This document shows, piece after piece, positions 1-64,000 of a stretch of 64,000 nucleotides of DNA. Below the pieces are notes generated by a model, which was not told the DNA's origin, searched no databases, and worked only from the letters and a program-made list of their open reading frames with translations. Made by a program: the position numbers and the translations under genes. Position 1 is the first letter of the stretch. Each line of letters starts with the position of its first letter. Origin of the DNA: an uncultured bacterium (GTDB lineage: Bacteria > Pseudomonadota > Gammaproteobacteria > Burkholderiales > SG8-39); assembly GCA_965233165.1 (NCBI GenBank), contig CBDDRX010000009.1, positions 20,209 through 84,208 on the forward strand, read 5' to 3'.

Positions 1-1511
1 TCGTACTTGCCCGCGGACCAGGCGGCCTCGCCGAGATACGCCCTGACTTTGGGCAGTTCCTCGGCCAGGAGCTGGCGGAAGAGCTCCGGCGTGACTTTTT
101 TTCCGTTGTCGAGGACCCCCTTGGGCGAGCGGATCCACTGCCAGATCTGCGAGCGCGAGATTTCCGCCGTCGCCGCGTCTTCCATGAGGTTGAAGACCGG
201 GACGCAGCCATTGCCGGCGAGCCACGCCCCCAGGTACTGGATGCCGACCGAGATGTTGTTGCGCAGTCCGGCTTCGGTGATCGGCGCTTCGGGCTGGAAG
301 GCGAGCAGGTCCCGGGCGCTGACATTGACGTCAGGCCGTTGCCGGTCGTACTGGTTCGCCTGCGGCATGTGCTGGTCGAAGACCTGCTTCGCGATGCCGA
401 CCAGGCCGGGATGCGCGACCCATGTGCCGTCGCAGCCGTCGGTCACCTCGCGCAGCTTGTCCTGACGCACCTTCTCGAGCGCCGCCTCGTTCGCGGCCGG
501 GTCGTTCTTGATCGGGATCTGCGCCGCCATCCCGCCCATCGCGGGCGCGCCGCGCCGGTGGCAGGTCTTCACCAGCAGGAGCGCGTAGGCGCGCATGAAC
601 GGCGCGGTCATGGTGACCTGCGCGCGGTCGGCGAGGCAGAAATCCTTGTTGGCGCGGAACTTCTTGATGCAGGAGAAGATGTAGTCCCAGCGGCCGATGT
701 TGAGCCCGGCGGAGTGCTCGCGCAGCTCGTACAGGATCTCGTCCATCTCGAACGCCGCGAGCACCGTCTCGATCAATGCAGTCGCCTTGATCGAGCCCTT
801 CGGGATTCCCAATTCGCTCTGGGAAAAGAGGAAAACGTCGTTCCACAGCCGCGCTTCCAGGTGCGACTCCATCTTGGGCAGGTAGAAGTACGGGCCGGAC
901 CCGCGCGCCAGCAGCTCCTTCGCGCTGTGGAAGAAGAACAGGCCGAAGTCGAACAGGCTGCCGGAGACGGCCTCGCCGTCGACTTTCACGTGCTTCTCGT
1001 CGAGGTGCCAGCCGCGCGGACGCGGGATCAGCACGGCGGTGCGCTCGTTCAGCTTGTAGCGCTTGCCGTTCTGCTCGAAGCTGATCGTGCGGCGCGCCGC
1101 GTCGCGCAGGTTGATCTGCCCGTCGATCATGTTGAACCAGGTCGGGCAGTTCGCATCCTCGAAGTCCGCCATGAACGTGGCGGCGCCGCAGTTGAGCGCG
1201 TTGATGACCATCTTGCGGTCGGTCGGCCCGGTGATTTCCACGCGCCGGTCGAGCATGTCCTTCGGCTGCGCGGCGACGCGCCAGTCCTTCTCGCGGATCT
1301 CCTTCGTCTCGGGGAGGAAGTCGGGCAGCTTGCCGGCGTCGAACTCCGCCTGCCGGGCGGCGCGCGCCGCGAGGAGCGCCTTGCGCCGCTGGCCGAAGCG
1401 CCGGTGCAGCTCGGCGACGAAATCGAGCGCCTGCGGCGTCAGGATCTCGGCGAACTGCGGGGGGCAATCGGCGAGGACTTGGACGTTGCTGGAGGCGGTG
1501 GCGACGGTCAT
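1..1511 (-). CDS. aceB: Malate synthase A; N-terminal ~503 codons, with the C-terminus running off the left edge of the window
   Basis: Not in the ORF track because there is no stop inside the window. My own minus-strand translation from ATG (1511..1509) gives [43 protein letters not shown]...[23 protein letters not shown]...[20 protein letters not shown]...GRWDYIFS...MGGMAAQIP, which are malate synthase A signature blocks. Track ORFs 331..1581(-) and 339..1529(+) are other frames of the same DNA. Confidence 0.85.
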
Positions 1512-1654
1512 TGGGCGAGTCCTGAATGAGTCGCCCGATTCTAGGATGCACCGTTCTGCGTCGCAATATGTGCGGGCGCAAAAATATGAGCCGATAGAGG
1601 TACTTGCGGTACCCCCATTGCGCATTGTGAAAATTACCCTGTGAAAAGCCGGCG

Positions 1655-3064
1655 CTAGTTCTCGTCCTCGGCCCTCGGGGCGTCGCCCTCGATGCCCAAC
1701 TCCTGGATTTTCCTCGTGATGGTGTTGCGCCCCATCCCGAGCAGGCCCGCCGCCTCGATGCGCCGGCCGCCGGTCTTGCGCAGCGCCTGCGAGATCAGCG
1801 TGCGCTCGAACTGCTTGCCCAGCTCGTCGAGGATGCCGACTTCGCCGCGGCCGAGCCGGCGGTCGGCTTCGAGCTGCAGCGCGCTCACCCAGTCGGAGGC
1901 CGTCGCCGCGCCCTGCTCGCGGAACTCCGCCGGCAGATCCCCGGTATCGACGACCTGGCCCGGCGCCATGACCGTCAGCCAGTGGCAGAGGTTCTCGAGC
2001 TGCCGCACGTTGCCAGGAAACTCCAGGCGCGATAGGTACTGGAGCGCATCGTCGGAAAGCCGCTTCGGCTCGACGCCCAGTTGCTTCGCGCTCGAGGCGA
2101 GGAAATGCCGCGTGAGCAGCGGAACGTCCTCCGAACGCTCGCGCAGGCTCGGCAAGCGTAGGCGGATCACGTTCAGCCGGTGGTAGAGGTCCTCGCGGAA
2201 GGCACCCTCGCGCACGCGCTGGTCCAAGTCCTGGTGCGTGGCGGCGATGACGCGCACGTTCGCCTTGATCTGCTGGTGGCCGCCGACCCGATAGAACGTC
2301 CCGTCGGAGAGCACGCGCAGGAGCCGGGTCTGCAGCTCCGCGGGCATGTCCCCGATCTCGTCCAGGAACAGCGTCCCGCCCTCGGCCTGCTCGAAGCGTC
2401 CGCGCCGCTGCTGCTGCGCGCCGGTGAAGGAGCCGCGCTCGTGGCCGAAGAGCTCCGATTCGAGCAGATCCTTCGGCATCGCCGCGGTGTTGATGGCGAC
2501 GAAGGGCTTCGCCACGCGCGCACTATGACGGTGCAGGGCGCGCGCGACAAGCTCCTTTCCGGTTCCCGACTCGCCGGTGATGAGAACGGTCGCGCTCGAC
2601 TGCGAAAGCCTGCCGATGGCGCGGAAAACCTCCTGCATCGCCGGCGCCTGGCCGAGGATCTCGGTGGCGCCGCTGGCCGGCTCGACCGCCTCGGCTTCGC
2701 GGCGCCGCTCGTCCAGCGCCCGGCGGATCAGCTCTACCGCCTGGTCGACGTCGAAGGGCTTGGGCAGGTACTCGTAGGCCCCGCCCTGGAACGCGGCGAC
2801 CGCCGAATCGAGGTCCGAGTACGCCGTCATCACGATGACCGGCACCGCGGGGTGGCGGGTCTTCACCGCATTGAGCAGCTCCAGCCCCGAGAGCCCCGGC
2901 ATGCGGATGTCGGAGACCAGCACCTCCGGCGGGCCGCCCGAGAGCGCGTCCATGGCTTCCTGCGCGGTGGAAAAGGAATTGAATGCGATGCCCTCTCGGC
3001 TGAGGGCCTTCTCGATCACCCAGCGAATGGAGCGATCATCGTCGACGATCCAGACCGGTTTCAT
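1655..3064 (-). CDS. glnG: Nitrogen regulation response regulator NtrC (sigma54-dependent activator)
   Basis: 469 aa. Receiver domain [24 protein letters not shown]+ sigma54-activator core ([30 protein letters not shown]) and a C-terminal HTH. ATGA overlap with the ntrB stop (3061..3064). Lies downstream of glnA. Confidence 0.92.
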
Positions 3065-4098
3065 GTCAGCGGCAGGAGGATCCTGAATGTTGTGCGGCCC
3101 GGCCGGGATTCGAACTCGACGACGCCCCGGTGGTACTGGACGAACGTCTGTGCGAGCGAGAGTCCCAGGCCGCTTCCGCCTTCCCTCCCGGACACGAGCG
3201 GATCGAAGATCCGATCCTGGATCTCCTCCGGTATGCCGGGCCCATCGTCGACTACCTGCAATTCTAGTGCCAGCCTGTGGCGGTGCCGGAGAATGGTGAT
3301 CTGGCGCACCGCCCGCGTGCTGAACATGATGTGCCGCGCCTTCGCCTGGACGGCGTTGCGCGCGATGTTGAGGACGGCCTGGATGAGCTGCTCCCGGTCG
3401 CCGATCAGCTCGGGAATGCTCGGGTCGTAGTCGCGGCGGATCTCGAGGCCGAATTCGGCGCGGACCAGGCTGCGCACGCGCTCCAGCACCTCGTGGATGC
3501 CGACCGGCTCGATCTTCGGCGCGCGGTGCGGCGTGAGCATGCGGTCCATGAGGCTTTGCAGGCGGTCCGCTTCCTTGATGATCACCTGCGTGTACTCCCG
3601 GAGCTCCGGGCGATCGAGCTCGCGCTCGAGGAGCTGCGCCGAGCCGCGCAGGCCCCCCAGCGGGTTCTTGATCTCATGAGCGAGGTTGCGGATCAGCTCC
3701 CGCTGCGACTGCTGGCCCTGGACGAGGCGCTCCTCGCGCGCCTGGCGGATCTGCTGGTCGATCGGCCGCAGCTCGGCGAGCAGGATCGTCCCGAGAAAGG
3801 CGGGACCGGCGGCGTCGATCCGCGTCACCACGCAGGAGAGCGGCAGCGGCTCGCGGCCGGGCCGCGCGTAGGTCACGTTCTGCGCCGAGTAGTCCCAGTG
3901 GGTGGCGCGCGCCTCGTCGAGCGAGCGCTCCAGCTCCGCGCGCTCGGCGAAAAGCGCGAGGAAGGGCTGGCCGATCAGCGACTTCGCGCCGGTGGCGAAG
4001 AGGTTCTCGGCGGCGGGATTCGCATAGCGGACGACCAGGGCGTCGTCCAGCGCCACCACCGCGGTGGCGAGGAGCTCGAGACCGGAAAAGGCCGACAC
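3061..4098 (-). CDS. glnL: Nitrogen regulation sensor histidine kinase NtrB
   Basis: 345 aa. H-box LAHEIKNPLGG and ATPase boxes (NIARNAVQA, DDGPGIP, GGSGLGLS). Position between glnA and ntrC. Confidence 0.9.
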   Translation of the reverse strand: MSAFSGLELLATAVVALDDALVVRYANPAAENLFATGAKSLIGQPFLALFAERAELERSLDEARATHWDYSAQNVTYARPGREPLPLSCVVTRIDAAGPAFLGTILLAELRPIDQQIRQAREERLVQGQQSQRELIRNLAHEIKNPLGGLRGSAQLLERELDRPELREYTQVIIKEADRLQSLMDRMLTPHRAPKIEPVGIHEVLERVRSLVRAEFGLEIRRDYDPSIPELIGDREQLIQAVLNIARNAVQAKARHIMFSTRAVRQITILRHRHRLALELQVVDDGPGIPEEIQDRIFDPLVSGREGGSGLGLSLAQTFVQYHRGVVEFESRPGRTTFRILLPLT

Positions 4099-4099
4099 C

Positions 4100-4621
4100 T
4101 TAGCGGTTCAGGTTCGCGAGCTCGCGCCTGAGCGCCTCGATGTTCTTGGTGTGCAGCTCGACGTTGTCCTTGAACGGCTGCAGGCGTTCCTGCACGCGCG
4201 CGTAGTTCTTCTCGTCCCCCATGCGGATCGATTCCTGCTCGGCGAGCGCCTGCTGCGCCTTGGTCAGCAGCTGCTGCTCGGTGGCGAGCTCCTTCTCGAG
4301 GATCTCGCGCCGCGCCGTCGCCCGGCTGCTGCGCTCGGCGGCCGATTCGCGCGGGAAGCTCGACGGCGACTTCGGATTGGCCTTCTGCGCCGGCACGACG
4401 TTGATCTCGCGCGAGACCAGCTCGCACTTGCGGCCTGCGGTTTCCTTCTTGTCGCTCGTGTACAGCGGCCGGCCGCTCGCGTCGATGCACTTGTAGATCT
4501 CGGTGACCTGGGCGATCGCCGGCGTGGCGAGGAATCCGCCGAAAGCCACAAGAATCAAGGCCCTAACCGCACTCATGGCCCGGAGTCTAGCCGAAAAAAA
4601 AGGGACAGGCTTAGGGCCCAT
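4100..4621 (-). CDS. DUF4124-like secreted protein with a coiled-coil tail, embedded in the glnA-ntrBC operon
   Basis: 173 aa. N-terminal signal-like segment (ALILVAFGGFLATPAIAQV) followed by IYKCIDASGRPLYTSDKK, which resembles the DUF4124 motif. The C-terminus is rich in E/Q/L/A. Its stop lies 1 nt before the ntrB start. Confidence 0.55.
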   Translation of the reverse strand: MGPKPVPFFSARLRAMSAVRALILVAFGGFLATPAIAQVTEIYKCIDASGRPLYTSDKKETAGRKCELVSREINVVPAQKANPKSPSSFPRESAAERSSRATARREILEKELATEQQLLTKAQQALAEQESIRMGDEKNYARVQERLQPFKDNVELHTKNIEALRRELANLNR

Positions 4622-4650
4622 CCCTTCTTAACGTTCGAGATTCAGGTCGG

Positions 4651-6066
4651 TTACGAAGCGTAGTACATGTCGAACTCGACCGGATGGGTGGTCATCCGGA
4701 AGCGCGTCAGCTCGTCGTTCTTGAGCGCGATGTACGAGTCGAGGAAGTCCTTGTCGAACACGCCGCCCTTCATCAGGAAGGCATGGTCGTCCTCGAGGCT
4801 CTTCAGCGCTTCCTCGAGCGACGCGCAGACGTGCGGGACCTTCGCGGCCTCTTCCGGCGGCAGGTGGTAGAGGTCCTTGTCGATCGGATCGCCCGGGTGG
4901 ATCTTGTTCTGCACCCCGTCCAGGCCGGCCATGAGCAGCGCGGAGAACGCGAGGTACGAGTTGGCCGTCGGATCCGGGAAGCGCACTTCGACGCGCCGGC
5001 CCTTCGGGTTCGACACGTACGGAATCCGGCACGAGGCCGAGCGGTTGCGCGCCGAGTACGCGAGGTTGATCGGCGCCTCGAAGCCCGGAACCAGCCGCTT
5101 GTACGAGTTCGTGCCCGGATTGGTGATCGCGTTCAGCGCCTTGGCGTGCTTCAGGATGCCGCCGATGTAGTACAGCGCGAAATCCGACAGGCCGGCGTAG
5201 CCGTTGCCCGCGAAGAGGTTGTTCGAGCCCTTCCACACCGACTGGTGCACGTGCATGCCCGAGCCGTTGTCGCCGACGATCGGCTTCGGCATGAAGGTCG
5301 CCGTCTTGCCGTACGAGGCGGCGGTGTTCCAGACCGTGTACTTCAGGATCTGCATCCAGTCGGCGCGCTGCACGAGCGGCGCGAAGCGCGTGCCGATCTC
5401 GCACTGGCCGGCGGAGGCGACCTCGTGGTGGTGCACTTCCACCTCGACGCCCTGCTGCTCGAGCGCGAGGACCATCGCGTTGCGGATGTCGCCGAGCGTG
5501 TCGATCGGCGGGACCGGGAAGTAGCCGCCCTTCACGGGGGCGCGGTGCGCCATGTTGCCCGACTCGTAGTCGATGCCGGTGGACCAGGGCGCTTCCTCGG
5601 ACTTGATCTTCACGAAGCAGCCCGACATGTCGACGCTCCAGGTGACGCCGTCGAAGATGAAGAACTCGGGCTCCGGGCCGAAATAGGCGACGTCGCCGAT
5701 GCCGGTCTGCTTGAGGTAGGCCTCGGCGCGCTTGGCGATGCCGCGCGGGCAGCGGTTGTACGGCTTGCCGTCGCTCGGCTCGTACACGTCGCAGTTGATG
5801 TTCAGCACCGGCTCGTCGGTGAACGGATCGAGGCGCGCGGTGGTGGCGTCCGGCATGAGCAGCATGTCGGAGGCCTGGATGCCCTTCCAGCCGGAGATGG
5901 ACGAGCCGTCGAAGGCGTGCCCTTCCTCGAACTTCTCCTTGTTGAAGTGCCGTACCGGCACGGTCACGTGCTGTTCCTTGCCGCGCGTGTCGGTGAAGCG
6001 GAAGTCCACGAACTTGACTTCCTTGTCCTTGACGAGCTTCAGCACGTCATCGGGCGTCGTCGCCAT
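4651..6066 (-). CDS. glnA: Glutamine synthetase type I
   Basis: 471 aa. [33 protein letters not shown]..., GSI blocks and the adenylylation-site region [10 protein letters not shown]. Confidence 0.96.
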
Positions 6067-6117
6067 CGAAATCTCTCCTGAGGATGATGTTGGTGTAGGT
6101 GTAGGCTAAAACGCGAC

Positions 6118-6133
6118 AGCAGATTCCATGCCA
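6118..6133 (-). promoter_or_regulatory. sigma54 (-24/-12) promoter of glnA (glnAp2-type)
   Basis: The minus strand reads TGGCATGGAATCTGCT. GG and GC have exactly the consensus spacing of TGGCAC-N5-TTGCW. It lies 52 nt upstream of the glnA ATG (6066). Confidence 0.65.
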
Positions 6134-6185
6134 AAGCCGCGAGGGTGCACGCTCCGAAAGAGGGCGAAATTCTACCCAAGCCTCG

Positions 6186-6202
6186 CGCACCAGGCAGGTG
6201 CA
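6186..6202. promoter_or_regulatory. Putative NtrC enhancer site 1
   Basis: CGCACCAGGCAGGTGCA matches the NtrC dyad TGCACCA-N3-TGGTGCA at 12 of 14 specified positions. It lies about 55-85 bp upstream of the sigma54 promoter. Confidence 0.5.
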
Positions 6203-6216
6203 ATTTGAGCCTCCGG

Positions 6217-6233
6217 CGCACGGTCCCGGTGCA
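6217..6233. promoter_or_regulatory. Putative NtrC enhancer site 2 (weaker)
   Basis: CGCACGGTCCCGGTGCA matches 10 of 14 dyad positions. Its centre is 31 bp (about 3 helical turns) from site 1. Confidence 0.4.
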
Positions 6234-6258
6234 ACAGCCCCTTCCTATAATCGCACTC

Positions 6259-6705
6259 ATGAACGATCCCGAATCGATCAAGAAGGCGGCCGCGGCCCGG
6301 GGACACGCAAAAGGACTTTCCTACGCCGGGGCGGTCACCCCGGCCGAGGCACACGAGCTGATGAAGGCCGGCGCGAAGCTCGTCGACGTACGGACCAAGC
6401 CCGAGCTGCAGTACGTCGGCAAGGTCCCGGGCAGCCTCGCCGTGGAATGGCAGACCTGGCCCGGCGGCCGGCCCAACCCGGAATTCCTCGGCGAGCTCGC
6501 GGCCTCGGTCCCGAAGGACGAGACCGTGCTGTTCCTTTGCCGCTCCGGCGTGCGCTCCCATGCCGCCGCCGAGGCGGCGACGCGCGAAGGCTGGAAGCAC
6601 GCCTACAACGTCCTCGAAGGATTCGAAGGCGACAAGGACCCCGAAGGGCACCGCAACACCGTCGGCGGCTGGCGCAAGGCCGGCTTGCCGTGGACGCAGT
6701 CCTAG
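6259..6705 (+). CDS. Single-domain rhodanese (sulfurtransferase)
   Basis: Frame of ORF 6145..6705. The start is moved to ATG 6259 (MNDPESIKK...). Active-site loop CRSGVRS. The upstream 38 codons overlap the glnA enhancer region. Confidence 0.75.
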   Translation: MNDPESIKKAAAARGHAKGLSYAGAVTPAEAHELMKAGAKLVDVRTKPELQYVGKVPGSLAVEWQTWPGGRPNPEFLGELAASVPKDETVLFLCRSGVRSHAAAEAATREGWKHAYNVLEGFEGDKDPEGHRNTVGGWRKAGLPWTQS

Positions 6706-8099
6706 AGCCCCGTCGCCGCGGCGACCAGCTTGCCCAGCTCCCGCTCCAGCTTCTTCCGGACCGGCTGGTAGCTGCGTGAACGCAGGACGTTCCTGATCTC
6801 GTAGGGATCGCGGTCCAGGTCGTAGAGCTCGTCGAGCTCTCCGGCGGCGCCGCGGTTCACCCAGTGGATGAGCTTGTGGCGCTCGGTGCGCACCGCCTTG
6901 TAGGTCATCCCCACGAGCCAGGGCATCGCGTTCTCCGCCCAGTACTCGATGAGGAACGACTTGCGCCAGCCTTTCCTTTTTCCATTCAAAAGAGAAAGAA
7001 AAGAACGGCCTTGAACGTGCGCCCCCGGCTTGCCGCCGGCGAGCTCGATCAGCGTCGGCGCGATGTCCTGGCAGATCACGAGATCCCGGATCCGCGCGCC
7101 GGCCTTGGCGCGGCGCGGGTAGCGCACCACGAAAGGCGAGCGGATCCCCTCCTCGTAGGCGAAGCGCCGCTCGGGCCCCAGGCCGTGCTCGCCGAAGAAA
7201 AACCCGTTGTCGCCGAGGAAGACGATGAAGGTGTCGTCGAGCACGCCGTGCTTCTCGAGCCGCTCCAGGATCATGCCAACGCCTTCATCCACGGACGCCA
7301 TCATCGCCGCCCGCCTGCGGATCTCCTCCTGCTCGCCGGACTGGAGCGCCTTGAGGATCGCCTGCGAGCGCTCCGACTGCTTCATGCGGAACGCGTCAGC
7401 CCAGACCGGCTTCTGCTTCAGCACTTCCGCGGGCGGCAGCACGTTCGGCCGCATCGGGAAGTGCTCGCCCTTGTAGAGATCCTCGTGTCGCGGCGGCAGG
7501 ACGTAACCGCCGTTGGCCGAGATCGTGAGCGTGCCATCCGCCGCCTGCTCGGCGTCGGGATGCACGGCCTTGTGGGCGAGGAAGAGCGAGAAGGGCTTGT
7601 CGCGGCGCTTGCGGGCGTGCTCGTCGAGGAAGTCGACGGCGAGGCCGTTCATGATGTCGGTGATGTAGCCCTGGTGCTGGACGTACTTGCCGTCGTGGTT
7701 GAGCTTCGGGTCGGCGAGCCGCCCGTGGCCGTCGTAGCTCACCCAGTCGTCGTAGCCCGGCCTCGGCATCCCGTCGTTGCCCATGTGCCACTTGCCGATG
7801 TGCGCGGTGCGGTAGCCGCGCTCGCGCAGCGCGAGGTGGTAGTTGGGCAGGCGGTGGCTCATGCCGTCGCGCGCCACGTTGTCGATGACGCCGTGGCGGC
7901 TCGCGTACTGCCCGGTGAGGATCGAGGCGCGGTTCGGCGAGCAGATCGGCGTCGTATGGAAGGCGCGCTCGAACAGCGCGCCCTCGCGGGCGAGCCGGTC
8001 GATGTGCGGCGTCTTCATGTACGGATGGCCGCCGGCGCCGAACTCGTCGAAGCGCAGGTCGTCGATCAGGACGACCAGGAAGTTCGGCTTGCTCGGCAT
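6702..8099 (-). CDS. Sulfatase (arylsulfatase family, formylglycine-dependent)
   Basis: 465 aa. NFLVVLIDDLRFDE, the C-x-P-x-R motif (PICSPNRASILTGQ) and GKWHMG. Confidence 0.85.
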   Translation of the reverse strand: MPSKPNFLVVLIDDLRFDEFGAGGHPYMKTPHIDRLAREGALFERAFHTTPICSPNRASILTGQYASRHGVIDNVARDGMSHRLPNYHLALRERGYRTAHIGKWHMGNDGMPRPGYDDWVSYDGHGRLADPKLNHDGKYVQHQGYITDIMNGLAVDFLDEHARKRRDKPFSLFLAHKAVHPDAEQAADGTLTISANGGYVLPPRHEDLYKGEHFPMRPNVLPPAEVLKQKPVWADAFRMKQSERSQAILKALQSGEQEEIRRRAAMMASVDEGVGMILERLEKHGVLDDTFIVFLGDNGFFFGEHGLGPERRFAYEEGIRSPFVVRYPRRAKAGARIRDLVICQDIAPTLIELAGGKPGAHVQGRSFLSLLNGKRKGWRKSFLIEYWAENAMPWLVGMTYKAVRTERHKLIHWVNRGAAGELDELYDLDRDPYEIRNVLRSRSYQPVRKKLERELGKLVAAATGL

Positions 8100-8124
8100 G
8101 TCGTCCCCCTTGTGTTCCGGGAGC

Positions 8125-8919
8125 CTACGCCTTCCAGTCTACCCAGCCGAGCCCGGCCGTCGCCAGGATCACTATGCCGAACGCGATGCGGTACCAGGCG
8201 AACGGCTTGAAGTCGTGGGTGGCGACGTAGCGGATGAGCCAGCGGATGACGATGAACGCGGAGACGAACGCGGAGACCAGGCCGACTGCGAACATGCCGA
8301 CGTCGTCGACGGAGAAGAGGTGGCGGCTCTTCCACGTGTCGTACGCGCCCGCGGCCATGAGCGTGGGCACGCCGAGGAAGAAGGAGAACTCCGTCGCGGC
8401 CCTGCGCGAAAGCCCGAACAGCATGCCGCCGATGATCGTCGCGCCGGAGCGCGAGGTGCCGGGGATGAGCGCGAAGCACTGCGCGAGCCCGACCTTCAGC
8501 GCGTCCTGCCAGGTCATGGCGCGCGTGCTTTCGACCCGGGGTTGCAGGGTCTTTCTTTCGACCAGCAGGATGATCACGCCCCCCACGATGAAAGCGAGTG
8601 CCACCGGCACGGCGTGAAAGAGGTACGCCTTGATGTACGGGGAGAACAGGAAGCCGAGCGCCGCTGCCGGAATGAAGGCGACGATGAGGTTGCGGTACAG
8701 GTCGACGTCCACCTTGAAGAAGCGCGCGCGGTACTCCCAGATGACGGCGAGCATCGCCCCCGTCTGGATCGCCAGGTTGAACACCTTGCCGCGCTCGTCG
8801 TTGAAATCGAGCAGTTCGGCCGCGAGGATGAGGTGGCCGGTGCTCGAGATCGGCAGGAACTCGGTGACGCCCTCGACGATGCCGAGGACGAGGGCCTTCA
8901 GGAGAATGGCGAAATCCAA
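8125..8919 (-). CDS. uppP: Undecaprenyl-diphosphate phosphatase
   Basis: 264 aa polytopic membrane protein with the UppP/BacA signatures [18 protein letters not shown] and [10 protein letters not shown]. Confidence 0.9.
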
Positions 8920-8924
8920 GGGCG

Positions 8925-9692
8925 CTATTGTTTTAGGAAGGCGTGGATGCCCGGCCAGAAGGCCGGCATGCCGTCCGTACTATTGTGCCCTGCTCCTTCG
9001 AGCTCGATCCACCGCTTCGGCCCGCGCCAGGCGTCGAAAAGGCGCTTCGCATGCGCCGGAGGGATTATCTCGTCGCGCGCGGCGGCAATGCAGAGCAGCG
9101 GCGCCTCGATCCGCGGCGCCGCCGCCGCGGGCTCGAAGCGATGGCGCAGCATCCAGTCGACCGGCAGCCATGGGTAGTGATTCTTCGCCACGGCGGACAG
9201 GCTGTCGAACGGCGTGACGAGGATCACCTTCGCCACCTTGCGCTCGGCGGCGACGTGCACGGCGGCGCCGCTGCCGAGGCTGCGGCCGAAGACGACGATC
9301 TCCTTCGCCTGGAGCGCGCCCACCGCGTGGTCGTACCAGCGCAGCGCGTCGGCGGAGATGTTCTGCGCCGACGGCGCGCCCTCGCTGCCGCCGTAGCCGC
9401 GGTAGTTGACGAGCAGCCATCCCGCGCCCGGCGTTCGCGTGCGCGCCTCGCGCAGCATCCAGGAGACTTCCTCCGCGTTGCCGCCGAAATAGAGGATGAG
9501 CGGCTCGCCCGGGATGTGCCAGGCCTGGAGCCGGGCGCCCTCCGCGTCGAGCAGGATCTCCTTTTCCCCGACCCTGGCGCGCTGCGCCTCGGTCAGCGGC
9601 TGCGGGAAGAACAGCAGCCGGTCCTGCGCCAGGAACATGAGAAGGGGAACGCCGACCACGACCATCGCCACGATCGCGAGCACGGACGTCAC
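8925..9692 (-). CDS. Alpha/beta hydrolase with an N-terminal membrane anchor
   Basis: 255 aa. Nucleophile elbow GRSLGSG, a hydrophobic N-terminus ([18 protein letters not shown]) and a C-terminal GAGHN. Confidence 0.7.
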
Positions 9693-9702
9693 GGCTTCTC
9701 CC

Positions 9703-11680
<1,978 letters not shown>

Positions 11681-11687
11681 GGGCTCC

Positions 11688-11695
11688 ATTATAAT
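11688..11695. promoter_or_regulatory. Palindromic AT-only octamer ATTATAAT; a candidate shared -10 box for divergent thiC and the Pcm-like gene
   Basis: It reads TATAAT on both strands (11690..11695 plus; 11693..11688 minus). It sits just upstream of the riboswitch 5' end on the minus strand and 11 nt before ATG 11706 on the plus strand. It is the only AT-pure stretch in this GC-rich intergenic region. Confidence 0.35.
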
Positions 11696-11705
11696 CCGCA
11701 TCCTC

Positions 11706-12395
11706 ATGATTTCCGCCGCGAATTCCACCGGGCTGTCCAACGACTTCGTCGAGCAGGCGCGGCACAACATGGTCGAGCAGCAGATCCGCACCTGGGAAGT
11801 GCTCGACCAGGACGTGCTCGACCTGCTCTACCTCGTGCCGCGCGAGTCGTTCGTGCCGGAGGCGCACCGCGCGCTCGCGTTCTCGGACCTCGAGATCCCC
11901 ATCGGCGAAGGGGAGAAGATGTGGCAGCCGAAGCTCGAGGCGCGCGTGCTGCAGGATCTCGGCGTGCGCAGGGGCGACCGCGTGCTGGAAGTCGGAACCG
12001 GCAGCGGCTACCTCACCGCCCTGCTCGCGAGCCGCGCCGGCCACGTCCACAGCGTCGAGATCAACCCGAAGCTCGCCGGACTCGGGCGCCAGAACCTGTC
12101 GCGCCACGGCGTCGATAACGTCACCCTGGAGATCGGCGATGCGTCGCACGGCTGGCCGAGCCAGGCGCCCTACGACGTAGTCGTCCTCACCGGCTCGACG
12201 CCCCTGCTGCCGCGGGTGCTGTGCGAGCAGCTGGCGACCGGCGGCCGCCTCTTCGCCGTGGTCGGCGAGGCGCCGGCGATGACCGCGAAGCTCGTCACCT
12301 GCACCGCCCCCGGCGCGTACGGGACGGCGGAGCTGTTCGAAACGGTCCTCAAGCCGCTCGCCCATGCCGAGCACCCGTCGCGGTTCCGCTTCTAA
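11706..12395 (+). CDS. Protein-L-isoaspartate O-methyltransferase family protein (Pcm-like)
   Basis: 229 aa with a SAM motif VLEVGTGSGYLTALLA. Pcm-like genes are, as I recall, commonly found next to rhodanese and tolC. Confidence 0.75.
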   Translation: MISAANSTGLSNDFVEQARHNMVEQQIRTWEVLDQDVLDLLYLVPRESFVPEAHRALAFSDLEIPIGEGEKMWQPKLEARVLQDLGVRRGDRVLEVGTGSGYLTALLASRAGHVHSVEINPKLAGLGRQNLSRHGVDNVTLEIGDASHGWPSQAPYDVVVLTGSTPLLPRVLCEQLATGGRLFAVVGEAPAMTAKLVTCTAPGAYGTAELFETVLKPLAHAEHPSRFRF

Positions 12396-12415
12396 GTGAA
12401 GCAAGTCGCCCGGGC

Positions 12416-12739
12416 ATGAAGCAGATCGCGCCGGCGGAGCTCGCCGCGTGGCTCGGCGACGCGGGACGGGCGAAGCCAGTCCTCCTCGACGTGCGCGAGC
12501 CCTGGGAGTTCCGCACTTGCAGCATCGCGGGCTCGAAGCACATTCCGATGGCCGCGGTGCCGGCCCGCGCCTCGGAAGTCGATCCGGATCAGGAAGTGGT
12601 GGTGATCTGCCACCACGGCGCGCGCAGCATGCAGGTCGCGATGTTCCTCGAGAGGAACGGCTATCCGAAGGTTCACAACCTCGCGGGAGGCGTAGATTCC
12701 TGGGCAAAGACGGTCGACCCGTCCATGCCGGTCTACTGA
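12416..12739 (+). CDS. Single-domain rhodanese (GlpE-like)
   Basis: Frame of ORF 12221..12739. The start is moved to ATG 12416 (MKQIAPAELAAWL...). Active-site loop CHHGARS. The upstream part of the ORF overlaps the preceding gene. Confidence 0.8.
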   Translation: MKQIAPAELAAWLGDAGRAKPVLLDVREPWEFRTCSIAGSKHIPMAAVPARASEVDPDQEVVVICHHGARSMQVAMFLERNGYPKVHNLAGGVDSWAKTVDPSMPVY

Positions 12740-12746
12740 TGCACTG

Positions 12747-14072
12747 ATGAAGAGCCTCCTCCCAGCCGCGCTGCTCGCGGCGCTCCTTCCGGCGGCGCAC
12801 GCCGAGGACCTGGTCCAGGTCTATCGCGACGCGCAGAAGTACGACGCGGTGTACTCCGCCGCCCGGCACACCGTGGAAGCCGGCCGCGAGCGTCTCGTGC
12901 AGGGCCGCGCGCTCGTCCTGCCCTCGGTCAACCTGACCGGAAACGCGACCCGCCAGCGCATCGAGTCGGAGTCGCGCGATCCGACGCTGGTGCCGAGCTT
13001 CGTGCGCAATCCCAGCGTCCTCGGCTACACGCTCTCGTTCGTCCAGCCGCTCTTCCGGCCGCAGAACTGGCTGCAGTACGACCAGGCCGAGTTCCAGGTG
13101 AAGCAGGCCGAGGCGGTCTTCGGCCAGGCGGCGCAGGACCTGATCCTGCGCGTCTCGCAGGCCTACTTCGACGTGCTCGCCGCGCAGGACACGCTTGGCC
13201 TCGTGCGCGCGCAGAAGGCGGCGATCTCCGAGCAGCTCGCGCAGGCGAAGCGCAACTTCGAGGTGGGCACGGCGACGATCACCGACACGCACGAGGCGCA
13301 GGCGCGCTTCGACCTCTCCGGCGCGCAGGAGATCGCCGCGCTGAACGACCTCGAGAACCGCCGCCGCGCGCTGCAGCTCCTCACTGGCAAGGAGTACGCC
13401 GCCCTGAAGCCGGTGCGCAGCGACGTGAAGCTCACCCCGCCCAACCCGCCGCAGGAGCAGACCTGGGTCGAGCTCGCGGAGAAGCAGAGCTTCGCGGTGC
13501 AGGTCCAGGAAGCGGCCACCGAGGTGGCGCGCCTCGAAGCGCGCCGCGCCTCCTCGGCGCACCTGCCGACCCTCGACCTGGTCGCCACCCACGGGCAGAA
13601 CAACCAGTCGCAGCTCACCACGACCGCGGTGGGCGCCGACGTCACCACCACGACCATCGGCCTGCAGCTCGCGGTACCGCTCTTCCAGGGCGGCGGGCTC
13701 AGCTCGCGCGAGCGAGAGGCCGCCGCCCTCAGCCTGCGCGCCCGCGACGAGCTGGAGAACGCGCGCCGCAGCTCCGCGCTCTCCAGCCGCCAGTCCTACC
13801 TCGCGGTCATCAACGGCATCGCGCAGGTCGGCGCCCTGGAGCAGGCGATGGTGTCCTCGCGCAGCGCGCTCGACTCGAACAAGCTCGGCTACGAGGTGGG
13901 CGTGCGGATCAACATCGACGTGCTGTACGCGCAGCAGCAGCTCTTCTCCACGCAGCGCGACCTCGCGGTCGCCCGCTACAACACGATCACGAACCACCTG
14001 CGCCTCAAGGCGGCCGCCGGCAGCCTCGGCGAGCAGGACCTGGAAGAAGTCAACCGCGCCCTGGCCCCCTGA
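12747..14072 (+). CDS. tolC: TolC-family outer membrane efflux channel
   Basis: 441 aa. Signal peptide MKSLLPAALLAALLPAAHA, followed by the duplicated OEP repeat pattern typical of TolC. Confidence 0.88.
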   Translation: MKSLLPAALLAALLPAAHAEDLVQVYRDAQKYDAVYSAARHTVEAGRERLVQGRALVLPSVNLTGNATRQRIESESRDPTLVPSFVRNPSVLGYTLSFVQPLFRPQNWLQYDQAEFQVKQAEAVFGQAAQDLILRVSQAYFDVLAAQDTLGLVRAQKAAISEQLAQAKRNFEVGTATITDTHEAQARFDLSGAQEIAALNDLENRRRALQLLTGKEYAALKPVRSDVKLTPPNPPQEQTWVELAEKQSFAVQVQEAATEVARLEARRASSAHLPTLDLVATHGQNNQSQLTTTAVGADVTTTTIGLQLAVPLFQGGGLSSREREAAALSLRARDELENARRSSALSSRQSYLAVINGIAQVGALEQAMVSSRSALDSNKLGYEVGVRINIDVLYAQQQLFSTQRDLAVARYNTITNHLRLKAAAGSLGEQDLEEVNRALAP

Positions 14073-14078
14073 CCGGCC

Positions 14079-15221
14079 ATGGTGTCGTCCGCCGCGCGCC
14101 TGAAAATCGCGCTCATCCGGGCGGCCTACACGGATTTCGGCGGCGCCGAGCAGGCGATGGTGCGCACGCTGCAGGCCCTCTCCGCCGAGGACCTCGACAT
14201 CACGCTGGTCACGCGGCGCTGGCGCGAGACCGCCGGCGTGCGCGCGGTGATCTGCGATCCGTTCTACGCCGGCGCCCTGTGGCGCGACTGGAGCTTCGCC
14301 CGCGCGGCCTGCCGCATCGCGGCTGACGGGCGCTTCGACCTCGTGCAGTCGCACGAGCGCCTTCCCTGCTGCGACGTCTACCGGGCCGGCAACGGCGTGC
14401 ACCAGGAATGGCTGAAGCAGCGCCGCCGGCGCATGGGCCCGCTCGGGCGGCTCGGAATCGCGCTCAATCCGTACCACCGCTTCGTCTCCGGCATCGAGCG
14501 GCGCATGTTCGCGAGCGACCGCCTCAAGGCGGTGATCTGCAACTCGGCAATGGTGAAGGACGAGATCCGCGCCTGGTTCGATGTGCCGGAGCACAAGCTG
14601 CATGTCGTCTACAGCGGCGTGGACACCGAGCGCTTTCACCCCCGGCTGCGCGAAGGCCGCGACGAGACGCGCCGCGCGCTGGGCCTGCCGCAGGACGCCA
14701 CCGTGTTCCTGTACGTGGGCTCCGGATTCGCGCGCAAAGGCGTGCAGGCGCTCCTCGAAGCCATGGCCGGCCTCGCACCGCAGAGCCACCTCCTCGTCGT
14801 CGGCAAGGACAAGCGCGCGGCGGCGTTCGCGCGCGAAGCGCACCGGCTCGGCGTCGCCGGCCGCGTCCATTTCGCCGGGCCGCTGAAGGACGTCACGGGC
14901 GCCTATGCCGCCGCGGACGCCTTCGTCCTGCCGACGCTCTACGACCCGTTCCCGAACGTGGTGCTCGAGGCGATGGCCTGCGGCCTGGCGGTGGTCACGA
15001 GCACCAAGAGCGGCGGCGCGGAGCTGGTCGAGGAAGGCGTGACCGGCTACGTCCGCGACGCCCTCGACGTGCCCGGCCTGCGCGAGAGCATGCAGCGGCT
15101 CGAGTCGCGGCCGCAGCGCGAGGCGATGGGTGCCGAGGCTCGGCGCCGCGTCGAACCCTTTACACTCCAGCGCATGGCCGACCGGTACCTCGCGCTCTAC
15201 CGCAGCATCCTCGGTAGATGA
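14079..15221 (+). CDS. Glycosyltransferase family 4, WaaG-like LPS core glycosyltransferase
   Basis: 380 aa. GT-B/GT4 C-terminal block (FVLPTLYDPFPNVVLEAMACGLAVVTS...GGAELVEEGVTGY). Lies in the LPS core gene context. Confidence 0.75.
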   Translation: MVSSAARLKIALIRAAYTDFGGAEQAMVRTLQALSAEDLDITLVTRRWRETAGVRAVICDPFYAGALWRDWSFARAACRIAADGRFDLVQSHERLPCCDVYRAGNGVHQEWLKQRRRRMGPLGRLGIALNPYHRFVSGIERRMFASDRLKAVICNSAMVKDEIRAWFDVPEHKLHVVYSGVDTERFHPRLREGRDETRRALGLPQDATVFLYVGSGFARKGVQALLEAMAGLAPQSHLLVVGKDKRAAAFAREAHRLGVAGRVHFAGPLKDVTGAYAAADAFVLPTLYDPFPNVVLEAMACGLAVVTSTKSGGAELVEEGVTGYVRDALDVPGLRESMQRLESRPQREAMGAEARRRVEPFTLQRMADRYLALYRSILGR

Positions 15222-15988
15222 GCGCCGCCGCGCGACCCACCGTCGCCGTGGTCCTGATCGTGCGCAACGAGGCGACGCGGCTGCGCGCATGCCTCGAGAG
15301 CCTCCGCTGGGCGGACGAGATCGTGGTGCTCGACACCGGGAGCACCGACGAGACCGTCGCCATCGCGCGCGAGTTCACCGGCAAGGTGCACAGCGCGGCG
15401 TTCTGCGGCTTCGGGCCCCTGAAGAACCAGGCGCTCGAGCTCGCCACCTGCGACTGGATCCTGTCCATCGACGCGGACGAGCGCGTCACGCCCGAGCTGC
15501 AGCAGGAGATCATCGCCGCGCTGCGCGCCGATGCCGGCCACGCCGGCTACCTGGTGCCACGCCTGTCCTACCTGTGCGGCCAGCCGATGCGGCACGGCGG
15601 CTGGTGGCCGGACTACGTCGCGCGCCTGGTGCGCCGCGGCCAGGGGCGCTTCACCGAAGTCCCGGTGCACGAGGAGCTGGTCGTGCGGGGCAGCACCGGC
15701 CGGCTCGCGGCGCCGCTCCTGCACAACGCGTACGACAACCTCGAGCAGGTCATCGAGAAGCTCAACCGCTATTCCACGCTCGCCGCCGAGAAGATGCATC
15801 GCGCCGGCAAGCGCGCCGGCGTGCTGACCGCGCTCGTGCACGGTGCCTGGAGCTTCTTCCGCACCTATGTCCTGCAGCTCGGCCTGCTCGACGGCCGGCG
15901 CGGCCTCATCCTGGCCGTGCTCAATGCGGAGCACAGCTACTACCGGTACGCGAAGCTCTGGCGGATGCTCGACAAGACCGGGCCGTGA
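15218..15988 (+). CDS. Glycosyltransferase family 2 (WaaE/KdtX-like core glycosyltransferase)
   Basis: 256 aa. VAVVLIVRNEATRLRACLESL...DTGSTDET...SIDADERV (GT-A DxD). ATGA overlap with the upstream gene. Confidence 0.75.
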   Translation: MSAAARPTVAVVLIVRNEATRLRACLESLRWADEIVVLDTGSTDETVAIAREFTGKVHSAAFCGFGPLKNQALELATCDWILSIDADERVTPELQQEIIAALRADAGHAGYLVPRLSYLCGQPMRHGGWWPDYVARLVRRGQGRFTEVPVHEELVVRGSTGRLAAPLLHNAYDNLEQVIEKLNRYSTLAAEKMHRAGKRAGVLTALVHGAWSFFRTYVLQLGLLDGRRGLILAVLNAEHSYYRYAKLWRMLDKTGP

Positions 15989-16710
15989 GCCTCGGCGAGC
16001 GCGCGCGCTTCCTGTTCCGGGCCTACCGCGCGCGCTGGCGCGACCAGCGCGCCGAGCTCGGCGAGGCGCTGCGCAGAATCCGGCCGGGCGACACGGTCGT
16101 CGACATCGGCGCGCACAAGGGCGCGTATCTCTACTGGATGCGCCGCGCCGTCGGCCCGGCCGGACGCGTCTACGGCTTCGAGCCGCAGCCCGCGCTGCAC
16201 GCGTATCTCAGCCGGACGGTTTCGGCGCGCGGCTGGGGCAACGTCGAGGTCCTGCCCTTCGCGCTCTCCGACCGGCTTGGGACCGCCGAGATCCACGTGC
16301 CGGAGGGGGAAACCTCCCCCGGCGCCTCCCTGGTGCCACGGGCCGGCGGCCGCACAGTGCCCTGCACCCTCGAGACGCTGGATCACGTGCTCGGCGATGG
16401 GAGCCGGCTCTCGTTCATCAAATGCGACGTCGAAGGCCATGAGCTCGCCGTCTTCCGCGGCGCGCGGCGCATCCTGAGCGAGCAGGCGCCGGCGCTCCTC
16501 TTCGAATGCGAGGCGCGCCACCTGTCCGCGCATGGCATGCAGGACGTGTTCGCTTTCCTGCAAGCGCTCGGCTACGAGGGCCGGTTCTTTGCCGGCAGCG
16601 GCCTGCTGCCGCTCGCCCGCTTCGATCCGGCAGTTCACCAAGCCCGCACCGGCGAGCGCTTCTGGGACCGCCCGGGCTACTTCAACAACTTCCTTTTCAC
16701 TAGGCGATAA
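15985..16710 (+). CDS. FkbM-family SAM-dependent methyltransferase
   Basis: Distal part of track ORF 15130..16710. The start is placed at in-frame GTG 15985, overlapping the preceding stop (GTGA). Motifs VVDIGAHKGAY and FIKCDVEGHELAV are typical of FkbM. Confidence 0.7.
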   Translation: MSLGERARFLFRAYRARWRDQRAELGEALRRIRPGDTVVDIGAHKGAYLYWMRRAVGPAGRVYGFEPQPALHAYLSRTVSARGWGNVEVLPFALSDRLGTAEIHVPEGETSPGASLVPRAGGRTVPCTLETLDHVLGDGSRLSFIKCDVEGHELAVFRGARRILSEQAPALLFECEARHLSAHGMQDVFAFLQALGYEGRFFAGSGLLPLARFDPAVHQARTGERFWDRPGYFNNFLFTRR

Positions 16711-17926
16711 GCAGGCGCAGGCAGGCCTGCAGGTGGCGGTCCGCCGCGCCGCGGTGCGTCTCGCACAGCGCGCGGCCGGTGGCGGACATGCGCGCGCGGC
16801 GCGCCGGGTCGGCGAGCAGGGCGAGCGCCTCGCGCAGGGCCGCGGCCGCATCCCCGACCTGCACCACCGCGCCGGCCTCGCGGCCGAGCCGCGCCACTTC
16901 GGCGAAGTTGAACATGTGCGGCCCGGTGACCGCCGGCGCGCCGCAGGCGAGCGCCTCGATCAGGTTCTGCCCGCCGAGCGGCTTGAAGGAGCCGCCGACG
17001 ATCGCGACATCGCAGGCGGCGTAGTAGAAGAACATCTCGCCCATCGTGTCGCCGAGGTGCACGCGCTCGGCGCTTGCGGGGAGCGCGCCCGCGCTGCGGC
17101 GCGACTGCGCGAGCCCCGCGACCTCGTCGAAGCGCTGCGGATGGCGCGGCACGACCACGACGAGGAGCTTTCCATCCCAATCCGGAAGCGCGTCGAGCAG
17201 CAGGCGCTCCTCGCCCTCGCGCGTGCTCGCGAGCAGGAGCACCGGGCGGCCGAGCTGCGCGCGCCAGGCGCGCCCGGCGTCGAAGCGCGGCCGGTCGAAG
17301 GCGACGTCGAACTTGAGGTTGCCGGCCACTTCCACGTTGCGCGCGCCGAGATCGCGCAGGCGCTGCGCATCCGCCTCGCTCTGCGCGAGCACCGCGGCAA
17401 GGCTCCGCAGCCCCGGCCGGGTGAGCGCCGCCCAGCGCGCATAGCCGCGCGCGGAGCGCTCCGACATGCGCGCATTGGCGAGCAGCATCGGGATGCGGTG
17501 CGCGGCGCAGGCGGCGAGCAGGTTCGGCCAGAGCTCCGTCTCCATGATCACGCCGAAGCGCGGGCGGAAATGCTCGACGAAGCGGCGTACCGTCGAGGGA
17601 AAGTCGTACGGAAGGTAGGCGGTCATGACGGACTCGCCATAGACCTGGCGGATCGTCGCGCGGCCGGCCGCGGTCATGCAGGTGAGCAGGATCTCGTGGT
17701 CCGGGAGCGCGTCGCGCAGCCGCTGCACGAGCGGCGCCGCGGCGCGCACCTCGCCCACGGACACGGCGTGGATCCAGACCAGCTTGCCGGCGAACGGCTC
17801 ATCGTAGCGGCCGAAGCGCTCGCCGATCGACTCCCGGTAGCCCGCTTCGCGCCGGCCGCGCCACCACAGACGCAGCAGCACGAGCGGCAGCGAGGCGCCC
17901 AGCAGCAGCGTATAGAGGAGCCTCAT
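16700..17926 (-). CDS. waaA: 3-deoxy-D-manno-octulosonic acid (Kdo) transferase
   Basis: Distal 408 aa of track ORF 16700..18655. Start at ATG 17926 (MRLLYTLLLGASLPLVLLRLWWRGRREAGYRESIGERFG...WIHAVSVGEV). The longer ORF is an artefactual read-through of waaC in another frame. Confidence 0.9.
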   Translation of the reverse strand: MRLLYTLLLGASLPLVLLRLWWRGRREAGYRESIGERFGRYDEPFAGKLVWIHAVSVGEVRAAAPLVQRLRDALPDHEILLTCMTAAGRATIRQVYGESVMTAYLPYDFPSTVRRFVEHFRPRFGVIMETELWPNLLAACAAHRIPMLLANARMSERSARGYARWAALTRPGLRSLAAVLAQSEADAQRLRDLGARNVEVAGNLKFDVAFDRPRFDAGRAWRAQLGRPVLLLASTREGEERLLLDALPDWDGKLLVVVVPRHPQRFDEVAGLAQSRRSAGALPASAERVHLGDTMGEMFFYYAACDVAIVGGSFKPLGGQNLIEALACGAPAVTGPHMFNFAEVARLGREAGAVVQVGDAAAALREALALLADPARRARMSATGRALCETHRGAADRHLQACLRLLIA

Positions 17927-18855
17927 GCAAACGCGTCCATGACTTCTCGCACGCCGGGCGAAGCGCCGTGCGCGCCGACGTTGCGGGCCCTCTCGGGGCC
18001 GTAGAGCCCCGTCAGCGCGGGCGCCGAGCCGCAATAGATGCCGACCGTGGAGGCGCCCACCGCCACGGCCAGGTGGGTGAGGCCGGTGTCGACACCGGCG
18101 ACCCGCTGCGCGCCCGCCAGCAGCGCGCCCAGCTGCGAGAGCGACAGCCGCGGCGGAACGGTGGCGTTGCCCGCCGCCGCCGCGATCGCCTCGGCGGCGA
18201 GGCGCTCCGGCTCGCTTCCCCAGGGCAGCACGACGTGCATCCCGAGCGCGCGCGCGAGCTCCACCCAGTTCGCCTGCGGCCACAGCTTCGCGGCGCGGCT
18301 GCTCATCGTCAGGAAGACCGCGTAGCGGCCCGGCAAGGGGAGCGGGACGGGTGCCGTCACGCGCAAGCCATAGTCCGGCGCGCCGCTCACCGTGTACCCG
18401 AGCGCCGCCGCGCAGAGCGCGCGGTTGCGCTCGACGGCATGCAGGCCTTTCGGCACCGCATGCCGGACGTCGTAGAGGCAGGCGGCGAGCGGCTCGCGCG
18501 CGCTGCCGAAGTCCATCCCGTGACGCACGCCGTGCGCCGCGGTGCCGAGCAGGGCGCTCTTCAGCAGGCCCTGCGAATCGACCACCGCGTCGTACGGCTC
18601 CGCGCCGGCCGCCCGCCGGAACGCGCCCACCTCGCGCCACACGTCGCGGCGCCACGGCGCGCGGCGCCAGCGCCGAACGGCGACCGGTATGACGCGGCGC
18701 ACGCGCGGATGCAGGGCGGGGAGCTCGGCGAACGGCTGCTCGACCACCCAGTCGATCGCCGCATCGGGAACGTTGCGCGCCGCGTCGCTCAGCGCGGGAA
18801 GGTGGTGAACGACGTCACCCAGCGAAGAGGTCTTGACGAAGAGGATTCTTCGCAT
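17923..18855 (-). CDS. waaC: ADP-heptose:LPS heptosyltransferase I
   Basis: 310 aa. MRRILFVKTSSLGDVVHHLPALSDA... GT9 family. ATGA overlap with the waaA start. Confidence 0.85.
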   Translation of the reverse strand: MRRILFVKTSSLGDVVHHLPALSDAARNVPDAAIDWVVEQPFAELPALHPRVRRVIPVAVRRWRRAPWRRDVWREVGAFRRAAGAEPYDAVVDSQGLLKSALLGTAAHGVRHGMDFGSAREPLAACLYDVRHAVPKGLHAVERNRALCAAALGYTVSGAPDYGLRVTAPVPLPLPGRYAVFLTMSSRAAKLWPQANWVELARALGMHVVLPWGSEPERLAAEAIAAAAGNATVPPRLSLSQLGALLAGAQRVAGVDTGLTHLAVAVGASTVGIYCGSAPALTGLYGPERARNVGAHGASPGVREVMDAFA

Positions 18856-18895
18856 TGGATAGAATAGGCCCGCCGGATTCTACGGGATAAGCCTT

Positions 18896-19648
18896 CTGGA
18901 AAAGCTCTCGGCCGTCCTGATCACCCGCAACGCCGCGCCTGTCCTCGACGCCTGCCTGGAGAGCCTCGCGTTCGCCGACGAGATCCTGGTCGTCGACTCC
19001 GCGAGCAGCGACGCGACCGTCGAGATCGCGCGCAAGCGCGGCGCGCGCGTCGTGCAGAAGGAGTGGCTCGGCTTCGGCCAGCAGCGCCAGTTCGCGGTGG
19101 ACCAGGCCGCGCACGACTGGGTGCTGTGCATCGACGCCGACGAGACCGTCTCCCCCGAGCTCGCCGCGAGCATCCGCGCGGCGCTCGCCGATCCGCAGTA
19201 CCCCGTCTACCGCTTCGCGCGGCGCAACCGCTTCCTCGGCCGCTGGCTCTCGCACGGCGAGGGCTATCCGGACTGGAGCACGCGCCTCTTCAACCGCCTG
19301 AGCGCGCGCTGGAGCGAGGACCTCGTGAACGAGAAGGTCCTCTACGGCGTCACGCCCGGCCGCCTCCAGGGCGACATGATGCACGGCGCCTCCGACGACA
19401 TCTCCGCCTACCTCGAGCGGCAGAACCGGCACACGACGCTCGCCGCCCGCCAGGCCTTCGAGCAGGGCCGCAGCCCCCACCTCCTGAACCTCGTCTTCTC
19501 GCCGCTCGTGCGCTTCCTCAAGTTCTACATCCTGCGCCTGGGCTTCCTCGACGGCATGCCGGGCCTCATCCACGTCTCGATCGGCTGCATCAACAGCTAC
19601 GTCAAGTACGCCAAGCTGATCGAGCTGCAGCGCGCCGCGCGCCGATGA
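18896..19648 (+). CDS. Glycosyltransferase family 2, paralogue of 15218..15988 (start codon uncertain)
   Basis: My translation upstream of the track M (19052) gives LEKLSAVLITRNAAPVLDACLESLAFADEILVVDSASSDATVEIARKRG...CIDADETV. This aligns with the N-terminus of the 15218 paralogue. There is no in-frame ATG, GTG or TTG between the stop at 18860 and 19052. CTG 18896 is the provisional start. Confidence 0.7.
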   Translation: MEKLSAVLITRNAAPVLDACLESLAFADEILVVDSASSDATVEIARKRGARVVQKEWLGFGQQRQFAVDQAAHDWVLCIDADETVSPELAASIRAALADPQYPVYRFARRNRFLGRWLSHGEGYPDWSTRLFNRLSARWSEDLVNEKVLYGVTPGRLQGDMMHGASDDISAYLERQNRHTTLAARQAFEQGRSPHLLNLVFSPLVRFLKFYILRLGFLDGMPGLIHVSIGCINSYVKYAKLIELQRAARR

Positions 19649-20253
19649 AAACAGGGACAGACCACGTTTTCCCCAAGGCAGCGGACGTGGTCGCCCTTCA
19701 CGACTACGCCCTCGCCGCGCCAGGGCAGCCGGCGCGCTTCCAGGACGGCGTCTGGGCCGCGATCGAGGCGAACCACTGGCACAACAACGCGCTCTGGGAG
19801 CAGGAGGATCTCGCGCGCCGGCGCAACGTTCCCGATGCCGACATCGCGAGCAACAAGCGCGCGATCGACGCCCACAACCAGAAAAGAAACGACGCCATCG
19901 AACGCATTGATGAGCTTCTTCTTCATTCACTGCGCACCGTCGAAAAGCGTCCGGAGGCCAAACCGCATTCCGAAACGGCAGGCGCCATGATCGACCGGCT
20001 GTCGATCCTGTCGCTCAAGATCCACCACATGCGCCTGCAGACGCAGCGAGAAGACGTCGAGGCGGCGCATATCGAGGCGTGCGCCGCGAAGCTCGCGCGC
20101 CTGGTCGAGCAGCGCCAGGACCTCGGCGCGTGCCTCGACCGGCTGCTGCAGGAAGCTTCGCGGGGGGAGAGCTACTTCAAGGTCTACCGGCAGTTCAAGA
20201 TGTACAACGACCCGAAGCTCAACCCCGCGGTGTACGGGGAAGCCAAGCGCTGA
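19645..20253 (+). CDS. DUF4254-like protein of unknown function
   Basis: Distal 202 aa of track ORF 19063..20253. ATG 19645 overlaps the preceding stop (ATGA). MKTGTDHVF...IEANHWHNNALWEQEDLARR...NQKRNDAIERIDE; as I recall, this N..LW..ED..R pattern is that of DUF4254. Confidence 0.55.
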   Translation: MKTGTDHVFPKAADVVALHDYALAAPGQPARFQDGVWAAIEANHWHNNALWEQEDLARRRNVPDADIASNKRAIDAHNQKRNDAIERIDELLLHSLRTVEKRPEAKPHSETAGAMIDRLSILSLKIHHMRLQTQREDVEAAHIEACAAKLARLVEQRQDLGACLDRLLQEASRGESYFKVYRQFKMYNDPKLNPAVYGEAKR

Positions 20254-21368
20254 TTCACGTCCACCACGTCAACCTGCAGCCCTTCGCGAGCGGCGGCGAG
20301 ACCTACGCCCACGCCCTCACCCGCGCGCTGCTGCAGGCCGACGCCGGCGTCACCCTGTACGCGCATCCCGAGAACCGCTTCTGGGACGACCTGCCGGTCA
20401 AGCGCGTGCTCGTCGCCGGCCCGGAGGCGATGGAGCCGGCGCTGCCGCAGGAGCGCTCCCTGCTGATCGTCCATACCCCGCTGCCCGAGGACATGGCGCA
20501 GCGCCTCGCCCGGCGCCACCTGCTCATCGGCGTCGCGCACATGCCGATGGTCGGCCGCGAGCCCGGCTGGCTGCGCCACTGCTCGCTGGTGGTGACGGTG
20601 TCGCGCTACTGCCTCGAGCTCCTGCGCAAGGCCGGCGTCCAGCAGCTCTATCCGGCGCCGCTCTACGGCGTGGCGGCGAAGCGCGGCAGCCCGTCCGCCG
20701 CGATCCTCAAGGCCTCGCCCTACTGGTGGGACAAGCGCAAGGCGCGCGACGTGGTGATGGGCAAGTTCGAGCCGCTCGCCAACATCTTCGCAAGACAGGC
20801 CTTCTACGAGAAGCGCCCCGGCCTCACGCTCGGCGTGGTGTCGATGATCGCGCCGATCAAGCAGTTCCCCGCCCTCTTCACGCATCTCGCGCCGATCCTC
20901 GCCCGCCACGGCGTCAACCTCGAGATCTTCGGTGCCGGCGGCTATGCGCAGGTGCGCGACACCAGGGAGGCCCTCGCCCCCCTCGGCGAGCGCGCCCGCT
21001 GGTGGGGCTACCAGAAGGACGTCGCCGCCGCCTACGCCAACATCGACTACCTGCTCACTGGCCTGCCGGAAAAGGAAGCGCTCGGCCTGAACGTCCTCGA
21101 AGCGCAGGCCTGCGGCACGCCGGTCCTTGCCCCGAACGCCCCGCCGTTCACCGAGACGGTGATCCATGGCCACACCGGCTTCCTCTACGCCGACCCGCGC
21201 ACCGACAAGGGCGCCGATTTCGAGCGGCTGCTCGCCCGCCTGAAGGACGCGCCGCGGCCCGATCCGCGGCGTGCGACGATCCACCTCTCGCAGTTCTCGC
21301 AGCACGCGCTCTTCGAGCGCACGCGGCGGATGCTCGACTACCTCTCCAGGAGCGGACACCGAACATGA
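20250..21368 (+). CDS. Glycosyltransferase (GT-B, GT4-like); start codon uncertain
   Basis: Frame of ORF 20079..21368. The homologous part begins about LIHVHHVNLQPFASGGETYAHAL. C-terminal block LTGLPEKEALGLNVLEAQACGTPVLAPN...ETVIHGHTGFLY. The first 57 track codons are an R/P/A-rich shadow overlapping the DUF4254 gene. Confidence 0.65.
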   Translation: MIHVHHVNLQPFASGGETYAHALTRALLQADAGVTLYAHPENRFWDDLPVKRVLVAGPEAMEPALPQERSLLIVHTPLPEDMAQRLARRHLLIGVAHMPMVGREPGWLRHCSLVVTVSRYCLELLRKAGVQQLYPAPLYGVAAKRGSPSAAILKASPYWWDKRKARDVVMGKFEPLANIFARQAFYEKRPGLTLGVVSMIAPIKQFPALFTHLAPILARHGVNLEIFGAGGYAQVRDTREALAPLGERARWWGYQKDVAAAYANIDYLLTGLPEKEALGLNVLEAQACGTPVLAPNAPPFTETVIHGHTGFLYADPRTDKGADFERLLARLKDAPRPDPRRATIHLSQFSQHALFERTRRMLDYLSRSGHRT

Positions 21369-22318
21369 AAGTGCTGGTCACCGGCGTCGCAGGGTTCATC
21401 GGCATGCATTGCGCGCGCAGGCTGCTCGCGCGCGGCGACAAGGTCGCCGGCCTCGACAACCTGAACGACTACTACGCGGTCAAGCTGAAGAAGGACCGGC
21501 TGAAGCAGCTGCCGGCGAAGAACTTCGCCTTCGAGAAGGTCGACCTCGCCGACGGCGCGGCCCTGCGGCGCTTCTTCCGCAAGCACAAGCCCGACGCGGT
21601 CCTGCACCTCGCCGCCCAGGCCGGCGTGCGCTATTCGATCGAGAACCCGGGCGCCTACGTCGACTCGAACCTCGTCGGCTTCGCCAACCTGCTCGAATGC
21701 TGCCGCGAGCGGCCGCCGCGCCACCTCGTCTACGCCTCGAGCTCGAGCGTCTACGGCAACAACCCGAAGCTCCCCTGGTCGGAGGCGCAGAGCGTCGACC
21801 GGCCGATCAGCCTGTACGCGGCGACGAAGAAGGCGAACGAGCTGATGGCGCACACCTACAGCCACCTCTTCGGCCTGAAGACCACCGGCCTGCGCTTCTT
21901 CACCGTCTACGGCCCGTGGGGCCGCCCGGACATGTCGCCGATGCTCTTCGCCACCGCGATCATGAAGGGCAAGCCGATCAACGTCTTCAACCGCGGCCGC
22001 ATGCAGCGCGACTTCACCTACATCGAGGACATCGTCGAAGGCACGATCCGCGTCCTCGACAAGCCCGCGCCGTACGAGCTCTACAACATCGGCAACCACC
22101 AGCCGGTCGCCCTGCGCGACTACATCGAGGCGCTCGAGCGCGCGTTCGGCAAGAAGGCGAAGCTGAAGATGCTGCCGATGCAGCCCGGCGACGTCGAATC
22201 GACCTACGCCGACACGAAGCGCCTTCGCGCCGCCGTCGGCTTCGCGCCGGCGACGCCGCTGCAGGCGGGGCTGGAGCGCTTCGCGCAGTGGTTCAAGGAC
22301 TACTACGGCTACCGCTGA
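21365..22318 (+). CDS. NAD-dependent nucleotide-sugar epimerase (UDP-glucuronate 4-epimerase-like SDR)
   Basis: 317 aa from ATG 21365. MKVLVTGVAGFIGMH..., YAATKKANE (YxxxK). The C-terminus resembles CapI/LpsL-type epimerases. Confidence 0.8.
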   Translation: MKVLVTGVAGFIGMHCARRLLARGDKVAGLDNLNDYYAVKLKKDRLKQLPAKNFAFEKVDLADGAALRRFFRKHKPDAVLHLAAQAGVRYSIENPGAYVDSNLVGFANLLECCRERPPRHLVYASSSSVYGNNPKLPWSEAQSVDRPISLYAATKKANELMAHTYSHLFGLKTTGLRFFTVYGPWGRPDMSPMLFATAIMKGKPINVFNRGRMQRDFTYIEDIVEGTIRVLDKPAPYELYNIGNHQPVALRDYIEALERAFGKKAKLKMLPMQPGDVESTYADTKRLRAAVGFAPATPLQAGLERFAQWFKDYYGYR

Positions 22319-22334
22319 GCCCTAGAATGCCGGC

Positions 22335-23759
22335 GTGAGTGCGAAGCTCTATCCCGTAGTGCTATGCGGCGGCAGCGGCAGCCGCCTCTGGCCGATGTCG
22401 CGGCGGCTCCTGCCGAAGCAGTTCCTGCCGCTCGTCACGGAGCGCTCGCTGCTCCAGGACACCGTGCAGCGGCTCGGCGCGATCGCCGACGCCATGCCGG
22501 CGATCGTCATCAGCAACCACGAGCATCGCTTCCTCGTCGCCGAGCAGCTCAACGAGCTCGGCCTGAAGCCCGACGTCCAGATCCTCGAGCCTGCCGGGCG
22601 GAACACGGCACCCGCGGTCGCCGTCGCCGCGCGGTATGTCGCCAAGCGGGACCCGGACGGGCTGGTGCTCGTGCTGGCCTCCGACCATGCGATTACCGAC
22701 CCGGCCGCGTTCGGCCGCGCGGTCGGCGCCGCCCGGCTTTCCGCCGAATCCGGCTTCATCACCACGTTCGGCATCACCCCGACCCACGCCGCGACCGGCT
22801 ACGGGTACATCGAGCGCGGCGCGCCGCTCGACGCACCGCAGAAGGCTTATCGCATCGAGCGGTTCGTCGAGAAACCGGATGCCGCCACGGCCGCGAAGTA
22901 CCTCGCCTCCGGCCGCTTCCTCTGGAACAGCGGCATGTTCGTCTTCCGCGCCGCCCAGTTCCTGCAGGAGCTGGGCCGGCTGCGGCCCGACATCCTCTCG
23001 GCCGCGGACAAGGCGCTCGCCGCCGCCACCCGCGACCTCGACTTCCTTCGCCTCGACGCGCAAACCTTCGAGGCCTGCCCGGCCGAGTCCGTGGACTACG
23101 CGGTGATGGAGAAGGTCGCCAACGGAGCCGTCGTGGCCGCGGACATGGGCTGGAGCGACGTCGGCTCCTGGTCCGCCCTCTGGGACATCGGCGGGAAGGA
23201 CGCCCAGGGCAACGTCAGCCGGGGCGACGTGGCGATGCGCGACGTGGCCGGCAGCTTCGTGCGCGCCGACAGCCGCCTTGTCTCCGTGCTCGGACTACGC
23301 GACGTTCTCGTGGTCGAGACGAAGGACGCGGTCCTCGTGGCGGATCGCGCGCGGGCGCAGGAGGTCAAAGACATCGTCGAGCAGCTCGACCGCGGCAAGC
23401 GCTCCGAGCACGTTTCCCACACGCGGGTCTACCGGCCGTGGGGCTACTACGAATCCATCGATTCCGGCCCGCGCTTCCAGGTAAAGCGCCTCATGGTGAA
23501 GCCGGGACACGCCCTCTCCCTGCAGCTCCACCACCATCGCGCCGAGCACTGGGTCGTGGTCTCCGGCACCGCGAAAGTCACGCGCGGCGAAGAAGTGATG
23601 ACCATCTCGGAGAACGAGTCGACCTACATCCCGATCGGCATGCGGCACCGCCTGGAGAACCCCGGCAAGCTGCCGCTGTACCTGGTCGAGGTCCAGTCCG
23701 GCAGCTACCTGGGAGAGGACGACATCGTGCGCTTCGACGACCAGTACGGCCGACCCTAG
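22335..23759 (+). CDS. manC: Mannose-1-phosphate guanylyltransferase / mannose-6-phosphate isomerase (bifunctional)
   Basis: 474 aa with a GTG start. YPVVLCGGSGSRLWPMSR and a C-terminal cupin (RPWGYYESID...HHRAEHWVVVSGTA). Confidence 0.9.
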   Translation: MSAKLYPVVLCGGSGSRLWPMSRRLLPKQFLPLVTERSLLQDTVQRLGAIADAMPAIVISNHEHRFLVAEQLNELGLKPDVQILEPAGRNTAPAVAVAARYVAKRDPDGLVLVLASDHAITDPAAFGRAVGAARLSAESGFITTFGITPTHAATGYGYIERGAPLDAPQKAYRIERFVEKPDAATAAKYLASGRFLWNSGMFVFRAAQFLQELGRLRPDILSAADKALAAATRDLDFLRLDAQTFEACPAESVDYAVMEKVANGAVVAADMGWSDVGSWSALWDIGGKDAQGNVSRGDVAMRDVAGSFVRADSRLVSVLGLRDVLVVETKDAVLVADRARAQEVKDIVEQLDRGKRSEHVSHTRVYRPWGYYESIDSGPRFQVKRLMVKPGHALSLQLHHHRAEHWVVVSGTAKVTRGEEVMTISENESTYIPIGMRHRLENPGKLPLYLVEVQSGSYLGEDDIVRFDDQYGRP

Positions 23760-25594
23760 GCCGAAGTCCCTCCCGGGGCGGGGCGGTACTCGGGGATCCA
23801 TTCCATCAGCTTCGCCCTGACTTGCGTGGCGGAGACGCCTTCCTCCGCTGGCAGGGTCCACGCCAGAACGTCAGTCAACAGGCTTGCGGGATCGCCGGGC
23901 CTGCGCGCCTTCGCAACCCGCAGCTTCAGGTGCGGCGTCGGCAGGCTGTGCTCATCGTCGGTCAGGAGCTCCTCGTAGAGCTTCTCGCCAGGCCGCAGGC
24001 CGACGTAGGTGATCGGAATTTGGGACTGCGAATACCCCGAAAGGCGGATGAGCTCCCTGGCGAGCTCCGAGATGCGCACCGGCTTGCCCATGTCCAGCAT
24101 GAAGATCTCCCCGCCCTTCCCCATCATCGCCGCCTGCAACACCAGCTGCGCAGCTTCGGGGATCGACATGAAGTAGCGCTCGACCTCCGGGTGCGTGACG
24201 GTCACGGGCCCTCCGCGGGCGATCTGCTCCCGGAATCGCGGCACGACGCTGCCTGTCGAGCCCAGCACGTTGCCGAAACGGACGGTCACGAACGCGGTGC
24301 CGCCTTGCGACTCGAGGCACTGGCATACCAGCTCGGCAAGCCGCTTGGACGCCCCCATGACACTCGTCGGGTTTACTGCCTTGTCGGTCGATACGAACAC
24401 GAACTTTTCCGCTCCCGCGTCGCGTGCGGCCCCGCCCGTTACCAGCGTGGAGCGCACGTTGTTCAGGACCGCCTGGTGCGCGTTGTCCTCCTCCATGAGG
24501 GGCACGTGCTTATAGGCGGCCGCATGGAAGACCACCTGCGGCCGGTGCTCGCGGAAGATCTGTCCCATGCGCGCGGCATCCTTCGCATCGCCGATCACAG
24601 GAACAACAGGGACGGCCAGGGGACCGTCCGCGAACTCGCGCTCGATGGAATAGAGCGCAAACTCCGAAAGGTCGTGAAGCAGCAGGCGGGCAGGCGCGAA
24701 GCGCGCGATCTGCCTGCACAGCTCCGAGCCGATCGAGCCTCCCGCGCCGGTCACGAGGACAACCTTATCCTTGAGGAAGGCGGACAAGCCGGCGTCGTCC
24801 AGCTCCACGGGGTCGCGGCCGAGCAGGTCGTCCAGCTCCACGTCGCGCAGGGCCGAGATACTGACGCGGCCGGAAATGATGTCGTCGTGCGCGGGCACGG
24901 TCATCACGCGAACCTTCGCTTCGGTGCAGAAGTCGACGGCGCGCCGGCGCGCTTCGTGCGATGCGCCCGGCATCGCGATCACGGCCTGGTCCACGCCGAG
25001 GCGCTTCGCGACGGCGGCGACGTCCTCCATTCGGCCGATGACCTTCACGCCCCGGATCGCCCCGCCCTGCTTGGCGGCATCGTCGTCGAGCAGGCCGACC
25101 ACCCGCCATGCGGAGTCCTGCTCGAGGTCTCGAAGAAGGCGTGCCGCCGCTTCGCCGGCGCCGAGGACCATGACCCGCTTCGCCTTCAATGCCGGAGAGC
25201 TCGCGGCACGCCGCTCCAGCCATGCGCGAACGGCCAGCCTGGAACCCGCGAGCAGAAGGGCCAGGATGAGCGGGCTCATCCAGTAGACACCGCCCGGAAC
25301 CGGATCTGCCTTGAGTGCGCGCAGCATCAGCGGAACCGCTATCGCCCCGACCGCTACCGCGGCGACGATCCGGGTTAGCTCGTGGACGCCGGCGTAGCGC
25401 CATAGTCCACGGTGCAGGCCGAACGCCAGAAAGGCTGCCGCGTAAGTCACGCCGACATAGCTAAGCCGCTCTGCCATCGATTCGAGCACCGCGGGGTCGG
25501 GCACGAAGTCGAAGCGCACCAGAGTCGCCAGCGTCCATGCGAGCAGGGCCATGGCGACGTCCCAGGCGAACGCAATCGGGGTGCGGAAACTCAT
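23756..25594 (-). CDS. Membrane-anchored nucleotide-sugar 4,6-dehydratase (CapD/WbpM/PglF family)
   Basis: 612 aa. Four N-terminal hydrophobic segments, then VLGAGEAA and LVTGAGGSIGSEL Rossmann motifs and VMGASKRLAE. Confidence 0.85.
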   Translation of the reverse strand: MSFRTPIAFAWDVAMALLAWTLATLVRFDFVPDPAVLESMAERLSYVGVTYAAAFLAFGLHRGLWRYAGVHELTRIVAAVAVGAIAVPLMLRALKADPVPGGVYWMSPLILALLLAGSRLAVRAWLERRAASSPALKAKRVMVLGAGEAAARLLRDLEQDSAWRVVGLLDDDAAKQGGAIRGVKVIGRMEDVAAVAKRLGVDQAVIAMPGASHEARRRAVDFCTEAKVRVMTVPAHDDIISGRVSISALRDVELDDLLGRDPVELDDAGLSAFLKDKVVLVTGAGGSIGSELCRQIARFAPARLLLHDLSEFALYSIEREFADGPLAVPVVPVIGDAKDAARMGQIFREHRPQVVFHAAAYKHVPLMEEDNAHQAVLNNVRSTLVTGGAARDAGAEKFVFVSTDKAVNPTSVMGASKRLAELVCQCLESQGGTAFVTVRFGNVLGSTGSVVPRFREQIARGGPVTVTHPEVERYFMSIPEAAQLVLQAAMMGKGGEIFMLDMGKPVRISELARELIRLSGYSQSQIPITYVGLRPGEKLYEELLTDDEHSLPTPHLKLRVAKARRPGDPASLLTDVLAWTLPAEEGVSATQVRAKLMEWIPEYRPAPGGTSA

Positions 25595-26730
25595 CGGCGG
25601 GATTCTAGCGAGGCGTACTCCGCGAGCAGCGCAGCGTTCATCCGCGCTGAGTCGAAGTCGCGGCGCACGCGCTCGCGCGCGGCTGCGCCGAGCCTTGCGC
25701 GCAAGGCGTCCTGCGTCAGCACGCGATGCAGAGCCTCCTGCAAGGCGGCCGCATCCTTAGGCGGCACGAGCAAGCCGGTTTCCCCGTCCACGACGGCATC
25801 GGCAAGGCCGATGATCCGCGTACCCACGCAGGGCACACCCAGCGCCGCCGCTTCGAGGACGACGATGCCAAAGCCTTCGCGATAGCTCGGCAGACACAAC
25901 GCGTCGGCCATGGCGAGATAGGACTCCGGCCTTGGCTGGTATCCGACCGCATGGATCGCGGGGTTGCGGCGGACCTCTTCCAGGGTTCTCGGCGGGAGCG
26001 GATCGCGCTCCGGCTCAAGCGGGCCGACCAGGACGAGGGCCGCGCCCGTCAGTCCGCGGAAGGCTTCCACGAGCTCCATGACGCCTTTGTCTCGCGTGAC
26101 GCGTCCGACGAAGACCACGACCTTGTCGCCGGGCGGAATCGACAGTGCCGCCCGAGCAGCGAGCGCCTCGCCGCGCAGTTTGTCGAGGTCGAAGCGCTCG
26201 AGATCGACCCCCGCGAGCGAGCCCATGCCCTGCACATGGATCTCTCCGGCGCGCGCAATTCCCTCCTGCATCAGGTAGTCGCGCTGGGAGGTGCTATCAG
26301 CGTAGGCCCTGGAATCGAGCCGCACGATCACCCGGTCCGCCATACGGCTCGCCCATCGCGTCAGGCCGCTGCGCGTTGCCCACGCCTGACCCGTGAACGT
26401 GTGCAGGCGGATCGGAACGCCGGCGAGCCATCCCGCGATCGCGGAAAGCAATCCGGCCTTCGGGGTGATGGAATGAACCAGATCGGGCTTGAGGCGCATG
26501 AAGACCCGAACCAGCCGGAACAAGGCGAGCAGGTCCGCCAGGGGAGAGATTTCGCGCGGGATGTCGACGAGCACTACCCCGGCGACGCCCAGCCGCGAAA
26601 CCGCTTCGGCGCCTTCGAGGCGGCCGGTGATGACGTAGACCTCATGGCCGGCGGCGACGCTCGCGCGAATCTGTCCCTCAAGGTGGTGGAGCACGACGAA
26701 TGGAATGGTGGCGACGCGGACGATGCGCAT
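25591..26730 (-). CDS. Glycosyltransferase family 4
   Basis: Start moved to ATG 26730 (MRIVRVATIPFVV...). C-terminal block LPSYREGFGIVVLEAAALGVPCVGT...VVDGETGLLV. The 47 upstream track codons are R/A/G-rich shadow. Confidence 0.8.
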   Translation of the reverse strand: MRIVRVATIPFVVLHHLEGQIRASVAAGHEVYVITGRLEGAEAVSRLGVAGVVLVDIPREISPLADLLALFRLVRVFMRLKPDLVHSITPKAGLLSAIAGWLAGVPIRLHTFTGQAWATRSGLTRWASRMADRVIVRLDSRAYADSTSQRDYLMQEGIARAGEIHVQGMGSLAGVDLERFDLDKLRGEALAARAALSIPPGDKVVVFVGRVTRDKGVMELVEAFRGLTGAALVLVGPLEPERDPLPPRTLEEVRRNPAIHAVGYQPRPESYLAMADALCLPSYREGFGIVVLEAAALGVPCVGTRIIGLADAVVDGETGLLVPPKDAAALQEALHRVLTQDALRARLGAAARERVRRDFDSARMNAALLAEYASLESRR

Positions 26731-26732
26731 GC

Positions 26733-27992
26733 TCAGCGCGCCACCATGCCGCGAAGGAACCCGTCCAGGACGCGCGCCTGGGCCTCCCGCGAATAGGGCT
26801 CGAGGCCTTCCTCGGGTAGGTCTGGCGAGCGCCCGCCCCCGCGCTTCGCGAGCGCGCCTTCCTTCAGCCACGCCGCCAGAGCCGCCGCGTCGCGCGAGAC
26901 GAAGCCCCTCCTGTCCCGCGTGATCAGCGCGCCGGTTTCGCTCGCGGGATCACCGACCCCAAGGATGGGCCGGCGAGCGCCGAGATACTCGAAGAGCTTC
27001 GCAGTCAGAACGCCTTCGCCGGCGACGCCATTCCAGCAGAAGAAGAGAAGGGCGTCGGCGCCGGCCTGCAGGCGGAGCGCATCCTCCCGTGCGATGGTAG
27101 GCGCGATGTCGAACAGCGCCGCAGCCCGCGATGCCCGGACGGCTTCCTCTGCCGCACCGAGGTTTCGACCGCGAAGCGTGATGCGCAGTTCCTGCGGCCC
27201 CAGGCCGGACGCTTCCACGGCGCCCACGAGCGCGTCAACGTCGTACGCCTTGTACAGGCTGCCGGTGTAGGCGACATGGAACGGACCATCGGCGCTCGCT
27301 GACATCGTCCGAAGGTCGTGTGCGTCATAGCCGTTCGTCACTACCCGGATCGGCAAGCGGAATCTCTTCGCCAGGCGATCGGCGAGGGGCTGCGACACGG
27401 TCACCGCTGCCGAGGCGCCCGCGAGCACGCGCTCTTCCTGGCGTGCCTCGATGCGATGGCGCCAGGCCGGGTAGTCGTAGGCATGGTTGTCGGTCCACAG
27501 ATCGCGGTACTCGGCGACCCATGGCACGCCGTTTTCGCGGGCGAGCGCCGCGGCAACGGTGAAGGCAGTGAAGGGCGGCGCGCTGGCATAGAGGAGATCG
27601 AGGGGGCCGGCGCTGCGCAGCAGACGGCGCCCCGCTTCCATCGCTGGCTCCCGCCAACCGGTCTGCGCGTCAGGCCAGTGCAGCACGGTTCTATAGAAAC
27701 GGGCCATGCGCCCGAGCATCCCGCGGCGGGCACCCCCGGCATAGCCTGATTGCGCCACCCGGCGGCGGCCCAGCAGGAAGTCGACGGGCGCGTTGCGATT
27801 GCTCCAGGCCGTCGCCGTGATGCGGTCCTTCCCAAGCGCGCAGTCGAGGCCGGTTGGAAAGGGCTGACGATCCGCCGTCAGGACAAACACGTCGTGCCCG
27901 AGCCGCTGCAGCCATTCGGCGAGCCTTGTTGCACGAACCGCGCCGACGGAGTTGTAGGGCGCGAAGTAAAAGGAAATGAAGAGGATGCGCAC
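26733..27992 (-). CDS. Glycosyltransferase family 4 (WbuB-like)
   Basis: 419 aa. MRILFISFYFAPYNSVGAVRATRLAEWL... GT-B architecture. Confidence 0.72.
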   Translation of the reverse strand: MRILFISFYFAPYNSVGAVRATRLAEWLQRLGHDVFVLTADRQPFPTGLDCALGKDRITATAWSNRNAPVDFLLGRRRVAQSGYAGGARRGMLGRMARFYRTVLHWPDAQTGWREPAMEAGRRLLRSAGPLDLLYASAPPFTAFTVAAALARENGVPWVAEYRDLWTDNHAYDYPAWRHRIEARQEERVLAGASAAVTVSQPLADRLAKRFRLPIRVVTNGYDAHDLRTMSASADGPFHVAYTGSLYKAYDVDALVGAVEASGLGPQELRITLRGRNLGAAEEAVRASRAAALFDIAPTIAREDALRLQAGADALLFFCWNGVAGEGVLTAKLFEYLGARRPILGVGDPASETGALITRDRRGFVSRDAAALAAWLKEGALAKRGGGRSPDLPEEGLEPYSREAQARVLDGFLRGMVAR

Positions 27993-27998
27993 GAGGCG

Positions 27999-30011
27999 CT
28001 ACGCCGCCACCGAGAAGCGCTCCATCCACGCGCCGAACGAGATGATCCGCCACGGCGTGAAGTCGAAGGCGCGCCGCCCGGATTGCACATCCTTGAGGAG
28101 GGAGACGGCACTATCGTTGACGATGCCGCGCGACTGCTCGACAGCCTGCTCCATCCGCCGGAGAAACACGTCCGGCTGCCTCTCCCTCACCCACACCTCC
28201 TCGGGCGTGGCGAAACCCAGCTTGTCCTGCCTGGTGCGCACCGCCTCGGGCAGGATCCCTTTCATTGCCTCGCGCAGCACGCGCTTGGTGGTGCCTCCGG
28301 AGATCTTCATCTCGTCGGGCAGGCCGAGCGCGAACTCGACGAGCCGGTAGTCAAGGAACGGCACGCGCGATTCGATCGAATGCGCCATCGAGTCCCGGTC
28401 CTCCCAGTGCAGCAACATCTGGAGATTGGTCGACGTGAGCTGCTGGTGCGATTCCTCCCGCACGCTGCGAGGGCTTTGGTGCCCGGAGGCCTGCAGGCGC
28501 GAAGTGGGCCGCGCGTCCAGGGCCTTCAGGTTGAGCCAGGCGGGTGCATCGTGTGCCAGCGCTGCGCGACGACGCAGCAGCATTTTCGCGCTTTCGGGAA
28601 GCACGCCGTCAGCGAGCGCCTTCGCAGCCCACGTTGCCGGATAACCGTGCTTGCGCCGCGCGGCGCCGATCTCGGCGGCGAGCTCGAGCCAGCTCAACCC
28701 GAGGAAGAGCGCCGCGAAGCGCGGCCGGAAGAAGCTGTGGTAACCGGCGAGCGCCTCGTCGGCGCCCTGGCCGTCGAGCATCACCGTCACGCCGTCCGAG
28801 GCGGCAAGCCGGAACACGTTCCACTGGGCGTAGATGCTCGTCGAGCCGAACGGCTCGTCGTTGTGCCAGGTCAGCGCGGGCAGCTCGTCGAAGAGGTGTT
28901 CCAGGGAAGGCAGCACCTTGCGATGCCGGATTCCCGTCTGGTCCACGACCTCCTCCATGAAGCGGGACTCGTCGAAGCGCGCCACGTCGGACACCGCGGA
29001 GAAGCTGCGCTGCACCGACGCGGCATCCTGCTCGCGCAGCAGCCGGTTCGCAACGCACACGATCGACGACGAGTCTAGGCCTCCCGAGAGGCACGTTCCG
29101 ATGGGAACGTCGGCGCGTAGCCGCAAGCGGATCGCGTCGGTGAAAAGCTCGCGGAAACCCGCCGCGGCGTCGGCCGGGGAGCCGGCAAACTGCTTCGGTT
29201 CCAGCCGGTACCAGGTCTCGGTCGCAAGCTTCGCGCCCTTGCGCAGGCCATCCAGCCGATCGAGGTCGAGCTCGAGCCGCTCGCCGTTGCGCAGCTGGAA
29301 GACGCCCTCGAACAGCGTTTCGGCCGTGTGGTCGACGATGCCCCAGGCGAGAAAGTCGTAGGCGCGCTGGCCGTTGACCGCTGAACGCCACCCGGGATAA
29401 GCGGCGACCTGCTTGATCTCGGAGAACAGCGTCACGACGCCGTCCTCCGGCACCGCGTAGTAGAGCGGCTTCACGCCGAACCGGTCTCGGGCACAAAAGA
29501 CGCGCCGCGCCGTCCGATCAAGGAGCACGATGGCAAACATGCCATTGAAGCGGTGCAGGCAGTCGACGCCCCACTGCCGGTACGCGGCGATGATGATCTC
29601 GGTGTCGGTCCCGGTCCTGAATTCGTGGCCGAGCACGCGAAGCTCGTCGCGCAGCTCGAGGTAGTTGTAGATCTCGCCGTTGTAGATCACCCAGTAGCGC
29701 CCGTCAGCCGACGACATCGGCTGGTGACCCGCAGCGCTCAGATCAAGGATCGAAAGGCGCCGGTGCGCGAGCGCCGCCACCGAGCTCGCCGCCGGGTCAG
29801 GCAGGCGCCGTCGGGGCGCGTATGGCAACGTGGAAGCAAACGAGCTATCCGGTGTGTCAGGGCCGCCGTACGTGAGCGGCGCCAGCTCCGAGCCGCCGAA
29901 CAGCGTGAACCCCTCGTCGTCCGGTCCCCGATGCCGCACGGCACTCGTCATCGCGAAGATGCGGTCCGCAGGCAGGGGCCGGGCGGAGAAAAGCGCCGTC
30001 AGGCCGCACAT
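27999..30011 (-). CDS. AsnB-type glutamine-dependent amidotransferase, paralogue 1 (with an N-domain insertion)
   Basis: Start at ATG 30011 gives MCGLTALF..., the Ntn Cys2. Also VIYNGEIYNY, RDRFGVKPLYYA and the synthetase-domain loop SGGLDSS. An extra ~45-aa insertion (TLFGGSELAPLTYGGPDTPDSSFAS...) is absent from paralogues 2-4. Confidence 0.85.
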   Translation of the reverse strand: MCGLTALFSARPLPADRIFAMTSAVRHRGPDDEGFTLFGGSELAPLTYGGPDTPDSSFASTLPYAPRRRLPDPAASSVAALAHRRLSILDLSAAGHQPMSSADGRYWVIYNGEIYNYLELRDELRVLGHEFRTGTDTEIIIAAYRQWGVDCLHRFNGMFAIVLLDRTARRVFCARDRFGVKPLYYAVPEDGVVTLFSEIKQVAAYPGWRSAVNGQRAYDFLAWGIVDHTAETLFEGVFQLRNGERLELDLDRLDGLRKGAKLATETWYRLEPKQFAGSPADAAAGFRELFTDAIRLRLRADVPIGTCLSGGLDSSSIVCVANRLLREQDAASVQRSFSAVSDVARFDESRFMEEVVDQTGIRHRKVLPSLEHLFDELPALTWHNDEPFGSTSIYAQWNVFRLAASDGVTVMLDGQGADEALAGYHSFFRPRFAALFLGLSWLELAAEIGAARRKHGYPATWAAKALADGVLPESAKMLLRRRAALAHDAPAWLNLKALDARPTSRLQASGHQSPRSVREESHQQLTSTNLQMLLHWEDRDSMAHSIESRVPFLDYRLVEFALGLPDEMKISGGTTKRVLREAMKGILPEAVRTRQDKLGFATPEEVWVRERQPDVFLRRMEQAVEQSRGIVNDSAVSLLKDVQSGRRAFDFTPWRIISFGAWMERFSVAA

Positions 30012-31141
30012 GGGCGAGCGTCCATTGCCTTCTCCATCGCGGCGAGGAAGCCTGCCTCGACTTTCTCCCAGCAGAGCTCGCGCGCGGCGCGCGACGCGTT
30101 CTCCTTCAAGCGCGCAAGCTCGGCGCCATTCAGCGCGGTCAGCCTCGCCGCCATCTCCTTCACATCGAACGTATGCGCGACGATGCCGCACTCGTACTTC
30201 TCGACCAGGCGCTTCATCTCCGGCGACGGACCTATGGCGACGGCCAGGCGCGCCTGGATGAACTCAAAAAACTTGTTCGGCAGCGCGTAGCGAGCGTTGA
30301 CGCTCGCCGGCGGCAGGATATAGAGCCCGACGTCGTAGGCATTGCTGATGCGGACGATCTCGGCGGTGCGCACCGGCGGGATCACCCGGACCCGCGGCGT
30401 GCGCGCCGCGAGCGCCTTGAGGCGATCCAGGTACGCCGGCTCACCGAGCGTGAGCATCAGATCGAGGGTAAACCGCTCGTCGAGCGCGCCTGCCAGCTCG
30501 ATCATGTCTTCGAGCTTGCGCGACGGCAGCGCCGCACCGTGATGGATCAGACGGATGCGATCCGGTGCAGGGGAGACGGGCTGCAGGTCGGCGAACGGTG
30601 GCGCGCTGTAAACAACCGTGGGTGAAGCCCCGAGCTCGACCCGGTACTGTTCGGCTATGCCGTCCGCTACCGTGGTCATCGCATCCGCTGTCGGGATGTA
30701 CCGGCGGCACAGGTACTCGACATACGGCTGAAAGAGGAGGCGCCAGACGATCCTGTCCGAGAACTCGGTAGGCGCGAATTCATGCGCATCCAGCAGGACG
30801 CCCGCCCCTTTCGCCACCTTCCGCGCCAGCGGCATGGCGTGGATGTCGTTCGCCACCACAACGTCGAACTGCTTCCCGTGGAGAAGCCGCTCGGCCGCCC
30901 TCACCCGGGGCGCGGACCAGTAGCAGTGCTCGTACATGCGGAGACCCAGCGTCGCGCCCTGGACGGCGCGGTCCCACAGGTCGCGCTGCGACGGCACCTC
31001 GACGTAGTTGAGATGGCCGTCCGGCGCCGGGCCGAACCCGAGCACAGTCAGGTCGAACCGGACCGACAGTGAACGGATCTGCCGCAGTACCCGCGGGTCG
31101 CTTGCGATCCTGCTGAAAGACAGGACGAGGGCACGCCTCAT
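29999..31141 (-). CDS. Glycosyltransferase (GT-B), 'GT-X' family, paralogue of 37065..38486
   Basis: 380 aa. It shares DAHEF and YALPNKFFEFIQA with DAHEY and YACPNKLSQYFHA of the 37065 gene. It overlaps the AsnB-1 start by 13 nt. Confidence 0.6.
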   Translation of the reverse strand: MRRALVLSFSRIASDPRVLRQIRSLSVRFDLTVLGFGPAPDGHLNYVEVPSQRDLWDRAVQGATLGLRMYEHCYWSAPRVRAAERLLHGKQFDVVVANDIHAMPLARKVAKGAGVLLDAHEFAPTEFSDRIVWRLLFQPYVEYLCRRYIPTADAMTTVADGIAEQYRVELGASPTVVYSAPPFADLQPVSPAPDRIRLIHHGAALPSRKLEDMIELAGALDERFTLDLMLTLGEPAYLDRLKALAARTPRVRVIPPVRTAEIVRISNAYDVGLYILPPASVNARYALPNKFFEFIQARLAVAIGPSPEMKRLVEKYECGIVAHTFDVKEMAARLTALNGAELARLKENASRAARELCWEKVEAGFLAAMEKAMDARPCAA

Positions 31142-32217
31142 CGCGTCGCGATGAACTCGACGATCCGTCGCGCCGCCGCGCCATCGCCGTACAGCTTTGG
31201 CAGATCGGGTGGAAGCTGCGTTGCGAGCCCTGCCCGGAGTGCCGCCACCAGGGACTCGCTACTGTGCGGCGGTGCGAGCGTGTTAGCGCCGATCTCCACG
31301 AGCTCGACCCATTCCGTCTCGTCGCGCATGGTTACGCAAGGAACACCATAAAAGTAGGCCTCCTTCTGGACACCGCCGGAGTCGGTGGCGACGAGGCTCG
31401 CGTTCTTCTCAAGGACCAGCATGTCGAGGAATCCAACGGGGTCGACGATCTTCAGTCGTGCAGAGCGCCTATCGGCTTTCGCTCCGAGGGCCTTGCGCGT
31501 CCGAGGGTGGAGAGGCAAGACGATGTCGATGTGGCTAGCCAAGGATTCGAACGCTTCGAAAACACTCTTCAGCCGAGCCGAATCATCGGTGTTCTCCGCA
31601 CGATGGACCGTCGCCAGGATGTAGGCCTTCCGCCCAAGGCCGAGCCGCTTCAGGACGTCGCTCGCGCGTTCAGCCCGTTCTCCGAATTGCAGCGCCACGT
31701 CATACATTACGTCGCCGACCAGGTGAACGCCGTCCGTGATCCCCTCTCGCCGGAGATTCTCGACGCTCGTCGCCGTAGGGCAGAAGAGCATCGTGCTGCT
31801 GTGGTCGGTCAATACGCGATTCACCTCTTCGGGCATCGCCCTGTTGAACGATCGCAGCCCCGCCTCGACGTGCGCCACGGGAATGTGCAGCTTGATCGCC
31901 GCCACCGCTCCTGCAAGGGTACTGTTCGTGTCGCCGTAGACGAGAACGAGGTCCGGCCGCTCGCGCGCAAAGAGCGCATCCAGCTTCTCGAGCATCCTGC
32001 CGGTCATCTCCCCGTGAGAGCCGCCGCCCACCCCAAGGGAGTGCGCTGGCCGCGGAATGTCTAACTCCGAGAAAAAAACGTCGCTTAACCCGGGGTCGTA
32101 GTGCTGCCCGGTGTGAATGAGGTCTTCCTGAAGGCCGCGTACCAGCCGCATCGCCTGCGAGACGGCCGCCGCCTTGATGAACTGGGGCCTCGCTCCCACG
32201 ACGGTCGCGATCTTCAT
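31138..32217 (-). CDS. wecB: UDP-N-acetylglucosamine 2-epimerase family (WecB/WbpI-type, non-hydrolysing)
   Basis: Start at ATG 32217 (MKIATVVGARPQFIKAAAVSQAM...), with HTGQHYD and DSGGVQKEA. In context with wbpABDE it could act as the WbpI-type UDP-GlcNAc3NAcA 2-epimerase. Confidence 0.85.
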   Translation of the reverse strand: MKIATVVGARPQFIKAAAVSQAMRLVRGLQEDLIHTGQHYDPGLSDVFFSELDIPRPAHSLGVGGGSHGEMTGRMLEKLDALFARERPDLVLVYGDTNSTLAGAVAAIKLHIPVAHVEAGLRSFNRAMPEEVNRVLTDHSSTMLFCPTATSVENLRREGITDGVHLVGDVMYDVALQFGERAERASDVLKRLGLGRKAYILATVHRAENTDDSARLKSVFEAFESLASHIDIVLPLHPRTRKALGAKADRRSARLKIVDPVGFLDMLVLEKNASLVATDSGGVQKEAYFYGVPCVTMRDETEWVELVEIGANTLAPPHSSESLVAALRAGLATQLPPDLPKLYGDGAAARRIVEFIATR

Positions 32218-33260
32218 GCGAGGTGGCAGCGGTGCTTGTCCATCGTACGGCGGATGAGATCCGCGTTCTGGCGCGTCCACTCCACGGTGCGGGCAAGGCC
32301 CTGCTCCAATTTCGTGCCGGCGCGGAAGCCGAGCTCGCGCTCCGCCTTGGCGGGGCTGCCGAAGCGCTTGCCGGAGTTGTCCCAGGTGCGCCGAGGCCTC
32401 ATCTCCACGCCGCCCTTGCCTCCCGTGGCGGCGAGGATCTTCTCCGCGAGCTCGCGCACCGAGGTCTCGATGCCGCTTGCGATGTTGTAGACATCGCCCG
32501 ACTTTCCCTTGAGCGCGCAGGCGGCAAGTCCGCGCGCAACATCCTCGACGAAGATGAAGTCGCGCGTGCCGATGCCTTCGTTCTCCAGGGGCAGCGGCTC
32601 GTTCGCGAGCGCCTTCCAGATGAAGGTCGGGGTGACATTGCGCCAGACGGTCGCCGGCGTGCCGCGCCAGCGCCCGGCACCCAGGATCTCGCCCGGGCCG
32701 TAGACGTTCTGGAAGCGCGCGCGCACCGTCGGCAGCGCGTGCTGGTTGAAGTAGTACACGGCGTAAAACTCGCCGAACACCTTCGACATGGAATACGGGC
32801 TGTCCATGGAGAGCGAGACGATGTCGGTCTCCTCGGTGGCCTCGGCGGTGCCGAACGTCTTCTCCGCAACAGAGCAGCCGGCGGCCGAGTAGACCACCTT
32901 CTTCAGCCGCTTGAAGCCCTTCAGGCGCTCGAACAGGCGCAGCGTGGTCAGCGTGTTGTGCTCGTGGTCGGCGAGCGGGTCGTGGATCGAGCTCTGGTTG
33001 CCGTGGTAGGTGCTGAGGTGGAAGACGTAGTCGTACTCGTCCTTAAGCCCCGCGAGCAGCGCCGGATCGGCGATCGACGCTTCGCTGAAGGCGACGCGCG
33101 GGTCGGCCGGCACGTTCACCTTCTCCGCCGACAGGAGGTTGTCGACGATGTGCACGCGGCCCGCGCCCTGCGCGAGCACGAGCTTCACGAGGTTGCTGCC
33201 GACGAACCCCGCCCCGCCGCTGACGAGGATCGAGGCCCCTTCGAAGTCGCGCCCGCTCAT
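32214..33260 (-). CDS. NAD-dependent epimerase/dehydratase (extended SDR), first of three consecutive
   Basis: Start at ATG 33260 (MSGRDFEGASILVSGGAGFVGSNL...), with YSMSKVFGE (YxxxK). ATGA overlap with the upstream SDR stop. Confidence 0.8.
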   Translation of the reverse strand: MSGRDFEGASILVSGGAGFVGSNLVKLVLAQGAGRVHIVDNLLSAEKVNVPADPRVAFSEASIADPALLAGLKDEYDYVFHLSTYHGNQSSIHDPLADHEHNTLTTLRLFERLKGFKRLKKVVYSAAGCSVAEKTFGTAEATEETDIVSLSMDSPYSMSKVFGEFYAVYYFNQHALPTVRARFQNVYGPGEILGAGRWRGTPATVWRNVTPTFIWKALANEPLPLENEGIGTRDFIFVEDVARGLAACALKGKSGDVYNIASGIETSVRELAEKILAATGGKGGVEMRPRRTWDNSGKRFGSPAKAERELGFRAGTKLEQGLARTVEWTRQNADLIRRTMDKHRCHLA

Positions 33261-34192
33261 GCGCTCACCTTCGGCGCGGCCAAATGGCTGTGCACGTCGC
33301 TCACGCCGTACTTCCGGTACCAGTCGAGCTGGCGGCGGATCGTGTCCTTGAAGCCGATGCGCGCCTTCCAGCCAAGCGCCGCCGCGGTGCGCGACGGATC
33401 GAGCACCATCGCCTTCACATCGTCCGCGCCCGGCGGGACGACGGGAACCTGCTCCTTGAGCGTGATCCCAAGGTAGGCGACCACCTCGTCGAAGATCTCC
33501 TTTATGGAGTGGCCTTCGCCCGTCGACACGTTGAAGACGCCCTTGGCGTCGCTCTTCAGCAGCAGGTCCATGAGGTCGAGGAAGTCCTGCATGTCGAGGA
33601 AATCGCGCACCGTGTCGCTGCAGAAGCACTTCTGCCCTGCCTGCAGCCGCTTGAAGAAGGTCGGGATCGGACCGATCGAGAGACGCGGGCCGGTGATGTT
33701 CGCGAGGCGCAGCGACACGACCGGCAGCCCGCTCATCAGGAGGTACTGCTCCCCGGCGGTCTTCGAGATGCCGTAGCTAGTAAATGGCGCCACCGGGTGA
33801 TCAACCGGAACCGGCACCCTGGAGGGCCGTCCATAGCAGAGCGCCGTCTGGAAATTCACCAGACGCCGCACGCCCGCCTTCTCGGCCGCCCTCGCGACGT
33901 GGATGCTGCCGGTGACGTTGGTCGCGGCGTCCTCGCGCCAGTCGGCCGGGTCCTTGTAGGCCGCGGCGCTGTGGATCACGATCTCGGGACGCGCCTCGTC
34001 CAAGGTACGCTCGACGAGCGACGCGTCGGCGATCGTGCCTTCCACGACGCGCAGGCCCGGCATCGCCGGCACCACTTCGCGCTTGCCGGTGGCGAAGTTG
34101 TCCAGGACCGTGATCTCGTGCCCCTGCGGCAGCCAGTGCTCGATCAGGTTGGAGCCGAGGCAGCCTGCCCCGCCGGTGATCAGGATGCGCAT
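33257..34192 (-). CDS. NAD-dependent epimerase/dehydratase (extended SDR), second of three
   Basis: Start at ATG 34192 (MRILITGGAGCLGSNLIEHW...DNFATGKREV), with YGISKTAGE. The 126 upstream track codons are shadow. Confidence 0.8.
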   Translation of the reverse strand: MRILITGGAGCLGSNLIEHWLPQGHEITVLDNFATGKREVVPAMPGLRVVEGTIADASLVERTLDEARPEIVIHSAAAYKDPADWREDAATNVTGSIHVARAAEKAGVRRLVNFQTALCYGRPSRVPVPVDHPVAPFTSYGISKTAGEQYLLMSGLPVVSLRLANITGPRLSIGPIPTFFKRLQAGQKCFCSDTVRDFLDMQDFLDLMDLLLKSDAKGVFNVSTGEGHSIKEIFDEVVAYLGITLKEQVPVVPPGADDVKAMVLDPSRTAAALGWKARIGFKDTIRRQLDWYRKYGVSDVHSHLAAPKVSA

Positions 34193-34200
34193 CCCCGCGC

Positions 34201-35139
34201 CTACTTCTTGTCGTCGTGCTTCAGGTGCGTATACCCGCCCTGAACACCGAACTTGCGGTAGTAGTCGACTGCCGCCTGCACAGTGTCGCCCAGGCTGGTG
34301 AACTTGATCTCGCCGAAGTCCTGGAACGTGCGCGACGGATCGAGCAGGATGCTCGGCGCGTCGTCCGGCCCGAGGTCGCGCACCTCCGGCGCCGGATAGC
34401 TCTTGAGCTCCATGGCGGCCACGACCGAGTCGTAGAGATCCTGGATGGCAACGTCCTTGCCCGAGGAGAAGTGGTACGCGCCGCGGCCCTTGCCATCGGC
34501 GGCCTTCACGACGGTGCGCGCGAGATCCTTGACGAACACGAAGTCTCGCCGCGCCTTGGTGACGAAGCACTTCTTCCCCTCCGACAGGCGCTGGAAGAAG
34601 ATCGGCAGCGGCCCGCTCACGTTGCGCGGGCCCACCACGTTGGCGAGGCGGAACGTCACGTAGTTGATGCCGGAATATTCGAGGTAGTCCTCCGCCGCGC
34701 CCTTCGAGATCGCGTAGCTGCTGTTGGCGGGGCTGCGCGGGTGGTCGAGGCGGATCGGCTGGTGCAGCGGCTTCACGCCGTAGATGAGCGCTGTCTGGAA
34801 GTAGACGAAACGCCCGACCTTGTTCTGCTTCGCCGCCTTGACGAGGTTCGCGCCGCCCACCACGTTGGTGAGCGAATCGTTGTACCAGTCCTCGGGATCC
34901 TTGTAGGACGCAGCCGTGTGGACGAGCACGTCGGGCTTGAAATCGCCGACCAGCCGGTCGACAAGCGCCTTGTCCGCGATCGAGCCGATCTCGACCTTCA
35001 GCTTCGGATGCGCGTCGAGGTGCTCGCGACGCCCGGTGGCGAGATTGTCGATGCCGAGCACCTCGTCGCCGCGCGCGAGGAGAGTTTCCGCGACGTGCGA
35101 GCCGACCTGGCCGCAGGCGCCGGTGATCAACACCTTCAT
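34201..35139 (-). CDS. NAD-dependent epimerase/dehydratase (extended SDR), third of three; paralogue of 33257..34192
   Basis: 312 aa. MKVLITGACGQVGSHV...DNLATGRREHL and YAISKGAAE. Confidence 0.8.
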   Translation of the reverse strand: MKVLITGACGQVGSHVAETLLARGDEVLGIDNLATGRREHLDAHPKLKVEIGSIADKALVDRLVGDFKPDVLVHTAASYKDPEDWYNDSLTNVVGGANLVKAAKQNKVGRFVYFQTALIYGVKPLHQPIRLDHPRSPANSSYAISKGAAEDYLEYSGINYVTFRLANVVGPRNVSGPLPIFFQRLSEGKKCFVTKARRDFVFVKDLARTVVKAADGKGRGAYHFSSGKDVAIQDLYDSVVAAMELKSYPAPEVRDLGPDDAPSILLDPSRTFQDFGEIKFTSLGDTVQAAVDYYRKFGVQGGYTHLKHDDKK

Positions 35140-35169
35140 TGAATCTCCTTGAAAATCCTCGAGATTTTA

Positions 35170-37065
35170 TCAGGCCCGCTCATCGAAGAACCTCTGCTGC
35201 CACAGTTCCAGGCTCAGGAAAGCCCATAGGTTGCGGCTGAACGCTCCCTCGCGCTTGAGGAGTGCCTCGACGTCGAATGGCTTCGAAAAGTAGAAGCGCG
35301 AGCGGGAGCGGGTCGAGCGAAAGGTGTCGAGGACGAACTCCCGCACAGGTCCGGCGCGCTGCATCCACTTTTGCAGGGGAACCGGGAATCCCATCTTGTC
35401 CTTTCGGTCCAGGATCGCCTTCGGGAGCTTGTCCTTGAATGCGATCTTCAGGAGGCGCTTGAGCTCCCCGTTCTGGAACTTGATGTTCGAGGGAATCGTG
35501 GCGGCGAGCTCCACGAGCGCATGGTCCAGCAACGGCACCCGCGATTCGATGCCGTGCGCCATGCTCATCCGGTCCTCGACCTGCAACAGCGCCGGCAGCA
35601 GCGTCTTGAAGTCGAAATGAGTCATCGAGTCAAAGTACGACTCCTTGCCCACGTTCTGGCCCCAGAAGATCTCCTTGAACTCCTCCAGCGAGAAAGCCCC
35701 CTTGAAGACGTCCCAGTCGACGATGTCGCCGAATGTGTTAGAGCGATTGATCAGGCGGAAGTAGCGCCGGTCGCGCTCGTCGAAGATGCCTTCTGCCCAG
35801 AACTCCTGGATCAAGGGCTTGTAGCCGCGGAGCGTAACGAGGTTCGGAATGATGGATTCATAGGTCACGACGAAATTGCCGCTATTCATCGTGCCGTCGA
35901 GCGCACCCTTGATGCATTGCTCCCAGTAGGCGATCAGGTAGCGCGCGTAGCCGCCGAACGTCTCGTCGCCGCCCTGGCCGCCGAGCACGACCTTCACTCC
36001 CCTGTCCCGCACGAGCCTGGACACCATGAACTGCGGGAAAGAGCCCGGGCCGGCGACCGGCTGGTCGAGGTGATAGATCACGTCCGCCATGTGACGCACG
36101 AAGTCCTGCTCGCCGATGTCCACCTCGTGCAGCGTCATGTCGCGTTCGGCGGTAAGCGCGCGAACGTAGCGCGATTCGTCAAAGGCATCGCCGAACTCGG
36201 TGAACTTGCCGATGAATGCCTGGAAACGTTCCCCGGAGCGCAATCCCCGCGCAGTGGAGGCGACGAGGCTCGAGTCGATCCCGCCGCTCACGTACGCGCC
36301 GACCTCCACGTCCGCGCGCAGGTGTACGTCGACGGAATCGAAAAGCCGCTCGCGGACCTTTTCGACGAAGTATTTCTCGTCGTGCGACCAGTCGAGGTCG
36401 TAGTGCACCTCCCAGTAGCGGCGGGCCGCCAGCCGACCGTCGGCGCGGACGTAGCCGCAATGCGCCGGCTCGATCTGTCTGATGCCTTCGAACATGGTCT
36501 TCGAACCGAGGCAGAACTGGAAGCAGAAATAGTCGTGCAGCGCATCACGGCTCGCTTCGACATTGTCAAGGAACGGCAGGAGCGCCTTCATCTCCGATGC
36601 AAAGTAGAAGGCTCCTGCAACCGTCGTGTAGTACAACGGCTTGATGCCGAACCGGTCGCGCGCCACGAAGAGCTCGCCGCGCCTGGCGTCCCAGATCGCA
36701 AACGCGAACATGCCGCGCAGCTTCTCGACGCAGCGATCACCCCACTTCTCGTAAGCAAGAAGGATGACTTCGGTATCCGATGCCGTCCGGAAGCGGTCCT
36801 CACCCAACTCCCTGCGCAGCTCGAGGAAGTTGTAAATCTCCCCGTTGTACGTGATTACATGACCCGCGGGGGACCGCATGGGCTGCGCCCCGCTGTCGAG
36901 GTCGATGATCGACAGCCTAAGGTGGGCGAACGCGACCCTGCCGTCAGCGGAGAACCACGTGTCCTCGCCGTCCGGCCCGCGGTGGCGCAACAGCGACTGC
37001 ATGCGCGCCAAGCGTGCCGGCGCACCAGCCGTGTCCTCACCGTAGATCCCTGCGATACCGCACAT
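35170..37065 (-). CDS. AsnB-type glutamine-dependent amidotransferase, paralogue 2
   Basis: 631 aa. MCGIAGIYGED..., ITYNGEIYNF, RDRFGIKPLYYT and VSGGIDSS. Confidence 0.85.
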   Translation of the reverse strand: MCGIAGIYGEDTAGAPARLARMQSLLRHRGPDGEDTWFSADGRVAFAHLRLSIIDLDSGAQPMRSPAGHVITYNGEIYNFLELRRELGEDRFRTASDTEVILLAYEKWGDRCVEKLRGMFAFAIWDARRGELFVARDRFGIKPLYYTTVAGAFYFASEMKALLPFLDNVEASRDALHDYFCFQFCLGSKTMFEGIRQIEPAHCGYVRADGRLAARRYWEVHYDLDWSHDEKYFVEKVRERLFDSVDVHLRADVEVGAYVSGGIDSSLVASTARGLRSGERFQAFIGKFTEFGDAFDESRYVRALTAERDMTLHEVDIGEQDFVRHMADVIYHLDQPVAGPGSFPQFMVSRLVRDRGVKVVLGGQGGDETFGGYARYLIAYWEQCIKGALDGTMNSGNFVVTYESIIPNLVTLRGYKPLIQEFWAEGIFDERDRRYFRLINRSNTFGDIVDWDVFKGAFSLEEFKEIFWGQNVGKESYFDSMTHFDFKTLLPALLQVEDRMSMAHGIESRVPLLDHALVELAATIPSNIKFQNGELKRLLKIAFKDKLPKAILDRKDKMGFPVPLQKWMQRAGPVREFVLDTFRSTRSRSRFYFSKPFDVEALLKREGAFSRNLWAFLSLELWQQRFFDERA

Positions 37066-38486
37066 TAGTTGGTCGCCTCGTTGTAGAGAGAATAGAGGTT
37101 CGGACTGAAAACCTCCCAGTTGAACCGTTCGCGCGCGTACCGCTGCGCATTCGCGCGGCGCTTCTTCAAGAGCACGCGGTCGGAGACGATGCTCGAAACT
37201 GCCCGGATCAGAGAATCCGGATCGCCCACCGAGTAGAGCAGCCCCGCGTCAGCCGCCTCGATGACGTGCCGGACATAGGGCAGGTCGTTGGAGAGCACCA
37301 TCACCCCGGCATGGAAGTACTGGGACAGCTTGTTTGGGCATGCGTACCGGTACCCCTCTACGTCACCCTTGTAAGGGATGATGCCCACGTCGGCTTCAGC
37401 GGCGGCAGCGATCAGGTCCCTCTCGCTGACCGGCTCCACGAAGTACACGCTTTTTCCAAGTACACCGCCACGGGCCGCCAATGCCTCGAGCTCGGGCGTC
37501 AGGCGGTTCCTCGGTCCTCGGATAAAAAGGGCAGCCTGGGAGCCGTCGACTCTCGGCCAAGCCGCGATGATCTCCTCGATGCCGCGGCCGGGCGTGAACC
37601 TGCCTTGGAAAAGGAAGCGGACGCGCCCATTAGCCAACTCACCGATCTCCGAGGGCCGCGGCTTCGCGCCGATGGAAGCTGCGGGCTCCGCGTTCGGCAC
37701 TGCGTGCACCCGCTCCAAGCTGTAGGCGCGCCTCATCACCTCCGCCATGACATGGTTGACGGTGACCACCGAGTCGGCGCGGCGAATCAGGTACCGCTCG
37801 ATTAGGTGGAACAACGTCTTGTCGATCCACGTGTCCTCGGGATTGGCCTTGGGGTAGTACTCATGCGCGTCGTAGACGAGCTTGCAGCCGAAGTCTTTCC
37901 GGGCGAGCACGCCGACAAGCAGAGTTTCCAGGTCGTTGCAGTGGATAACGTCGGGCTTGCGCGGCAGCGCCCGAACGTAAGGCCAGAACGCCTTCGTCGC
38001 CGAGGCGAAGTCTGTGCCCACCGGCATATAGAAGCTTCCCAGCCCGCTCTTCCGCAACGCGCTCGAAGCGAGGCGCCGCAGCGACAGCGCCCACCGCGGC
38101 CATTGGCCCGCGTTCCGAACCGCCAGGAAGGCGCCAAGAGCCAGGGCGAGGAGCAGCGCGAGCGGGAGGAGGATCGGTGAAAGGATCAAGCAGGCCGCCA
38201 GCAGCACCAGGCGCCCCGCCGGGCGTAGCGAAAGCACGAGATGCCAGAGGTACACGAACACGCCAGTTGGCACCCCGGCGCGCACCCGGGGGACCCGACG
38301 GATCTCGTAGCCTCCCGAGGTCTCGATCTCCGGCAGGGGACGCACGGCGTCCGCGAAGCCCAGCACGGTGACGTCAAAGAGTTTCGCCGCGCCGCCAGCT
38401 TCCCACGCGATGCGCGGATCGACGGTGGGCTCGTGCGCGCAAAGCATGAGCACGCTCCGGCGTCTCCCGGAAGACGGCATGGTCAT
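37065..38486 (-). CDS. Glycosyltransferase (GT-B, 'GT-X' family) with an internal hydrophobic insertion
   Basis: Start at ATG 38486 (ATGA overlap with the upstream stop). It has a hydrophobic stretch VFVYLWHLVLSLRPAGRLVLLAACLILSPILLPLALLLALALGAFLAV, then DAHEYYP and YACPNKLSQYFHAG. It is a paralogue of 29999..31141. Confidence 0.62.
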   Translation of the reverse strand: MTMPSSGRRRSVLMLCAHEPTVDPRIAWEAGGAAKLFDVTVLGFADAVRPLPEIETSGGYEIRRVPRVRAGVPTGVFVYLWHLVLSLRPAGRLVLLAACLILSPILLPLALLLALALGAFLAVRNAGQWPRWALSLRRLASSALRKSGLGSFYMPVGTDFASATKAFWPYVRALPRKPDVIHCNDLETLLVGVLARKDFGCKLVYDAHEYYPKANPEDTWIDKTLFHLIERYLIRRADSVVTVNHVMAEVMRRAYSLERVHAVPNAEPAASIGAKPRPSEIGELANGRVRFLFQGRFTPGRGIEEIIAAWPRVDGSQAALFIRGPRNRLTPELEALAARGGVLGKSVYFVEPVSERDLIAAAAEADVGIIPYKGDVEGYRYACPNKLSQYFHAGVMVLSNDLPYVRHVIEAADAGLLYSVGDPDSLIRAVSSIVSDRVLLKKRRANAQRYARERFNWEVFSPNLYSLYNEATN

Positions 38487-39727
38487 CGGGATGCTCCGGC
38501 CGCCATTGCGCTCGTGAAGGCCGCGCAAGCGCGAAGGAACCTCCGAAGGGACCATGGCCTCGGTTTCCCATCGGCTATTTCCCGCAGCCGCCGCTCGACC
38601 TGCGCCGCCTGCGCGTCCAGGTCGGCCTGCTCGCGGACGATGGCGAGCGCATTCCGGGCGATCTCCGTGCGCAAGGCAGGATTCCGCATGAGCTCGATGA
38701 CCCCTTGCGCAATCGCCGCCGGCTCGGCGTCGACGAACCAGGCGCTCCGCCCGTGGGTTACGAGCTCCTCGTAGCGCGGCAACTTGCCCAGGATGCTCGG
38801 CGTCTCGCACGCCATCCCTTCGAGGAGCGTCTGCGGAAGGCCGTCCGACGATGGGACCGCGACCGTTACTTCGGCGAGGCTGTAGTAGGCCGGCATGTCA
38901 TGGTGGCTGACATGGCCGCAGAAGATCACGTGACGATCGATTCCCATCTCGGCCGCGCGCCGCGCGATCCGCTCACGGTAGTCGGGATCGGCGGCGTACT
39001 CGGTCACGACTAGGACCGCATCTGGCACCGCCGTCAGCACTACTGGCATCGCCTCTACGATCAGATGCACGCGGTAGAACGGCTGCAGGATCTTCGGGCT
39101 GAGGACCACGCGTGCCGTGGGCGAGATGCCGAGCCGCGCACGCAGGGACGAAGCGTCCGAGCGGTGAAACACCCGCAAAGGTATTCCCCACACGATTCGC
39201 TCGACCAGCGCGGCGACGCCGCCGAACCGTTCGAGCACTGCGGTGAGGTGATTGGATTTCGTCGTGATGTACCTCGCCTCGCGAAGGAGCCGGATCGTCA
39301 GCCATTTTCCCGCCGGGGTGGGCGCGCCCTGCTCCTCGAAGAGCACGTCGCCGCCCATAACCGTCACGGCGATGGGCCCGCTTCCAAGCATGGCGGCAAG
39401 CCACCCGTAGTAGCTGTACGCGTAGTGCACGTGGATCACGTCCGGCTTCCACCGGTGCAGCAGCCGGACGAATGCCACTGCCCGCGCGGCATGCGGGACG
39501 AGCCTCCCCAGGACCGGGACGCGCGCCGCCACCCTGAGCAGGAATCCGCCCGGCCCGCGGGGCGGATAGCTCGGGACGAACTGGGTGACGCCGGGAATGT
39601 CCGGCGCGGCGACGTGTGACACTAGAAGTACGCGATGGCCGAGCTCCGCGAAGCAGCGAGTGCGCGAGGCGACGTGCACGCTGTCGGCGCGCCCCACTGC
39701 GCAAATCGTGAGCGGCCCGCTCTTCAT
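38483..39727 (-). CDS. Glycosyltransferase family 4
   Basis: Start at ATG 39727 (MKSGPLTICAVGRADSVHV...). C-terminal block VAVPSSDGLPQTLLEGMACETPSILG. ATGA overlap with the AsnB-3 stop. Confidence 0.75.
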   Translation of the reverse strand: MKSGPLTICAVGRADSVHVASRTRCFAELGHRVLLVSHVAAPDIPGVTQFVPSYPPRGPGGFLLRVAARVPVLGRLVPHAARAVAFVRLLHRWKPDVIHVHYAYSYYGWLAAMLGSGPIAVTVMGGDVLFEEQGAPTPAGKWLTIRLLREARYITTKSNHLTAVLERFGGVAALVERIVWGIPLRVFHRSDASSLRARLGISPTARVVLSPKILQPFYRVHLIVEAMPVVLTAVPDAVLVVTEYAADPDYRERIARRAAEMGIDRHVIFCGHVSHHDMPAYYSLAEVTVAVPSSDGLPQTLLEGMACETPSILGKLPRYEELVTHGRSAWFVDAEPAAIAQGVIELMRNPALRTEIARNALAIVREQADLDAQAAQVERRLREIADGKPRPWSLRRFLRACAAFTSAMAAGASR

Positions 39728-41619
39728 GGCGCTACGAACGACCGCCGGCGGTCGACGAACTGCTCGAACCACAGCTCCAGCATGAGAAGCGCGAATATGC
39801 GATTGGACGCTTCCTGCCGTCCGGAAAAATGGTCGTCCAGCAACGCCGACACCTTCGAAGGCGCGAGCAGCCCGCGCCGCGCAATCCGGTCCTCGGAGAG
39901 ATGGTCGCGGATGAACTCCCTCAGCTCCCCTCGCAGCCACGGTTTGAGCGGCACATTGAAACCGTGCTTTGGCCGGTACAGGATCTCGCGCGGCAGGTAG
40001 CGTTCCATCGCCTTCTTGACGAGGACCTTCCCCTCGCCGCCGCTCACCTTATGGCGTCCGGGCACGGTAAACGCCCAGTCGACGAGATGGTGATCGAGGA
40101 ATGGGACGCGCGCCTCCAAGCCATGGGCCATGGTCATGCGATCCACCTTCGTCAGCATCTCGCTTACGAGTGTGCTCTTCACGTCCGTGTAGAGCTTGGC
40201 GGCCAGCGCCTCGCCGTGCGGCGCTGCGTCCAGGTAAGCCTGCGTCACGTTCTCGTCCCAGGCGCCGAGCACGGCGTCGCGGCACGAAGGAAGGAGCAGC
40301 TCCTCGAGCGCCTCACTCGTGTAGCAGGTCATCGAGCGCAGGTAGCGCTCGTCGCGGCTGCGAAATGCGCCGAGCCGGGCGTCCAGGCGCGCCGGGAGCA
40401 AGGGCCGGATCGGCGCTGAACGGAGCAGCCGGGCGACCCGCGCAAGCGCGCGGCTGCTGTAGAGGCCGGAAAGCTTCCGGAAATCTCCGTGGCGCCACAC
40501 GTACCCGCCGAATACCTCATCGGCCCCGTCGCCGCTCAGCACCACCTTCACGTGCCGCCGTGCAAGCTCCGAGAGGAAAAAAAGCGCAAATGCCGATGAG
40601 ATGGCGAAAGGTTCGTCCGCATGCCACGCGATGCGCGGCAACGCCGACACCAAGTCCGGGGTGAGCGGGAACTCGCGATGGCGGGTGGCGCAATGCGCGG
40701 CGACCTGCGCCGCGAACGGCGACTCATCGAATTCCTGAAGTGCTGGGAACGTGATCGAGAACGTTTCGATCGGCTCCGGGCTGGAGCGGCCGGCGAAAGC
40801 GACGATAGAGCTCGAATCAACGCCGCCGCTCAGGAAGGCGCCGACCGGCACGTCGGCGACCATATGGGAGCGCACAGCGTCGCCGAAGCGGCGGTCGAAC
40901 TGCTGCGAGGCTTCCTCGAGGCTCATGCTTTCGTTGCGGGCGGCGCGCACGTCCCAATACTGGTGTAGCGACGTACCCTCGCGGCCGACCGTGAGGTAGT
41001 GTCCCGGAAGGAGCTTCCTTACGCCGCGGAGAATGCTGTGCGGATCAGGGATGCTTAGCAGGTGGAAGTAGTCCGAAAGGGCGGCGTAATCCATGTCGAC
41101 CGCCACGCTGGGATCTGCGAGCAGCGCCTTCATCTCCGAAGCGAACAGAAACCGCGACGGACTTTTGAAATAGAACAGCGGCTTGATGCCCAGCCGGTCC
41201 CTCGCGAGGAGCATGGTCTGGTTGCGCGCATCCCAGATCGCGAGGGCGAACATCCCGTCCACTTTCTCGAGGAAGGACACGCCGTACCGCTCGTACAAGC
41301 GCAAGAGAACCTCGGTATCCGACTGGGAGCGAAGCGCTACGCCCGCGCCGGCGAGCTCCCGTGCGAGCTCGCGGTAGTTGTAGCATTCGCCGTTGTAGGT
41401 AATCCACACGGTCCCGGCTTCATTCCCCATCGGCTGGTGGCCGCCCGAGCTGAGGTCGATGATGGACAACCGGCGATGGCCGAAGCCCACTTGGCCGCGG
41501 ACCATGTGCCCGGCACCGTCCGGCCCGCGATGCGCGAGCAGGTCCGTCATGCGCTGCAACAGTCGGCGGTCGGCTGATGCAGAGGAGTCCAGTTCGTAGA
41601 CTCCGGCGATTCCGCACAT
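39724..41619 (-). CDS. AsnB-type glutamine-dependent amidotransferase, paralogue 3
   Basis: Start at ATG 41619 (MCGIAGVYELD...), with ITYNGECYNY, RDRLGIKPLFYF and LSGGVDSS. Confidence 0.85.
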   Translation of the reverse strand: MCGIAGVYELDSSASADRRLLQRMTDLLAHRGPDGAGHMVRGQVGFGHRRLSIIDLSSGGHQPMGNEAGTVWITYNGECYNYRELARELAGAGVALRSQSDTEVLLRLYERYGVSFLEKVDGMFALAIWDARNQTMLLARDRLGIKPLFYFKSPSRFLFASEMKALLADPSVAVDMDYAALSDYFHLLSIPDPHSILRGVRKLLPGHYLTVGREGTSLHQYWDVRAARNESMSLEEASQQFDRRFGDAVRSHMVADVPVGAFLSGGVDSSSIVAFAGRSSPEPIETFSITFPALQEFDESPFAAQVAAHCATRHREFPLTPDLVSALPRIAWHADEPFAISSAFALFFLSELARRHVKVVLSGDGADEVFGGYVWRHGDFRKLSGLYSSRALARVARLLRSAPIRPLLPARLDARLGAFRSRDERYLRSMTCYTSEALEELLLPSCRDAVLGAWDENVTQAYLDAAPHGEALAAKLYTDVKSTLVSEMLTKVDRMTMAHGLEARVPFLDHHLVDWAFTVPGRHKVSGGEGKVLVKKAMERYLPREILYRPKHGFNVPLKPWLRGELREFIRDHLSEDRIARRGLLAPSKVSALLDDHFSGRQEASNRIFALLMLELWFEQFVDRRRSFVAP

Positions 41620-41621
41620 GG

Positions 41622-42683
41622 CTATTTCCCCCCGACCCGCAGCATGCCGCTTCCGCCGCACAGGTCATAGCCATTCACCTGCTCGACGAGCTCGGCGAGG
41701 CGCGCTTCCACGTCGTCACGGCCGATGCGGTAGCGTCCATCCCGCATCGCGCCGATGACGAAGCGGCTGACGTCGATGTCGTAATGGATCGGGTCCTTGT
41801 AGCGGTTCAGGTCGTGGGTGATTTCCTTTACAAGCTGGAAGTCATACAGGCGAACGTTCGGCTCGTCGGCTACCCGGTCGACGAGAGCCCGCACGAAAGG
41901 AATGTGAACCGGGAGCCGCACGCTTTTCGCCGGGACATACGCGAGCGTGGAAAGCGGATGCAGGAAGAGATGGAACTGCACGTCGGGTGCCGCGCGCACC
42001 GCCCGCAGCAGATTGCGCTCGAGGCTTTCCTCCATTTCGCGAACCAGTCCCCGCGATGGCGCGCTGTCGCCCGTCCGGCAGGTTCCGTTCCACGCTTTCA
42101 GCACCGGGTCGGCGCCATAAACAAAGCGCGCATGCCACGAATCCAAACGGTCCAGGTCGGGTTCCCCATCTCCTCGCAGCGTACGCACCGAACGGCGTAC
42201 CGTGTCGAGCGAGAATAGGTACTCAATATTCGGTACGAGCGACGCGCGATACATGTAGTACGGGAACGGTCCCTGATCATCGCGCACCGCGTTCCATTTG
42301 CGATAGAAAGCCCCAGGGTCCAGACCCCAGATGACTCGCCTGACTTGGCCAGTGCGCAGCGCTTGCTCAAGGACGAGGAACTGTTCATAAGCAAGAGAGC
42401 CGGATATCGAAAGGCGCAGGGCACGTACGCTCCAGCTGCGATTGATATCCGAAGCGAGGAAGTTCTCCGTAAGCGACGATCCAATCACCACGGTGTCGTA
42501 GGACTGGTTGCGCGCCAAACCGGGATTCTGATGACGCTGCGACTTCGCGAAGTACGTTGGCGCACGGCTTGTAGGAATGCGGTAGTACTGGAGCGGATCG
42601 ATGTACCAGTTGAAGCCGGCTACGACCGCGACCACGGCGAGGAACACCGAGGCTGCCGAAACGAGGAAAGAGATGACCCGCAT
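41622..42683 (-). CDS. Membrane-anchored SGNH/DltD/AlgJ-like partner of the MBOAT (putative O-acetyltransferase periplasmic component)
   Basis: Start at ATG 42683 (MRVISFLVSAASVFLAVVAVVAGF, a single N-terminal anchor). Candidate SGNH block I is VVIGSSLTEN and block V is DPIHY. It lies immediately downstream of the MBOAT gene. Confidence 0.5.
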   Translation of the reverse strand: MRVISFLVSAASVFLAVVAVVAGFNWYIDPLQYYRIPTSRAPTYFAKSQRHQNPGLARNQSYDTVVIGSSLTENFLASDINRSWSVRALRLSISGSLAYEQFLVLEQALRTGQVRRVIWGLDPGAFYRKWNAVRDDQGPFPYYMYRASLVPNIEYLFSLDTVRRSVRTLRGDGEPDLDRLDSWHARFVYGADPVLKAWNGTCRTGDSAPSRGLVREMEESLERNLLRAVRAAPDVQFHLFLHPLSTLAYVPAKSVRLPVHIPFVRALVDRVADEPNVRLYDFQLVKEITHDLNRYKDPIHYDIDVSRFVIGAMRDGRYRIGRDDVEARLAELVEQVNGYDLCGGSGMLRVGGK

Positions 42684-44142
42684 CAGAACTGGAAGTACAG
42701 GAACTCGCTCACCGTTGTGAAGGTGAGCATGGACACCGCGATCATCAAGCCGACCACTCCTCCCCAGAACGGAGTGAGGCGGAAGGCAAGCCAGCGGTCC
42801 CATTCCGCGCCTTTTGCCCGCTCGCCCATGCCCTCGATGATGTGCTGGCTATTGGGGAGCAGGAACACGATCGCTAGACCCAGGGAGAGGAGAGCCATGC
42901 CGTCGCCCGGCATGCCGAGGCCGTGGGCGCCGGCCATGTCTTGCAGCATTCGCCACGCCGTGGGCATGTCGGGCGAACGGAAGAACACCCAAGCCACCAC
43001 CACGGCGGCGAACGTGAGCGCCGCGCCGGCCGACGTTTCGAAGCGCGAGACGGGTGCGCCGGCGAGTATTCGCTGACGCGCCGCTCGCCAGGCGTGATTG
43101 ACGACCAGGTATCCGCCGTGCAGTGCACCCCAGGCGACGAACGTCCAGGCGGCGCCGTGCCAGAGGCCGCCGAGAATCATGGTAGCCAGGAGGTTCGCAT
43201 AGCGGCGCGCCGGTCCGCGCCGGTTCCCGCCGAGCGGGAAGTAGAGATAGTCGCGGAGGAATCGCGACAGCGTCATGTGCCAGCGGCGCAGAACTCGATG
43301 ATGTTCGTCGCGCGGTACGGCGAGTCGAAGTTAAACGGCAGCCGGATGCCGAGCATGCGGGAAAGGCCTATTGCCATGTCCGAGTAGCCAGAGAAATCGA
43401 AGTAGAGCTGCAGCGTGTAGCCAAGCGCGCCCTTCCACGCCATCGCGGCCGTGAGCGCCTCTCCCCTGGCGGCCGCCTCGAACACCTTCGCAACGTCGGG
43501 CGACAAGCTGTCCGCGAGCACGCATTTCTTGAACAGGCCGAAGGCCAAGAACGCCAGGCCCACGGAGAAATCCCCGGCGCTGAAGCGGTAGACAGACGAC
43601 TCGCGGAACTGCGGCATCATTTCCCCGTGGTGCAGGATCGGCCCGGCGATCAGGTGCGGGAAGTAGGTGACGAAAAGCGCGTAGTGGACGAAATTGAACT
43701 CGCGGACTTCGCCGCGAGCCGTGTCGACGAGGAAGGCGATCTGCGTAAACGTGTAAAACGAGATCCCGAGCGGCAGGATGATGTCGGCCGGCCCGATGCT
43801 GCTGCCGAGCGCGGCATTGATGCTCGACAGGAAGAAGTTCGTGTACTTGAAGTAACCGAGAAGCGCCAGGTCTGCCGCCACGCCCAGTATGAGCACGGCG
43901 CGCGTGGCGGCGATGCGGCCGCTGCTGCGCAGCTTCCAAAGGGCCATGCCGAGCCCGAAGTTCGCCCCGATCGAGGCCAACAGCAGCGCCACGAACCGTG
44001 CATCCCAGTACGCGTAGAAGAAGACCGACGCGAGCGCGAGCCAGCCTGCGGCGACACCGCGGTGAATCCGGCCGAGTAGGAAGAACCCGGCCACGGTGAT
44101 CGGCAGGAAGACAAGCAGGAACGGATAGGAATTGAAGAGCAC
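42683..44142 (-). pseudogene. MBOAT (AlgI/PatA-type membrane-bound O-acyltransferase) interrupted by a 1-nt frameshift
   Basis: Two abutting ORFs: 43273..44142 (289 aa, GTG start, MLFNSYPFLLVFLPI...) and 42683..43276 (197 aa, ...[16 protein letters not shown]...GLWHGAAW). The first ends ...[16 protein letters not shown]. Shifting one frame there reads [21 protein letters not shown], so the canonical EFWRRWH motif is broken by loss of one G in its first TGG codon, near 43288..43290. Confidence 0.78.
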
Positions 44143-45338
44143 TACCCCCTCACCGTCTCCACAAGTCCTGCGACGCGGTGCGCGTAGGTATGGTGCGCCA
44201 TCACGTAGTCGTAGGTGTCCTCGATCATCCGGCGCCGCGCTGGCCCGTCGCGGAAGCGGTCAATGGCTTCACCAACATTGGAAAGGTCCTTGCGTACGGC
44301 GATGTAGTGCTCGTTCGGTCGCAGGATGCCGTTGTAGTCGCCCTCGAGCAGGATCTGCGCGGTCTTCGCCCCGATCGGCTCGAAGTGGCGAGACGAGATG
44401 CTCTTTCCCGAGATCTCCCGCGGCTTCCCGGCGTAGAACCTCTCGTACACATCCTCGAAAGTGGCCGCGCGATTCTCGTTGAGGTTGTACGCGCGCGCCT
44501 TGTCGAGAAGCCTGCCCCGGTCGTTCAGGTAGTAGGTGCCGGACTCGGCGCCGATCACTGCCTCGCAGCGATTGAGGAAGCGGTTCCATTCCTCCGCCGA
44601 CACCCGCTCTCGGCGAATATCGGTCGCCAGGCCGCGTTCCTTCCCATGCCGCTCGAACCACTCGATCAGGTCTGTGCGCTCCCGATCGCCCACGAAAGGC
44701 CAATAGATGTCGCCGATGAAGCCGACGTCGATGTCCCGAACCGCTCCAGGAAGATGGCGGTAGCGCTCCGGATTCAGGGCGTGCGGCATCTCCACGATGC
44801 GGCTGCCCTCGCATTCGCGGTAGAGGTATCTGGCAGCCTCGATCGGCAGCTGGCTGCACACGAACTCGGCCCCGGTCTTCCGGATGAATGCGATCTTCTC
44901 GTCGAGGATGTCGTACTCGTTTCCGATGAACATGACCAGTTTTCCGCGCCTCCGGTCGAACGCCGAGGCCGCCTTTGACAGGAGGGTCATGTCGTCACCG
45001 GCGGCCGAATGCGCCACCACGATGAGGTCGTACTGCTTCAGGCGGATCAGGCAGCGACCGAAGGTGACGAGGTCATTGATGTTGCACACTTCGACGCTCA
45101 GCGCAGTCGAACCGAGGAATGCGTCCTTCCAGTCTTGCATGTAGGACAGGCGCTCGTTGTAGTCGCGGAGGTGCTGGAAAACCCGGTTCACGAATCGGGA
45201 CCGCGCCAGCAGCGCGGGCGGGTGAGCGCCGTCGCCGAAGCCGAGCATGCCTCGCATGACCGTATCGATTGCGACGACCTGGCGCCCCACGCCGTTTGCG
45301 CAGAGGTAGAGCACTTTCAGCACGCTTGACCGGCTCAT
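44142..45338 (-). CDS. CgeB-family glycosyltransferase-like protein (Glyco_trans_1_2-type C-terminus)
   Basis: Start is probably ATG 45338 (MSRSSVLKVLYLCANG...); the track start 45389 would overlap the divergent gene. The C-terminus SSRHFEPIGAKTAQILLEGDYNGILRPNEHYIAV...HHTYAHRV resembles the CgeB/DUF3880 family. Confidence 0.58.
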   Translation of the reverse strand: MSRSSVLKVLYLCANGVGRQVVAIDTVMRGMLGFGDGAHPPALLARSRFVNRVFQHLRDYNERLSYMQDWKDAFLGSTALSVEVCNINDLVTFGRCLIRLKQYDLIVVAHSAAGDDMTLLSKAASAFDRRRGKLVMFIGNEYDILDEKIAFIRKTGAEFVCSQLPIEAARYLYRECEGSRIVEMPHALNPERYRHLPGAVRDIDVGFIGDIYWPFVGDRERTDLIEWFERHGKERGLATDIRRERVSAEEWNRFLNRCEAVIGAESGTYYLNDRGRLLDKARAYNLNENRAATFEDVYERFYAGKPREISGKSISSRHFEPIGAKTAQILLEGDYNGILRPNEHYIAVRKDLSNVGEAIDRFRDGPARRRMIEDTYDYVMAHHTYAHRVAGLVETVRG

Positions 45339-45379
45339 GGGCGCGCGCCGGGCGCTCGGGCCGCTAGAATTCGCCGCGC

Positions 45380-46363
45380 ATGATTCCACCGGTTCCGCTT
45401 CATTGTCCCGAGCATGCCGAGCCCTTGGCGGACGAGGGGCCGGGGGCCGCGCTTGTTTGCCCGCGCGGCTGCCGCTTTCCTTTCGTAAGGGGGATTCCGC
45501 GCTTCGTCTCCTCCGAGAACTACGCCGCCGCCTTCGGCAGCCAGTGGAAAATGTTCCGGAAAACCCAGCTCGATTCGTTCACGAAGACGTCGATCACGGA
45601 AGACCGGCTCGCTCGCTGCCTCGGCGGTTCGCTCGATGTCGTGCGAGGAAAGAAGGTGCTTGAGGCGGGATGCGGCGCCGGGCGGTTCACGGAGCTCCTG
45701 CTCAAGGCCGGTGCCGAAGTCTCGTCGTGCGATCTTTCCGAGGCCGTCGAAGCCAACTACGAGAACTGTGCACAGCCAAGTGGGTATTTCGTCTGCCAGG
45801 CAGACATCCGCAAGCTGCCCTTCAAGGAGCAGCAATTCGACTACGTCATCTGCCTGGGCGTCATCCAGCACACGCCGGACCCCGAGGCGACGGTCGCGGC
45901 CCTCGCGCGCCACGTTCGCCCCGGAGGGACCCTGGTCATCGACCATTACACCGGTGAGCGCCTGCTGCGACCGACGCAGACCATGCTTCGATGGGCTCTG
46001 CTGAAGTGTTCGCCCCGTTTCACGCTGGCGTTCTGCTCCAGGCTGACGGCCATACTGTGGCCGCTTCATCGGCTCGCCTTCCGCAATCGCAATCGCCGCA
46101 GCGGCCTCGTGGGACGCACGCGCCAGGCATTCATCTATCTCTCGCCCATCCTCGACTATCAGTACACCTATCCCTGGCTCAGCGAAGAGCTGGTGAAGGC
46201 GTGGGCCGTGCTGGATACCCACGATGCGTTGACCGACTATTACAAGCACTCGCGCAGCTCGGAACAGATCGCCACCACCTTGCGGAACCTCGGCCTGACC
46301 GACGTGCACGTTGCTTATGGCGGTAACGGTGTCGAAGGGCGCGCGCGCAGACCGGAAAGCTGA
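45380..46363 (+). CDS. Class I SAM-dependent methyltransferase with an N-terminal Trm112-like zinc-ribbon segment; the only plus-strand gene inside the glycan locus
   Basis: 327 aa. CPEHAEPL...CPRGCRFPFVRGIPRF, then VLEAGCGAGRFTELL, CLGVIQHTPDP and VRPGGTLVIDH. Confidence 0.8.
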   Translation: MIPPVPLHCPEHAEPLADEGPGAALVCPRGCRFPFVRGIPRFVSSENYAAAFGSQWKMFRKTQLDSFTKTSITEDRLARCLGGSLDVVRGKKVLEAGCGAGRFTELLLKAGAEVSSCDLSEAVEANYENCAQPSGYFVCQADIRKLPFKEQQFDYVICLGVIQHTPDPEATVAALARHVRPGGTLVIDHYTGERLLRPTQTMLRWALLKCSPRFTLAFCSRLTAILWPLHRLAFRNRNRRSGLVGRTRQAFIYLSPILDYQYTYPWLSEELVKAWAVLDTHDALTDYYKHSRSSEQIATTLRNLGLTDVHVAYGGNGVEGRARRPES

Positions 46364-46374
46364 GCGATATGGCA

Positions 46375-47280
46375 TTACGCGTGTGCCAGCTCGTAGCAGC
46401 CGTCCACGCCGGCCAGCATGCCACGGTGCCTCGGATAGCCTTGGCGGTCGATCTCAAGGGACTTGAGGAAGTCGCGGTGCTCTACCGGCAGACGCCGGTC
46501 CATCATCGCGTCGATCCGGTCCGGGAACATGCGCACCTCAAATAGCGAGATGGCGGCCCCGAGGTAGCGGCAGCGCAGCCCGGCCTTTACCGCCAAGGCG
46601 CCAAACTCCTCGGGCGAGTACACGTTAGCGATAGGACAGTCAGGCCCGTCGGTGGTCTTTGTGAACACCTCGCGCAAGCCGAGCGTCGGATGCGCCTGCT
46701 GCTTAATGCGCAGCGTGTAGGCAACATAGAGGTGAAGCCAGAGGCTGTCGTAGTTGTACACCATGATGCGCATCCGACCATCGGACGCAAGGACTCGCTT
46801 GAGCTCGACCAGCACCTTGAGCGGGTCCGGCGTGTGATGCACGACACCGGAGGAATGCACGTAGTCGACGCTGCCGTCCTCGAGTGGGATACGGTTGCTT
46901 GCCTCGTCGATCTGCAGGAACTCGCACGGAAAGCCATGAAGTTCCGTGCGCGCTTTCGCCTCTGCGAGCGATGACGACGAAACGTCTACCGCGCACAGTC
47001 GCCGCGGCTTCGAGTACACCCCGAAGCCGACGACGTCGTGCCCGGGTCCGCAACCGTAGTCGAGGACAACCTTTCCGTCCTGACCGGCGACTGGCATAAG
47101 CTCGATGTAGCCGGGATACTGGTCGTTTCGCCAGTGGAAATACTCGAGGGATTCCTGAGCGGACCCAAACTGATGGTGCAGCGTCACGTTAAAGCCCGTC
47201 CAGTAGGCAGTGCTGGATCCTTGCCTGCCTTCGATCTGCGTCCCCAAGCGGGACAGCACAGCACGCATAAACCGCTTCAT
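46375..47280 (-). CDS. Class I SAM-dependent methyltransferase
   Basis: 301 aa. VLDYGCGPGHDVVGF, YVHSSGVVHHTPDP and LASDGRMRIMVYN. Confidence 0.8.
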   Translation of the reverse strand: MKRFMRAVLSRLGTQIEGRQGSSTAYWTGFNVTLHHQFGSAQESLEYFHWRNDQYPGYIELMPVAGQDGKVVLDYGCGPGHDVVGFGVYSKPRRLCAVDVSSSSLAEAKARTELHGFPCEFLQIDEASNRIPLEDGSVDYVHSSGVVHHTPDPLKVLVELKRVLASDGRMRIMVYNYDSLWLHLYVAYTLRIKQQAHPTLGLREVFTKTTDGPDCPIANVYSPEEFGALAVKAGLRCRYLGAAISLFEVRMFPDRIDAMMDRRLPVEHRDFLKSLEIDRQGYPRHRGMLAGVDGCYELAHA

Positions 47281-47299
47281 CGCGGCCCCCCTTTGTTCC

Positions 47300-49432
47300 T
47301 CATTTCACCGCCTCGACGTAGAGGTCCAAGCCCCAAAGCCATCCCAGCTTCAGCAGGCGCTTGCGGGAGACAAGCGTGCGGCCGCGTACACTGAGCGGGT
47401 CCGAGTTCTCGGCGCGGATGCGCAGCGCAGAGAAGCGGCCGAACATTCGCTGAAGGCTCGCGCGCGACAGGAACGCCGTTTCGGGGGCCCCCTCGCCGGC
47501 CAGGTTCAAGTCATACGCCTTTCGTTGGTGCTCGCTGGACGCCACCGTTCCGGAGCCGAACATCTCAGCCGCCCACGCACGCAGGGTCACGAGCGGCCAA
47601 GTCTTCCATTGGCGTAGGGAGTAGCGGTTGTACACCATCACGTACGCCTCGCCACCGGGGCGAAGCACGCGGAAGGTCTCCTCGATGCAGCGCTGCACAT
47701 CCCCCGTATGGTGGAAGCAGCCTATCGAAACGACGACGTCGACGCTCGCATCGGCAAGCGGGCAGTCAAGCATGCTGCCCTGAATGGCGCGACCCGGCAG
47801 GCCCAGCATGGCTAGCCGGTGACCCATCATGCGCACCGGCATCTCGGCGACGTCGAGGCCGACGTAGTCGGCACCGGTTTCTGCGATGCGCTGCCCCAGC
47901 GTGCCGTAGCCCAAGCCGATCTCGAGCACGGTCTTGTCCTTCATGCGCCCGACCGGCACGCGATCGAGCAGGTAGGGATAGAAATCGAGATACGCACGAT
48001 CGAAGCGCTCGAGCGACTCGAGGCTGTGATCGCGAATGCCCAGCTCCTGCGCCAAGCTGGAGCCGCATAACTGGTTCCAGAACTCTGCGTTCTCGGCGTC
48101 GATGCGCCGGGCCGGCCGTGCGGCGGGCGCACGCGCCGGCGGGAGCGCCCGCCCGGGCAGCAAGGAACGGGCGATACGCCTCAGCCGCTCGCGCATCGTG
48201 ATGTTCTCCGGCAGGCGCTCGACCCACTGCAGGTTGAACGGAAGATTGGTCGCCCTGCGCGGAATCTTGCGCAGCGAGCGGGCTGTTTCGGTAGAGGGCG
48301 GCGTCACCGCCTGCGGCCGCGCCACCGTTCGCCCAGCAGGCTGCGCGCGCGATTCGATGTGCGCATCGAAGCCGCGGATAAAGGCCTCGTAGCTGAAGCG
48401 GCTGCTGCCGATAACGTGCTCGTGGGCGCGCGCCGTGAGAGCGTCGACCTCGGCGGGATCCGCAAGCCGGCGCAGAACGTCATCGACGTTAGAGAAATCC
48501 TTCCTCAGGGGCAGATAGTGCTCCCACGGCTCCACTGTCCCCGAGTAGTGCCCCTCGAAAAGCACGAGCGCCGTACGCAGCGCCACCGACTCGAACAAGC
48601 GAGGCGACACCTGATTAGTGCGTATGGCGCCCTCGCGCTCACCAATAAAACGCTCATGGATCCGCTTGTAGTTGAGCCCGGGGTCCTTGGCGAGCGCGGC
48701 GTCGATACAGGCGCGCAGCGTGCCATCGGCGTCGAGCACGTTGGCGCCGCTCTCGCTGCCGAGCGTGGCGCGACAGCCGGCGAGGAACTCGTACCAGGCG
48801 CGGCCGTAGATGCGCTTGGACTCCGCGGTCTCAATGTCCGCTGCAATGCCGCGCTGCGCGCAAATCTCGCGCATCCGCTCGCCTATAAGCGACTTCTCGC
48901 GCCCCAGATCACCATAGCGCGGATGCAGCTGGCGGCCGCGGTAGCCGATAAGAAGCGGACGCTCCGCCGCAGACAGGATTCGCACGTACGGAAGCTCCCG
49001 CGGCACAAAACCCGTGAGCGTCTGCTCGAACGTCACGCCAGGGAAGCGCTCCGATGGGTACACGCTCTCGCGGCAATTCGCCGGAATGCATGTGTAGACC
49101 GTCTGGATGCCGAGTGAGCGGATCCACCCGTGCACCGCAAGCGTGTTGTCATACTCGTCCTGCAAGAACAGCACCTTCAGGCCTCGGAACCCCGCCAGCT
49201 TCTGCTCCAACTCCGGAGGCATCTGCCACTGCAAGCCGGGAAAGAAGGAGTAGTGCAGGACGGCGACGTCATAGCGCGGTAGCTGGCGGATTGCGCGCCG
49301 GTCGAACGGTGCGATGGACGCGTAGTGCACGCGGTGCCGTGACAGTTGCGAGAAGCTGCGCGCGTGCTCCATCACCGTACTGGTAAGGGTTGCATTCGCG
49401 CCGTAGAGCACGAGTATGTTCAGCCGACTCAT
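47300..49432 (-). CDS. Two-domain protein: N-terminal CgeB-family glycosyltransferase-like domain fused to a C-terminal class I SAM methyltransferase
   Basis: 710 aa. The N-domain (~1-390) parallels 44142..45338 (LKVLFLQDEYD vs KLVMFIGNEYD; LGSESGAN vs IGAESGTY; SPRLFESVALRTALVLFEGHYSGTVEPWEHYLPL vs SSRHFEPIGAKTAQILLEGDYNGILRPNEHYIAV). The C-domain has VLEIGLGYGTLGQ, SIGCFHHTGD and LRPGGEAYVMVYN. Confidence 0.7.
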   Translation of the reverse strand: MSRLNILVLYGANATLTSTVMEHARSFSQLSRHRVHYASIAPFDRRAIRQLPRYDVAVLHYSFFPGLQWQMPPELEQKLAGFRGLKVLFLQDEYDNTLAVHGWIRSLGIQTVYTCIPANCRESVYPSERFPGVTFEQTLTGFVPRELPYVRILSAAERPLLIGYRGRQLHPRYGDLGREKSLIGERMREICAQRGIAADIETAESKRIYGRAWYEFLAGCRATLGSESGANVLDADGTLRACIDAALAKDPGLNYKRIHERFIGEREGAIRTNQVSPRLFESVALRTALVLFEGHYSGTVEPWEHYLPLRKDFSNVDDVLRRLADPAEVDALTARAHEHVIGSSRFSYEAFIRGFDAHIESRAQPAGRTVARPQAVTPPSTETARSLRKIPRRATNLPFNLQWVERLPENITMRERLRRIARSLLPGRALPPARAPAARPARRIDAENAEFWNQLCGSSLAQELGIRDHSLESLERFDRAYLDFYPYLLDRVPVGRMKDKTVLEIGLGYGTLGQRIAETGADYVGLDVAEMPVRMMGHRLAMLGLPGRAIQGSMLDCPLADASVDVVVSIGCFHHTGDVQRCIEETFRVLRPGGEAYVMVYNRYSLRQWKTWPLVTLRAWAAEMFGSGTVASSEHQRKAYDLNLAGEGAPETAFLSRASLQRMFGRFSALRIRAENSDPLSVRGRTLVSRKRLLKLGWLWGLDLYVEAVK

Positions 49433-50685
49433 GCTATGCCGAGAAGCTCCGAGTAGATCCGGTCAATGCGCTGGGCTGCGGCCGCCGAGGAATGCCACTT
49501 GAGCGCGAAGCGCCGGCTCCGCGCACCGATCTCCGCGCGCTTCTCTGGGTTCGCGATCAAGTCGCGCAGCACTGCCTCAACAGTGTGCGGCGTGGCGCTG
49601 ATGACGGGCAGCTCGTCGACGTACTCGGGAATCTCACGCCGCATCCCCTCCAGCCACTCAGGTCGCAGATAGCAGATGACCGGCTTGCCGAGCATCATCG
49701 CCTCGCGCGCCGTAGCGCCAAAAAAACCGAATGTCAACATGTCCAGGAAGATGTCCGCCTGGACCTGGTAGAAACGAATGTCCCAGTTCGGCACGCGAGA
49801 GAAGAACATGAGCTCTACCGGCAAGCCTTCGGCTTTGAGCTTCCTCACCAATGGTATGTATACGTGCGTGCTCTTGATGTTCACGCCCGACTCATCAGTG
49901 CGCGTATCGAAGTTGCCTACCGCGTGATACAGCCGCACGGTGCCCAAGGGGAACTGCAACCGGAAGGCGGACGGTACCTCGAGGTCGGGGCGCCATACTT
50001 CCGGGTCGAGGCAATAGAACTCCGGCACCTCGCGGACGCGCGGGTCGACGTTGAAGTCGATGCGGTTGCCGCCAGTGAGGAACTGCACGTCCGCCATACT
50101 GTTGCGGAAGCGGCCCCAACGCTCGTTGCGCTCGTCGCTGCACACTGCAGGGACGTCGCGCCAGCGGCAAATGTCGCACACCGGCTCCGGGCCCCATTTG
50201 CGGAACGACGACTGCAGTACGCCGTCCAAGCAGCCGTTGTTGGCGTAGCTGATTTTCTTGCCGGCGGACTTGAGTACGGCAACCGAAGACAAACCGCGGT
50301 CCGCAAACCATCGGTCGAGCCGGCCGCCAAAGCTCATGCAGTTCGCATTGCTGAAGTGAAAGATGTCGTAGCGCCACAGGGCCACCAGATAAAGCGCGAG
50401 TTGCCGAGCGAGAGAAGTGGACTGGGTGAACCGGAAATCCTCGCCGTGGTAGTACATCTGCGAGCCGTCGTCCGTGTCCCAGTTAAGTACGTCGGTGCGC
50501 CACCCTCGTTCGCGCAGCGCGCGCGACAGGTACCAGGCGTTGTAGTAGGCCTGTCCAGCGAAAAGCACGCCGCATTGGCCGCGCCACCCTGGACGGGCGC
50601 GCACCAGCGGCACGGACACGCGGATCAGCAAGTGCAGCGCGGCGCCCAAGAGCCGATCTAGGAGGCGCTGGAGGAGAGGTGCCAT
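49429..50685 (-). CDS. Glycosyltransferase-like protein (GT-B C-terminal half) with a Cys-rich insertion; start uncertain
   Basis: Frame of ORF 49429..50754. ATG 50685 (MAPLLQRLL...) would overlap the wzt 3' end by 28 nt. The C-terminus FGFFGATAREAMMLGKPVICY...LPVISA is GT-B-like. The central segment has C-x17-C-x2-C-x8-C (GCLDGV...PVCDICRWRDVPAVC). Confidence 0.5.
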   Translation of the reverse strand: MAPLLQRLLDRLLGAALHLLIRVSVPLVRARPGWRGQCGVLFAGQAYYNAWYLSRALRERGWRTDVLNWDTDDGSQMYYHGEDFRFTQSTSLARQLALYLVALWRYDIFHFSNANCMSFGGRLDRWFADRGLSSVAVLKSAGKKISYANNGCLDGVLQSSFRKWGPEPVCDICRWRDVPAVCSDERNERWGRFRNSMADVQFLTGGNRIDFNVDPRVREVPEFYCLDPEVWRPDLEVPSAFRLQFPLGTVRLYHAVGNFDTRTDESGVNIKSTHVYIPLVRKLKAEGLPVELMFFSRVPNWDIRFYQVQADIFLDMLTFGFFGATAREAMMLGKPVICYLRPEWLEGMRREIPEYVDELPVISATPHTVEAVLRDLIANPEKRAEIGARSRRFALKWHSSAAAAQRIDRIYSELLGIA

Positions 50686-51863
50686 TGCGCGTTGAGAAAG
50701 ACGATGCCTACGGCGTACTTGTTGCCACGCGCCCGTAGGTCGAACTGGTGGCAATTGATCAGCGCGGCGAGCTGGTTGTTCATCTCTCGCTCGGCGACCA
50801 CTATGCTCACGCGGTAGCGGCCGCCTGCGAGCGGCAGCGTGGGGAATCCGACCTCGATGCGATGCCGGCCCGGCGCCAAGGTAAGCGGGCCGACGCTATC
50901 GGTTGAGACAGCGGTTACGACGTTCTGTCCGGTGATGTTGAACAGACCTACGCTGACGATCGCCTGCTCGATGGCGCGCGACGTGCGTAAGGACACCGTG
51001 ATGCGCGCCGCGGCGCCGCTCTCAAGCTCCGCGGGACCGCTCACCTCCGTCTCTGTGATGCACGGATCCAAGTAAGCCTGCTGCACAGCGCCGGCGTCCT
51101 CGCGGGCAACGAACGCCTCGTAAGCGTCGCATATGGCGTTCGCCTCGCCGATTCTCTGGACCTCACCGCGCTCGATCCACACCGCTCGATCGCAGTTCGA
51201 GCGGATGGCGTACGGGTTGTGGTTTACGATGATGAATGACACGCCCTTCGCGCGCAGTTCGGCGATGCGGCGGTAACACTTGATCGCGAAGTTGAGGTCG
51301 CCGACCGCAAGCACTTCGTCCACTAGGAGGAGTTCGGGCTGCGTGTGGATCGCTACGGCAAATCCGAGCCTCGCAACCATTCCGCTGCTATAGGACTGTA
51401 CCGGCGCGTCAATCGCATGGCCAAGCTCGCTGAAATCCAGGATGTCGTCGAACCGCAGTTCGACCTCGCGCTCGGTATAGCCCAGCACCGCGCATGCCAC
51501 CTTTACGTTCTCGCGCCCGCTAAGCACGGGGTTGAAGCCGGCGCCCAACGCAATCAACGCGCGTACCGAACCGTGCACTGCGATGCGACCGCCGTTCGGC
51601 TTGATGAGCCCGTTAATCAGCTTCAGCATCGTGGTCTTGCCGGCGCCGTTATGGCCGATCAGGCCGACTGACTCGCCGCGCCCTACGCTGAACGACACGT
51701 CCTTCAGCGCCCAGAATTCGCCTTTGCGGAGGGCGCTCGCCGCCTGGCCCACGCCGGTAAGCTCCTTGCCCACGTCGATGAGGCCGTAGACGAGCGAGCG
51801 CCGCAAGCCACGGCAATAGCGCTTCGACAAGCTCTGCACCTGAAGGACTGGTCCGGAGCTCAT
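50658..51863 (-). CDS. wzt: O-antigen/polysaccharide ABC exporter ATP-binding protein with a C-terminal extension (Wzt type)
   Basis: 401 aa. Walker A GHNGAGKTT, signature YSSGM and Walker B LLLVDE, followed by a ~150-aa non-NBD tail (…ARITVSLRTSRAIEQAIVSVGLFNITGQ…GRYRVSIVVAE…) resembling the Wzt glycan-binding domain. Confidence 0.85.
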   Translation of the reverse strand: MSSGPVLQVQSLSKRYCRGLRRSLVYGLIDVGKELTGVGQAASALRKGEFWALKDVSFSVGRGESVGLIGHNGAGKTTMLKLINGLIKPNGGRIAVHGSVRALIALGAGFNPVLSGRENVKVACAVLGYTEREVELRFDDILDFSELGHAIDAPVQSYSSGMVARLGFAVAIHTQPELLLVDEVLAVGDLNFAIKCYRRIAELRAKGVSFIIVNHNPYAIRSNCDRAVWIERGEVQRIGEANAICDAYEAFVAREDAGAVQQAYLDPCITETEVSGPAELESGAAARITVSLRTSRAIEQAIVSVGLFNITGQNVVTAVSTDSVGPLTLAPGRHRIEVGFPTLPLAGGRYRVSIVVAEREMNNQLAALINCHQFDLRARGNKYAVGIVFLNAQWHLSSSAS

Positions 51864-52711
51864 GCGTCAAGCTTCTCGATGATGACCGGCACCGTGAGCC
51901 GATAAAGGAGCCAGCCAAAGAACAGGCCGGCAGCGCTGACGAGCGAGACTACGAGCGCTGCATGCCAGGCGTTCGCGCCGACCCCGAGCATGAGGTCGCG
52001 GGCGAGCACAATAAGGGGTGTCAGGGGGTTTAGGTCCATGAGGGTGCGCATCATGCCCTGCACAGCCTGCGGCGGATAGGCGACGGGCGCGATGAGCATG
52101 AGCGGCGTTGTCATTGCCCACACCAGCTTATGCACATCGCCAAACAGCGCGCCCGCGGGCACGAGCAGCGTTCCGACCACCGTGCCGAGGAAGAGTAGTC
52201 CGAGAATAGGTGCCGCCACGAGCGCGAACGACGGCTTTAGTGCCACCCCGGCAGCGAGGCACGCGGCCACGACCACGAGCATGCGGAAGCCCAGCGACAC
52301 GAGGACCTGCACCCCGCCGGAGACCAGCAAGGCCTCCTTAGGGAAGTTCACGCGCGCCAGCAGCACCCGATTGCCCTGGAACTGCGTGAGGGGGCCATTG
52401 AGCGCGTCCACGAATGCCTGCCATAGCACCGAGCCGGTAAAGACGTAGAGCCAGTACGGCGTCGCTCCGGTGTCGACCCGCAGCACCGTGGCCCGGTTTA
52501 GCAGGATCCATAAACCCGCGGTGAGGACCACCGGCAGCACCGCCCACAGATAACCCAGCATCGTCTGACGGTACTGCGCGTCGAGGTCGCGTTTGGCGAG
52601 GCGCAGGCCGATGCGCAACGCCGAGCGCATATCGTCGCGCATCTCCGCGAGCAGGCGCCGCGGTTGGCGCAGCGCCGACGCCGGCGTATACACGCGCCCT
52701 TCCCGGCTCAT
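51860..52711 (-). CDS. wzm: ABC-2 type polysaccharide exporter permease
   Basis: 283 aa with six hydrophobic segments and the N-terminal motif AKRDLDAQYRQTMLGYLWAVL. ATGA overlaps on both sides. Confidence 0.85.
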   Translation of the reverse strand: MSREGRVYTPASALRQPRRLLAEMRDDMRSALRIGLRLAKRDLDAQYRQTMLGYLWAVLPVVLTAGLWILLNRATVLRVDTGATPYWLYVFTGSVLWQAFVDALNGPLTQFQGNRVLLARVNFPKEALLVSGGVQVLVSLGFRMLVVVAACLAAGVALKPSFALVAAPILGLLFLGTVVGTLLVPAGALFGDVHKLVWAMTTPLMLIAPVAYPPQAVQGMMRTLMDLNPLTPLIVLARDLMLGVGANAWHAALVVSLVSAAGLFFGWLLYRLTVPVIIEKLDA

Positions 52712-53415
52712 GCGATCTGCCCTGCGAGAATGCGACGCGTTCCGTCGACACCAAGATTCATCAGGGCATCGAGGACGGAGAGCCCGGGCACGAACTCGGC
52801 TCTCCCTTGTTGCAGATACACGGGATGCTGGAAGTCCTGATAAACGAACCGGATACCGGCTTGCTCGAACTGGCCAGGCTCCTGATAGCTGTCCGCGCCG
52901 CCGCCAGACAGGTATGTATCGCCGTCTACCGCGCGCACCAGCGCAATTAGCAGCTCGGTGGCGCTGCCCGCTGCGGAGAGCTCCGACGCCAGCACGATCC
53001 TCGGCATTCTCGGAAGTACCGACCGGGCGACCGAGCGGATCACCTCGAGGTTGTATGCGGCAATGCGACGCTCCGGGTTCACTATAAGCGGTCGCGCGAG
53101 CGCCATGGCCTCAGCGAAATGCGGCGCCCGGCCGTACGCGCTCTCCAGTGTCTTCGACAGCTTCTCGCGCCACTGCGCGGACTCATCGAACTCAACATTG
53201 CCTACTGGTCGCGTACCGTGATAATTGCGCACAATTGGCGCCGTCACCCAGCGCGCCCCCCCATTGATATTAAGCCTCATGCGATTGCTCCAAGTGCCAC
53301 CGGTCTTCTGCTGCTGAACCGTGTCAAGCACGACAAAGACATCGGCGCGGCGCAACTTGTCAAAGTAGCCAAGCCACGGAAAGAAATTCGGCTGATGGAT
53401 TGCGACGACGCGCAA
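52708..53415 (-). CDS. WbqC-family protein (unknown function); start uncertain
   Basis: VAIHQPNFFPWLGYFDKLRRADVFVVLDTVQ is the WbqC-like N-terminal signature. Track start 53484 would overlap the GNAT gene by 65 nt. In-frame TTG 53415 lies 5 nt after the GNAT stop. Confidence 0.68.
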   Translation of the reverse strand: MRVVAIHQPNFFPWLGYFDKLRRADVFVVLDTVQQQKTGGTWSNRMRLNINGGARWVTAPIVRNYHGTRPVGNVEFDESAQWREKLSKTLESAYGRAPHFAEAMALARPLIVNPERRIAAYNLEVIRSVARSVLPRMPRIVLASELSAAGSATELLIALVRAVDGDTYLSGGGADSYQEPGQFEQAGIRFVYQDFQHPVYLQQGRAEFVPGLSVLDALMNLGVDGTRRILAGQIA

Positions 53416-53419
53416 GATG

Positions 53420-53944
53420 TCAGTCGAAGACGATCTGCATGATGTCCATGTCCTTCCATGAACCATCAATAAAGGCGCATTCACGTAGGGAGCCGCATTT
53501 CCTCATTCCCGCTTTCTCATAGCACCGAATCGCAACAGAGTTGTCCGAGAAAACCTGAAGCCACACGCTATGTAGGCCAACATCGTTCTTGGCAAATAGC
53601 AGGCAGGTCTTTATAGCGTCGGTCCCGTGACCCTTGCCGCGCAGATTCGATTCACCGATGCGGATCTGAAATTCGGCCGACCGGTGCACCGGATGCACGT
53701 TAAACAGCTGACAAGTCCCGATGAGTTGTCCTTCCACCCGAATCGCGAAAATGTACAAATCCTGGCGTTTTCTTATTGACTCCATCCAGGCCTGATGACT
53801 AGGGAAGTGCACAGGCGCGTACGGCGCGTTATTCCTGACTAGGTCCGGCTCGTTGATCCAGAGGAACAACTGATATCCATCATCAGGTCCGATGCTCGTC
53901 AATGTCGTCGAACGACCTCTAAGCATGACTTGCTCCTTACGCAT
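53420..53944 (-). CDS. GNAT-family N-acetyltransferase (RimJ/RimL-like)
   Basis: 174 aa. IGTCQLFNV...RGKGHGTDAIKTCLLFAKN...AIRCYEKAGMRKCG. The gene is about 50% GC by hand count, against 62-70% in surrounding DNA. Confidence 0.8.
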   Translation of the reverse strand: MRKEQVMLRGRSTTLTSIGPDDGYQLFLWINEPDLVRNNAPYAPVHFPSHQAWMESIRKRQDLYIFAIRVEGQLIGTCQLFNVHPVHRSAEFQIRIGESNLRGKGHGTDAIKTCLLFAKNDVGLHSVWLQVFSDNSVAIRCYEKAGMRKCGSLRECAFIDGSWKDMDIMQIVFD

Positions 53945-55819
53945 TCACGAGGGCCGGAACGCCTCAAACCAATGTTCGAGGCTGAGCAAAGACCAGATCA
54001 GCAACCGACGATTCTGTAATCCGTTCATGTGCTCGGTGACCAGTGGCACCACGGCACTAGGGTCTAGGACTTGATATATCCGCGCAGACGGCTTGAGGAT
54101 GGTTCTCTGAACAAAATCGATGCTTTCCCCCTTGAACCAGCTAGCATCCGGGGCGGAGAAACCCTGTTTCTCTCGTTGAGAAACCTCCGGTGGAACGTAT
54201 CGCTCCATCAGCTTTCGTAGCAGCAATTTCCCGTCTTTCGCTTTCAAGTACTTTCCGGTCTTGGGCCCCGGCTCGTTCTCGTCTTGGCGCACCGCTTGGG
54301 CAAGGTTGCCGAGCTTGAGTCGGACGGGTAGGCGCATGGCGAAGTCGACAAGGTCATTGTCGAGGAACGGCACGCGCGTCTCGAGCCCGTGCGCCATGCT
54401 GAGCTTGTCCTCCATTACGAGCAGACCGTGCAAGAAGGTCTTGGCTTCGAAGTAGAGGGAGTGGTTGACGTAGTCCTCCGGTCGGGTAAGTTCCTCGGCG
54501 TGCTTGGCAAATACGTCGCGAAAAATGTCGCGGGTCCATACGTGCTGGACGTCGCCCCATATCGGAGCGAGCACGGTCTTGATTACCGAGTTGGGCAGCA
54601 ACCGCTGCCAGAAGGAGTAGTACTTGTCGACGTAGTGCTCGAAGTCGTCGTTCACGACCGCGCGGTAGTAGCGCCACGGGTAGCCGCCAAAGAGTTCATC
54701 ACCACCGCTGCCGGCCAAGGCGACCTTGACGAACTTGCCCGCCAACTGGGCGATGTAGAAATTTGGGTAGCTCTGGCCGACGCGCGGCTCCTCCATGTGC
54801 CAAGCGAGCCGTGGCATCACGCGCTCCAGGTCTCCTGCCTTGAGGACCATCTCGTAATGCTCGGTCTTGAAAAGATATGAGAGCCGCTCGGCAGCCCCAC
54901 GTTCGTCGAACGCTAGCTCCAGTCCCGAAGCCGAGCTCAGATCGAAGCCGCAAGTGAAGCTCTTGATGTACGGTATCTCGCGCGAGGCGAGCGCGGTGAT
55001 CGAGCCTGAGTCGAGGCCGCCGCTTAGATAGGCGCCGAGCTCGACGTCCGAAACGAGCTGGCGCTTCACCGCCTGGCGAAACAATCGATCGAGCTCCTCT
55101 AGGTACGCCGCGTCGTCATCCACGACATCAGGTTCGCGGAAACTGAAGTCCCAATACCGCTGCGGCGTTCCGGGGCGACCACCTTGCCGGCTAATGAGAT
55201 ACGTCCCTGCCGGCAGCATTCGGATACCGTCGAACAACGTACGGTCGGTGAAGAAGTTCTGGAATGTGAGGTATTCCATCAGCGCGGGCTTGTCGAGGCG
55301 CGCGGCGCAGGCCGGGTGCGCGAGGAGCGCCTTTGCTTCCGATCCAAAAAGCAGAGTGTTTGCAACAAACGCGTAGTAGAGAGGCTTCACGCCAAAACGA
55401 TCGCGCGCGAGGGTGACTGTGCGCTCACGCGCGTCCCATACAGCGAAAGCAAACATGCCGTTTAGCCGCAGGAGGCAGTCGGCACCCCAGCAAGCCCATG
55501 CGTTGACCAATACTTCCGTGTCGCTTTTTGAGCGAAACGCGTAGCCGACCTGCTCCAGCTCGCGTCGCAAGTCGGCAAAGTTGTAGATTTCCCCGTTGTA
55601 GACCATGGTGTAGCGGCCATGGTGGTCCACCATGGGCTGCCTCCCGGCTGCGCTGAGGTCGATGATCGCAAGACGTCGGTGGCCTAGCGCGCATGGCCCG
55701 TCAATAAACAGCCCTTCGCCATCCGGCCCGCGATGCTTCACAGCTTCGACCATGCGGCGAAGCACTTCGGCGGCACCGGGGGCGCCGTCTAGATTCAGAA
55801 GACCTGCTATTCCGCACAT
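53945..55819 (-). CDS. AsnB-type glutamine-dependent amidotransferase, paralogue 4
   Basis: Start at ATG 55819 (MCGIAGLLNLD...), with MVYNGEIYNF, RDRFGVKPLYYA and LSGGLDSG. Confidence 0.85.
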   Translation of the reverse strand: MCGIAGLLNLDGAPGAAEVLRRMVEAVKHRGPDGEGLFIDGPCALGHRRLAIIDLSAAGRQPMVDHHGRYTMVYNGEIYNFADLRRELEQVGYAFRSKSDTEVLVNAWACWGADCLLRLNGMFAFAVWDARERTVTLARDRFGVKPLYYAFVANTLLFGSEAKALLAHPACAARLDKPALMEYLTFQNFFTDRTLFDGIRMLPAGTYLISRQGGRPGTPQRYWDFSFREPDVVDDDAAYLEELDRLFRQAVKRQLVSDVELGAYLSGGLDSGSITALASREIPYIKSFTCGFDLSSASGLELAFDERGAAERLSYLFKTEHYEMVLKAGDLERVMPRLAWHMEEPRVGQSYPNFYIAQLAGKFVKVALAGSGGDELFGGYPWRYYRAVVNDDFEHYVDKYYSFWQRLLPNSVIKTVLAPIWGDVQHVWTRDIFRDVFAKHAEELTRPEDYVNHSLYFEAKTFLHGLLVMEDKLSMAHGLETRVPFLDNDLVDFAMRLPVRLKLGNLAQAVRQDENEPGPKTGKYLKAKDGKLLLRKLMERYVPPEVSQREKQGFSAPDASWFKGESIDFVQRTILKPSARIYQVLDPSAVVPLVTEHMNGLQNRRLLIWSLLSLEHWFEAFRPS

Positions 55820-55850
55820 ACGAGCGATGAAGGAGCGACCTGGGGGCCGG

Positions 55851-56609
55851 CTACCAATCGACGTCCTCCCGTCGGGACTCGCGCAGCACATCTCGGTACC
55901 ACTGGCGAACTTTGTCGGAGCGTCCCTGCACGCAACGTTCCACGCGTTCCCTTGGCGACATGACGTCGTCCTGCCAGTACTCTGGGTGCGTTAGTACTTG
56001 GAGGCGCGCGTCGGCACTAGAGCGCAGCACATCCTCAAGTCGGCGATACCGCCAGTATCCGTTGGAATCCGAGCAATAGCCCACCTCGTTCCGGAAATAC
56101 GCGGAGTAGGTGTTTGTCAAGCCCGCGTACTCCTCCGCTCGAAAGCGATCACTGAGGGCATCAGGAATGTGAAAAGAGAATGCGTCAACGGGCCTTTCCA
56201 GGATGCGCTCGAGTATCGCTTTCTCAAAATCCAGTGCCTTGGCGAGCGCGTCCTCGTTCGTAACGGACCAGAACTGGTGATCGAAGTGGACTCCGACACG
56301 ATGCCCAAGCGCGACGATGCGCCGCGCGAGCTCAACGCACTCTCGCTCCAGAAAATTGTAGAACTCGCTGTGCAGTAGGAAGAAGTAAGTCGCAATCACT
56401 CCTTGGCGCGCCTCGATTTCCGCAAGCTTCACTGCGGCGTGGATGGAGAAATCCAGATCGTGACGCCACAGCACAGAGCCCTGCGCACGATCATGATCCC
56501 GATATGTGCGAAAGTTGTATCGAGCCAAGGCAAGCTCGAGCAAACGGGCATAGTTGTCGCGGGTGAAGTCCGCAAAGTGGTACCTCGTCGAGTTGGCGGT
56601 CTTGCGCAT
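55851..56609 (-). CDS. Hypothetical protein, possibly polysaccharide-deacetylase-like (weak assignment)
   Basis: 252 aa. VLWRHDLDFSIHAAVKLAEIEARQGVIATYFFLLHS, GHRVGVHFD and LTHPEYW are reminiscent of divergent CE4-type deacetylases. I have no confident family match from memory. Confidence 0.35.
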   Translation of the reverse strand: MRKTANSTRYHFADFTRDNYARLLELALARYNFRTYRDHDRAQGSVLWRHDLDFSIHAAVKLAEIEARQGVIATYFFLLHSEFYNFLERECVELARRIVALGHRVGVHFDHQFWSVTNEDALAKALDFEKAILERILERPVDAFSFHIPDALSDRFRAEEYAGLTNTYSAYFRNEVGYCSDSNGYWRYRRLEDVLRSSADARLQVLTHPEYWQDDVMSPRERVERCVQGRSDKVRQWYRDVLRESRREDVDW

Positions 56610-56613
56610 GTCT

Positions 56614-57414
56614 TCAACGTTGCGGGCGTACCTTGTAGAACAGATTGCGGCGCCAGGGATCGATCTTCCTTACTTCCCGCTGGGCGATCATCATGCCAAC
56701 CTCCTGCAAGTATCTTTCGAAGTCCTGGGTGCTAAATCGCTTGAAATGAAATCGATCTTCCGCCCCTTCGGGAATCTTTAGGCTCTCATACCAAGAATGG
56801 GTCTTCGCTGGCTTAGGGACGCCCTTGTCTTTCTCACCTAGCCAAATGCAGATTTCTCCGTCTGCGAGTAGAACCCGAGCGGCTTCGCGCAGCGCCGGTC
56901 TCGGATCGATAAAGTGGTCGAGCGACGTCACGAAGAGGACTTGATGGAAAATTTCATCTCGAAACGGTAGGAACTCTCCCAGCGCCCGCACGAATGCGAA
57001 GCACCGCGGTTGCGAACCTACAAGCGGATCAACGCCGACGAAGAACGCCTCTTTCGCCTCGGAATGCTCTATATGCGTGGGGCATTTTTGTGGTCCGACT
57101 CCGACGTCTAGGACCCTGCCGCGGAAACCGCAGAACTGGGCGAACTCGAGGAAATCTTGGCGCTTGCCAACACCCAAGTTGTGCTCGGGGTCGGCTTCGT
57201 AGGAAACAACGCCGTTTGCCTGGAGTTGTTCCCACGTTTTCCACTCGTTGCGCTGGAACTCCGGATGCGCCTCGGGCATAAAATCCCAGAAGCCGTCCCG
57301 GTGTCGATACCGTTCTCCGCGCGGGGACACTAGGTCCTCACCAACGAGACGTAGCGGAGCTTTTGTGACTGGACAGGCCAACCAGTCGAGCGGAATCTCT
57401 ACTTCTCTATTCAC
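56614..57414 (-). CDS. SAM-dependent methyltransferase with an N-terminal Trm112-like segment
   Basis: 266 aa. DWLACPVTKAPLRLVGEDLVSPRGERYRHRDGFWDF, then VLDVGVGPQKC and LADGEICIW. Confidence 0.65.
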   Translation of the reverse strand: MNREVEIPLDWLACPVTKAPLRLVGEDLVSPRGERYRHRDGFWDFMPEAHPEFQRNEWKTWEQLQANGVVSYEADPEHNLGVGKRQDFLEFAQFCGFRGRVLDVGVGPQKCPTHIEHSEAKEAFFVGVDPLVGSQPRCFAFVRALGEFLPFRDEIFHQVLFVTSLDHFIDPRPALREAARVLLADGEICIWLGEKDKGVPKPAKTHSWYESLKIPEGAEDRFHFKRFSTQDFERYLQEVGMMIAQREVRKIDPWRRNLFYKVRPQR

Positions 57415-58286
57415 GTTTGCTCCCCGGATGCATCTATCGTGCGAATTAACCCCTGCTTGAGCGGCACCAAGGGGCCAACGGGCACCAAACGCGCCAGCTT
57501 CATCACGTTCCCGATTAGGCTGATCGGCTGCTCGTCAGTGGTGCGGATACGGGCTTTCCGGCCCAGCAGGGACTCGATGGTTTCGACGACCTCCGCCAGC
57601 GTGACCACCTGGTCGCCGCCAATGTTCACGACCTCGTACGAGGTAGGCTGCGGGGCTTCGCTTAGAGCGGCCAGAATTCGCGCGCAGTCATCGATGTAGA
57701 GAGGATTGACCTTCAGGCCAATCCCGCGCGCCAGCGTGATCTCATCGCCCTGCCTGACGCGCTTGATCATCTGGGGAAACAATGTGCCTTGCTGCCCAGG
57801 CCCATAGACTCCAAACAATCTCGTCACCAGAACCTCGAACAGGCTTGAGAACGGGCGTAGGAGAACCTCGGCCGCAAGCTTGGACGCGGCATACATGGTG
57901 TGCGCCTGGGTCGGCTGCGCCTCGTCCGCCGGGGTCCGTGTGTCGCCATAAACGTTGCCGGTTGAAGCGAAAATCATTCTCTGGACTCCGGCGCGTGACG
58001 CCCATTCGGCGAGCTCCATCGTGGCGTCCACGTTAACCGCACGGACGTCCTCTACGCCTAACGGAAAGTCGCGATATCGGCTCGACTGGGCAAGGTGGAA
58101 GACGACATCGGCTTTGGCCGGCAACCGGCGAGTCCACCCTCGTTCTCCTAGGTCCGCCTGGATGGCAATTCCGTGCGCAGGCTGTCGCCGTCCGACACTG
58201 ACAATTTCGACGTTCCCACCCGCTGCCAACACCGCTGTTAGATAGCCGCCAATGAATCCGGTCGCGCCAGTGACGAGTGCCCGCAT
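57411..58286 (-). CDS. NAD-dependent epimerase/dehydratase/reductase (SDR)
   Basis: 291 aa. MRALVTGATGFIGGYL and YAASKLAAE. Confidence 0.75.
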   Translation of the reverse strand: MRALVTGATGFIGGYLTAVLAAGGNVEIVSVGRRQPAHGIAIQADLGERGWTRRLPAKADVVFHLAQSSRYRDFPLGVEDVRAVNVDATMELAEWASRAGVQRMIFASTGNVYGDTRTPADEAQPTQAHTMYAASKLAAEVLLRPFSSLFEVLVTRLFGVYGPGQQGTLFPQMIKRVRQGDEITLARGIGLKVNPLYIDDCARILAALSEAPQPTSYEVVNIGGDQVVTLAEVVETIESLLGRKARIRTTDEQPISLIGNVMKLARLVPVGPLVPLKQGLIRTIDASGEQT

Positions 58287-58301
58287 CTCAGAATCGGTCG
58301 C

Positions 58302-59297
58302 TCACTTTGAGGCCGCCTTGCGGCGCGCATCCACTTCGGCCATATGGGCCCGTCGCCAGGCGATCAGCTCCTGCAGCCCCTGTTCGAGCGGCAGTCCGGC
58401 CTCGAAACCGATCTCCTTCTCAGCGCGGACCGGCGAGCCGATTCGGTTGCGGACCAGCGTCGCCTGGCTGCGAGGCGCGTACTGGATCGGCTTCTTGCAG
58501 TTCGTGAGGCGCACTAGCATCTCGGCCAATTCCTTGAGCGAGGTGCGCGTCCCGGTTCCAACGTTGTAGAAGCGATCGATGGTGTCCGCCTTCATTGCAC
58601 AGACGTTCGCGCGGCCGCAATCGCGGACGCTGACGAAGTCGAATGCCTCGGTACCATCGCCGAGGATCGTCGGCCCCTCCCCGCGATCGATTGCGTCGAG
58701 CATCTTCATGATTACCGCGATGTAGGCGCCACGGTAGTCCTGGCGCGGCCCATAGACGTTCATGTATCGGAGGCCGACGTAGTTCAGCCCATAGCGGTAG
58801 TGGTACGCACGCGCCATCGCCTCGCCGCAGATCTTGGTCGCGCCGTAGAAGTTCTTGTTGTTAAAGGGGTGTTCCTCGCTCATCGGCTCCTCGACCGCAT
58901 CGCCATACACCGAGGCGGACGAGGACCAGACGAGGCGCTGCACCTTGTTGGCGACGCAAGCCTCCAGGACGTTGAATGTGCCGCGCACATTCACGTCGAA
59001 GGCCGAGCGGGGATACTCGTGGCACTGCAGGAGCCACAGCGCGGCGAGATGGAAGACGCCGTCCATGCCTTTCACCGCCGAGTCGAGGATGTCGGTCTGG
59101 CAGATGTCGCCGCCGACCTCGTAGATGCGCACGCGCGGATCGCGCAGCGCCGAGGCGAGGTTCTCGTGCGTCCCGCGCAGGAAATTGTCATAAATGCGGA
59201 TCTCCGCCACATCTTCCTTCACGAGCTCGTCGACGACGTGCGAGCCGATCAGGCCCGCGCCGCCGATCACCAAGAGCTTCTTTCCTTGGATATCCAT
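58302..59297 (-). CDS. NAD-dependent epimerase/dehydratase (extended SDR)
   Basis: The track start 59309 is TTG. ATG 59297 (MDIQGKKLLVIGGAGLIGSHV) is preceded by GAGGAAACAG. YGATKICGE. Confidence 0.8.
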   Translation of the reverse strand: MDIQGKKLLVIGGAGLIGSHVVDELVKEDVAEIRIYDNFLRGTHENLASALRDPRVRIYEVGGDICQTDILDSAVKGMDGVFHLAALWLLQCHEYPRSAFDVNVRGTFNVLEACVANKVQRLVWSSSASVYGDAVEEPMSEEHPFNNKNFYGATKICGEAMARAYHYRYGLNYVGLRYMNVYGPRQDYRGAYIAVIMKMLDAIDRGEGPTILGDGTEAFDFVSVRDCGRANVCAMKADTIDRFYNVGTGTRTSLKELAEMLVRLTNCKKPIQYAPRSQATLVRNRIGSPVRAEKEIGFEAGLPLEQGLQELIAWRRAHMAEVDARRKAASK

Positions 59298-59305
59298 CTG
59301 TTTCC

Positions 59306-60403
59306 TCAAGCAGCCGCGCGCAGCGCGCGGTCAAGGGTTTGCACGACGGTGCGCTGATCCGCTTCTGACAAGTCGGCGCTCATCGGAAGGCTCAGGACCT
59401 CCCGCGCCAGCTTTTCGGAGATGGGATAGGACAGGCCACGGTATCCGTCGGCGTAGGCCGGCTGCTGATGCAAAGAAAGCGGATAGTGGACTGCGCTCGG
59501 CACGCCGGCCTTCTTGAGCTCGCCCTGGACACGCTCGCGATCGGCCACGCGGACGGTGAACTGTGCGTAGACGCTGGTGCGGTCCGCCTTGACCTGAATC
59601 CGCTTCACACCAGCGCCGAGCTGTGCCTCATACGCTAGGCCGATCTCGATGCGCTGCTTGATCTCCCACTCGAACCGCTGCAGCTTGGCGAGGACGACGG
59701 CGCACTGCAGGGTGTCCATCCGGCCGCCGACGCCGATGCGCGTGTGATTGTAGCGACCGCTCTGGCCGTGGACCCGGATCTCGCGCATGGCCTTCGCCAA
59801 GGCGTCGTCGCTGGTGAAGATCGCGCCGCCGTCGCCATAGCAGCCGAGGGGCTTGGAGGGGAAGAAACTGGTGCAGCCGATCGTCGAGAGATTGCAGCTT
59901 TTCCGGCCCTTGTAGTGGGCGCCAAAGCTCTGCGCGGCGTCCTCAATCACGGGGATACCGCGTTGCTTTGCAATCGCGTTGATCTCATCCATGTCCGCGG
60001 GCTGGCCGTAGAGGGACACCGGCATGATCGCCTTCGTGCGGGGTGTGATCGCCGTGGCGAGCTTCATCGCATCGAGATTTGCAGTGCCCTCCTCGACGTC
60101 CACGAACACCGGCATCGCGCCGAGCAGAGCGATGGTTTCGACGGTGGCGGCGAAGGTAAACGGCGTCGTGACGACCTCGTCCCCCGCCTTGATGCCGAGC
60201 GCCATCATCGCGATGAGGAGCGCCTCGGTGCCCGAGGCGACGGTGATGCAGTGCTTCGCGCCGGTGTAGGCCTCGAGCTTTTCCTCCAGCTCGCGCACTT
60301 CCGGGCCCATGATGTACTGGCCGTGGTCGAGGACGCGCTGGATGCGCGCGTCGACGTCGGCCTTGATGGCGCGGTACTGCGCCTTCAGATCAGTGAACTC
60401 CAT
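59306..60403 (-). CDS. wbpE: DegT/DnrJ/EryC1-family aminotransferase, WbpE-type (UDP-2-acetamido-2-deoxy-3-oxo-glucuronate aminotransferase)
   Basis: Start at ATG 60403 (MEFTDLKAQYRAIKADVDARIQRVLDHGQYIMGPEV...). PLP-lysine region SFFPSKPLGCYGDGGA. Synteny with wbpA/B/D. Confidence 0.85.
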   Translation of the reverse strand: MEFTDLKAQYRAIKADVDARIQRVLDHGQYIMGPEVRELEEKLEAYTGAKHCITVASGTEALLIAMMALGIKAGDEVVTTPFTFAATVETIALLGAMPVFVDVEEGTANLDAMKLATAITPRTKAIMPVSLYGQPADMDEINAIAKQRGIPVIEDAAQSFGAHYKGRKSCNLSTIGCTSFFPSKPLGCYGDGGAIFTSDDALAKAMREIRVHGQSGRYNHTRIGVGGRMDTLQCAVVLAKLQRFEWEIKQRIEIGLAYEAQLGAGVKRIQVKADRTSVYAQFTVRVADRERVQGELKKAGVPSAVHYPLSLHQQPAYADGYRGLSYPISEKLAREVLSLPMSADLSEADQRTVVQTLDRALRAAA

Positions 60404-60746
60404 GCTTGGCCTCCGCGCCAACTTCGCGCTTCAGTTCTTCGATCTCCTGCTGGATGTCCTCGTACTCCTTCATCTTCCGTTTCAGGAAAGCCGCGGTCGC
60501 TCGCACTTTCGCGTCCGCTCCCTTCGGAGTCAGGTAGTACGCGTAGGCCAGCTTGTTCTGGCTGTCGCGGAAGTTGCGAACCTTAACGAGCCCCCGATCG
60601 AGGAGCGCGCGCAGGGAGTAATTCACCTTGCCGACGCTGACGCCAAGCTCTTCCGCCAGCTGGCGCTGGCTGATCTCTGGGTTGGCCTGGAGGAGCCGGA
60701 GGAGCCGGAAGCGGGTTTCTTCGTCGAGCACCGGGGGTGCGTTCAA
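60390..60746 (-). CDS. MarR-family, EPS-associated winged-helix transcriptional regulator
   Basis: 118 aa. RFRLLRLLQANPEISQRQLAEELGVSVGKVNYSLRALLDRGLVKVRNFRDSQNKLAYAYYLTPKG plus a coiled C-terminus. Its 3' end overlaps the wbpE start by 14 nt. Confidence 0.7.
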   Translation of the reverse strand: MNAPPVLDEETRFRLLRLLQANPEISQRQLAEELGVSVGKVNYSLRALLDRGLVKVRNFRDSQNKLAYAYYLTPKGADAKVRATAAFLKRKMKEYEDIQQEIEELKREVGAEAKHGVH

Positions 60747-60772
60747 TTGTTGAACGCGCGATTAGACCCCCG

Positions 60773-61357
60773 TTAATCCGCCCCGTCAAGTTTGAGGGTC
60801 CCGCCTGAAAGGCGGTACCGCTCGCCGGTATGGCCGCAGACCGCGGTGCCGTCGCCCTCCACGGGCAGGTCGAGCTGCTCGCCGAAGCGGCTCATCCAGC
60901 CCTTCTGGCGCGCGGGCACGCCGAGCATGAGAGCGAAGGCCGGGACGTCTCGGTTTACTACGGCGCCGGCGCCGATGAAGGCGTGCTCGCCGATGGTTAC
61001 GCCACACACGATCGTGCAGTTGGCGCCCAAGGTAGCGCCTCGCTTCACGAGCGTCTTCCTGTACTCGTCCTTGCGTGAGATTGCCGAGCGGGGGTTGTAG
61101 ACGTTGGTGAAGACCATGCTCGGGCCGCAGAAGACGTCGTCCTCCAGCGTCACCTCGTCGTAGACCGAGACGTTGTTCTGGATGCGGACGTTGTTGCCGA
61201 TGACGACGCGGTTGCCTACGAAGACGTTCTGGCCAAGTGCACATCCGCTGCCGATTCGCGCGCCGGCGCACACGTGCACAAAATGCCAGACGCGGGTGCC
61301 ATCGCCGATCCGCGCACCTTCATCAACGATCGCAGAGGGATGGATCGTCGCGACCAT
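60773..61357 (-). CDS. wbpD: Hexapeptide-repeat N-acetyltransferase, WbpD-type (UDP-GlcNAc3NA 3-N-acetyltransferase)
   Basis: 194 aa. [29 protein letters not shown]... left-handed beta-helix repeats. Synteny with wbpB and wbpE. Confidence 0.85.
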
Positions 61358-62415
61358 CAGTAGTCGAGGGGCAGGTTCACCCGGCTGCCGTCGCGCGCCG
61401 AGAGGTAGGTGGCGATCAGGAGCTCGAGCGACTTGAGGCCTTCGCGGCCGTCGGTCTCCGGCTCGGCTTCGCCGCGCAGGGTCTTGATGACGTTCTCATA
61501 GTAGAGCGGGTGGCCGAAGCCGTAGACCGAGGTGGTCTGGTAGCTCGCTTCCTTCACCTTGTCGTCTTCGGGGCGCTTGTCCGCGAATTCCCAGTGCTGG
61601 ATCTCGTTGACGGCCACGCCACCGATCCGCACGGTGCCCTTCTCGCCGAAGATCGTGATCGAGCCCTCGAAGTTCTTCGGGTACGCGAGCATGGTCACGT
61701 TCATCGTGCCCAGGGCGCCGGAGCGCCAGCGCACGGCCATGACCCCGGTGTCCTCGACCTCGATGTCGCGCGCGAGCGTCGCGGTGTAGGCCTGGAGGCT
61801 CTCCACCGGGCCGATCAGCCAGTCGAGCAGGTCCACGTAGTGGCTCGCCTGGTTCATGAAGGCGCCGCCGTCGAACTCCCAGGTGCCGCGCCACTCGGCG
61901 CTGTCGTAATAGGACTGGGGCCGGTTCCAGAACACGTTGACCGTCACCATGTACATGCGGCCGAAGCGGCCCTGCTCGACGGCGCTCTTGAGAAGCTGCA
62001 GCGTGGCATTGCGGCGGTTCTGCTTGACCACGAAGAGACGCACGTGCGCGGCGTCGCAAGCCGCCACCATGCGCTTGCCGTCCTCCCAGCGGGTGGCCAT
62101 CGGCTTCTCGGTGATTACGTGCTTCCCGGCCTTCGCGGCGGCGATCGCCTGCTCGGCGTGCAGGCCGCTCGGCGTCGCGACGATCACGACGTCGGCGTCG
62201 GACTTCTCGAGGAGCTCGTCATAGCTTCGGTATCCGGGCGCTCCGCTCGCTTCCTGCGCCGCCTTCAGCGCAGCGGGGTCCACGTCGCAGACGCCGACGA
62301 TCTCGGCATCCTTCGCATGCTTCTTCAGCGCCTCGATGTGGTTCTTTGAGATGCGGCCGCAGCCTGCAACGGCGAAGCGGATCCGGTGGCCGGTGATCGA
62401 GGGGAAGCTTTGCAT
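61357..62415 (-). CDS. wbpB: Gfo/Idh/MocA oxidoreductase, WbpB-type (UDP-GlcNAcA 3-dehydrogenase)
   Basis: 352 aa. [19 protein letters not shown] and [11 protein letters not shown]. Lies between wbpA and wbpD. Confidence 0.85.
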
Positions 62416-62416
62416 G

Positions 62417-63736
62417 CTAGGCCTTGATGACGTTCGGCGAGCGCTCGAGGTAGACCCCGCGCGTGTCGACGATGAGCCGGGCGTGCTTCTTCACAAGCTC
62501 GTAGTCGAAGGAATCGTGGTTGGTCGCCAGCAGCACGAGGTCGAAGCCGGCGATGCGCTCCGGCGTCAGGGGCACGCTCTTCAGGTCGAACTTGTGCTCG
62601 CGCATCTTCGGGAACACCGGCACGTGCGGATCCGAGTACTCGACCGCGGCGCCGCGCTTGACCAGGAGCTCCATTAGCTCGACCGCGGGCGACTCCCGCA
62701 TGTCGTCGACGTTCTTCTTGTAGGCGATACCGAGCACCAGGACCTTGCTCCCCTTCAGCGCTCTGCCGCGCTCGTTCAGCGCCTCCATCACCTTGCCGAT
62801 CACCCACTCCGGCATGTTGCGGTTGATCTCGCCGGCGAGCTCGATGAAGCGCGTGTGCAGCCCGTAGGCGCGCGCCTTCCACGTTAGGTAGAACGGGTCG
62901 ATCGGGATGCAATGGCCGCCCAGCCCCGGCCCCGGCCAGTACGCGACGAAGCCGAACGGCTTGGTCGCCGCGGCGCGGATCACCTCGTGCACGTCGATGC
63001 CCATGCGGTCGCAGATGATCTTCATCTCGTTGACTAGGCCGATGTTCACCGCGCGATGGATGTTTTCCAGGAGCTTGGTCATCTCCGCAGCCTGGGTGGA
63101 ACTCACCGGGACAACCTTCTCGATCGCGCCCTGGTACAGCGCCTTGCCGACGTCGAGGCAGTCCGGCGTCGTTCCGCCGCAGACCTTCGGGATCCGTCGT
63201 GTGTCGAAGTCCGGGTTGCCCGGGTCCTCGCGCTCCGGTGAGAAGACGAGAAAGACGTCCTGTCCGACCTTCCAGCCCTGCTTCTCGATGCGCGGCCGGA
63301 GCTCCTCCTCGGTCGTGCCGGGATACGTCGTGCTCTCCAGCGAGACGACCTGTCCGACCCGGAGGTGCGGCACGATAGCTTCCGTCGTGCCGATGACGAA
63401 GCTCAGGTCCGGCTCGCGGAATGCATTGAGCGGCGTCGGCACGCAGATGATCAGCGCGTCCGCCTCCTTCGCACGCGCGAAGTCGGCGGTCGCTTCAAAA
63501 CCCTTCCTGCGGGCCTCGGCGATAGACTCGGCCTTGATGTGCTCGATGTAACTCTTGCCAGCGTTCAGCGCCTCAACTTTCGCACGGTCGATATCGATTC
63601 CGAGGACTCGGAAACCGAACTCTGAGAACCGCAGCATGAGCGGGAGTCCGACGTAACCGAGGCCCAGGATGCCGATAACCGCCTTCTTGGATGCGAGGCG
63701 GTCGAGGAGTTGTTGTTTTGCGGCGACGGGACTCAT
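62417..63736 (-). CDS. wbpA: Nucleotide-sugar 6-dehydrogenase, WbpA-type (UDP-GlcNAc 6-dehydrogenase)
   Basis: Start at ATG 63736 ([11 protein letters not shown]...[18 protein letters not shown]). Catalytic Cys region [11 protein letters not shown]. Confidence 0.82.
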
Positions 63737-63771
63737 GGAGTTCGCTGATAAGGCGCCAAAAAAGGGCGCGA

Positions 63772-64000
63772 TTATGACACGCCGTAGAACTGCCGGTACC
63801 ACTCGACGAAGCGGCGGATCCCTTCCTTCACCGTCGTCTTCGGCGCGAAGCCGATATCGCGTTTGAGGGCTTCGACGTCCGCGAACGTGTCAGCGACGTC
63901 GCCCGGCTGCATGGGCATCAAGTTCTTGAGGGCCTTCTTGCCCAGCGCATCCTCGATCTCCTCGATGTAGCGCATGAGCTCGACGGGCTCGCTATTGCCA
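63772..64000 (-). CDS. C-terminal end of a second UDP-glucuronate-4-epimerase-like SDR (gene continues past the right edge)
   Basis: ...[65 protein letters not shown] aligns with the C-terminus of 21365..22318 (...YIEALERAFGKKAKLKMLPMQPGDVESTYADTKRLRAAVGFAPATPLQAGLERFAQWFKDYYGYR*). Confidence 0.7.

Follow-up and report, generated by a model that had tools for sequence, protein, structure and literature searches.

The Bordetella wlb/wbm pathway leads to L-GalNAc3NAcA(N) (PMC2279256, PMC2615507). The roles assigned to WbmF, WbmG and WbmH (PMC2279256) fit the locus described here, as do the amidotransferases encoded by wbmC/I/Z, the wzm/wzt exporter, the uronamide polymer and the capped chain (PMC2615507). 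The locus occupies much of a 64,000-nt stretch of DNA from an uncultured bacterium (the window). We conclude, with a probability of about 0.8, that the whole forms a single LPS O-antigen locus that is ABC-transporter-dependent and belongs to the Bordetella wlb/wbm type. The polymer is most likely an O-antigen of L-GalNAc3NAcA and its uronamide, although it could instead be another stereoisomer or a heteropolymer, and a Wzt with a carbohydrate-binding domain probably exports it in capped form.

Open reading frames, GC by codon position and Pfam/NCBIfam scans of the window reproduced the two runs of tightly packed minus-strand genes reported in a preliminary description of this DNA. Array B extends from 63736 to 46375 (17 genes, including a 118-aa MarR-type gene) and array A from 45338 to 23756 (16 genes, with the MBOAT counted once). 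The arrays had been called back-to-back but lie in tandem, both on the minus strand, with one real plus-strand methyltransferase gene between them (45380-46363, GC3 0.79, Pfam E 1e-21). The nine stop/start junctions cited earlier are all 4-nt ATGA/GTGA overlaps, and the remaining junctions are overlaps of 1-28 nt or gaps of at most 31 nt. The minus-strand array goes on beyond the window end. HMM scans matched the whole listed inventory of Wzm/Wzt, four AsnB-type proteins, four methyltransferase domains, MBOAT, GNAT and WbqC, and the Wzm and Wzt matches uphold an ABC-transporter-type surface-glycan locus. Glycosyltransferases and SDRs are likewise present, in smaller numbers than stated: 8 glycosyltransferase genes inside the range instead of about ten (two of them recognisable only weakly or by fold), and 8 SDR genes instead of nine, a count that takes in the plus-strand epimerase at 21365-22318 and the partial one at 63775-64000.

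Judged by homology, the predicted Wbp/Wlb set for UDP-ManNAc3NAcA (WbpA/B/E/D/I) is complete, with five of five enzymes:

62417..63736, minus: nucleotide-sugar 6-dehydrogenase, WbpA role (NCBIfam TIGR03026, 430 bits, cut-off 190)
61357..62415, minus: WlbA/WbpB 3-dehydrogenase (PDB 3q2i, E 2e-179; 3q2k, E 4e-172)
60773..61357, minus: WlbB/WbpD N-acetyltransferase (PDB 3mqg, E 9e-98)
59306..60403, minus: WbpE/WlbC 3-aminotransferase (PDB WbpE 3nyu, E 7e-132; Pfam DegT, E 2e-118)
31138..32217, minus: UDP-GlcNAc3NAcA 2-epimerase, WbpI/WlbD type (best PDB match 8sxv)

For WlbA, WlbB, WbpE and the 2-epimerase, the top PDB hit is the characterised enzyme itself. The 6-dehydrogenase meets the NDP-sugar dehydrogenase subfamily model and stays under the cut-offs of the UDP-ManNAc and TviB equivalog models. 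The 2-epimerase matches 8sxv, a UDP-2,3-diacetamido-2,3-dideoxy-glucuronic acid 2-epimerase, at E 1.5e-136 (next family E 3.5e-89) and scores 322 bits with NCBIfam wecB (cut-off 210).

In array A, wbmF, wbmG and wbmH are neighbours in Bordetella order. PDB 2pzj is B. bronchiseptica WbmF (PMC2279256), and the WbmG and WbmH identities were measured against the crystallised B. bronchiseptica proteins. Sequence comparison with Bordetella covered five PDB proteins, and glycosyltransferases and AsnB proteins were assigned to wbmA-D and wbmI-K by position and family only:

23756..25594, minus: WbpM/WlbL-type membrane-anchored UDP-GlcNAc 4,6-dehydratase, last of array A (Pfam Polysacc_synt_2, E 4e-110, and CoA_binding_3)
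25591..26730, minus: GT4 glycosyltransferase, wbmA position (Pfam Glycos_transf_1, E 7e-35)
26733..27992, minus: GT4-like glycosyltransferase, wbmB position (Pfam Glyco_transf_4, E 1e-14)
27999..30011, minus: AsnB-type glutamine amidotransferase 1, wbmC position (Pfam Asn_synthase, E 1e-80, and GATase_7; N-terminus MCG)
29999..31141, minus: GT4-like glycosyltransferase, wbmD position (Pfam Glyco_transf_4, E 2e-7)
32214..33260, minus: WbmF homologue, SDR (PDB 2pzj, E 1.7e-163)
33257..34192, minus: WbmG homologue, SDR (PDB 2pzk, E 2e-156; 73% identity over 308 residues)
34201..35139, minus: WbmH homologue, SDR (PDB 2q1w, E 5e-164; 76% identity over 309 residues)
35170..37065, minus: AsnB-type amidotransferase 2, wbmI position (Pfam Asn_synthase, E 1e-88)
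37065..38486, minus: GT4 glycosyltransferase, wbmJ position (Pfam Glyco_trans_1_4 and Glyco_transf_4, E about 7e-14)
38483..39727, minus: GT4 glycosyltransferase, wbmK position (Pfam Glycos_transf_1, E 2e-23)
39724..41619, minus: AsnB-type amidotransferase 3 (Pfam Asn_synthase, E 9e-107; NCBIfam TIGR03108, 613 bits, under the cut-off of 817)

The 25591..26730 protein shares 44% identity with the terminal GT4 of the metagenomic loci L081 and L085. Amidotransferase 2 travels with wbmFGH, with 80%, 71% and 56% identity to the wbmH-adjacent AsnB in L081, L085 and L084. The likeness of the WbpM/WlbL-type protein to WbaP-type transferases is confined to its N-terminal half, which matches their non-catalytic half and nothing more.

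Array B encodes the transporter and, around it, further genes:

46375..47280, minus: SAM methyltransferase, last of array B (Pfam Methyltransf_11, E 9e-17; 54% identity to a methyltransferase in L085)
47300..49432, minus: bifunctional 710-aa protein (p710), N-terminal GT-B and C-terminal SAM methyltransferase (residues 498-602)
49429..50685, minus: divergent GT-B glycosyltransferase (Pfam Glycos_transf_1, weak, E 2e-5; 58% identity to one gene of L084, a related locus)
50658..51863, minus: Wzt, ABC-transporter ATPase with C-terminal carbohydrate-binding domain (Pfam ABC_tran and Wzt_C)
51860..52711, minus: Wzm, ABC-2 permease (Pfam ABC2_membrane; six hydrophobic segments)
52708..53415, minus: WbqC-family protein (Pfam WbqC, E 7e-57)
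53420..53944, minus: GNAT N-acetyltransferase, PseH-like (Pfam Acetyltransf_3, E 3e-16; NCBIfam PseH, 61 bits, under its cut-off)
53945..55819, minus: AsnB-type amidotransferase 4 (Pfam Asn_synthase, E 6e-91; N-terminus MCG)
55851..56609, minus: 252-aa protein of no assigned family and with no hydrophobic segment (sole match polysaccharide-deacetylase, very weak, E 0.055)
56614..57414, minus: SAM methyltransferase (Pfam Methyltransf_11, E 6e-7)
57411..58286, minus: SDR, candidate sugar reductase or epimerase (Pfam Epimerase, E 1e-39)
58302..59297, minus: SDR of WbpP/WbgU type, candidate UDP-HexNAc(A) 4-epimerase (PDB 6dnt, E 1e-43; WbgU, WbpP)
60390..60746, minus: MarR-family EPS-associated transcriptional regulator (NCBIfam TIGR04176, 154.9 bits, cut-off 88)

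The Wzt_C match of Wzt scores 39.4 bits (cut-off 30.4) and the best PDB match of the protein is chain 8dku (E 3e-56); none of the related loci compared encodes a close relative of its C-terminal domain. The N-terminal domain of p710 has no Pfam match. In Foldseek its AF2 model (pLDDT 88) resembles GT-B enzymes, among them BshA, PimB' and TarM, and in homologues fusion to a GT4-like or methyltransferase domain is frequent. We regard p710 as a candidate chain extender or terminator.

The locus is flanked by further sugar-nucleotide genes:

21365..22318, plus: SDR nucleotide-sugar epimerase, left flank (Pfam Epimerase, E 5e-60; GC3 0.96)
22335..23759, plus: ManC-type bifunctional GDP-mannose pyrophosphorylase/phosphomannose isomerase (NCBIfam TIGR01479, 684 bits, cut-off 373)
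63775..64000, minus: 3' end of an SDR epimerase that runs off the window (open frame to the stop at 63775-63777; weak GDP_Man_Dehyd C-terminal match)

The flanking epimerases are paralogous, with 36 of 73 residues common to 21365-22318 and the C-terminus of the 63778-63999 gene. The ManC-type gene is convergent with array A and likewise stands at the end of related metagenomic loci. Family scans bore out the reported absence of wzx, wzy, wzz, a ligase and an initiating transferase within the window: Bac_transf, Glycos_transf_4 (WecA), Wzy_C, Wzx and Wzz had no match among its genes, which also include no wlbG, and its only polytopic proteins are Wzm, the MBOAT and the WbpM-type dehydratase. 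The initiating step had been placed elsewhere or assigned to an unrecognised protein of the locus; as the window edge cuts the locus, "elsewhere" may mean just past that edge, in the next few kb.

A capsule or secreted exopolysaccharide, in place of an LPS O-antigen, is an unlikely product. The EPS-associated regulator embedded in array B, the sub-threshold matches of amidotransferase 3 and the GT4s to XrtA/PEP-CTERM EPS families and the lack of an O-antigen ligase in the window would favor it. However, genes for Wza/Wzc, KpsD/E/C/S or an exosortase are lacking, and Wzt has a Wzt_C domain typical of O-antigen export. The locus is also contiguous with waaC (352 bits) and waaA (Pfam E 1e-68), two genes of the LPS inner core, and with other core glycosyltransferases, and its closest characterised counterpart is an O-antigen.

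The boundary between the arrays is formed by two genes:

44142..45338, minus: GT-B glycosyltransferase of an unmodelled family, first of array A (Pfam Glyco_trans_1_2, weak, E 5e-9)
45380..46363, plus: SAM methyltransferase with a Cys-rich Trm112-like N-terminal stretch (Pfam Methyltransf_11, E 1e-21)

The first and the p710 N-domain are paralogous (28% identity over 326 residues). The second is the sole plus-strand gene inside the locus (GC3 0.77-0.85 along the gene). It breaks the run, its start codon lies 41 nt from that of the divergent first gene of array A, and GC content is uneven along the region, all of which would suit two independent glycan systems side by side. We consider this still less probable. 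Array A has WbmFGH and WbpI but lacks an exporter and the four upstream substrate enzymes, both of which are in array B; L084 and L085 hold genes of both arrays in one cluster; and no terminator-like site was found between the arrays.

Array A also encodes an acyltransferase pair:

41622..42683, minus: membrane-anchored DltD-like SGNH-fold acyltransferase, MBOAT partner (motifs, AF2 model, PDB fold matches)
42683..44142, minus: MBOAT (DltB/AlgI-like) in two frames, split at 43273-43276 (Pfam MBOAT matches each half)

The DltD-like protein has no Pfam match, but G68-x-S70 and D297-x-x-H300 are invariant among 49 homologues, and the top PDB fold matches of its AF2 model (pLDDT 93.5) are the DltD entries 6o93 and 6pfx. 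The MBOAT frameshift is a 1-nt deletion within the FWRRWH motif. Decay of the cluster and loss of its polymer are very improbable: this break in a catalytic motif and a nearby GT2 gene without a canonical start codon point that way, but only one of 37 genes is disrupted, for an accessory decoration, the lone indel may be a MAG assembly error, all four AsnB proteins begin Met-Cys-Gly and retain the catalytic Cys, and codon bias (codon-position GC) is kept throughout the locus genes.

For a Bordetella-type O-antigen, homology to characterised enzymes suggests that UDP-GlcNAc would be converted to UDP-ManNAc3NAcA by the 6-dehydrogenase, WlbA/WbpB, WbpE/WlbC, WlbB/WbpD and the WbpI-type 2-epimerase, and onward to UDP-L-GalNAc3NAcA by WbmF/G/H. 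At least one of the four amidotransferases may turn the C-6 carboxylate into a uronamide. The GT4 and unmodelled-family GT-B enzymes could assemble the chain on the cytoplasmic side, starting from an undecaprenyl-linked primer whose sugar probably derives from the WbpM/WlbL dehydratase. A cap, perhaps a methyl group or a modified sugar made by the lower-GC block that extends from WbqC to the SDRs, may then be added and recognised by the carbohydrate-binding domain of Wzt. Once complete, the chain would be exported by Wzm/Wzt and joined to lipid A-core by a WaaL ligase whose gene lies elsewhere. The MBOAT/DltD-like pair, which would O-acylate the exported polymer, is probably inactive in this bacterium. 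The earlier view of a chemically elaborate, probably undescribed glycan is overstated, because the backbone can be read from the WbpA/B/E/D/I set and the WbmF/G/H homologues in Bordetella order.

No near-identical locus, characterised or otherwise, was found when one was looked for. The AsnB-WbmH-G-F-GT-2-epimerase-GT4 core recurs in three metagenomic loci, of which one has wzt/wzm and a ManC end as well, and the closest relatives are soil MAGs labelled Burkholderiales or Betaproteobacteria. The nine window proteins found in a collection of ~15 billion sequences fall into 90%-identity clusters with no or almost no other members.

Export of capped polymannan of the E. coli O8/O9a type, and export by the Aquifex aeolicus Wzm-Wzt transporter, which has a carbohydrate-binding domain, follow a cap-recognition model. 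The locus shares the Wzt_C domain with these systems, and its methyltransferase domains adjoin the transporter, which fits cap-dependent export. It differs in that it has no WbdD-like kinase or coiled-coil terminator, and the candidate terminator is the GT-B/methyltransferase fusion. Each of the five Pseudomonas aeruginosa Wbp steps (WbpA/B/E/D/I) has a homologue here, the WbpE and 2-epimerase PDB entries are the best matches for the 3-aminotransferase and 2-epimerase, and the last gene of the cluster encodes a WbpM-type dehydratase. In P. aeruginosa, however, the B-band O-antigen is Wzx/Wzy-dependent and initiated by WbpL, whereas the locus has Wzm/Wzt and no WbpL in the window, and its WbmFGH carry the product further.

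The Bordetella bronchiseptica/B. parapertussis wbm locus, together with the wlb genes beside it, is closest. Gene order (WlbL-type, GT, GT, AsnB, GT, one gene, F, G, H, AsnB, GT, GT) agrees with wlbL-wbmA..K (PMC3849452). Shared with it are the wzm/wzt pathway, the wbmF-G-H order, amidotransferases at wbmC/wbmI, glycosyltransferases at wbmA, B, D, J and K, the WlbL-type dehydratase at the end, a precursor from WlbA, WlbB, WlbC and WlbD homologues, and a lower-GC variable block that plausibly makes the cap. The host, in contrast, is no Bordetella but an uncultured bacterium from soil. No single block of wlb band-A genes is found; wlbA-C and the 6-dehydrogenase lie in the far end of the same cluster. 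WbmE is absent and the 2-epimerase takes its slot, so the locus has no periplasmic deamidase. There are four amidotransferases where Bordetella has three, and the MBOAT/DltD-like pair, four methyltransferase domains, WbqC, GNAT, the MarR-EPS regulator and two unmodelled-family GT-B genes are extra; no Bordetella counterpart was demonstrated for the variable half (39.7-58.3 kb). The locus is most likely a large yet ordinary O-antigen cluster, with a core that matches the well-studied Bordetella pathway to an acidic amino-sugar polymer that is in part amidated.

The locus likely specifies a poly-L-GalNAc3NAcA(N) O-chain on LPS, a product that we predict from its Bordetella wbm-type genes. The genes for the nucleotide-sugar precursors are the following.

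Precursor enzymes and their matches
61357-62415, minus strand: 3-dehydrogenase; best PDB matches 3q2i (E 2e-179) and 3q2k (E 4e-172)
60773-61357, minus strand: N-acetyltransferase; best PDB match 3mqg (E 9e-98)
59306-60403, minus strand: 3-aminotransferase; best PDB match Pseudomonas aeruginosa WbpE (E 7e-132)
31138-32217, minus strand: UDP-GlcNAc3NAcA 2-epimerase; best PDB match 8sxv (E 1.5e-136), next family E 3.5e-89
32214-33260, minus strand: WbmF; best PDB match 2pzj (E 1.7e-163)
33257-34192, minus strand: WbmG; best PDB match 2pzk (73% identity)
34201-35139, minus strand: WbmH; best PDB match 2q1w (76% identity)
62417-63736, minus strand: NDP-sugar 6-dehydrogenase; meets a subfamily model only

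Structures 3q2i and 3q2k are of WlbA and 3mqg is of WlbB, all three from the work of Thoden and Holden. The UDP-ManNAc3NAcA set is complete (five of five enzymes), and four of the five have a characterised enzyme as their top PDB match. The UDP-ManNAc3NAcA pathway comprises five enzymes (PMC10622841), and the structures 2pzj, 2pzk and 2q1w have been assigned to WbmF, WbmG and WbmH, respectively (PMC2279256). Homology to characterised enzymes supports the predicted precursor steps. The preliminary description had expected a chemically elaborate, probably undescribed glycan, whereas the precursor chemistry matches WbpA/B/E/D/I-type enzymes together with WbmF/G/H; it had recognised the right kind of system and overstated its novelty.

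Real genes were told apart from shadow ORFs by codon-position GC and then scanned with Pfam and NCBIfam. The window is GC-rich (about 62-73%), except at about 52000-58500, where GC falls to 57-61% compared with 63-73% in the rest. As initially outlined, 17 minus-strand genes run from 63736 down to 46375 and 16 from 45338 down to 23756 (MBOAT counted once), but the arrays are in tandem rather than back-to-back. Between them lies one plus-strand methyltransferase gene (45380-46363), which is genuine because its GC3 is 0.77-0.85 throughout and it has a Pfam match at E 1e-21. All nine tight junctions cited at the outset are 4-nt overlaps; the remaining array junctions overlap by 1-28 nt or leave gaps of at most 31 nt.

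Pfam and NCBIfam matches bear out Wzm, Wzt with its Wzt_C domain, MBOAT, GNAT, WbqC and four methyltransferase domains. The four AsnB-type amidotransferases are also present; all begin Met-Cys-Gly and share only 30-38% identity with one another. Eight glycosyltransferase and eight SDR genes were counted in the range, against earlier estimates of about ten and nine. A MarR-family EPS-associated regulator of 118 aa (60390-60746, minus strand; TIGR04176, 154.9 bits vs a cut-off of 88) is flanked by the wlbB and wbpE homologues and shares 14 nt with the start of the latter. Two methyltransferases open with a short Cys-rich Trm112-like stretch (within 45380-45500, plus strand, and 57300-57414, minus strand), e.g. 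LHCPEH...CPRGCRFPFVRGIPRF.

The array extends past the window edge, where 63775-64000 (minus strand) encodes the C-terminus of a further SDR epimerase. This protein and its paralogue at 21365-22318 (plus strand) bracket the locus in inverted orientation. They are identical at 36 of 73 residues in their common C-terminus, and their DNA forms the inverted repeat I2; the pair could serve as recombination anchors for locus exchange. A repeat search returned paralogue-derived similarity only. ManC (plus strand) and the WbpM-type gene (minus strand) converge with stop codons that overlap by 4 nt at 23756-23759, and there is therefore no space for a terminator.

Inner-core LPS genes lie directly upstream of the locus, namely waaC (17923-18855, 352 bits) and waaA (16700-17926), with more core-type glycosyltransferase genes beside them. 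A plus-strand ORF at 16532-18004, suspected of encoding a ligase, is an artefact, the true gene there being waaA on the opposite strand. Suspected additional frameshifts at 18.9-20.3 kb were resolved as separate intact genes. Among the core genes, one for an apparently intact GT2 glycosyltransferase (18884-19648, plus strand) offers none of the starts ATG, GTG or TTG ahead of its domain, and the first canonical start (19052) would cut about 60 N-terminal residues off that domain.

The plus-strand methyltransferase gene starts divergently from the neighboring array (45338/45380, 41 nt apart) and ends convergently with the other (stops 46363/46375, 11 nt apart). No promoter-like or terminator-like site occurs at 44900-47400, and wider promoter and terminator scans gave counts not above those of shuffles. 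The sequence is compatible with either one or two transcription units and cannot decide between them. The RfaH ops motif occurs at chance frequency, and neither Rfam at the gathering threshold nor a tRNA scan found anything. A terminator-like hairpin with a T-run (63765-63783, minus strand) falls exactly where the partial flanking epimerase gives way to the dehydrogenase gene, which starts at 63736; across the region, terminator counts are no higher than in shuffles. Outside the locus, a TPP riboswitch precedes thiC (11565-11683, minus strand); the default Rfam scan misses it because its 52.9 bits fall just below the gathering score of 54.3.

The predicted export system consists of Wzm, with an ABC2_membrane match (51860-52711), and Wzt, with an ABC_tran match (50658-51863). 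The best PDB matches of Wzt include Wzt-like and TagH exporters, and its residues 278-389 form a carbohydrate-binding Wzt_C domain (39.4 bits vs a cut-off of 30.4). As had been reported, no window gene has a Pfam or NCBIfam match to wzx, wzy or wzz. Polytopic proteins in the window are limited to Wzm, MBOAT and the WbpM-type protein. Likewise, neither a polyprenyl-phosphate transferase of the WecA/WbpL/WlbG type nor the ligase WaaL was found in the 64-kb window, in agreement with the preliminary description.

An initiating transferase hidden within the locus is poorly compatible with its proteins. A 252-aa protein was dismissed for lack of a membrane segment, the N-terminal domain of a 710-aa protein is a soluble GT-B, and a 353-aa protein belongs with the DltD-like SGNH enzymes. 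The window edge or a distant gene best accounts for the missing transferase; that enzyme and the ligase may lie beyond position 64000, where the array continues on a contig of 95.5 kb.

We propose that the sugars would be amidated and the chain built up in the cytoplasm while attached to a lipid carrier. It would then be capped, the cap recognized by the C-terminal domain of Wzt, and the polymer exported by Wzm/Wzt and ligated by a WaaL whose gene lies elsewhere. The low-GC block carries WbqC, GNAT, an AsnB (53945-55819, minus strand), the 252-aa protein, a methyltransferase and an SDR. Its composition suggests a horizontally acquired variable block, and analogy with the variable region in Bordetella suggests that it may make the cap or a linker sugar.

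The 353-aa protein adjoins MBOAT and has an N-terminal anchor and an invariant Ser/Asp/His pattern. Its model (pLDDT 93.5) has DltD as top fold match, and we conclude that it is a predicted acyl-transfer partner of MBOAT. The MBOAT gene itself (42683-44142, minus strand) is broken at 43273-43285 by a 1-nt deletion within the conserved FWRRWH motif, which splits it into two frames. One added G restores reading across the break; either the gene is a pseudogene or the assembly is wrong here.

The 710-aa protein (47300-49432, minus strand) combines a C-terminal SAM methyltransferase domain with a 410-residue N-terminal domain that has no Pfam match. The AF2 model of the latter (pLDDT 88) matches the fold of GT-B glycosyltransferases. 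Its homologues are widespread in metagenomes, often as stand-alone proteins or as fusions with GT4-like or methyltransferase domains. A paralogue of the domain, 28% identical to it, is encoded at 44142-45338. This GT-B family without a Pfam model thus has two members here and two in each of three related wbmFGH loci (L081, L084 and L085). Both window proteins are good candidates for chain-building or terminating transferases. A joint reading, to which we give only about one chance in four, is an unusually heavily amidated, methyl-capped diacetamido-uronamide O-antigen whose chain is built by this family. If true, the family would be the long-missing L-GalNAc3NAcA polymerase family, and the glycosyltransferase-methyltransferase fusion would be a new chain-terminator type for Wzt-CBD systems.

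The window ThiC has a 100%-identical match on a 95,523-bp NCBI contig, and its next matches (89-93% identity) include proteins of Burkholderiales or Betaproteobacteria MAGs. Nine of ten proteins checked are present in the collection, and their 90%-identity clusters contain no other members or hardly any; therefore no near-identical locus is known, as initially supposed. Soil and other metagenomes contain many WbmF homologues with 70-89% identity. An AsnB-WbmH-WbmG-WbmF-GT-2-epimerase-GT4 core is common to three fetched loci, L081 (from a forest-soil metagenome), L084 and L085/L086. In addition, L085 has wzt/wzm, a glycosyltransferase like the 710-aa protein and a methyltransferase that shares 54% identity with the one at 46375-47280, and L086 closes with an oppositely oriented ManC gene, as does the window. 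The locus type therefore recurs in environmental bacteria. A metagenome search with the 710-aa protein returned one distant locus (L084). A search of genome contigs with Wzt, based on a generic Walker-A pattern, listed unrelated matches with at most 39% identity over the ATPase domain, and none of the listed loci carried other window genes.

The proposed role of WbmFGH in Bordetella is to turn UDP-ManNAc3NAcA into UDP-L-GalNAc3NAcA, the sugar L-GalNAc3NAcA being the monomer of a homopolymeric, partly uronamide O-chain that bears a special capping sugar; besides wzm/wzt, the locus there has genes for three glutamine amidotransferases, wbmC, wbmI and wbmZ (PMC2279256, PMC2615507). Its genes are ordered wlbL-wbmA...wbmN, and a variable region comes next (PMC3849452). 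The window has the WbmF-G-H SDRs adjacent and in the same order, within the series WbpM/WlbL-type, GT, GT, AsnB, GT, 2-epimerase, F, G, H, AsnB, GT, GT. By position and family this corresponds to wlbL-wbmA..K, and two of the four AsnB-type genes, candidates for uronamide formation, occupy the wbmC and wbmI positions. The sole exception is the wbmE slot, which holds the 2-epimerase; the window has no Transglut_core match for the periplasmic deamidase WbmE, and L081 does have such a gene between its wbmG and wbmF. WbmE is reported to vary between Bordetella strains (PMC2615507, PMC12243275). Judged by its genes, this uncultured soil bacterium has a mosaic relative of the wlb/wbm O-antigen locus of Bordetella, otherwise a routine, serotype-like O-antigen cluster. 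The Bordetella-type L-GalNAc3NAcA(N) pathway is not confined to a pathogen, and the environmental loci offer comparative material on which glycosyltransferase polymerises the Bordetella chain and which amidotransferase makes its uronamide.

What the first reader, a model, noticed from the sequence alone, without database searches (positions are those of the whole stretch)
27999..55819. Four AsnB-type glutamine amidotransferase paralogues inside one glycan locus
The four genes are 27999..30011, 35170..37065, 39724..41619 and 53945..55819.
- Each starts MCG (Ntn-type Cys2).
- Each has the YNGE(I/C)YN and RDR(F/L)G(I/V)KPL(Y/F)Y glutaminase blocks and an SGG(L/I/V)DS PP-loop.
- They are clearly diverged from each other. 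Paralogue 1 has a ~45-aa insertion, and paralogue 4 sits in lower-GC DNA.

AsnB homologues in O-antigen loci are thought to amidate uronic acid carboxylates to uronamides. I recall WbpS of P. aeruginosa O6 as an example.

Four such genes lie next to a complete 2,3-diacetamido-uronic acid pathway. This suggests a glycan in which several distinct uronic acid residues are amidated. Alternatively, some paralogues may have been recruited to a different ATP-dependent amide- or lactam-forming chemistry. One such gene per locus is what I would expect; four is unusual to my knowledge.
Basis: partly seen in the sequence, partly recalled or inferred. Interest (0 to 1): 0.75.

Follow-up and report, generated by a model that had tools for sequence, protein, structure and literature searches.

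The report
Four sugar-amidating enzymes, Bordetella-type O-antigen locus
The four asparagine-synthetase-like genes are real, but they sit in a close relative of the Bordetella wbm O-antigen locus, where three such genes and several amidated sugar acids are already documented, so this is a richer example of a known design rather than a new one.

Summary
Four intact AsnB-family genes, 30-38% identical to one another, lie on the minus strand of one ABC-transporter-type O-antigen operon.

The locus is an orthologue of the Bordetella wbm locus:
- The three SDR genes are 71-76% identical to the B. bronchiseptica wbm genes I take to be WbmF/G/H.
- Paralogue A2 is 69% identical to the AsnB-like gene next to them (WbmI by position) and sits in the same I-H-G-F order.
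- WbpA/B/D/E and a WbpI-type 2-epimerase are present.

Each paralogue belongs to its own large subfamily, found in many metagenome contigs, with its own conserved neighbours:
- A2 with WbmHGF.
- A4 with a 4-epimerase-like SDR (53 of 63 assessable loci).
- A1 with the 2-epimerase and GT4 glycosyltransferases.
- A3 between two glycosyltransferases.

Blocks carrying A3, A2 and A1 together recur in several metagenome contigs. The literature already lists three amidotransferases (wbmC, wbmI, wbmZ) in Bordetella wbm, and it describes O-antigens built from several distinct 2,3-diacetamido-uronamides.

Most likely all four convert the C-6 carboxylate of different 2,3-diacetamido-hexuronic acids into amides. 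The claim that several copies per locus is exceptional is not, although no second four-copy locus was seen.

The parts
27999..30011 (-). A1: AsnB-family glutamine amidotransferase, 670 aa, with a subfamily-specific insertion of about 37 aa in the glutaminase domain. It is the best match (38%) to the second AsnB-like gene of the B. bronchiseptica wbm locus, which by position is probably wbmC.
35170..37065 (-). A2: AsnB-family amidotransferase, 631 aa. Orthologue of the Bordetella AsnB-like gene next to the three SDRs (WbmI by position), 69% identical. First gene of the conserved I-H-G-F cassette.
39724..41619 (-). A3: AsnB-family amidotransferase, 631 aa. Of the four it scores highest on the TIGR03108 model (613 bits, below the 817 cut-off). 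In the four other contigs examined it is flanked by a GT_e-type glycosyltransferase and a GT4.
53945..55819 (-). A4: AsnB-family amidotransferase, 624 aa, in a lower-GC module. Its subfamily is linked to an SDR335-type 4-epimerase-like SDR in 53 of 63 assessable metagenome loci.
34201..35139 (-). WbmH-type SDR (76% identical to the B. bronchiseptica gene; PDB 2q1w, E 5e-164)
33257..34192 (-). WbmG-type SDR (73% identical; PDB 2pzk, E 3e-156)
32214..33260 (-). WbmF-type SDR (71% identical; PDB 2pzj, E 2e-163)
31138..32280 (-). WbpI/WecB-type non-hydrolysing UDP-sugar 2-epimerase
29999..31141 (-). GT4-like glycosyltransferase immediately upstream of A1. The stop/start regions overlap.
25591..27992 (-). 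Two GT4 glycosyltransferases downstream of A1 (26733-27992 and 25591-26871)
23756..25594 (-). WbpM/WlbL-like membrane nucleotide-sugar dehydratase (43% identical to the Bordetella WlbL-position gene). Last gene of the operon.
37065..39727 (-). Two GT4 glycosyltransferases between A3 and A2: 38483-39727 (414 aa; its ATG overlaps the A3 stop codon) and 37065-38480 (471 aa). They are 61% and 52% identical to the two GT4s at the same position in L166. The earlier 'unk243' ORF was a wrong-frame call.
41622..44142 (-). Unknown 393-aa protein plus an MBOAT O-acyltransferase broken by a 1-nt frameshift. This pair is absent from the syntenic contigs L166, L167 and L169.
44142..50754 (-). Polymerisation and termination genes: GT_e (44142-45389), unknown 346 aa, methyltransferase (56% to the Bordetella MT), a 710-aa protein with a C-terminal methyltransferase domain, and GT_f (55% to the Bordetella 429-aa protein)
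50658..52711 (-). Wzt (ABC ATPase with a Wzt_C carbohydrate-binding domain) and Wzm (ABC-2 permease)
52708..53944 (-). WbqC-like protein (51% to the Bordetella WbqC-family gene) and a GNAT acetyltransferase, directly downstream of A4
55851..59309 (-). Upstream partners of A4: unknown 252 aa, methyltransferase, SDR291, and SDR335. SDR335 is 4-epimerase-like; its best PDB matches are WbgU, WbpP and MoeE5-type enzymes.
59306..63802 (-). WbpE (59306-60421), WbpD/WlbB (60773-61357), WbpB/WlbA (61357-62415) and WbpA-type dehydrogenase (62417-63802). Together these form the UDP-GlcNAc3NAcA pathway.

Best explanation
The window carries a Bordetella wbm-type, ABC-transporter-dependent O-antigen operon (about 23.7-63.8 kb, all on the minus strand). 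It builds a polymer of 2,3-diacetamido-2,3-dideoxy-hexuronic acids.

**Proposed mechanism for all four paralogues**
- The N-terminal Cys2 domain hydrolyses glutamine.
- The ammonia travels to the PP-loop domain.
- There ATP adenylates the C-6 carboxylate of a 2,3-diacetamido-hexuronic acid, most likely as the UDP-sugar, and ammonia displaces AMP to give the uronamide.

**Proposed division of labour, inferred from conserved gene neighbourhoods**
- A2 (= WbmI) acts on the L-galacto sugar made by WbmF/G/H.
- A4 acts on the product of the 4-epimerase-like SDR335. In many other loci this step includes a further aminotransferase, which would give a 4-amino sugar.
- A1 acts on the manno sugar made by the 2-epimerase.
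- A3 acts on the gluco sugar, or on another residue added by its flanking glycosyltransferases.

**What is shown and what is inferred**
- Shown: family membership, catalytic motifs, orthology and synteny with Bordetella, and conserved cassettes.
- Inferred: the uronate substrate, action at the nucleotide-sugar level, and which isomer each enzyme takes.
For: - **Family and catalytic motifs.**
- **Orthology to B. bronchiseptica wbm.** WbmF/G/H-type SDRs are 71-76% identical and A2 is 69% identical to the WbmI-position gene, in the same I-H-G-F order. The WbqC-like gene (51%), a methyltransferase (56%), the 429-aa protein (55%) and the WlbL-like gene (43%) also match.
- **Literature on the SDRs.** wbmF/G/H convert UDP-ManNAc3NAcA to UDP-GalNAc3NAcA (PMC3849452).
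- **Literature on the amidotransferases.** wbmC, wbmI and wbmZ are the three candidate amidotransferases for the C-6 amide (PMC2615507).
- **Known glycan structures.** Bordetella glycans hold several distinct diacetamido-uronamides.
- **Genetic evidence.** Deleting the AsnB-like wbpS gene downstream of wbpE abolishes the uronamide in P. gingivalis. The H. pullorum wbpS mutant phenotype is discussed there as consistent with loss of HexNAcAN synthesis.
- **A2 cassette.** A2-H-G-F(-2-epimerase) is conserved in L004, L018, L019, L084, L085, L166 and L081.
- **A4 cassette.** SDR335-(DegT)-A4 is present in 53 of 63 assessable metagenome loci.
- **A1 neighbourhood.** An A1-type gene lies directly next to the 2-epimerase in L085, L124, L167, L168, L169 and the P0260 contig.
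- **A3 neighbourhood.** GT_e-A3-GT4 is conserved in L166, L167, L169 and the P0260 contig.
- **Four separate clades.** The four fall in four separate, well-populated clades. Bordetella WbmI falls inside the A2 clade.
- **Precursor pathway.** The full WbpA/B/D/E/I pathway is present.
Against: - No enzyme of any of these four subfamilies has been assayed in vitro. Even in Bordetella the roles of wbmC/I/Z are only 'candidate'.
- The isomer assignments rest on gene adjacency alone. The 2-epimerase is also needed upstream of WbmF, so its adjacency to A1 is ambiguous.
- A2-type genes sometimes occur without WbmFGH (L001-L003, L028, L168). WbmFGH sometimes occur with only an A4-type gene within the fetched +-10 kb (L133, L135).
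- The tight pairing of A1 and A3 with glycosyltransferases fits action on lipid-linked intermediates equally well.
- The glycan made by this organism is unknown.
- All four pass NCBI's generic 'asparagine synthase' model.
Confidence: 0.65

Rival explanations
1. The same amide-forming chemistry, but at a later stage. Each amidotransferase works with its neighbouring glycosyltransferase on the undecaprenyl-linked growing chain or the finished polymer, not on UDP-sugars.
For: - The A3 stop codon overlaps the start of a GT4.
- A1 is sandwiched between GT4 genes with overlapping ends.
- The GT-AsnB-GT arrangement recurs in L166, L167, L169 and the P0260 contig.
- King et al. state they cannot exclude the completed chain as the substrate.
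Against: - A2 and A4 are coupled to nucleotide-sugar-modifying SDRs rather than to glycosyltransferases.
- The same paper argues that a sugar-nucleotide substrate is more likely.
- In the H. pullorum wbpS mutant the glycan is truncated. This is interpreted as the next transferase needing the amidated donor or acceptor.
Confidence: 0.2
2. One or more paralogues, most plausibly A4 or A3, carry out a different ATP-dependent reaction. Candidates are amidating a carboxyl group on an N-acyl substituent, or forming a hydroxamate-, amidine- or lactam-type linkage.
For: - The closest solved structure to A3 is a hydroxyamidotransferase (7ylz, E 4e-77), ahead of E. coli AsnB.
- The position of E. coli AsnB Glu348 is Q, Q, D and S in A1-A4.
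- A4 sits beside GNAT, WbqC-like, methyltransferase and unknown genes that probably decorate a terminal sugar.
Against: - All four keep the Cys2, Arg, Asn-Gly-Glu and Asp glutaminase residues and the PP-loop.
- Scores on the lasso-cyclase and macrolactam models are far below their cut-offs.
- The conserved partner of A4 is the SDR, not the GNAT or WbqC-like gene.
- Known Bordetella caps are themselves uronamides.
Confidence: 0.12
3. They are redundant housekeeping asparagine synthetases that merely lie within the locus.
For: All four exceed the cut-off of TIGR01536, 'asparagine synthase (glutamine-hydrolyzing)', and public sources name their homologues that way.
Against: - All four score below the cut-off of the AsnB equivalog NF006949 (238-338 bits against 499).
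- They are co-oriented with glycan genes and have overlapping stop/start codons with them.
- Each subfamily has conserved glycan-gene neighbours across many unrelated contigs.
- The Glu348 equivalent is not conserved.
Confidence: 0.03

Closest known systems
Bordetella bronchiseptica / B. parapertussis wbm O-antigen locus (wbmA-wbmZ; amidotransferase candidates wbmC, wbmI, wbmZ)
   Same: - Uses the ABC-transporter (Wzm/Wzt) route.
- The WbmI-H-G-F block is in the same order, at 69-76% identity.
- WbqC-like, methyltransferase, 429-aa and WlbL-like proteins are 43-56% identical.
- There are multiple AsnB-type genes in one locus.
- A second AsnB-like gene sits next to GT4 genes near the WlbL end.
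   Different: - Four AsnB-type genes here, against three reported in Bordetella.
- No WbmE-like periplasmic deamidase and no formyltransferases.
- A1 is only 38% identical to the Bordetella second copy and carries an extra insertion of about 37 aa.
- A 2-epimerase and the WbpA/B/D/E genes lie inside the operon.
- All genes are on one strand.
- An added MBOAT module is present.
- I could not retrieve the wbmZ region to compare it with A3 and A4.
Bordetella hinzii O-antigen
   Same: - It is a polymer made only of amidated 2,3-diacetamido-hexuronic acids of more than one configuration, capped by a 4-O-methylated residue.
- The window has methyltransferases plus a Wzt with a C-terminal cap-binding domain.
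- B. hinzii has an A2/WbmI-type protein 69% identical to A2 (P0213).
   Different: - The glycan of the window's organism is unknown.
- I did not examine the B. hinzii locus itself.
WbpS (P. aeruginosa O6), WbqG (E. coli O121), PGN_1234 (P. gingivalis): single AsnB-like uronamide-forming enzymes
   Same: - Same protein family and the same proposed reaction, uronate to uronamide.
- PGN_1234 sits downstream of wbpE and acts on a 2,3-di-N-acyl-glucuronic acid. This resembles the position of A4 downstream of WbpE and SDR335.
   Different: - Those loci carry one copy each.
- I could not compare sequences directly, because none of these sequences was available in the tools.
- They are said to belong to the eps_aminotran_1 (TIGR03108) family, whose cut-off none of the four reaches.
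XrtA/PEP-CTERM-associated amidotransferase (TIGR03108)
   Same: A3 aligns end to end with the model (613 bits). A4 scores 463 bits.
   Different: - All four score below the 817-bit cut-off.
- No exosortase or PEP-CTERM genes are present in the window.

Membership tests
AsnB family (class II / Ntn glutamine amidotransferase fused to a PP-loop synthetase) | N-terminal nucleophile Cys directly after the initiator Met | tested here: met
   All four begin with MCG. Homologues have matching lengths, which supports these start codons.
AsnB family (class II / Ntn glutamine amidotransferase fused to a PP-loop synthetase) | Glutaminase residues equivalent to E. coli AsnB Arg49, Asn74-Gly-Glu76 and Asp98, plus the SGGxDS PP-loop | tested here: met
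   An alignment with E. coli AsnB fragments shows H(R/L)RL(S/A)I, YNGE and (S/T)DTE in all four, and SGG(L/I/V)DS. Pfam GATase_7 plus Asn_synthase hit all four, and all exceed the TIGR01536 cut-off.
Housekeeping asparagine synthetase B (NF006949 equivalog) | Score at or above the curated cut-off of 499 bits | tested here: not met
   Scores are 238, 299, 338 and 290 bits.
Housekeeping asparagine synthetase B (NF006949 equivalog) | Conserved Glu348 (SGEGSDE). Its importance for acyl-adenylate formation is from my own memory of the literature, not from a tool result. | tested here: not met
   The position is Q (A1), Q (A2), D (A3) and S (A4).
Bordetella WbmI orthologue group (applies to A2) | High identity to the Bordetella protein, and position at the head of the WbmH-G-F genes | tested here: met
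   A2 is 69% identical over its full length to B. bronchiseptica P0233. The gene order I-H-G-F is the same. Bordetella WbmI falls inside the A2 clade.
Bordetella WbmC orthologue group (applies to A1) | Reciprocal best match and a shared neighbourhood | tested here: inconclusive
   The two are reciprocal best hits but only 38% identical. The Bordetella protein lacks the A1 insertion and branches outside the A1 clade. Both lie next to GT4 genes near the WlbL-like gene.
Bordetella WbmZ orthologue group (would apply to A3 or A4) | Sequence identity to WbmZ | not testable with these tools
   The wbmZ region lies beyond the 10-kb flank of L081-L083. No wbmZ sequence could be retrieved.
XrtA/PEP-CTERM system amidotransferase (TIGR03108) | Score at or above 816.9 bits, and an associated exosortase system | tested here: not met
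   The best score is A3 at 613 bits. No exosortase is present in the window.
Lasso-peptide cyclase, beta-lactam synthetase and macrolactam cyclase branches | Score at or above the curated cut-off. These branches typically lack the N-terminal Cys glutaminase. | tested here: not met
   NF033535 scores 228-308 bits against a cut-off of 525. NF033561 scores 64-97 against 300. All four retain Cys2.
WbpS/WbqG-type uronamide-forming amidotransferases | Demonstrated requirement for uronamide formation in the glycan | not testable with these tools
   This needs genetics or biochemistry. The only support is by analogy with published mutants.

The most novel reading that the evidence does not exclude
The four paralogues form a complete, substrate-partitioned set. 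Each is dedicated to a different stereoisomer or derivative of UDP-2,3-diacetamido-hexuronate: gluco, manno, L-galacto, and D-galacto or 4-amino. The cell could then build a fully amidated, uncharged hetero-polyuronamide O-antigen. The locus would be a natural panel for settling the substrate specificity of the WbmC/I/Z-type enzymes, which has never been demonstrated.
Probability: 0.3. Interest if true: 0.5.

Novelty: new member of a known kind. Interest (0 to 1): 0.3.

Why it matters
Uronamide formation removes negative charge from a surface polysaccharide. In Bordetella this is regulated and linked to virulence.

The enzymes that make the amides in diacetamido-uronic acid glycans have never been assayed. 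Even for Bordetella, the three candidates are unassigned.

This locus, with the conserved cassettes found here (A2 with WbmHGF; A4 with a 4-epimerase-like SDR, with or without an aminotransferase; A1 with the 2-epimerase), gives concrete, testable substrate predictions for four widespread subfamilies. These subfamilies are currently all annotated as 'asparagine synthase'.

It does not reveal a new type of system.

Tried and rejected
- **Exact-sequence look-ups.** Look-ups of A2, A4 and P0001 (identical to A1) found no contig. The source organism is therefore unresolved. The best genome hits for A2 are an uncultured Burkholderiales MAG (73%) and Castellaniella (66%).
- **Genome scan.** The scan did not return B. 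bronchiseptica. I suspect the species representative lacks wbm, but did not check. The Bordetella locus was reached instead through the protein search plus a contig look-up.
- **wbmZ.** The wbmZ region was out of reach, so A3 and A4 could not be compared with it.
- **NCBIfam.** It has no specific WbpB/D/E models. PDB sequence matches were used instead.
- **Corrected gene call.** My first call of a 243-aa 'unknown' ORF after A3 was wrong. tblastn with L166, L167 and L169 proteins showed an intact 414-aa GT4 in another frame, and a shorter start for the next GT4.
- **RNA scans.** Rfam at gathering threshold and the tRNA scan found nothing in the window.
- **Housekeeping role.** Considered and rejected (see rival explanations).
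- **Exosortase-associated role.** Rejected on score and on the absence of exosortase genes.
- **Not attempted.**
  - Structure prediction, because it would not decide the substrate.
  - A sequence comparison with WbpS, WbqG and WbtH, because no sequences were available.

Full report
**Observation**

The four ORFs at 27999-30011, 35170-37065, 39724-41619 and 53945-55819 (minus strand) translate cleanly and begin with MCG. Each has Pfam GATase_7/GATase_6 plus Asn_synthase domains and exceeds the cut-off of NCBIfam TIGR01536.

None reaches the cut-off of these models:
- the E. coli-type AsnB equivalog (NF006949);
- the XrtA/PEP-CTERM amidotransferase (TIGR03108; the best score is A3 at 613 bits against 817);
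- the N-acetylglutaminylglutamine amidotransferase;
- the lasso-peptide and macrolactam cyclases.

The four are 30-38% identical to one another, and tblastn finds no fifth copy in the window.

An alignment with E. coli AsnB fragments shows the glutaminase Arg, Asn-Gly-Glu and Asp residues and the PP-loop conserved in all four. The position of E. coli Glu348 is Q, Q, D and S.

The A1 'insertion' is about 36-38 aa in the glutaminase domain. It is shared by hundreds of 668-680-aa homologues. A4 has its own C-terminal insertion of about 22 aa.

A4 (59.6% GC) and its module (58.7%) are indeed lower in GC than the rest of the locus.

**Context**

The left part of the window holds ntrC/ntrB, glnA, thiC, tolC and LPS-core glycosyltransferases, including a GT9 heptosyltransferase.

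From about 23.7 kb to the right end, every gene is on the minus strand with short or overlapping junctions. In transcription order:
1. WbpA-, WbpB-, WbpD- and WbpE-type genes
2. SDR335, SDR291, a methyltransferase, an unknown gene
3. A4
4. GNAT, a WbqC-like gene
5. Wzm, Wzt (with a Wzt_C domain)
6. a GT, a 710-aa methyltransferase protein, a methyltransferase, an unknown gene, a GT
7. MBOAT (frameshifted), an unknown gene
8. A3
9. GT4, GT4
10. A2
11. three SDRs
12. a 2-epimerase
13. a GT4-like gene
14. A1
15. GT4, GT4
16. a WbpM-like gene

The Wbp assignments rest on strong matches to solved enzymes:
- 3q2i / 3q2k, E 2e-179;
- 3mqg, E 9e-98;
- 'Aminotransferase WbpE' 3nyu, E 5e-132.

**What the locus is**

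The three SDRs match three Bordetella bronchiseptica structures at E 1e-156 to 1e-164 (2pzj, 2pzk, 2q1w). The names WbmF, WbmG and WbmH for these entries are from my memory of King et al. 2007.

A2 is 69% identical to a B. bronchiseptica protein (P0233) and to a B. hinzii protein. Fetching the Bordetella contig showed this gene order:
- formyltransferases
- a WbqC-family gene
- a 429-aa protein
- two ABC ATPases and an ABC-2 permease
- a methyltransferase
- an 892-aa GT
- the AsnB-like gene (WbmI by position)
- three SDRs
- a 282-aa gene on the opposite strand (the WbmE position)
- a second AsnB-like gene
- two GT4-like genes
- a WlbL-like gene

Identities between window and Bordetella proteins:

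| Window protein | Bordetella counterpart | Identity |
|---|---|---|
| SDR H | WbmH-type | 76% |
| SDR G | WbmG-type | 73% |
| SDR F | WbmF-type | 71% |
| A2 | WbmI position | 69% |
| methyltransferase | methyltransferase | 56% |
| GT_f | 429-aa protein | 55% |
| WbqC-like | WbqC-family gene | 51% |
| WbpM-like | WlbL-like | 43% |
| A1 | second AsnB-like gene (reciprocal best) | 38% |

The window therefore contains a wbm-type locus.

**What is already known about such loci**

- King et al. [quoted passage not shown]
- The same paper describes the O-chain as an L-GalNAc3NAcA homopolymer that is partly amidated. It is capped by a GalN3N4NAN derivative. It is joined through a linker containing ManNAc3NAcAN-GalNAc3NAcAN-GalNAc.
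- WbmF/G/H convert UDP-ManNAc3NAcA to UDP-GalNAc3NAcA (PMC3849452).
- The B. hinzii O-antigen is a fully amidated GlcNAc3NAcAN-GlcNAc3NAcAN-GalNAc3NAcAN repeat with a 4-O-methylated cap (PMC12041961).
- AsnB-like WbpS homologues are genetically required for uronamide formation in P. gingivalis, where the gene lies downstream of wbpE and the sugar is a 2,3-di-N-acyl-glucuronic acid (PMC7468200). The H. pullorum wbpS mutant is interpreted the same way (PMC6025236).

**Each paralogue is a member of its own old, widespread subfamily with its own neighbours**

A neighbour-joining tree separates four well-populated clades, and Bordetella WbmI falls inside the A2 clade.

- **A2 type.** Homologues are 70-82% identical across many metagenomes. 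They head an A2-H-G-F(-2-epimerase) cassette in L004, L018, L019, L084, L085 and L166.
- **A4 type.** Homologues (63-71% identical; 80 metagenome loci) have an SDR335 orthologue within 2.6 kb upstream on the same strand in 53 of 63 assessable loci. It is directly adjacent in 19, has a DegT aminotransferase in between in 30, and has other genes in between in 4. The module usually follows WbpB-D-E. SDR335 resembles sugar 4-epimerases such as WbgU, WbpP and MoeE5. L094 carries nearly the whole window module: SDR335 82%, A4 70%, methyltransferase, SDR291, the unknown gene, GNAT, WbqC-like, GT_f.
- **A1 type.** These genes lie directly beside the 2-epimerase in L085, L124, L167, L168, L169 and the P0260 contig.
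- **A3 type.** These genes are flanked by a GT_e-type and a GT4-type transferase in L166, L167, L169 and the P0260 contig.

**How unusual is four?**

- Among 80 AsnB-like loci from diverse representative genomes (+-10 kb each), 19 have at least two copies and 5 have at least three.
- Blocks with A3, A2 and A1 types together, in nearly the window's order, occur in L167, L169 and the P0260 contig. L004, L018 and L019 also carry three.
- The window's four copies are therefore the sum of a recurrent triple block and the separately recurrent SDR335-A4 module.
- I did not find another contig with all four, but the 10-kb flanks could not have shown one. Only 7 of the 80 A4-centred loci had a second copy in range.

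**Mechanism**

The best reading is that all four use the standard AsnB mechanism on a sugar carboxylate:
1. Cys2-dependent hydrolysis of glutamine.
2. Transfer of ammonia to the synthetase domain.
3. ATP-dependent adenylation of the carboxylate.
4. Formation of the amide.

The proposed division of labour (A2: L-galacto; A4: the SDR335 product; A1: manno; A3: gluco or another residue) is an inference from adjacency and is the weakest step.

The main rival is the same chemistry on lipid-linked intermediates, in partnership with the flanking glycosyltransferases. Different chemistry, or housekeeping asparagine synthesis, is unlikely for the reasons listed under rival explanations.

**Verdict**

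- The chemical interpretation is supported by orthology and by the literature.
- The claim of exceptionality is weakened by the three-copy Bordetella locus already in the literature and by recurrent triple blocks in metagenomes.
- This is a new, somewhat richer member of a known kind of locus. Its value is in offering testable substrate assignments for enzymes that are still uncharacterised biochemically.

Noticed in passing
window 42683-44142 (-), junction near 43276-43296: The MBOAT O-acyltransferase is split into two ORFs. The DNA reads TTCTGCGCCGCTGGCAC where the conserved F-W-R-R-W-H motif would need TTCTGGCGCCGCTGGCAC. That is a 1-nt deletion just before the conserved His, so this is either a pseudogene or an assembly error. 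The MBOAT plus the unknown 393-aa gene are absent from the syntenic contigs L166, L167 and L169.
   Followed up: partly
window 11565-11683 (-): A TPP riboswitch lies upstream of thiC. It scores 52.9 bits, just under Rfam's gathering score of 54.3, so the default scan misses it. It overlaps the first ATG of the thiC ORF, so the true thiC start is probably further downstream.
   Followed up: partly
window 38483-39727 and 37065-38480 (-): The mechanical ORF list is misleading here. The real genes are two GT4 glycosyltransferases of 414 and 471 aa. The ATG of the first overlaps the A3 stop codon, and the stop codon of the second overlaps the A2 start codon, which suggests translational coupling along A3-GT4-GT4-A2.
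   Followed up: yes
A1-A4, alignment column of E. coli AsnB Glu348 (SGEGSDE motif): The glutamate is replaced by Q (A1, A2, and both Bordetella copies), D (A3) and S (A4). This may be a sequence marker that separates sugar-acid amidotransferases from true asparagine synthetases.
   Followed up: no
metagenome loci L097, L099, L103, L133, L135 and others (30 of 63 assessable): In most A4-type loci a second DegT aminotransferase sits between the SDR335 orthologue and the amidotransferase. That suggests a route to a 4-amino (2,3,4-triamino) uronamide like the Bordetella cap sugar. The window lacks this aminotransferase.
   Followed up: partly
L133 and L135: WbmH-G-F orthologues occur here with an A4-type amidotransferase and no A2/WbmI-type gene within the fetched +-10 kb. 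The pairing of A2 with WbmFGH is therefore common but may not be obligatory.
   Followed up: no
window 52708-58286: The module around A4 (WbqC-like, GNAT, A4, unknown gene, methyltransferase, SDR291) is 58.7% GC, against 64% for the locus and 68.5% for the left third of the window. This is consistent with separate acquisition of this module.
   Followed up: no
window 1-64000 compared with Bordetella locus L081: The window has no homologue of the 282-aa gene at the Bordetella WbmE (periplasmic deamidase) position, and none of the Bordetella formyltransferases. If the polymer is amidated, it may stay fully amidated unless a deamidase is encoded elsewhere in the genome.
   Followed up: partly
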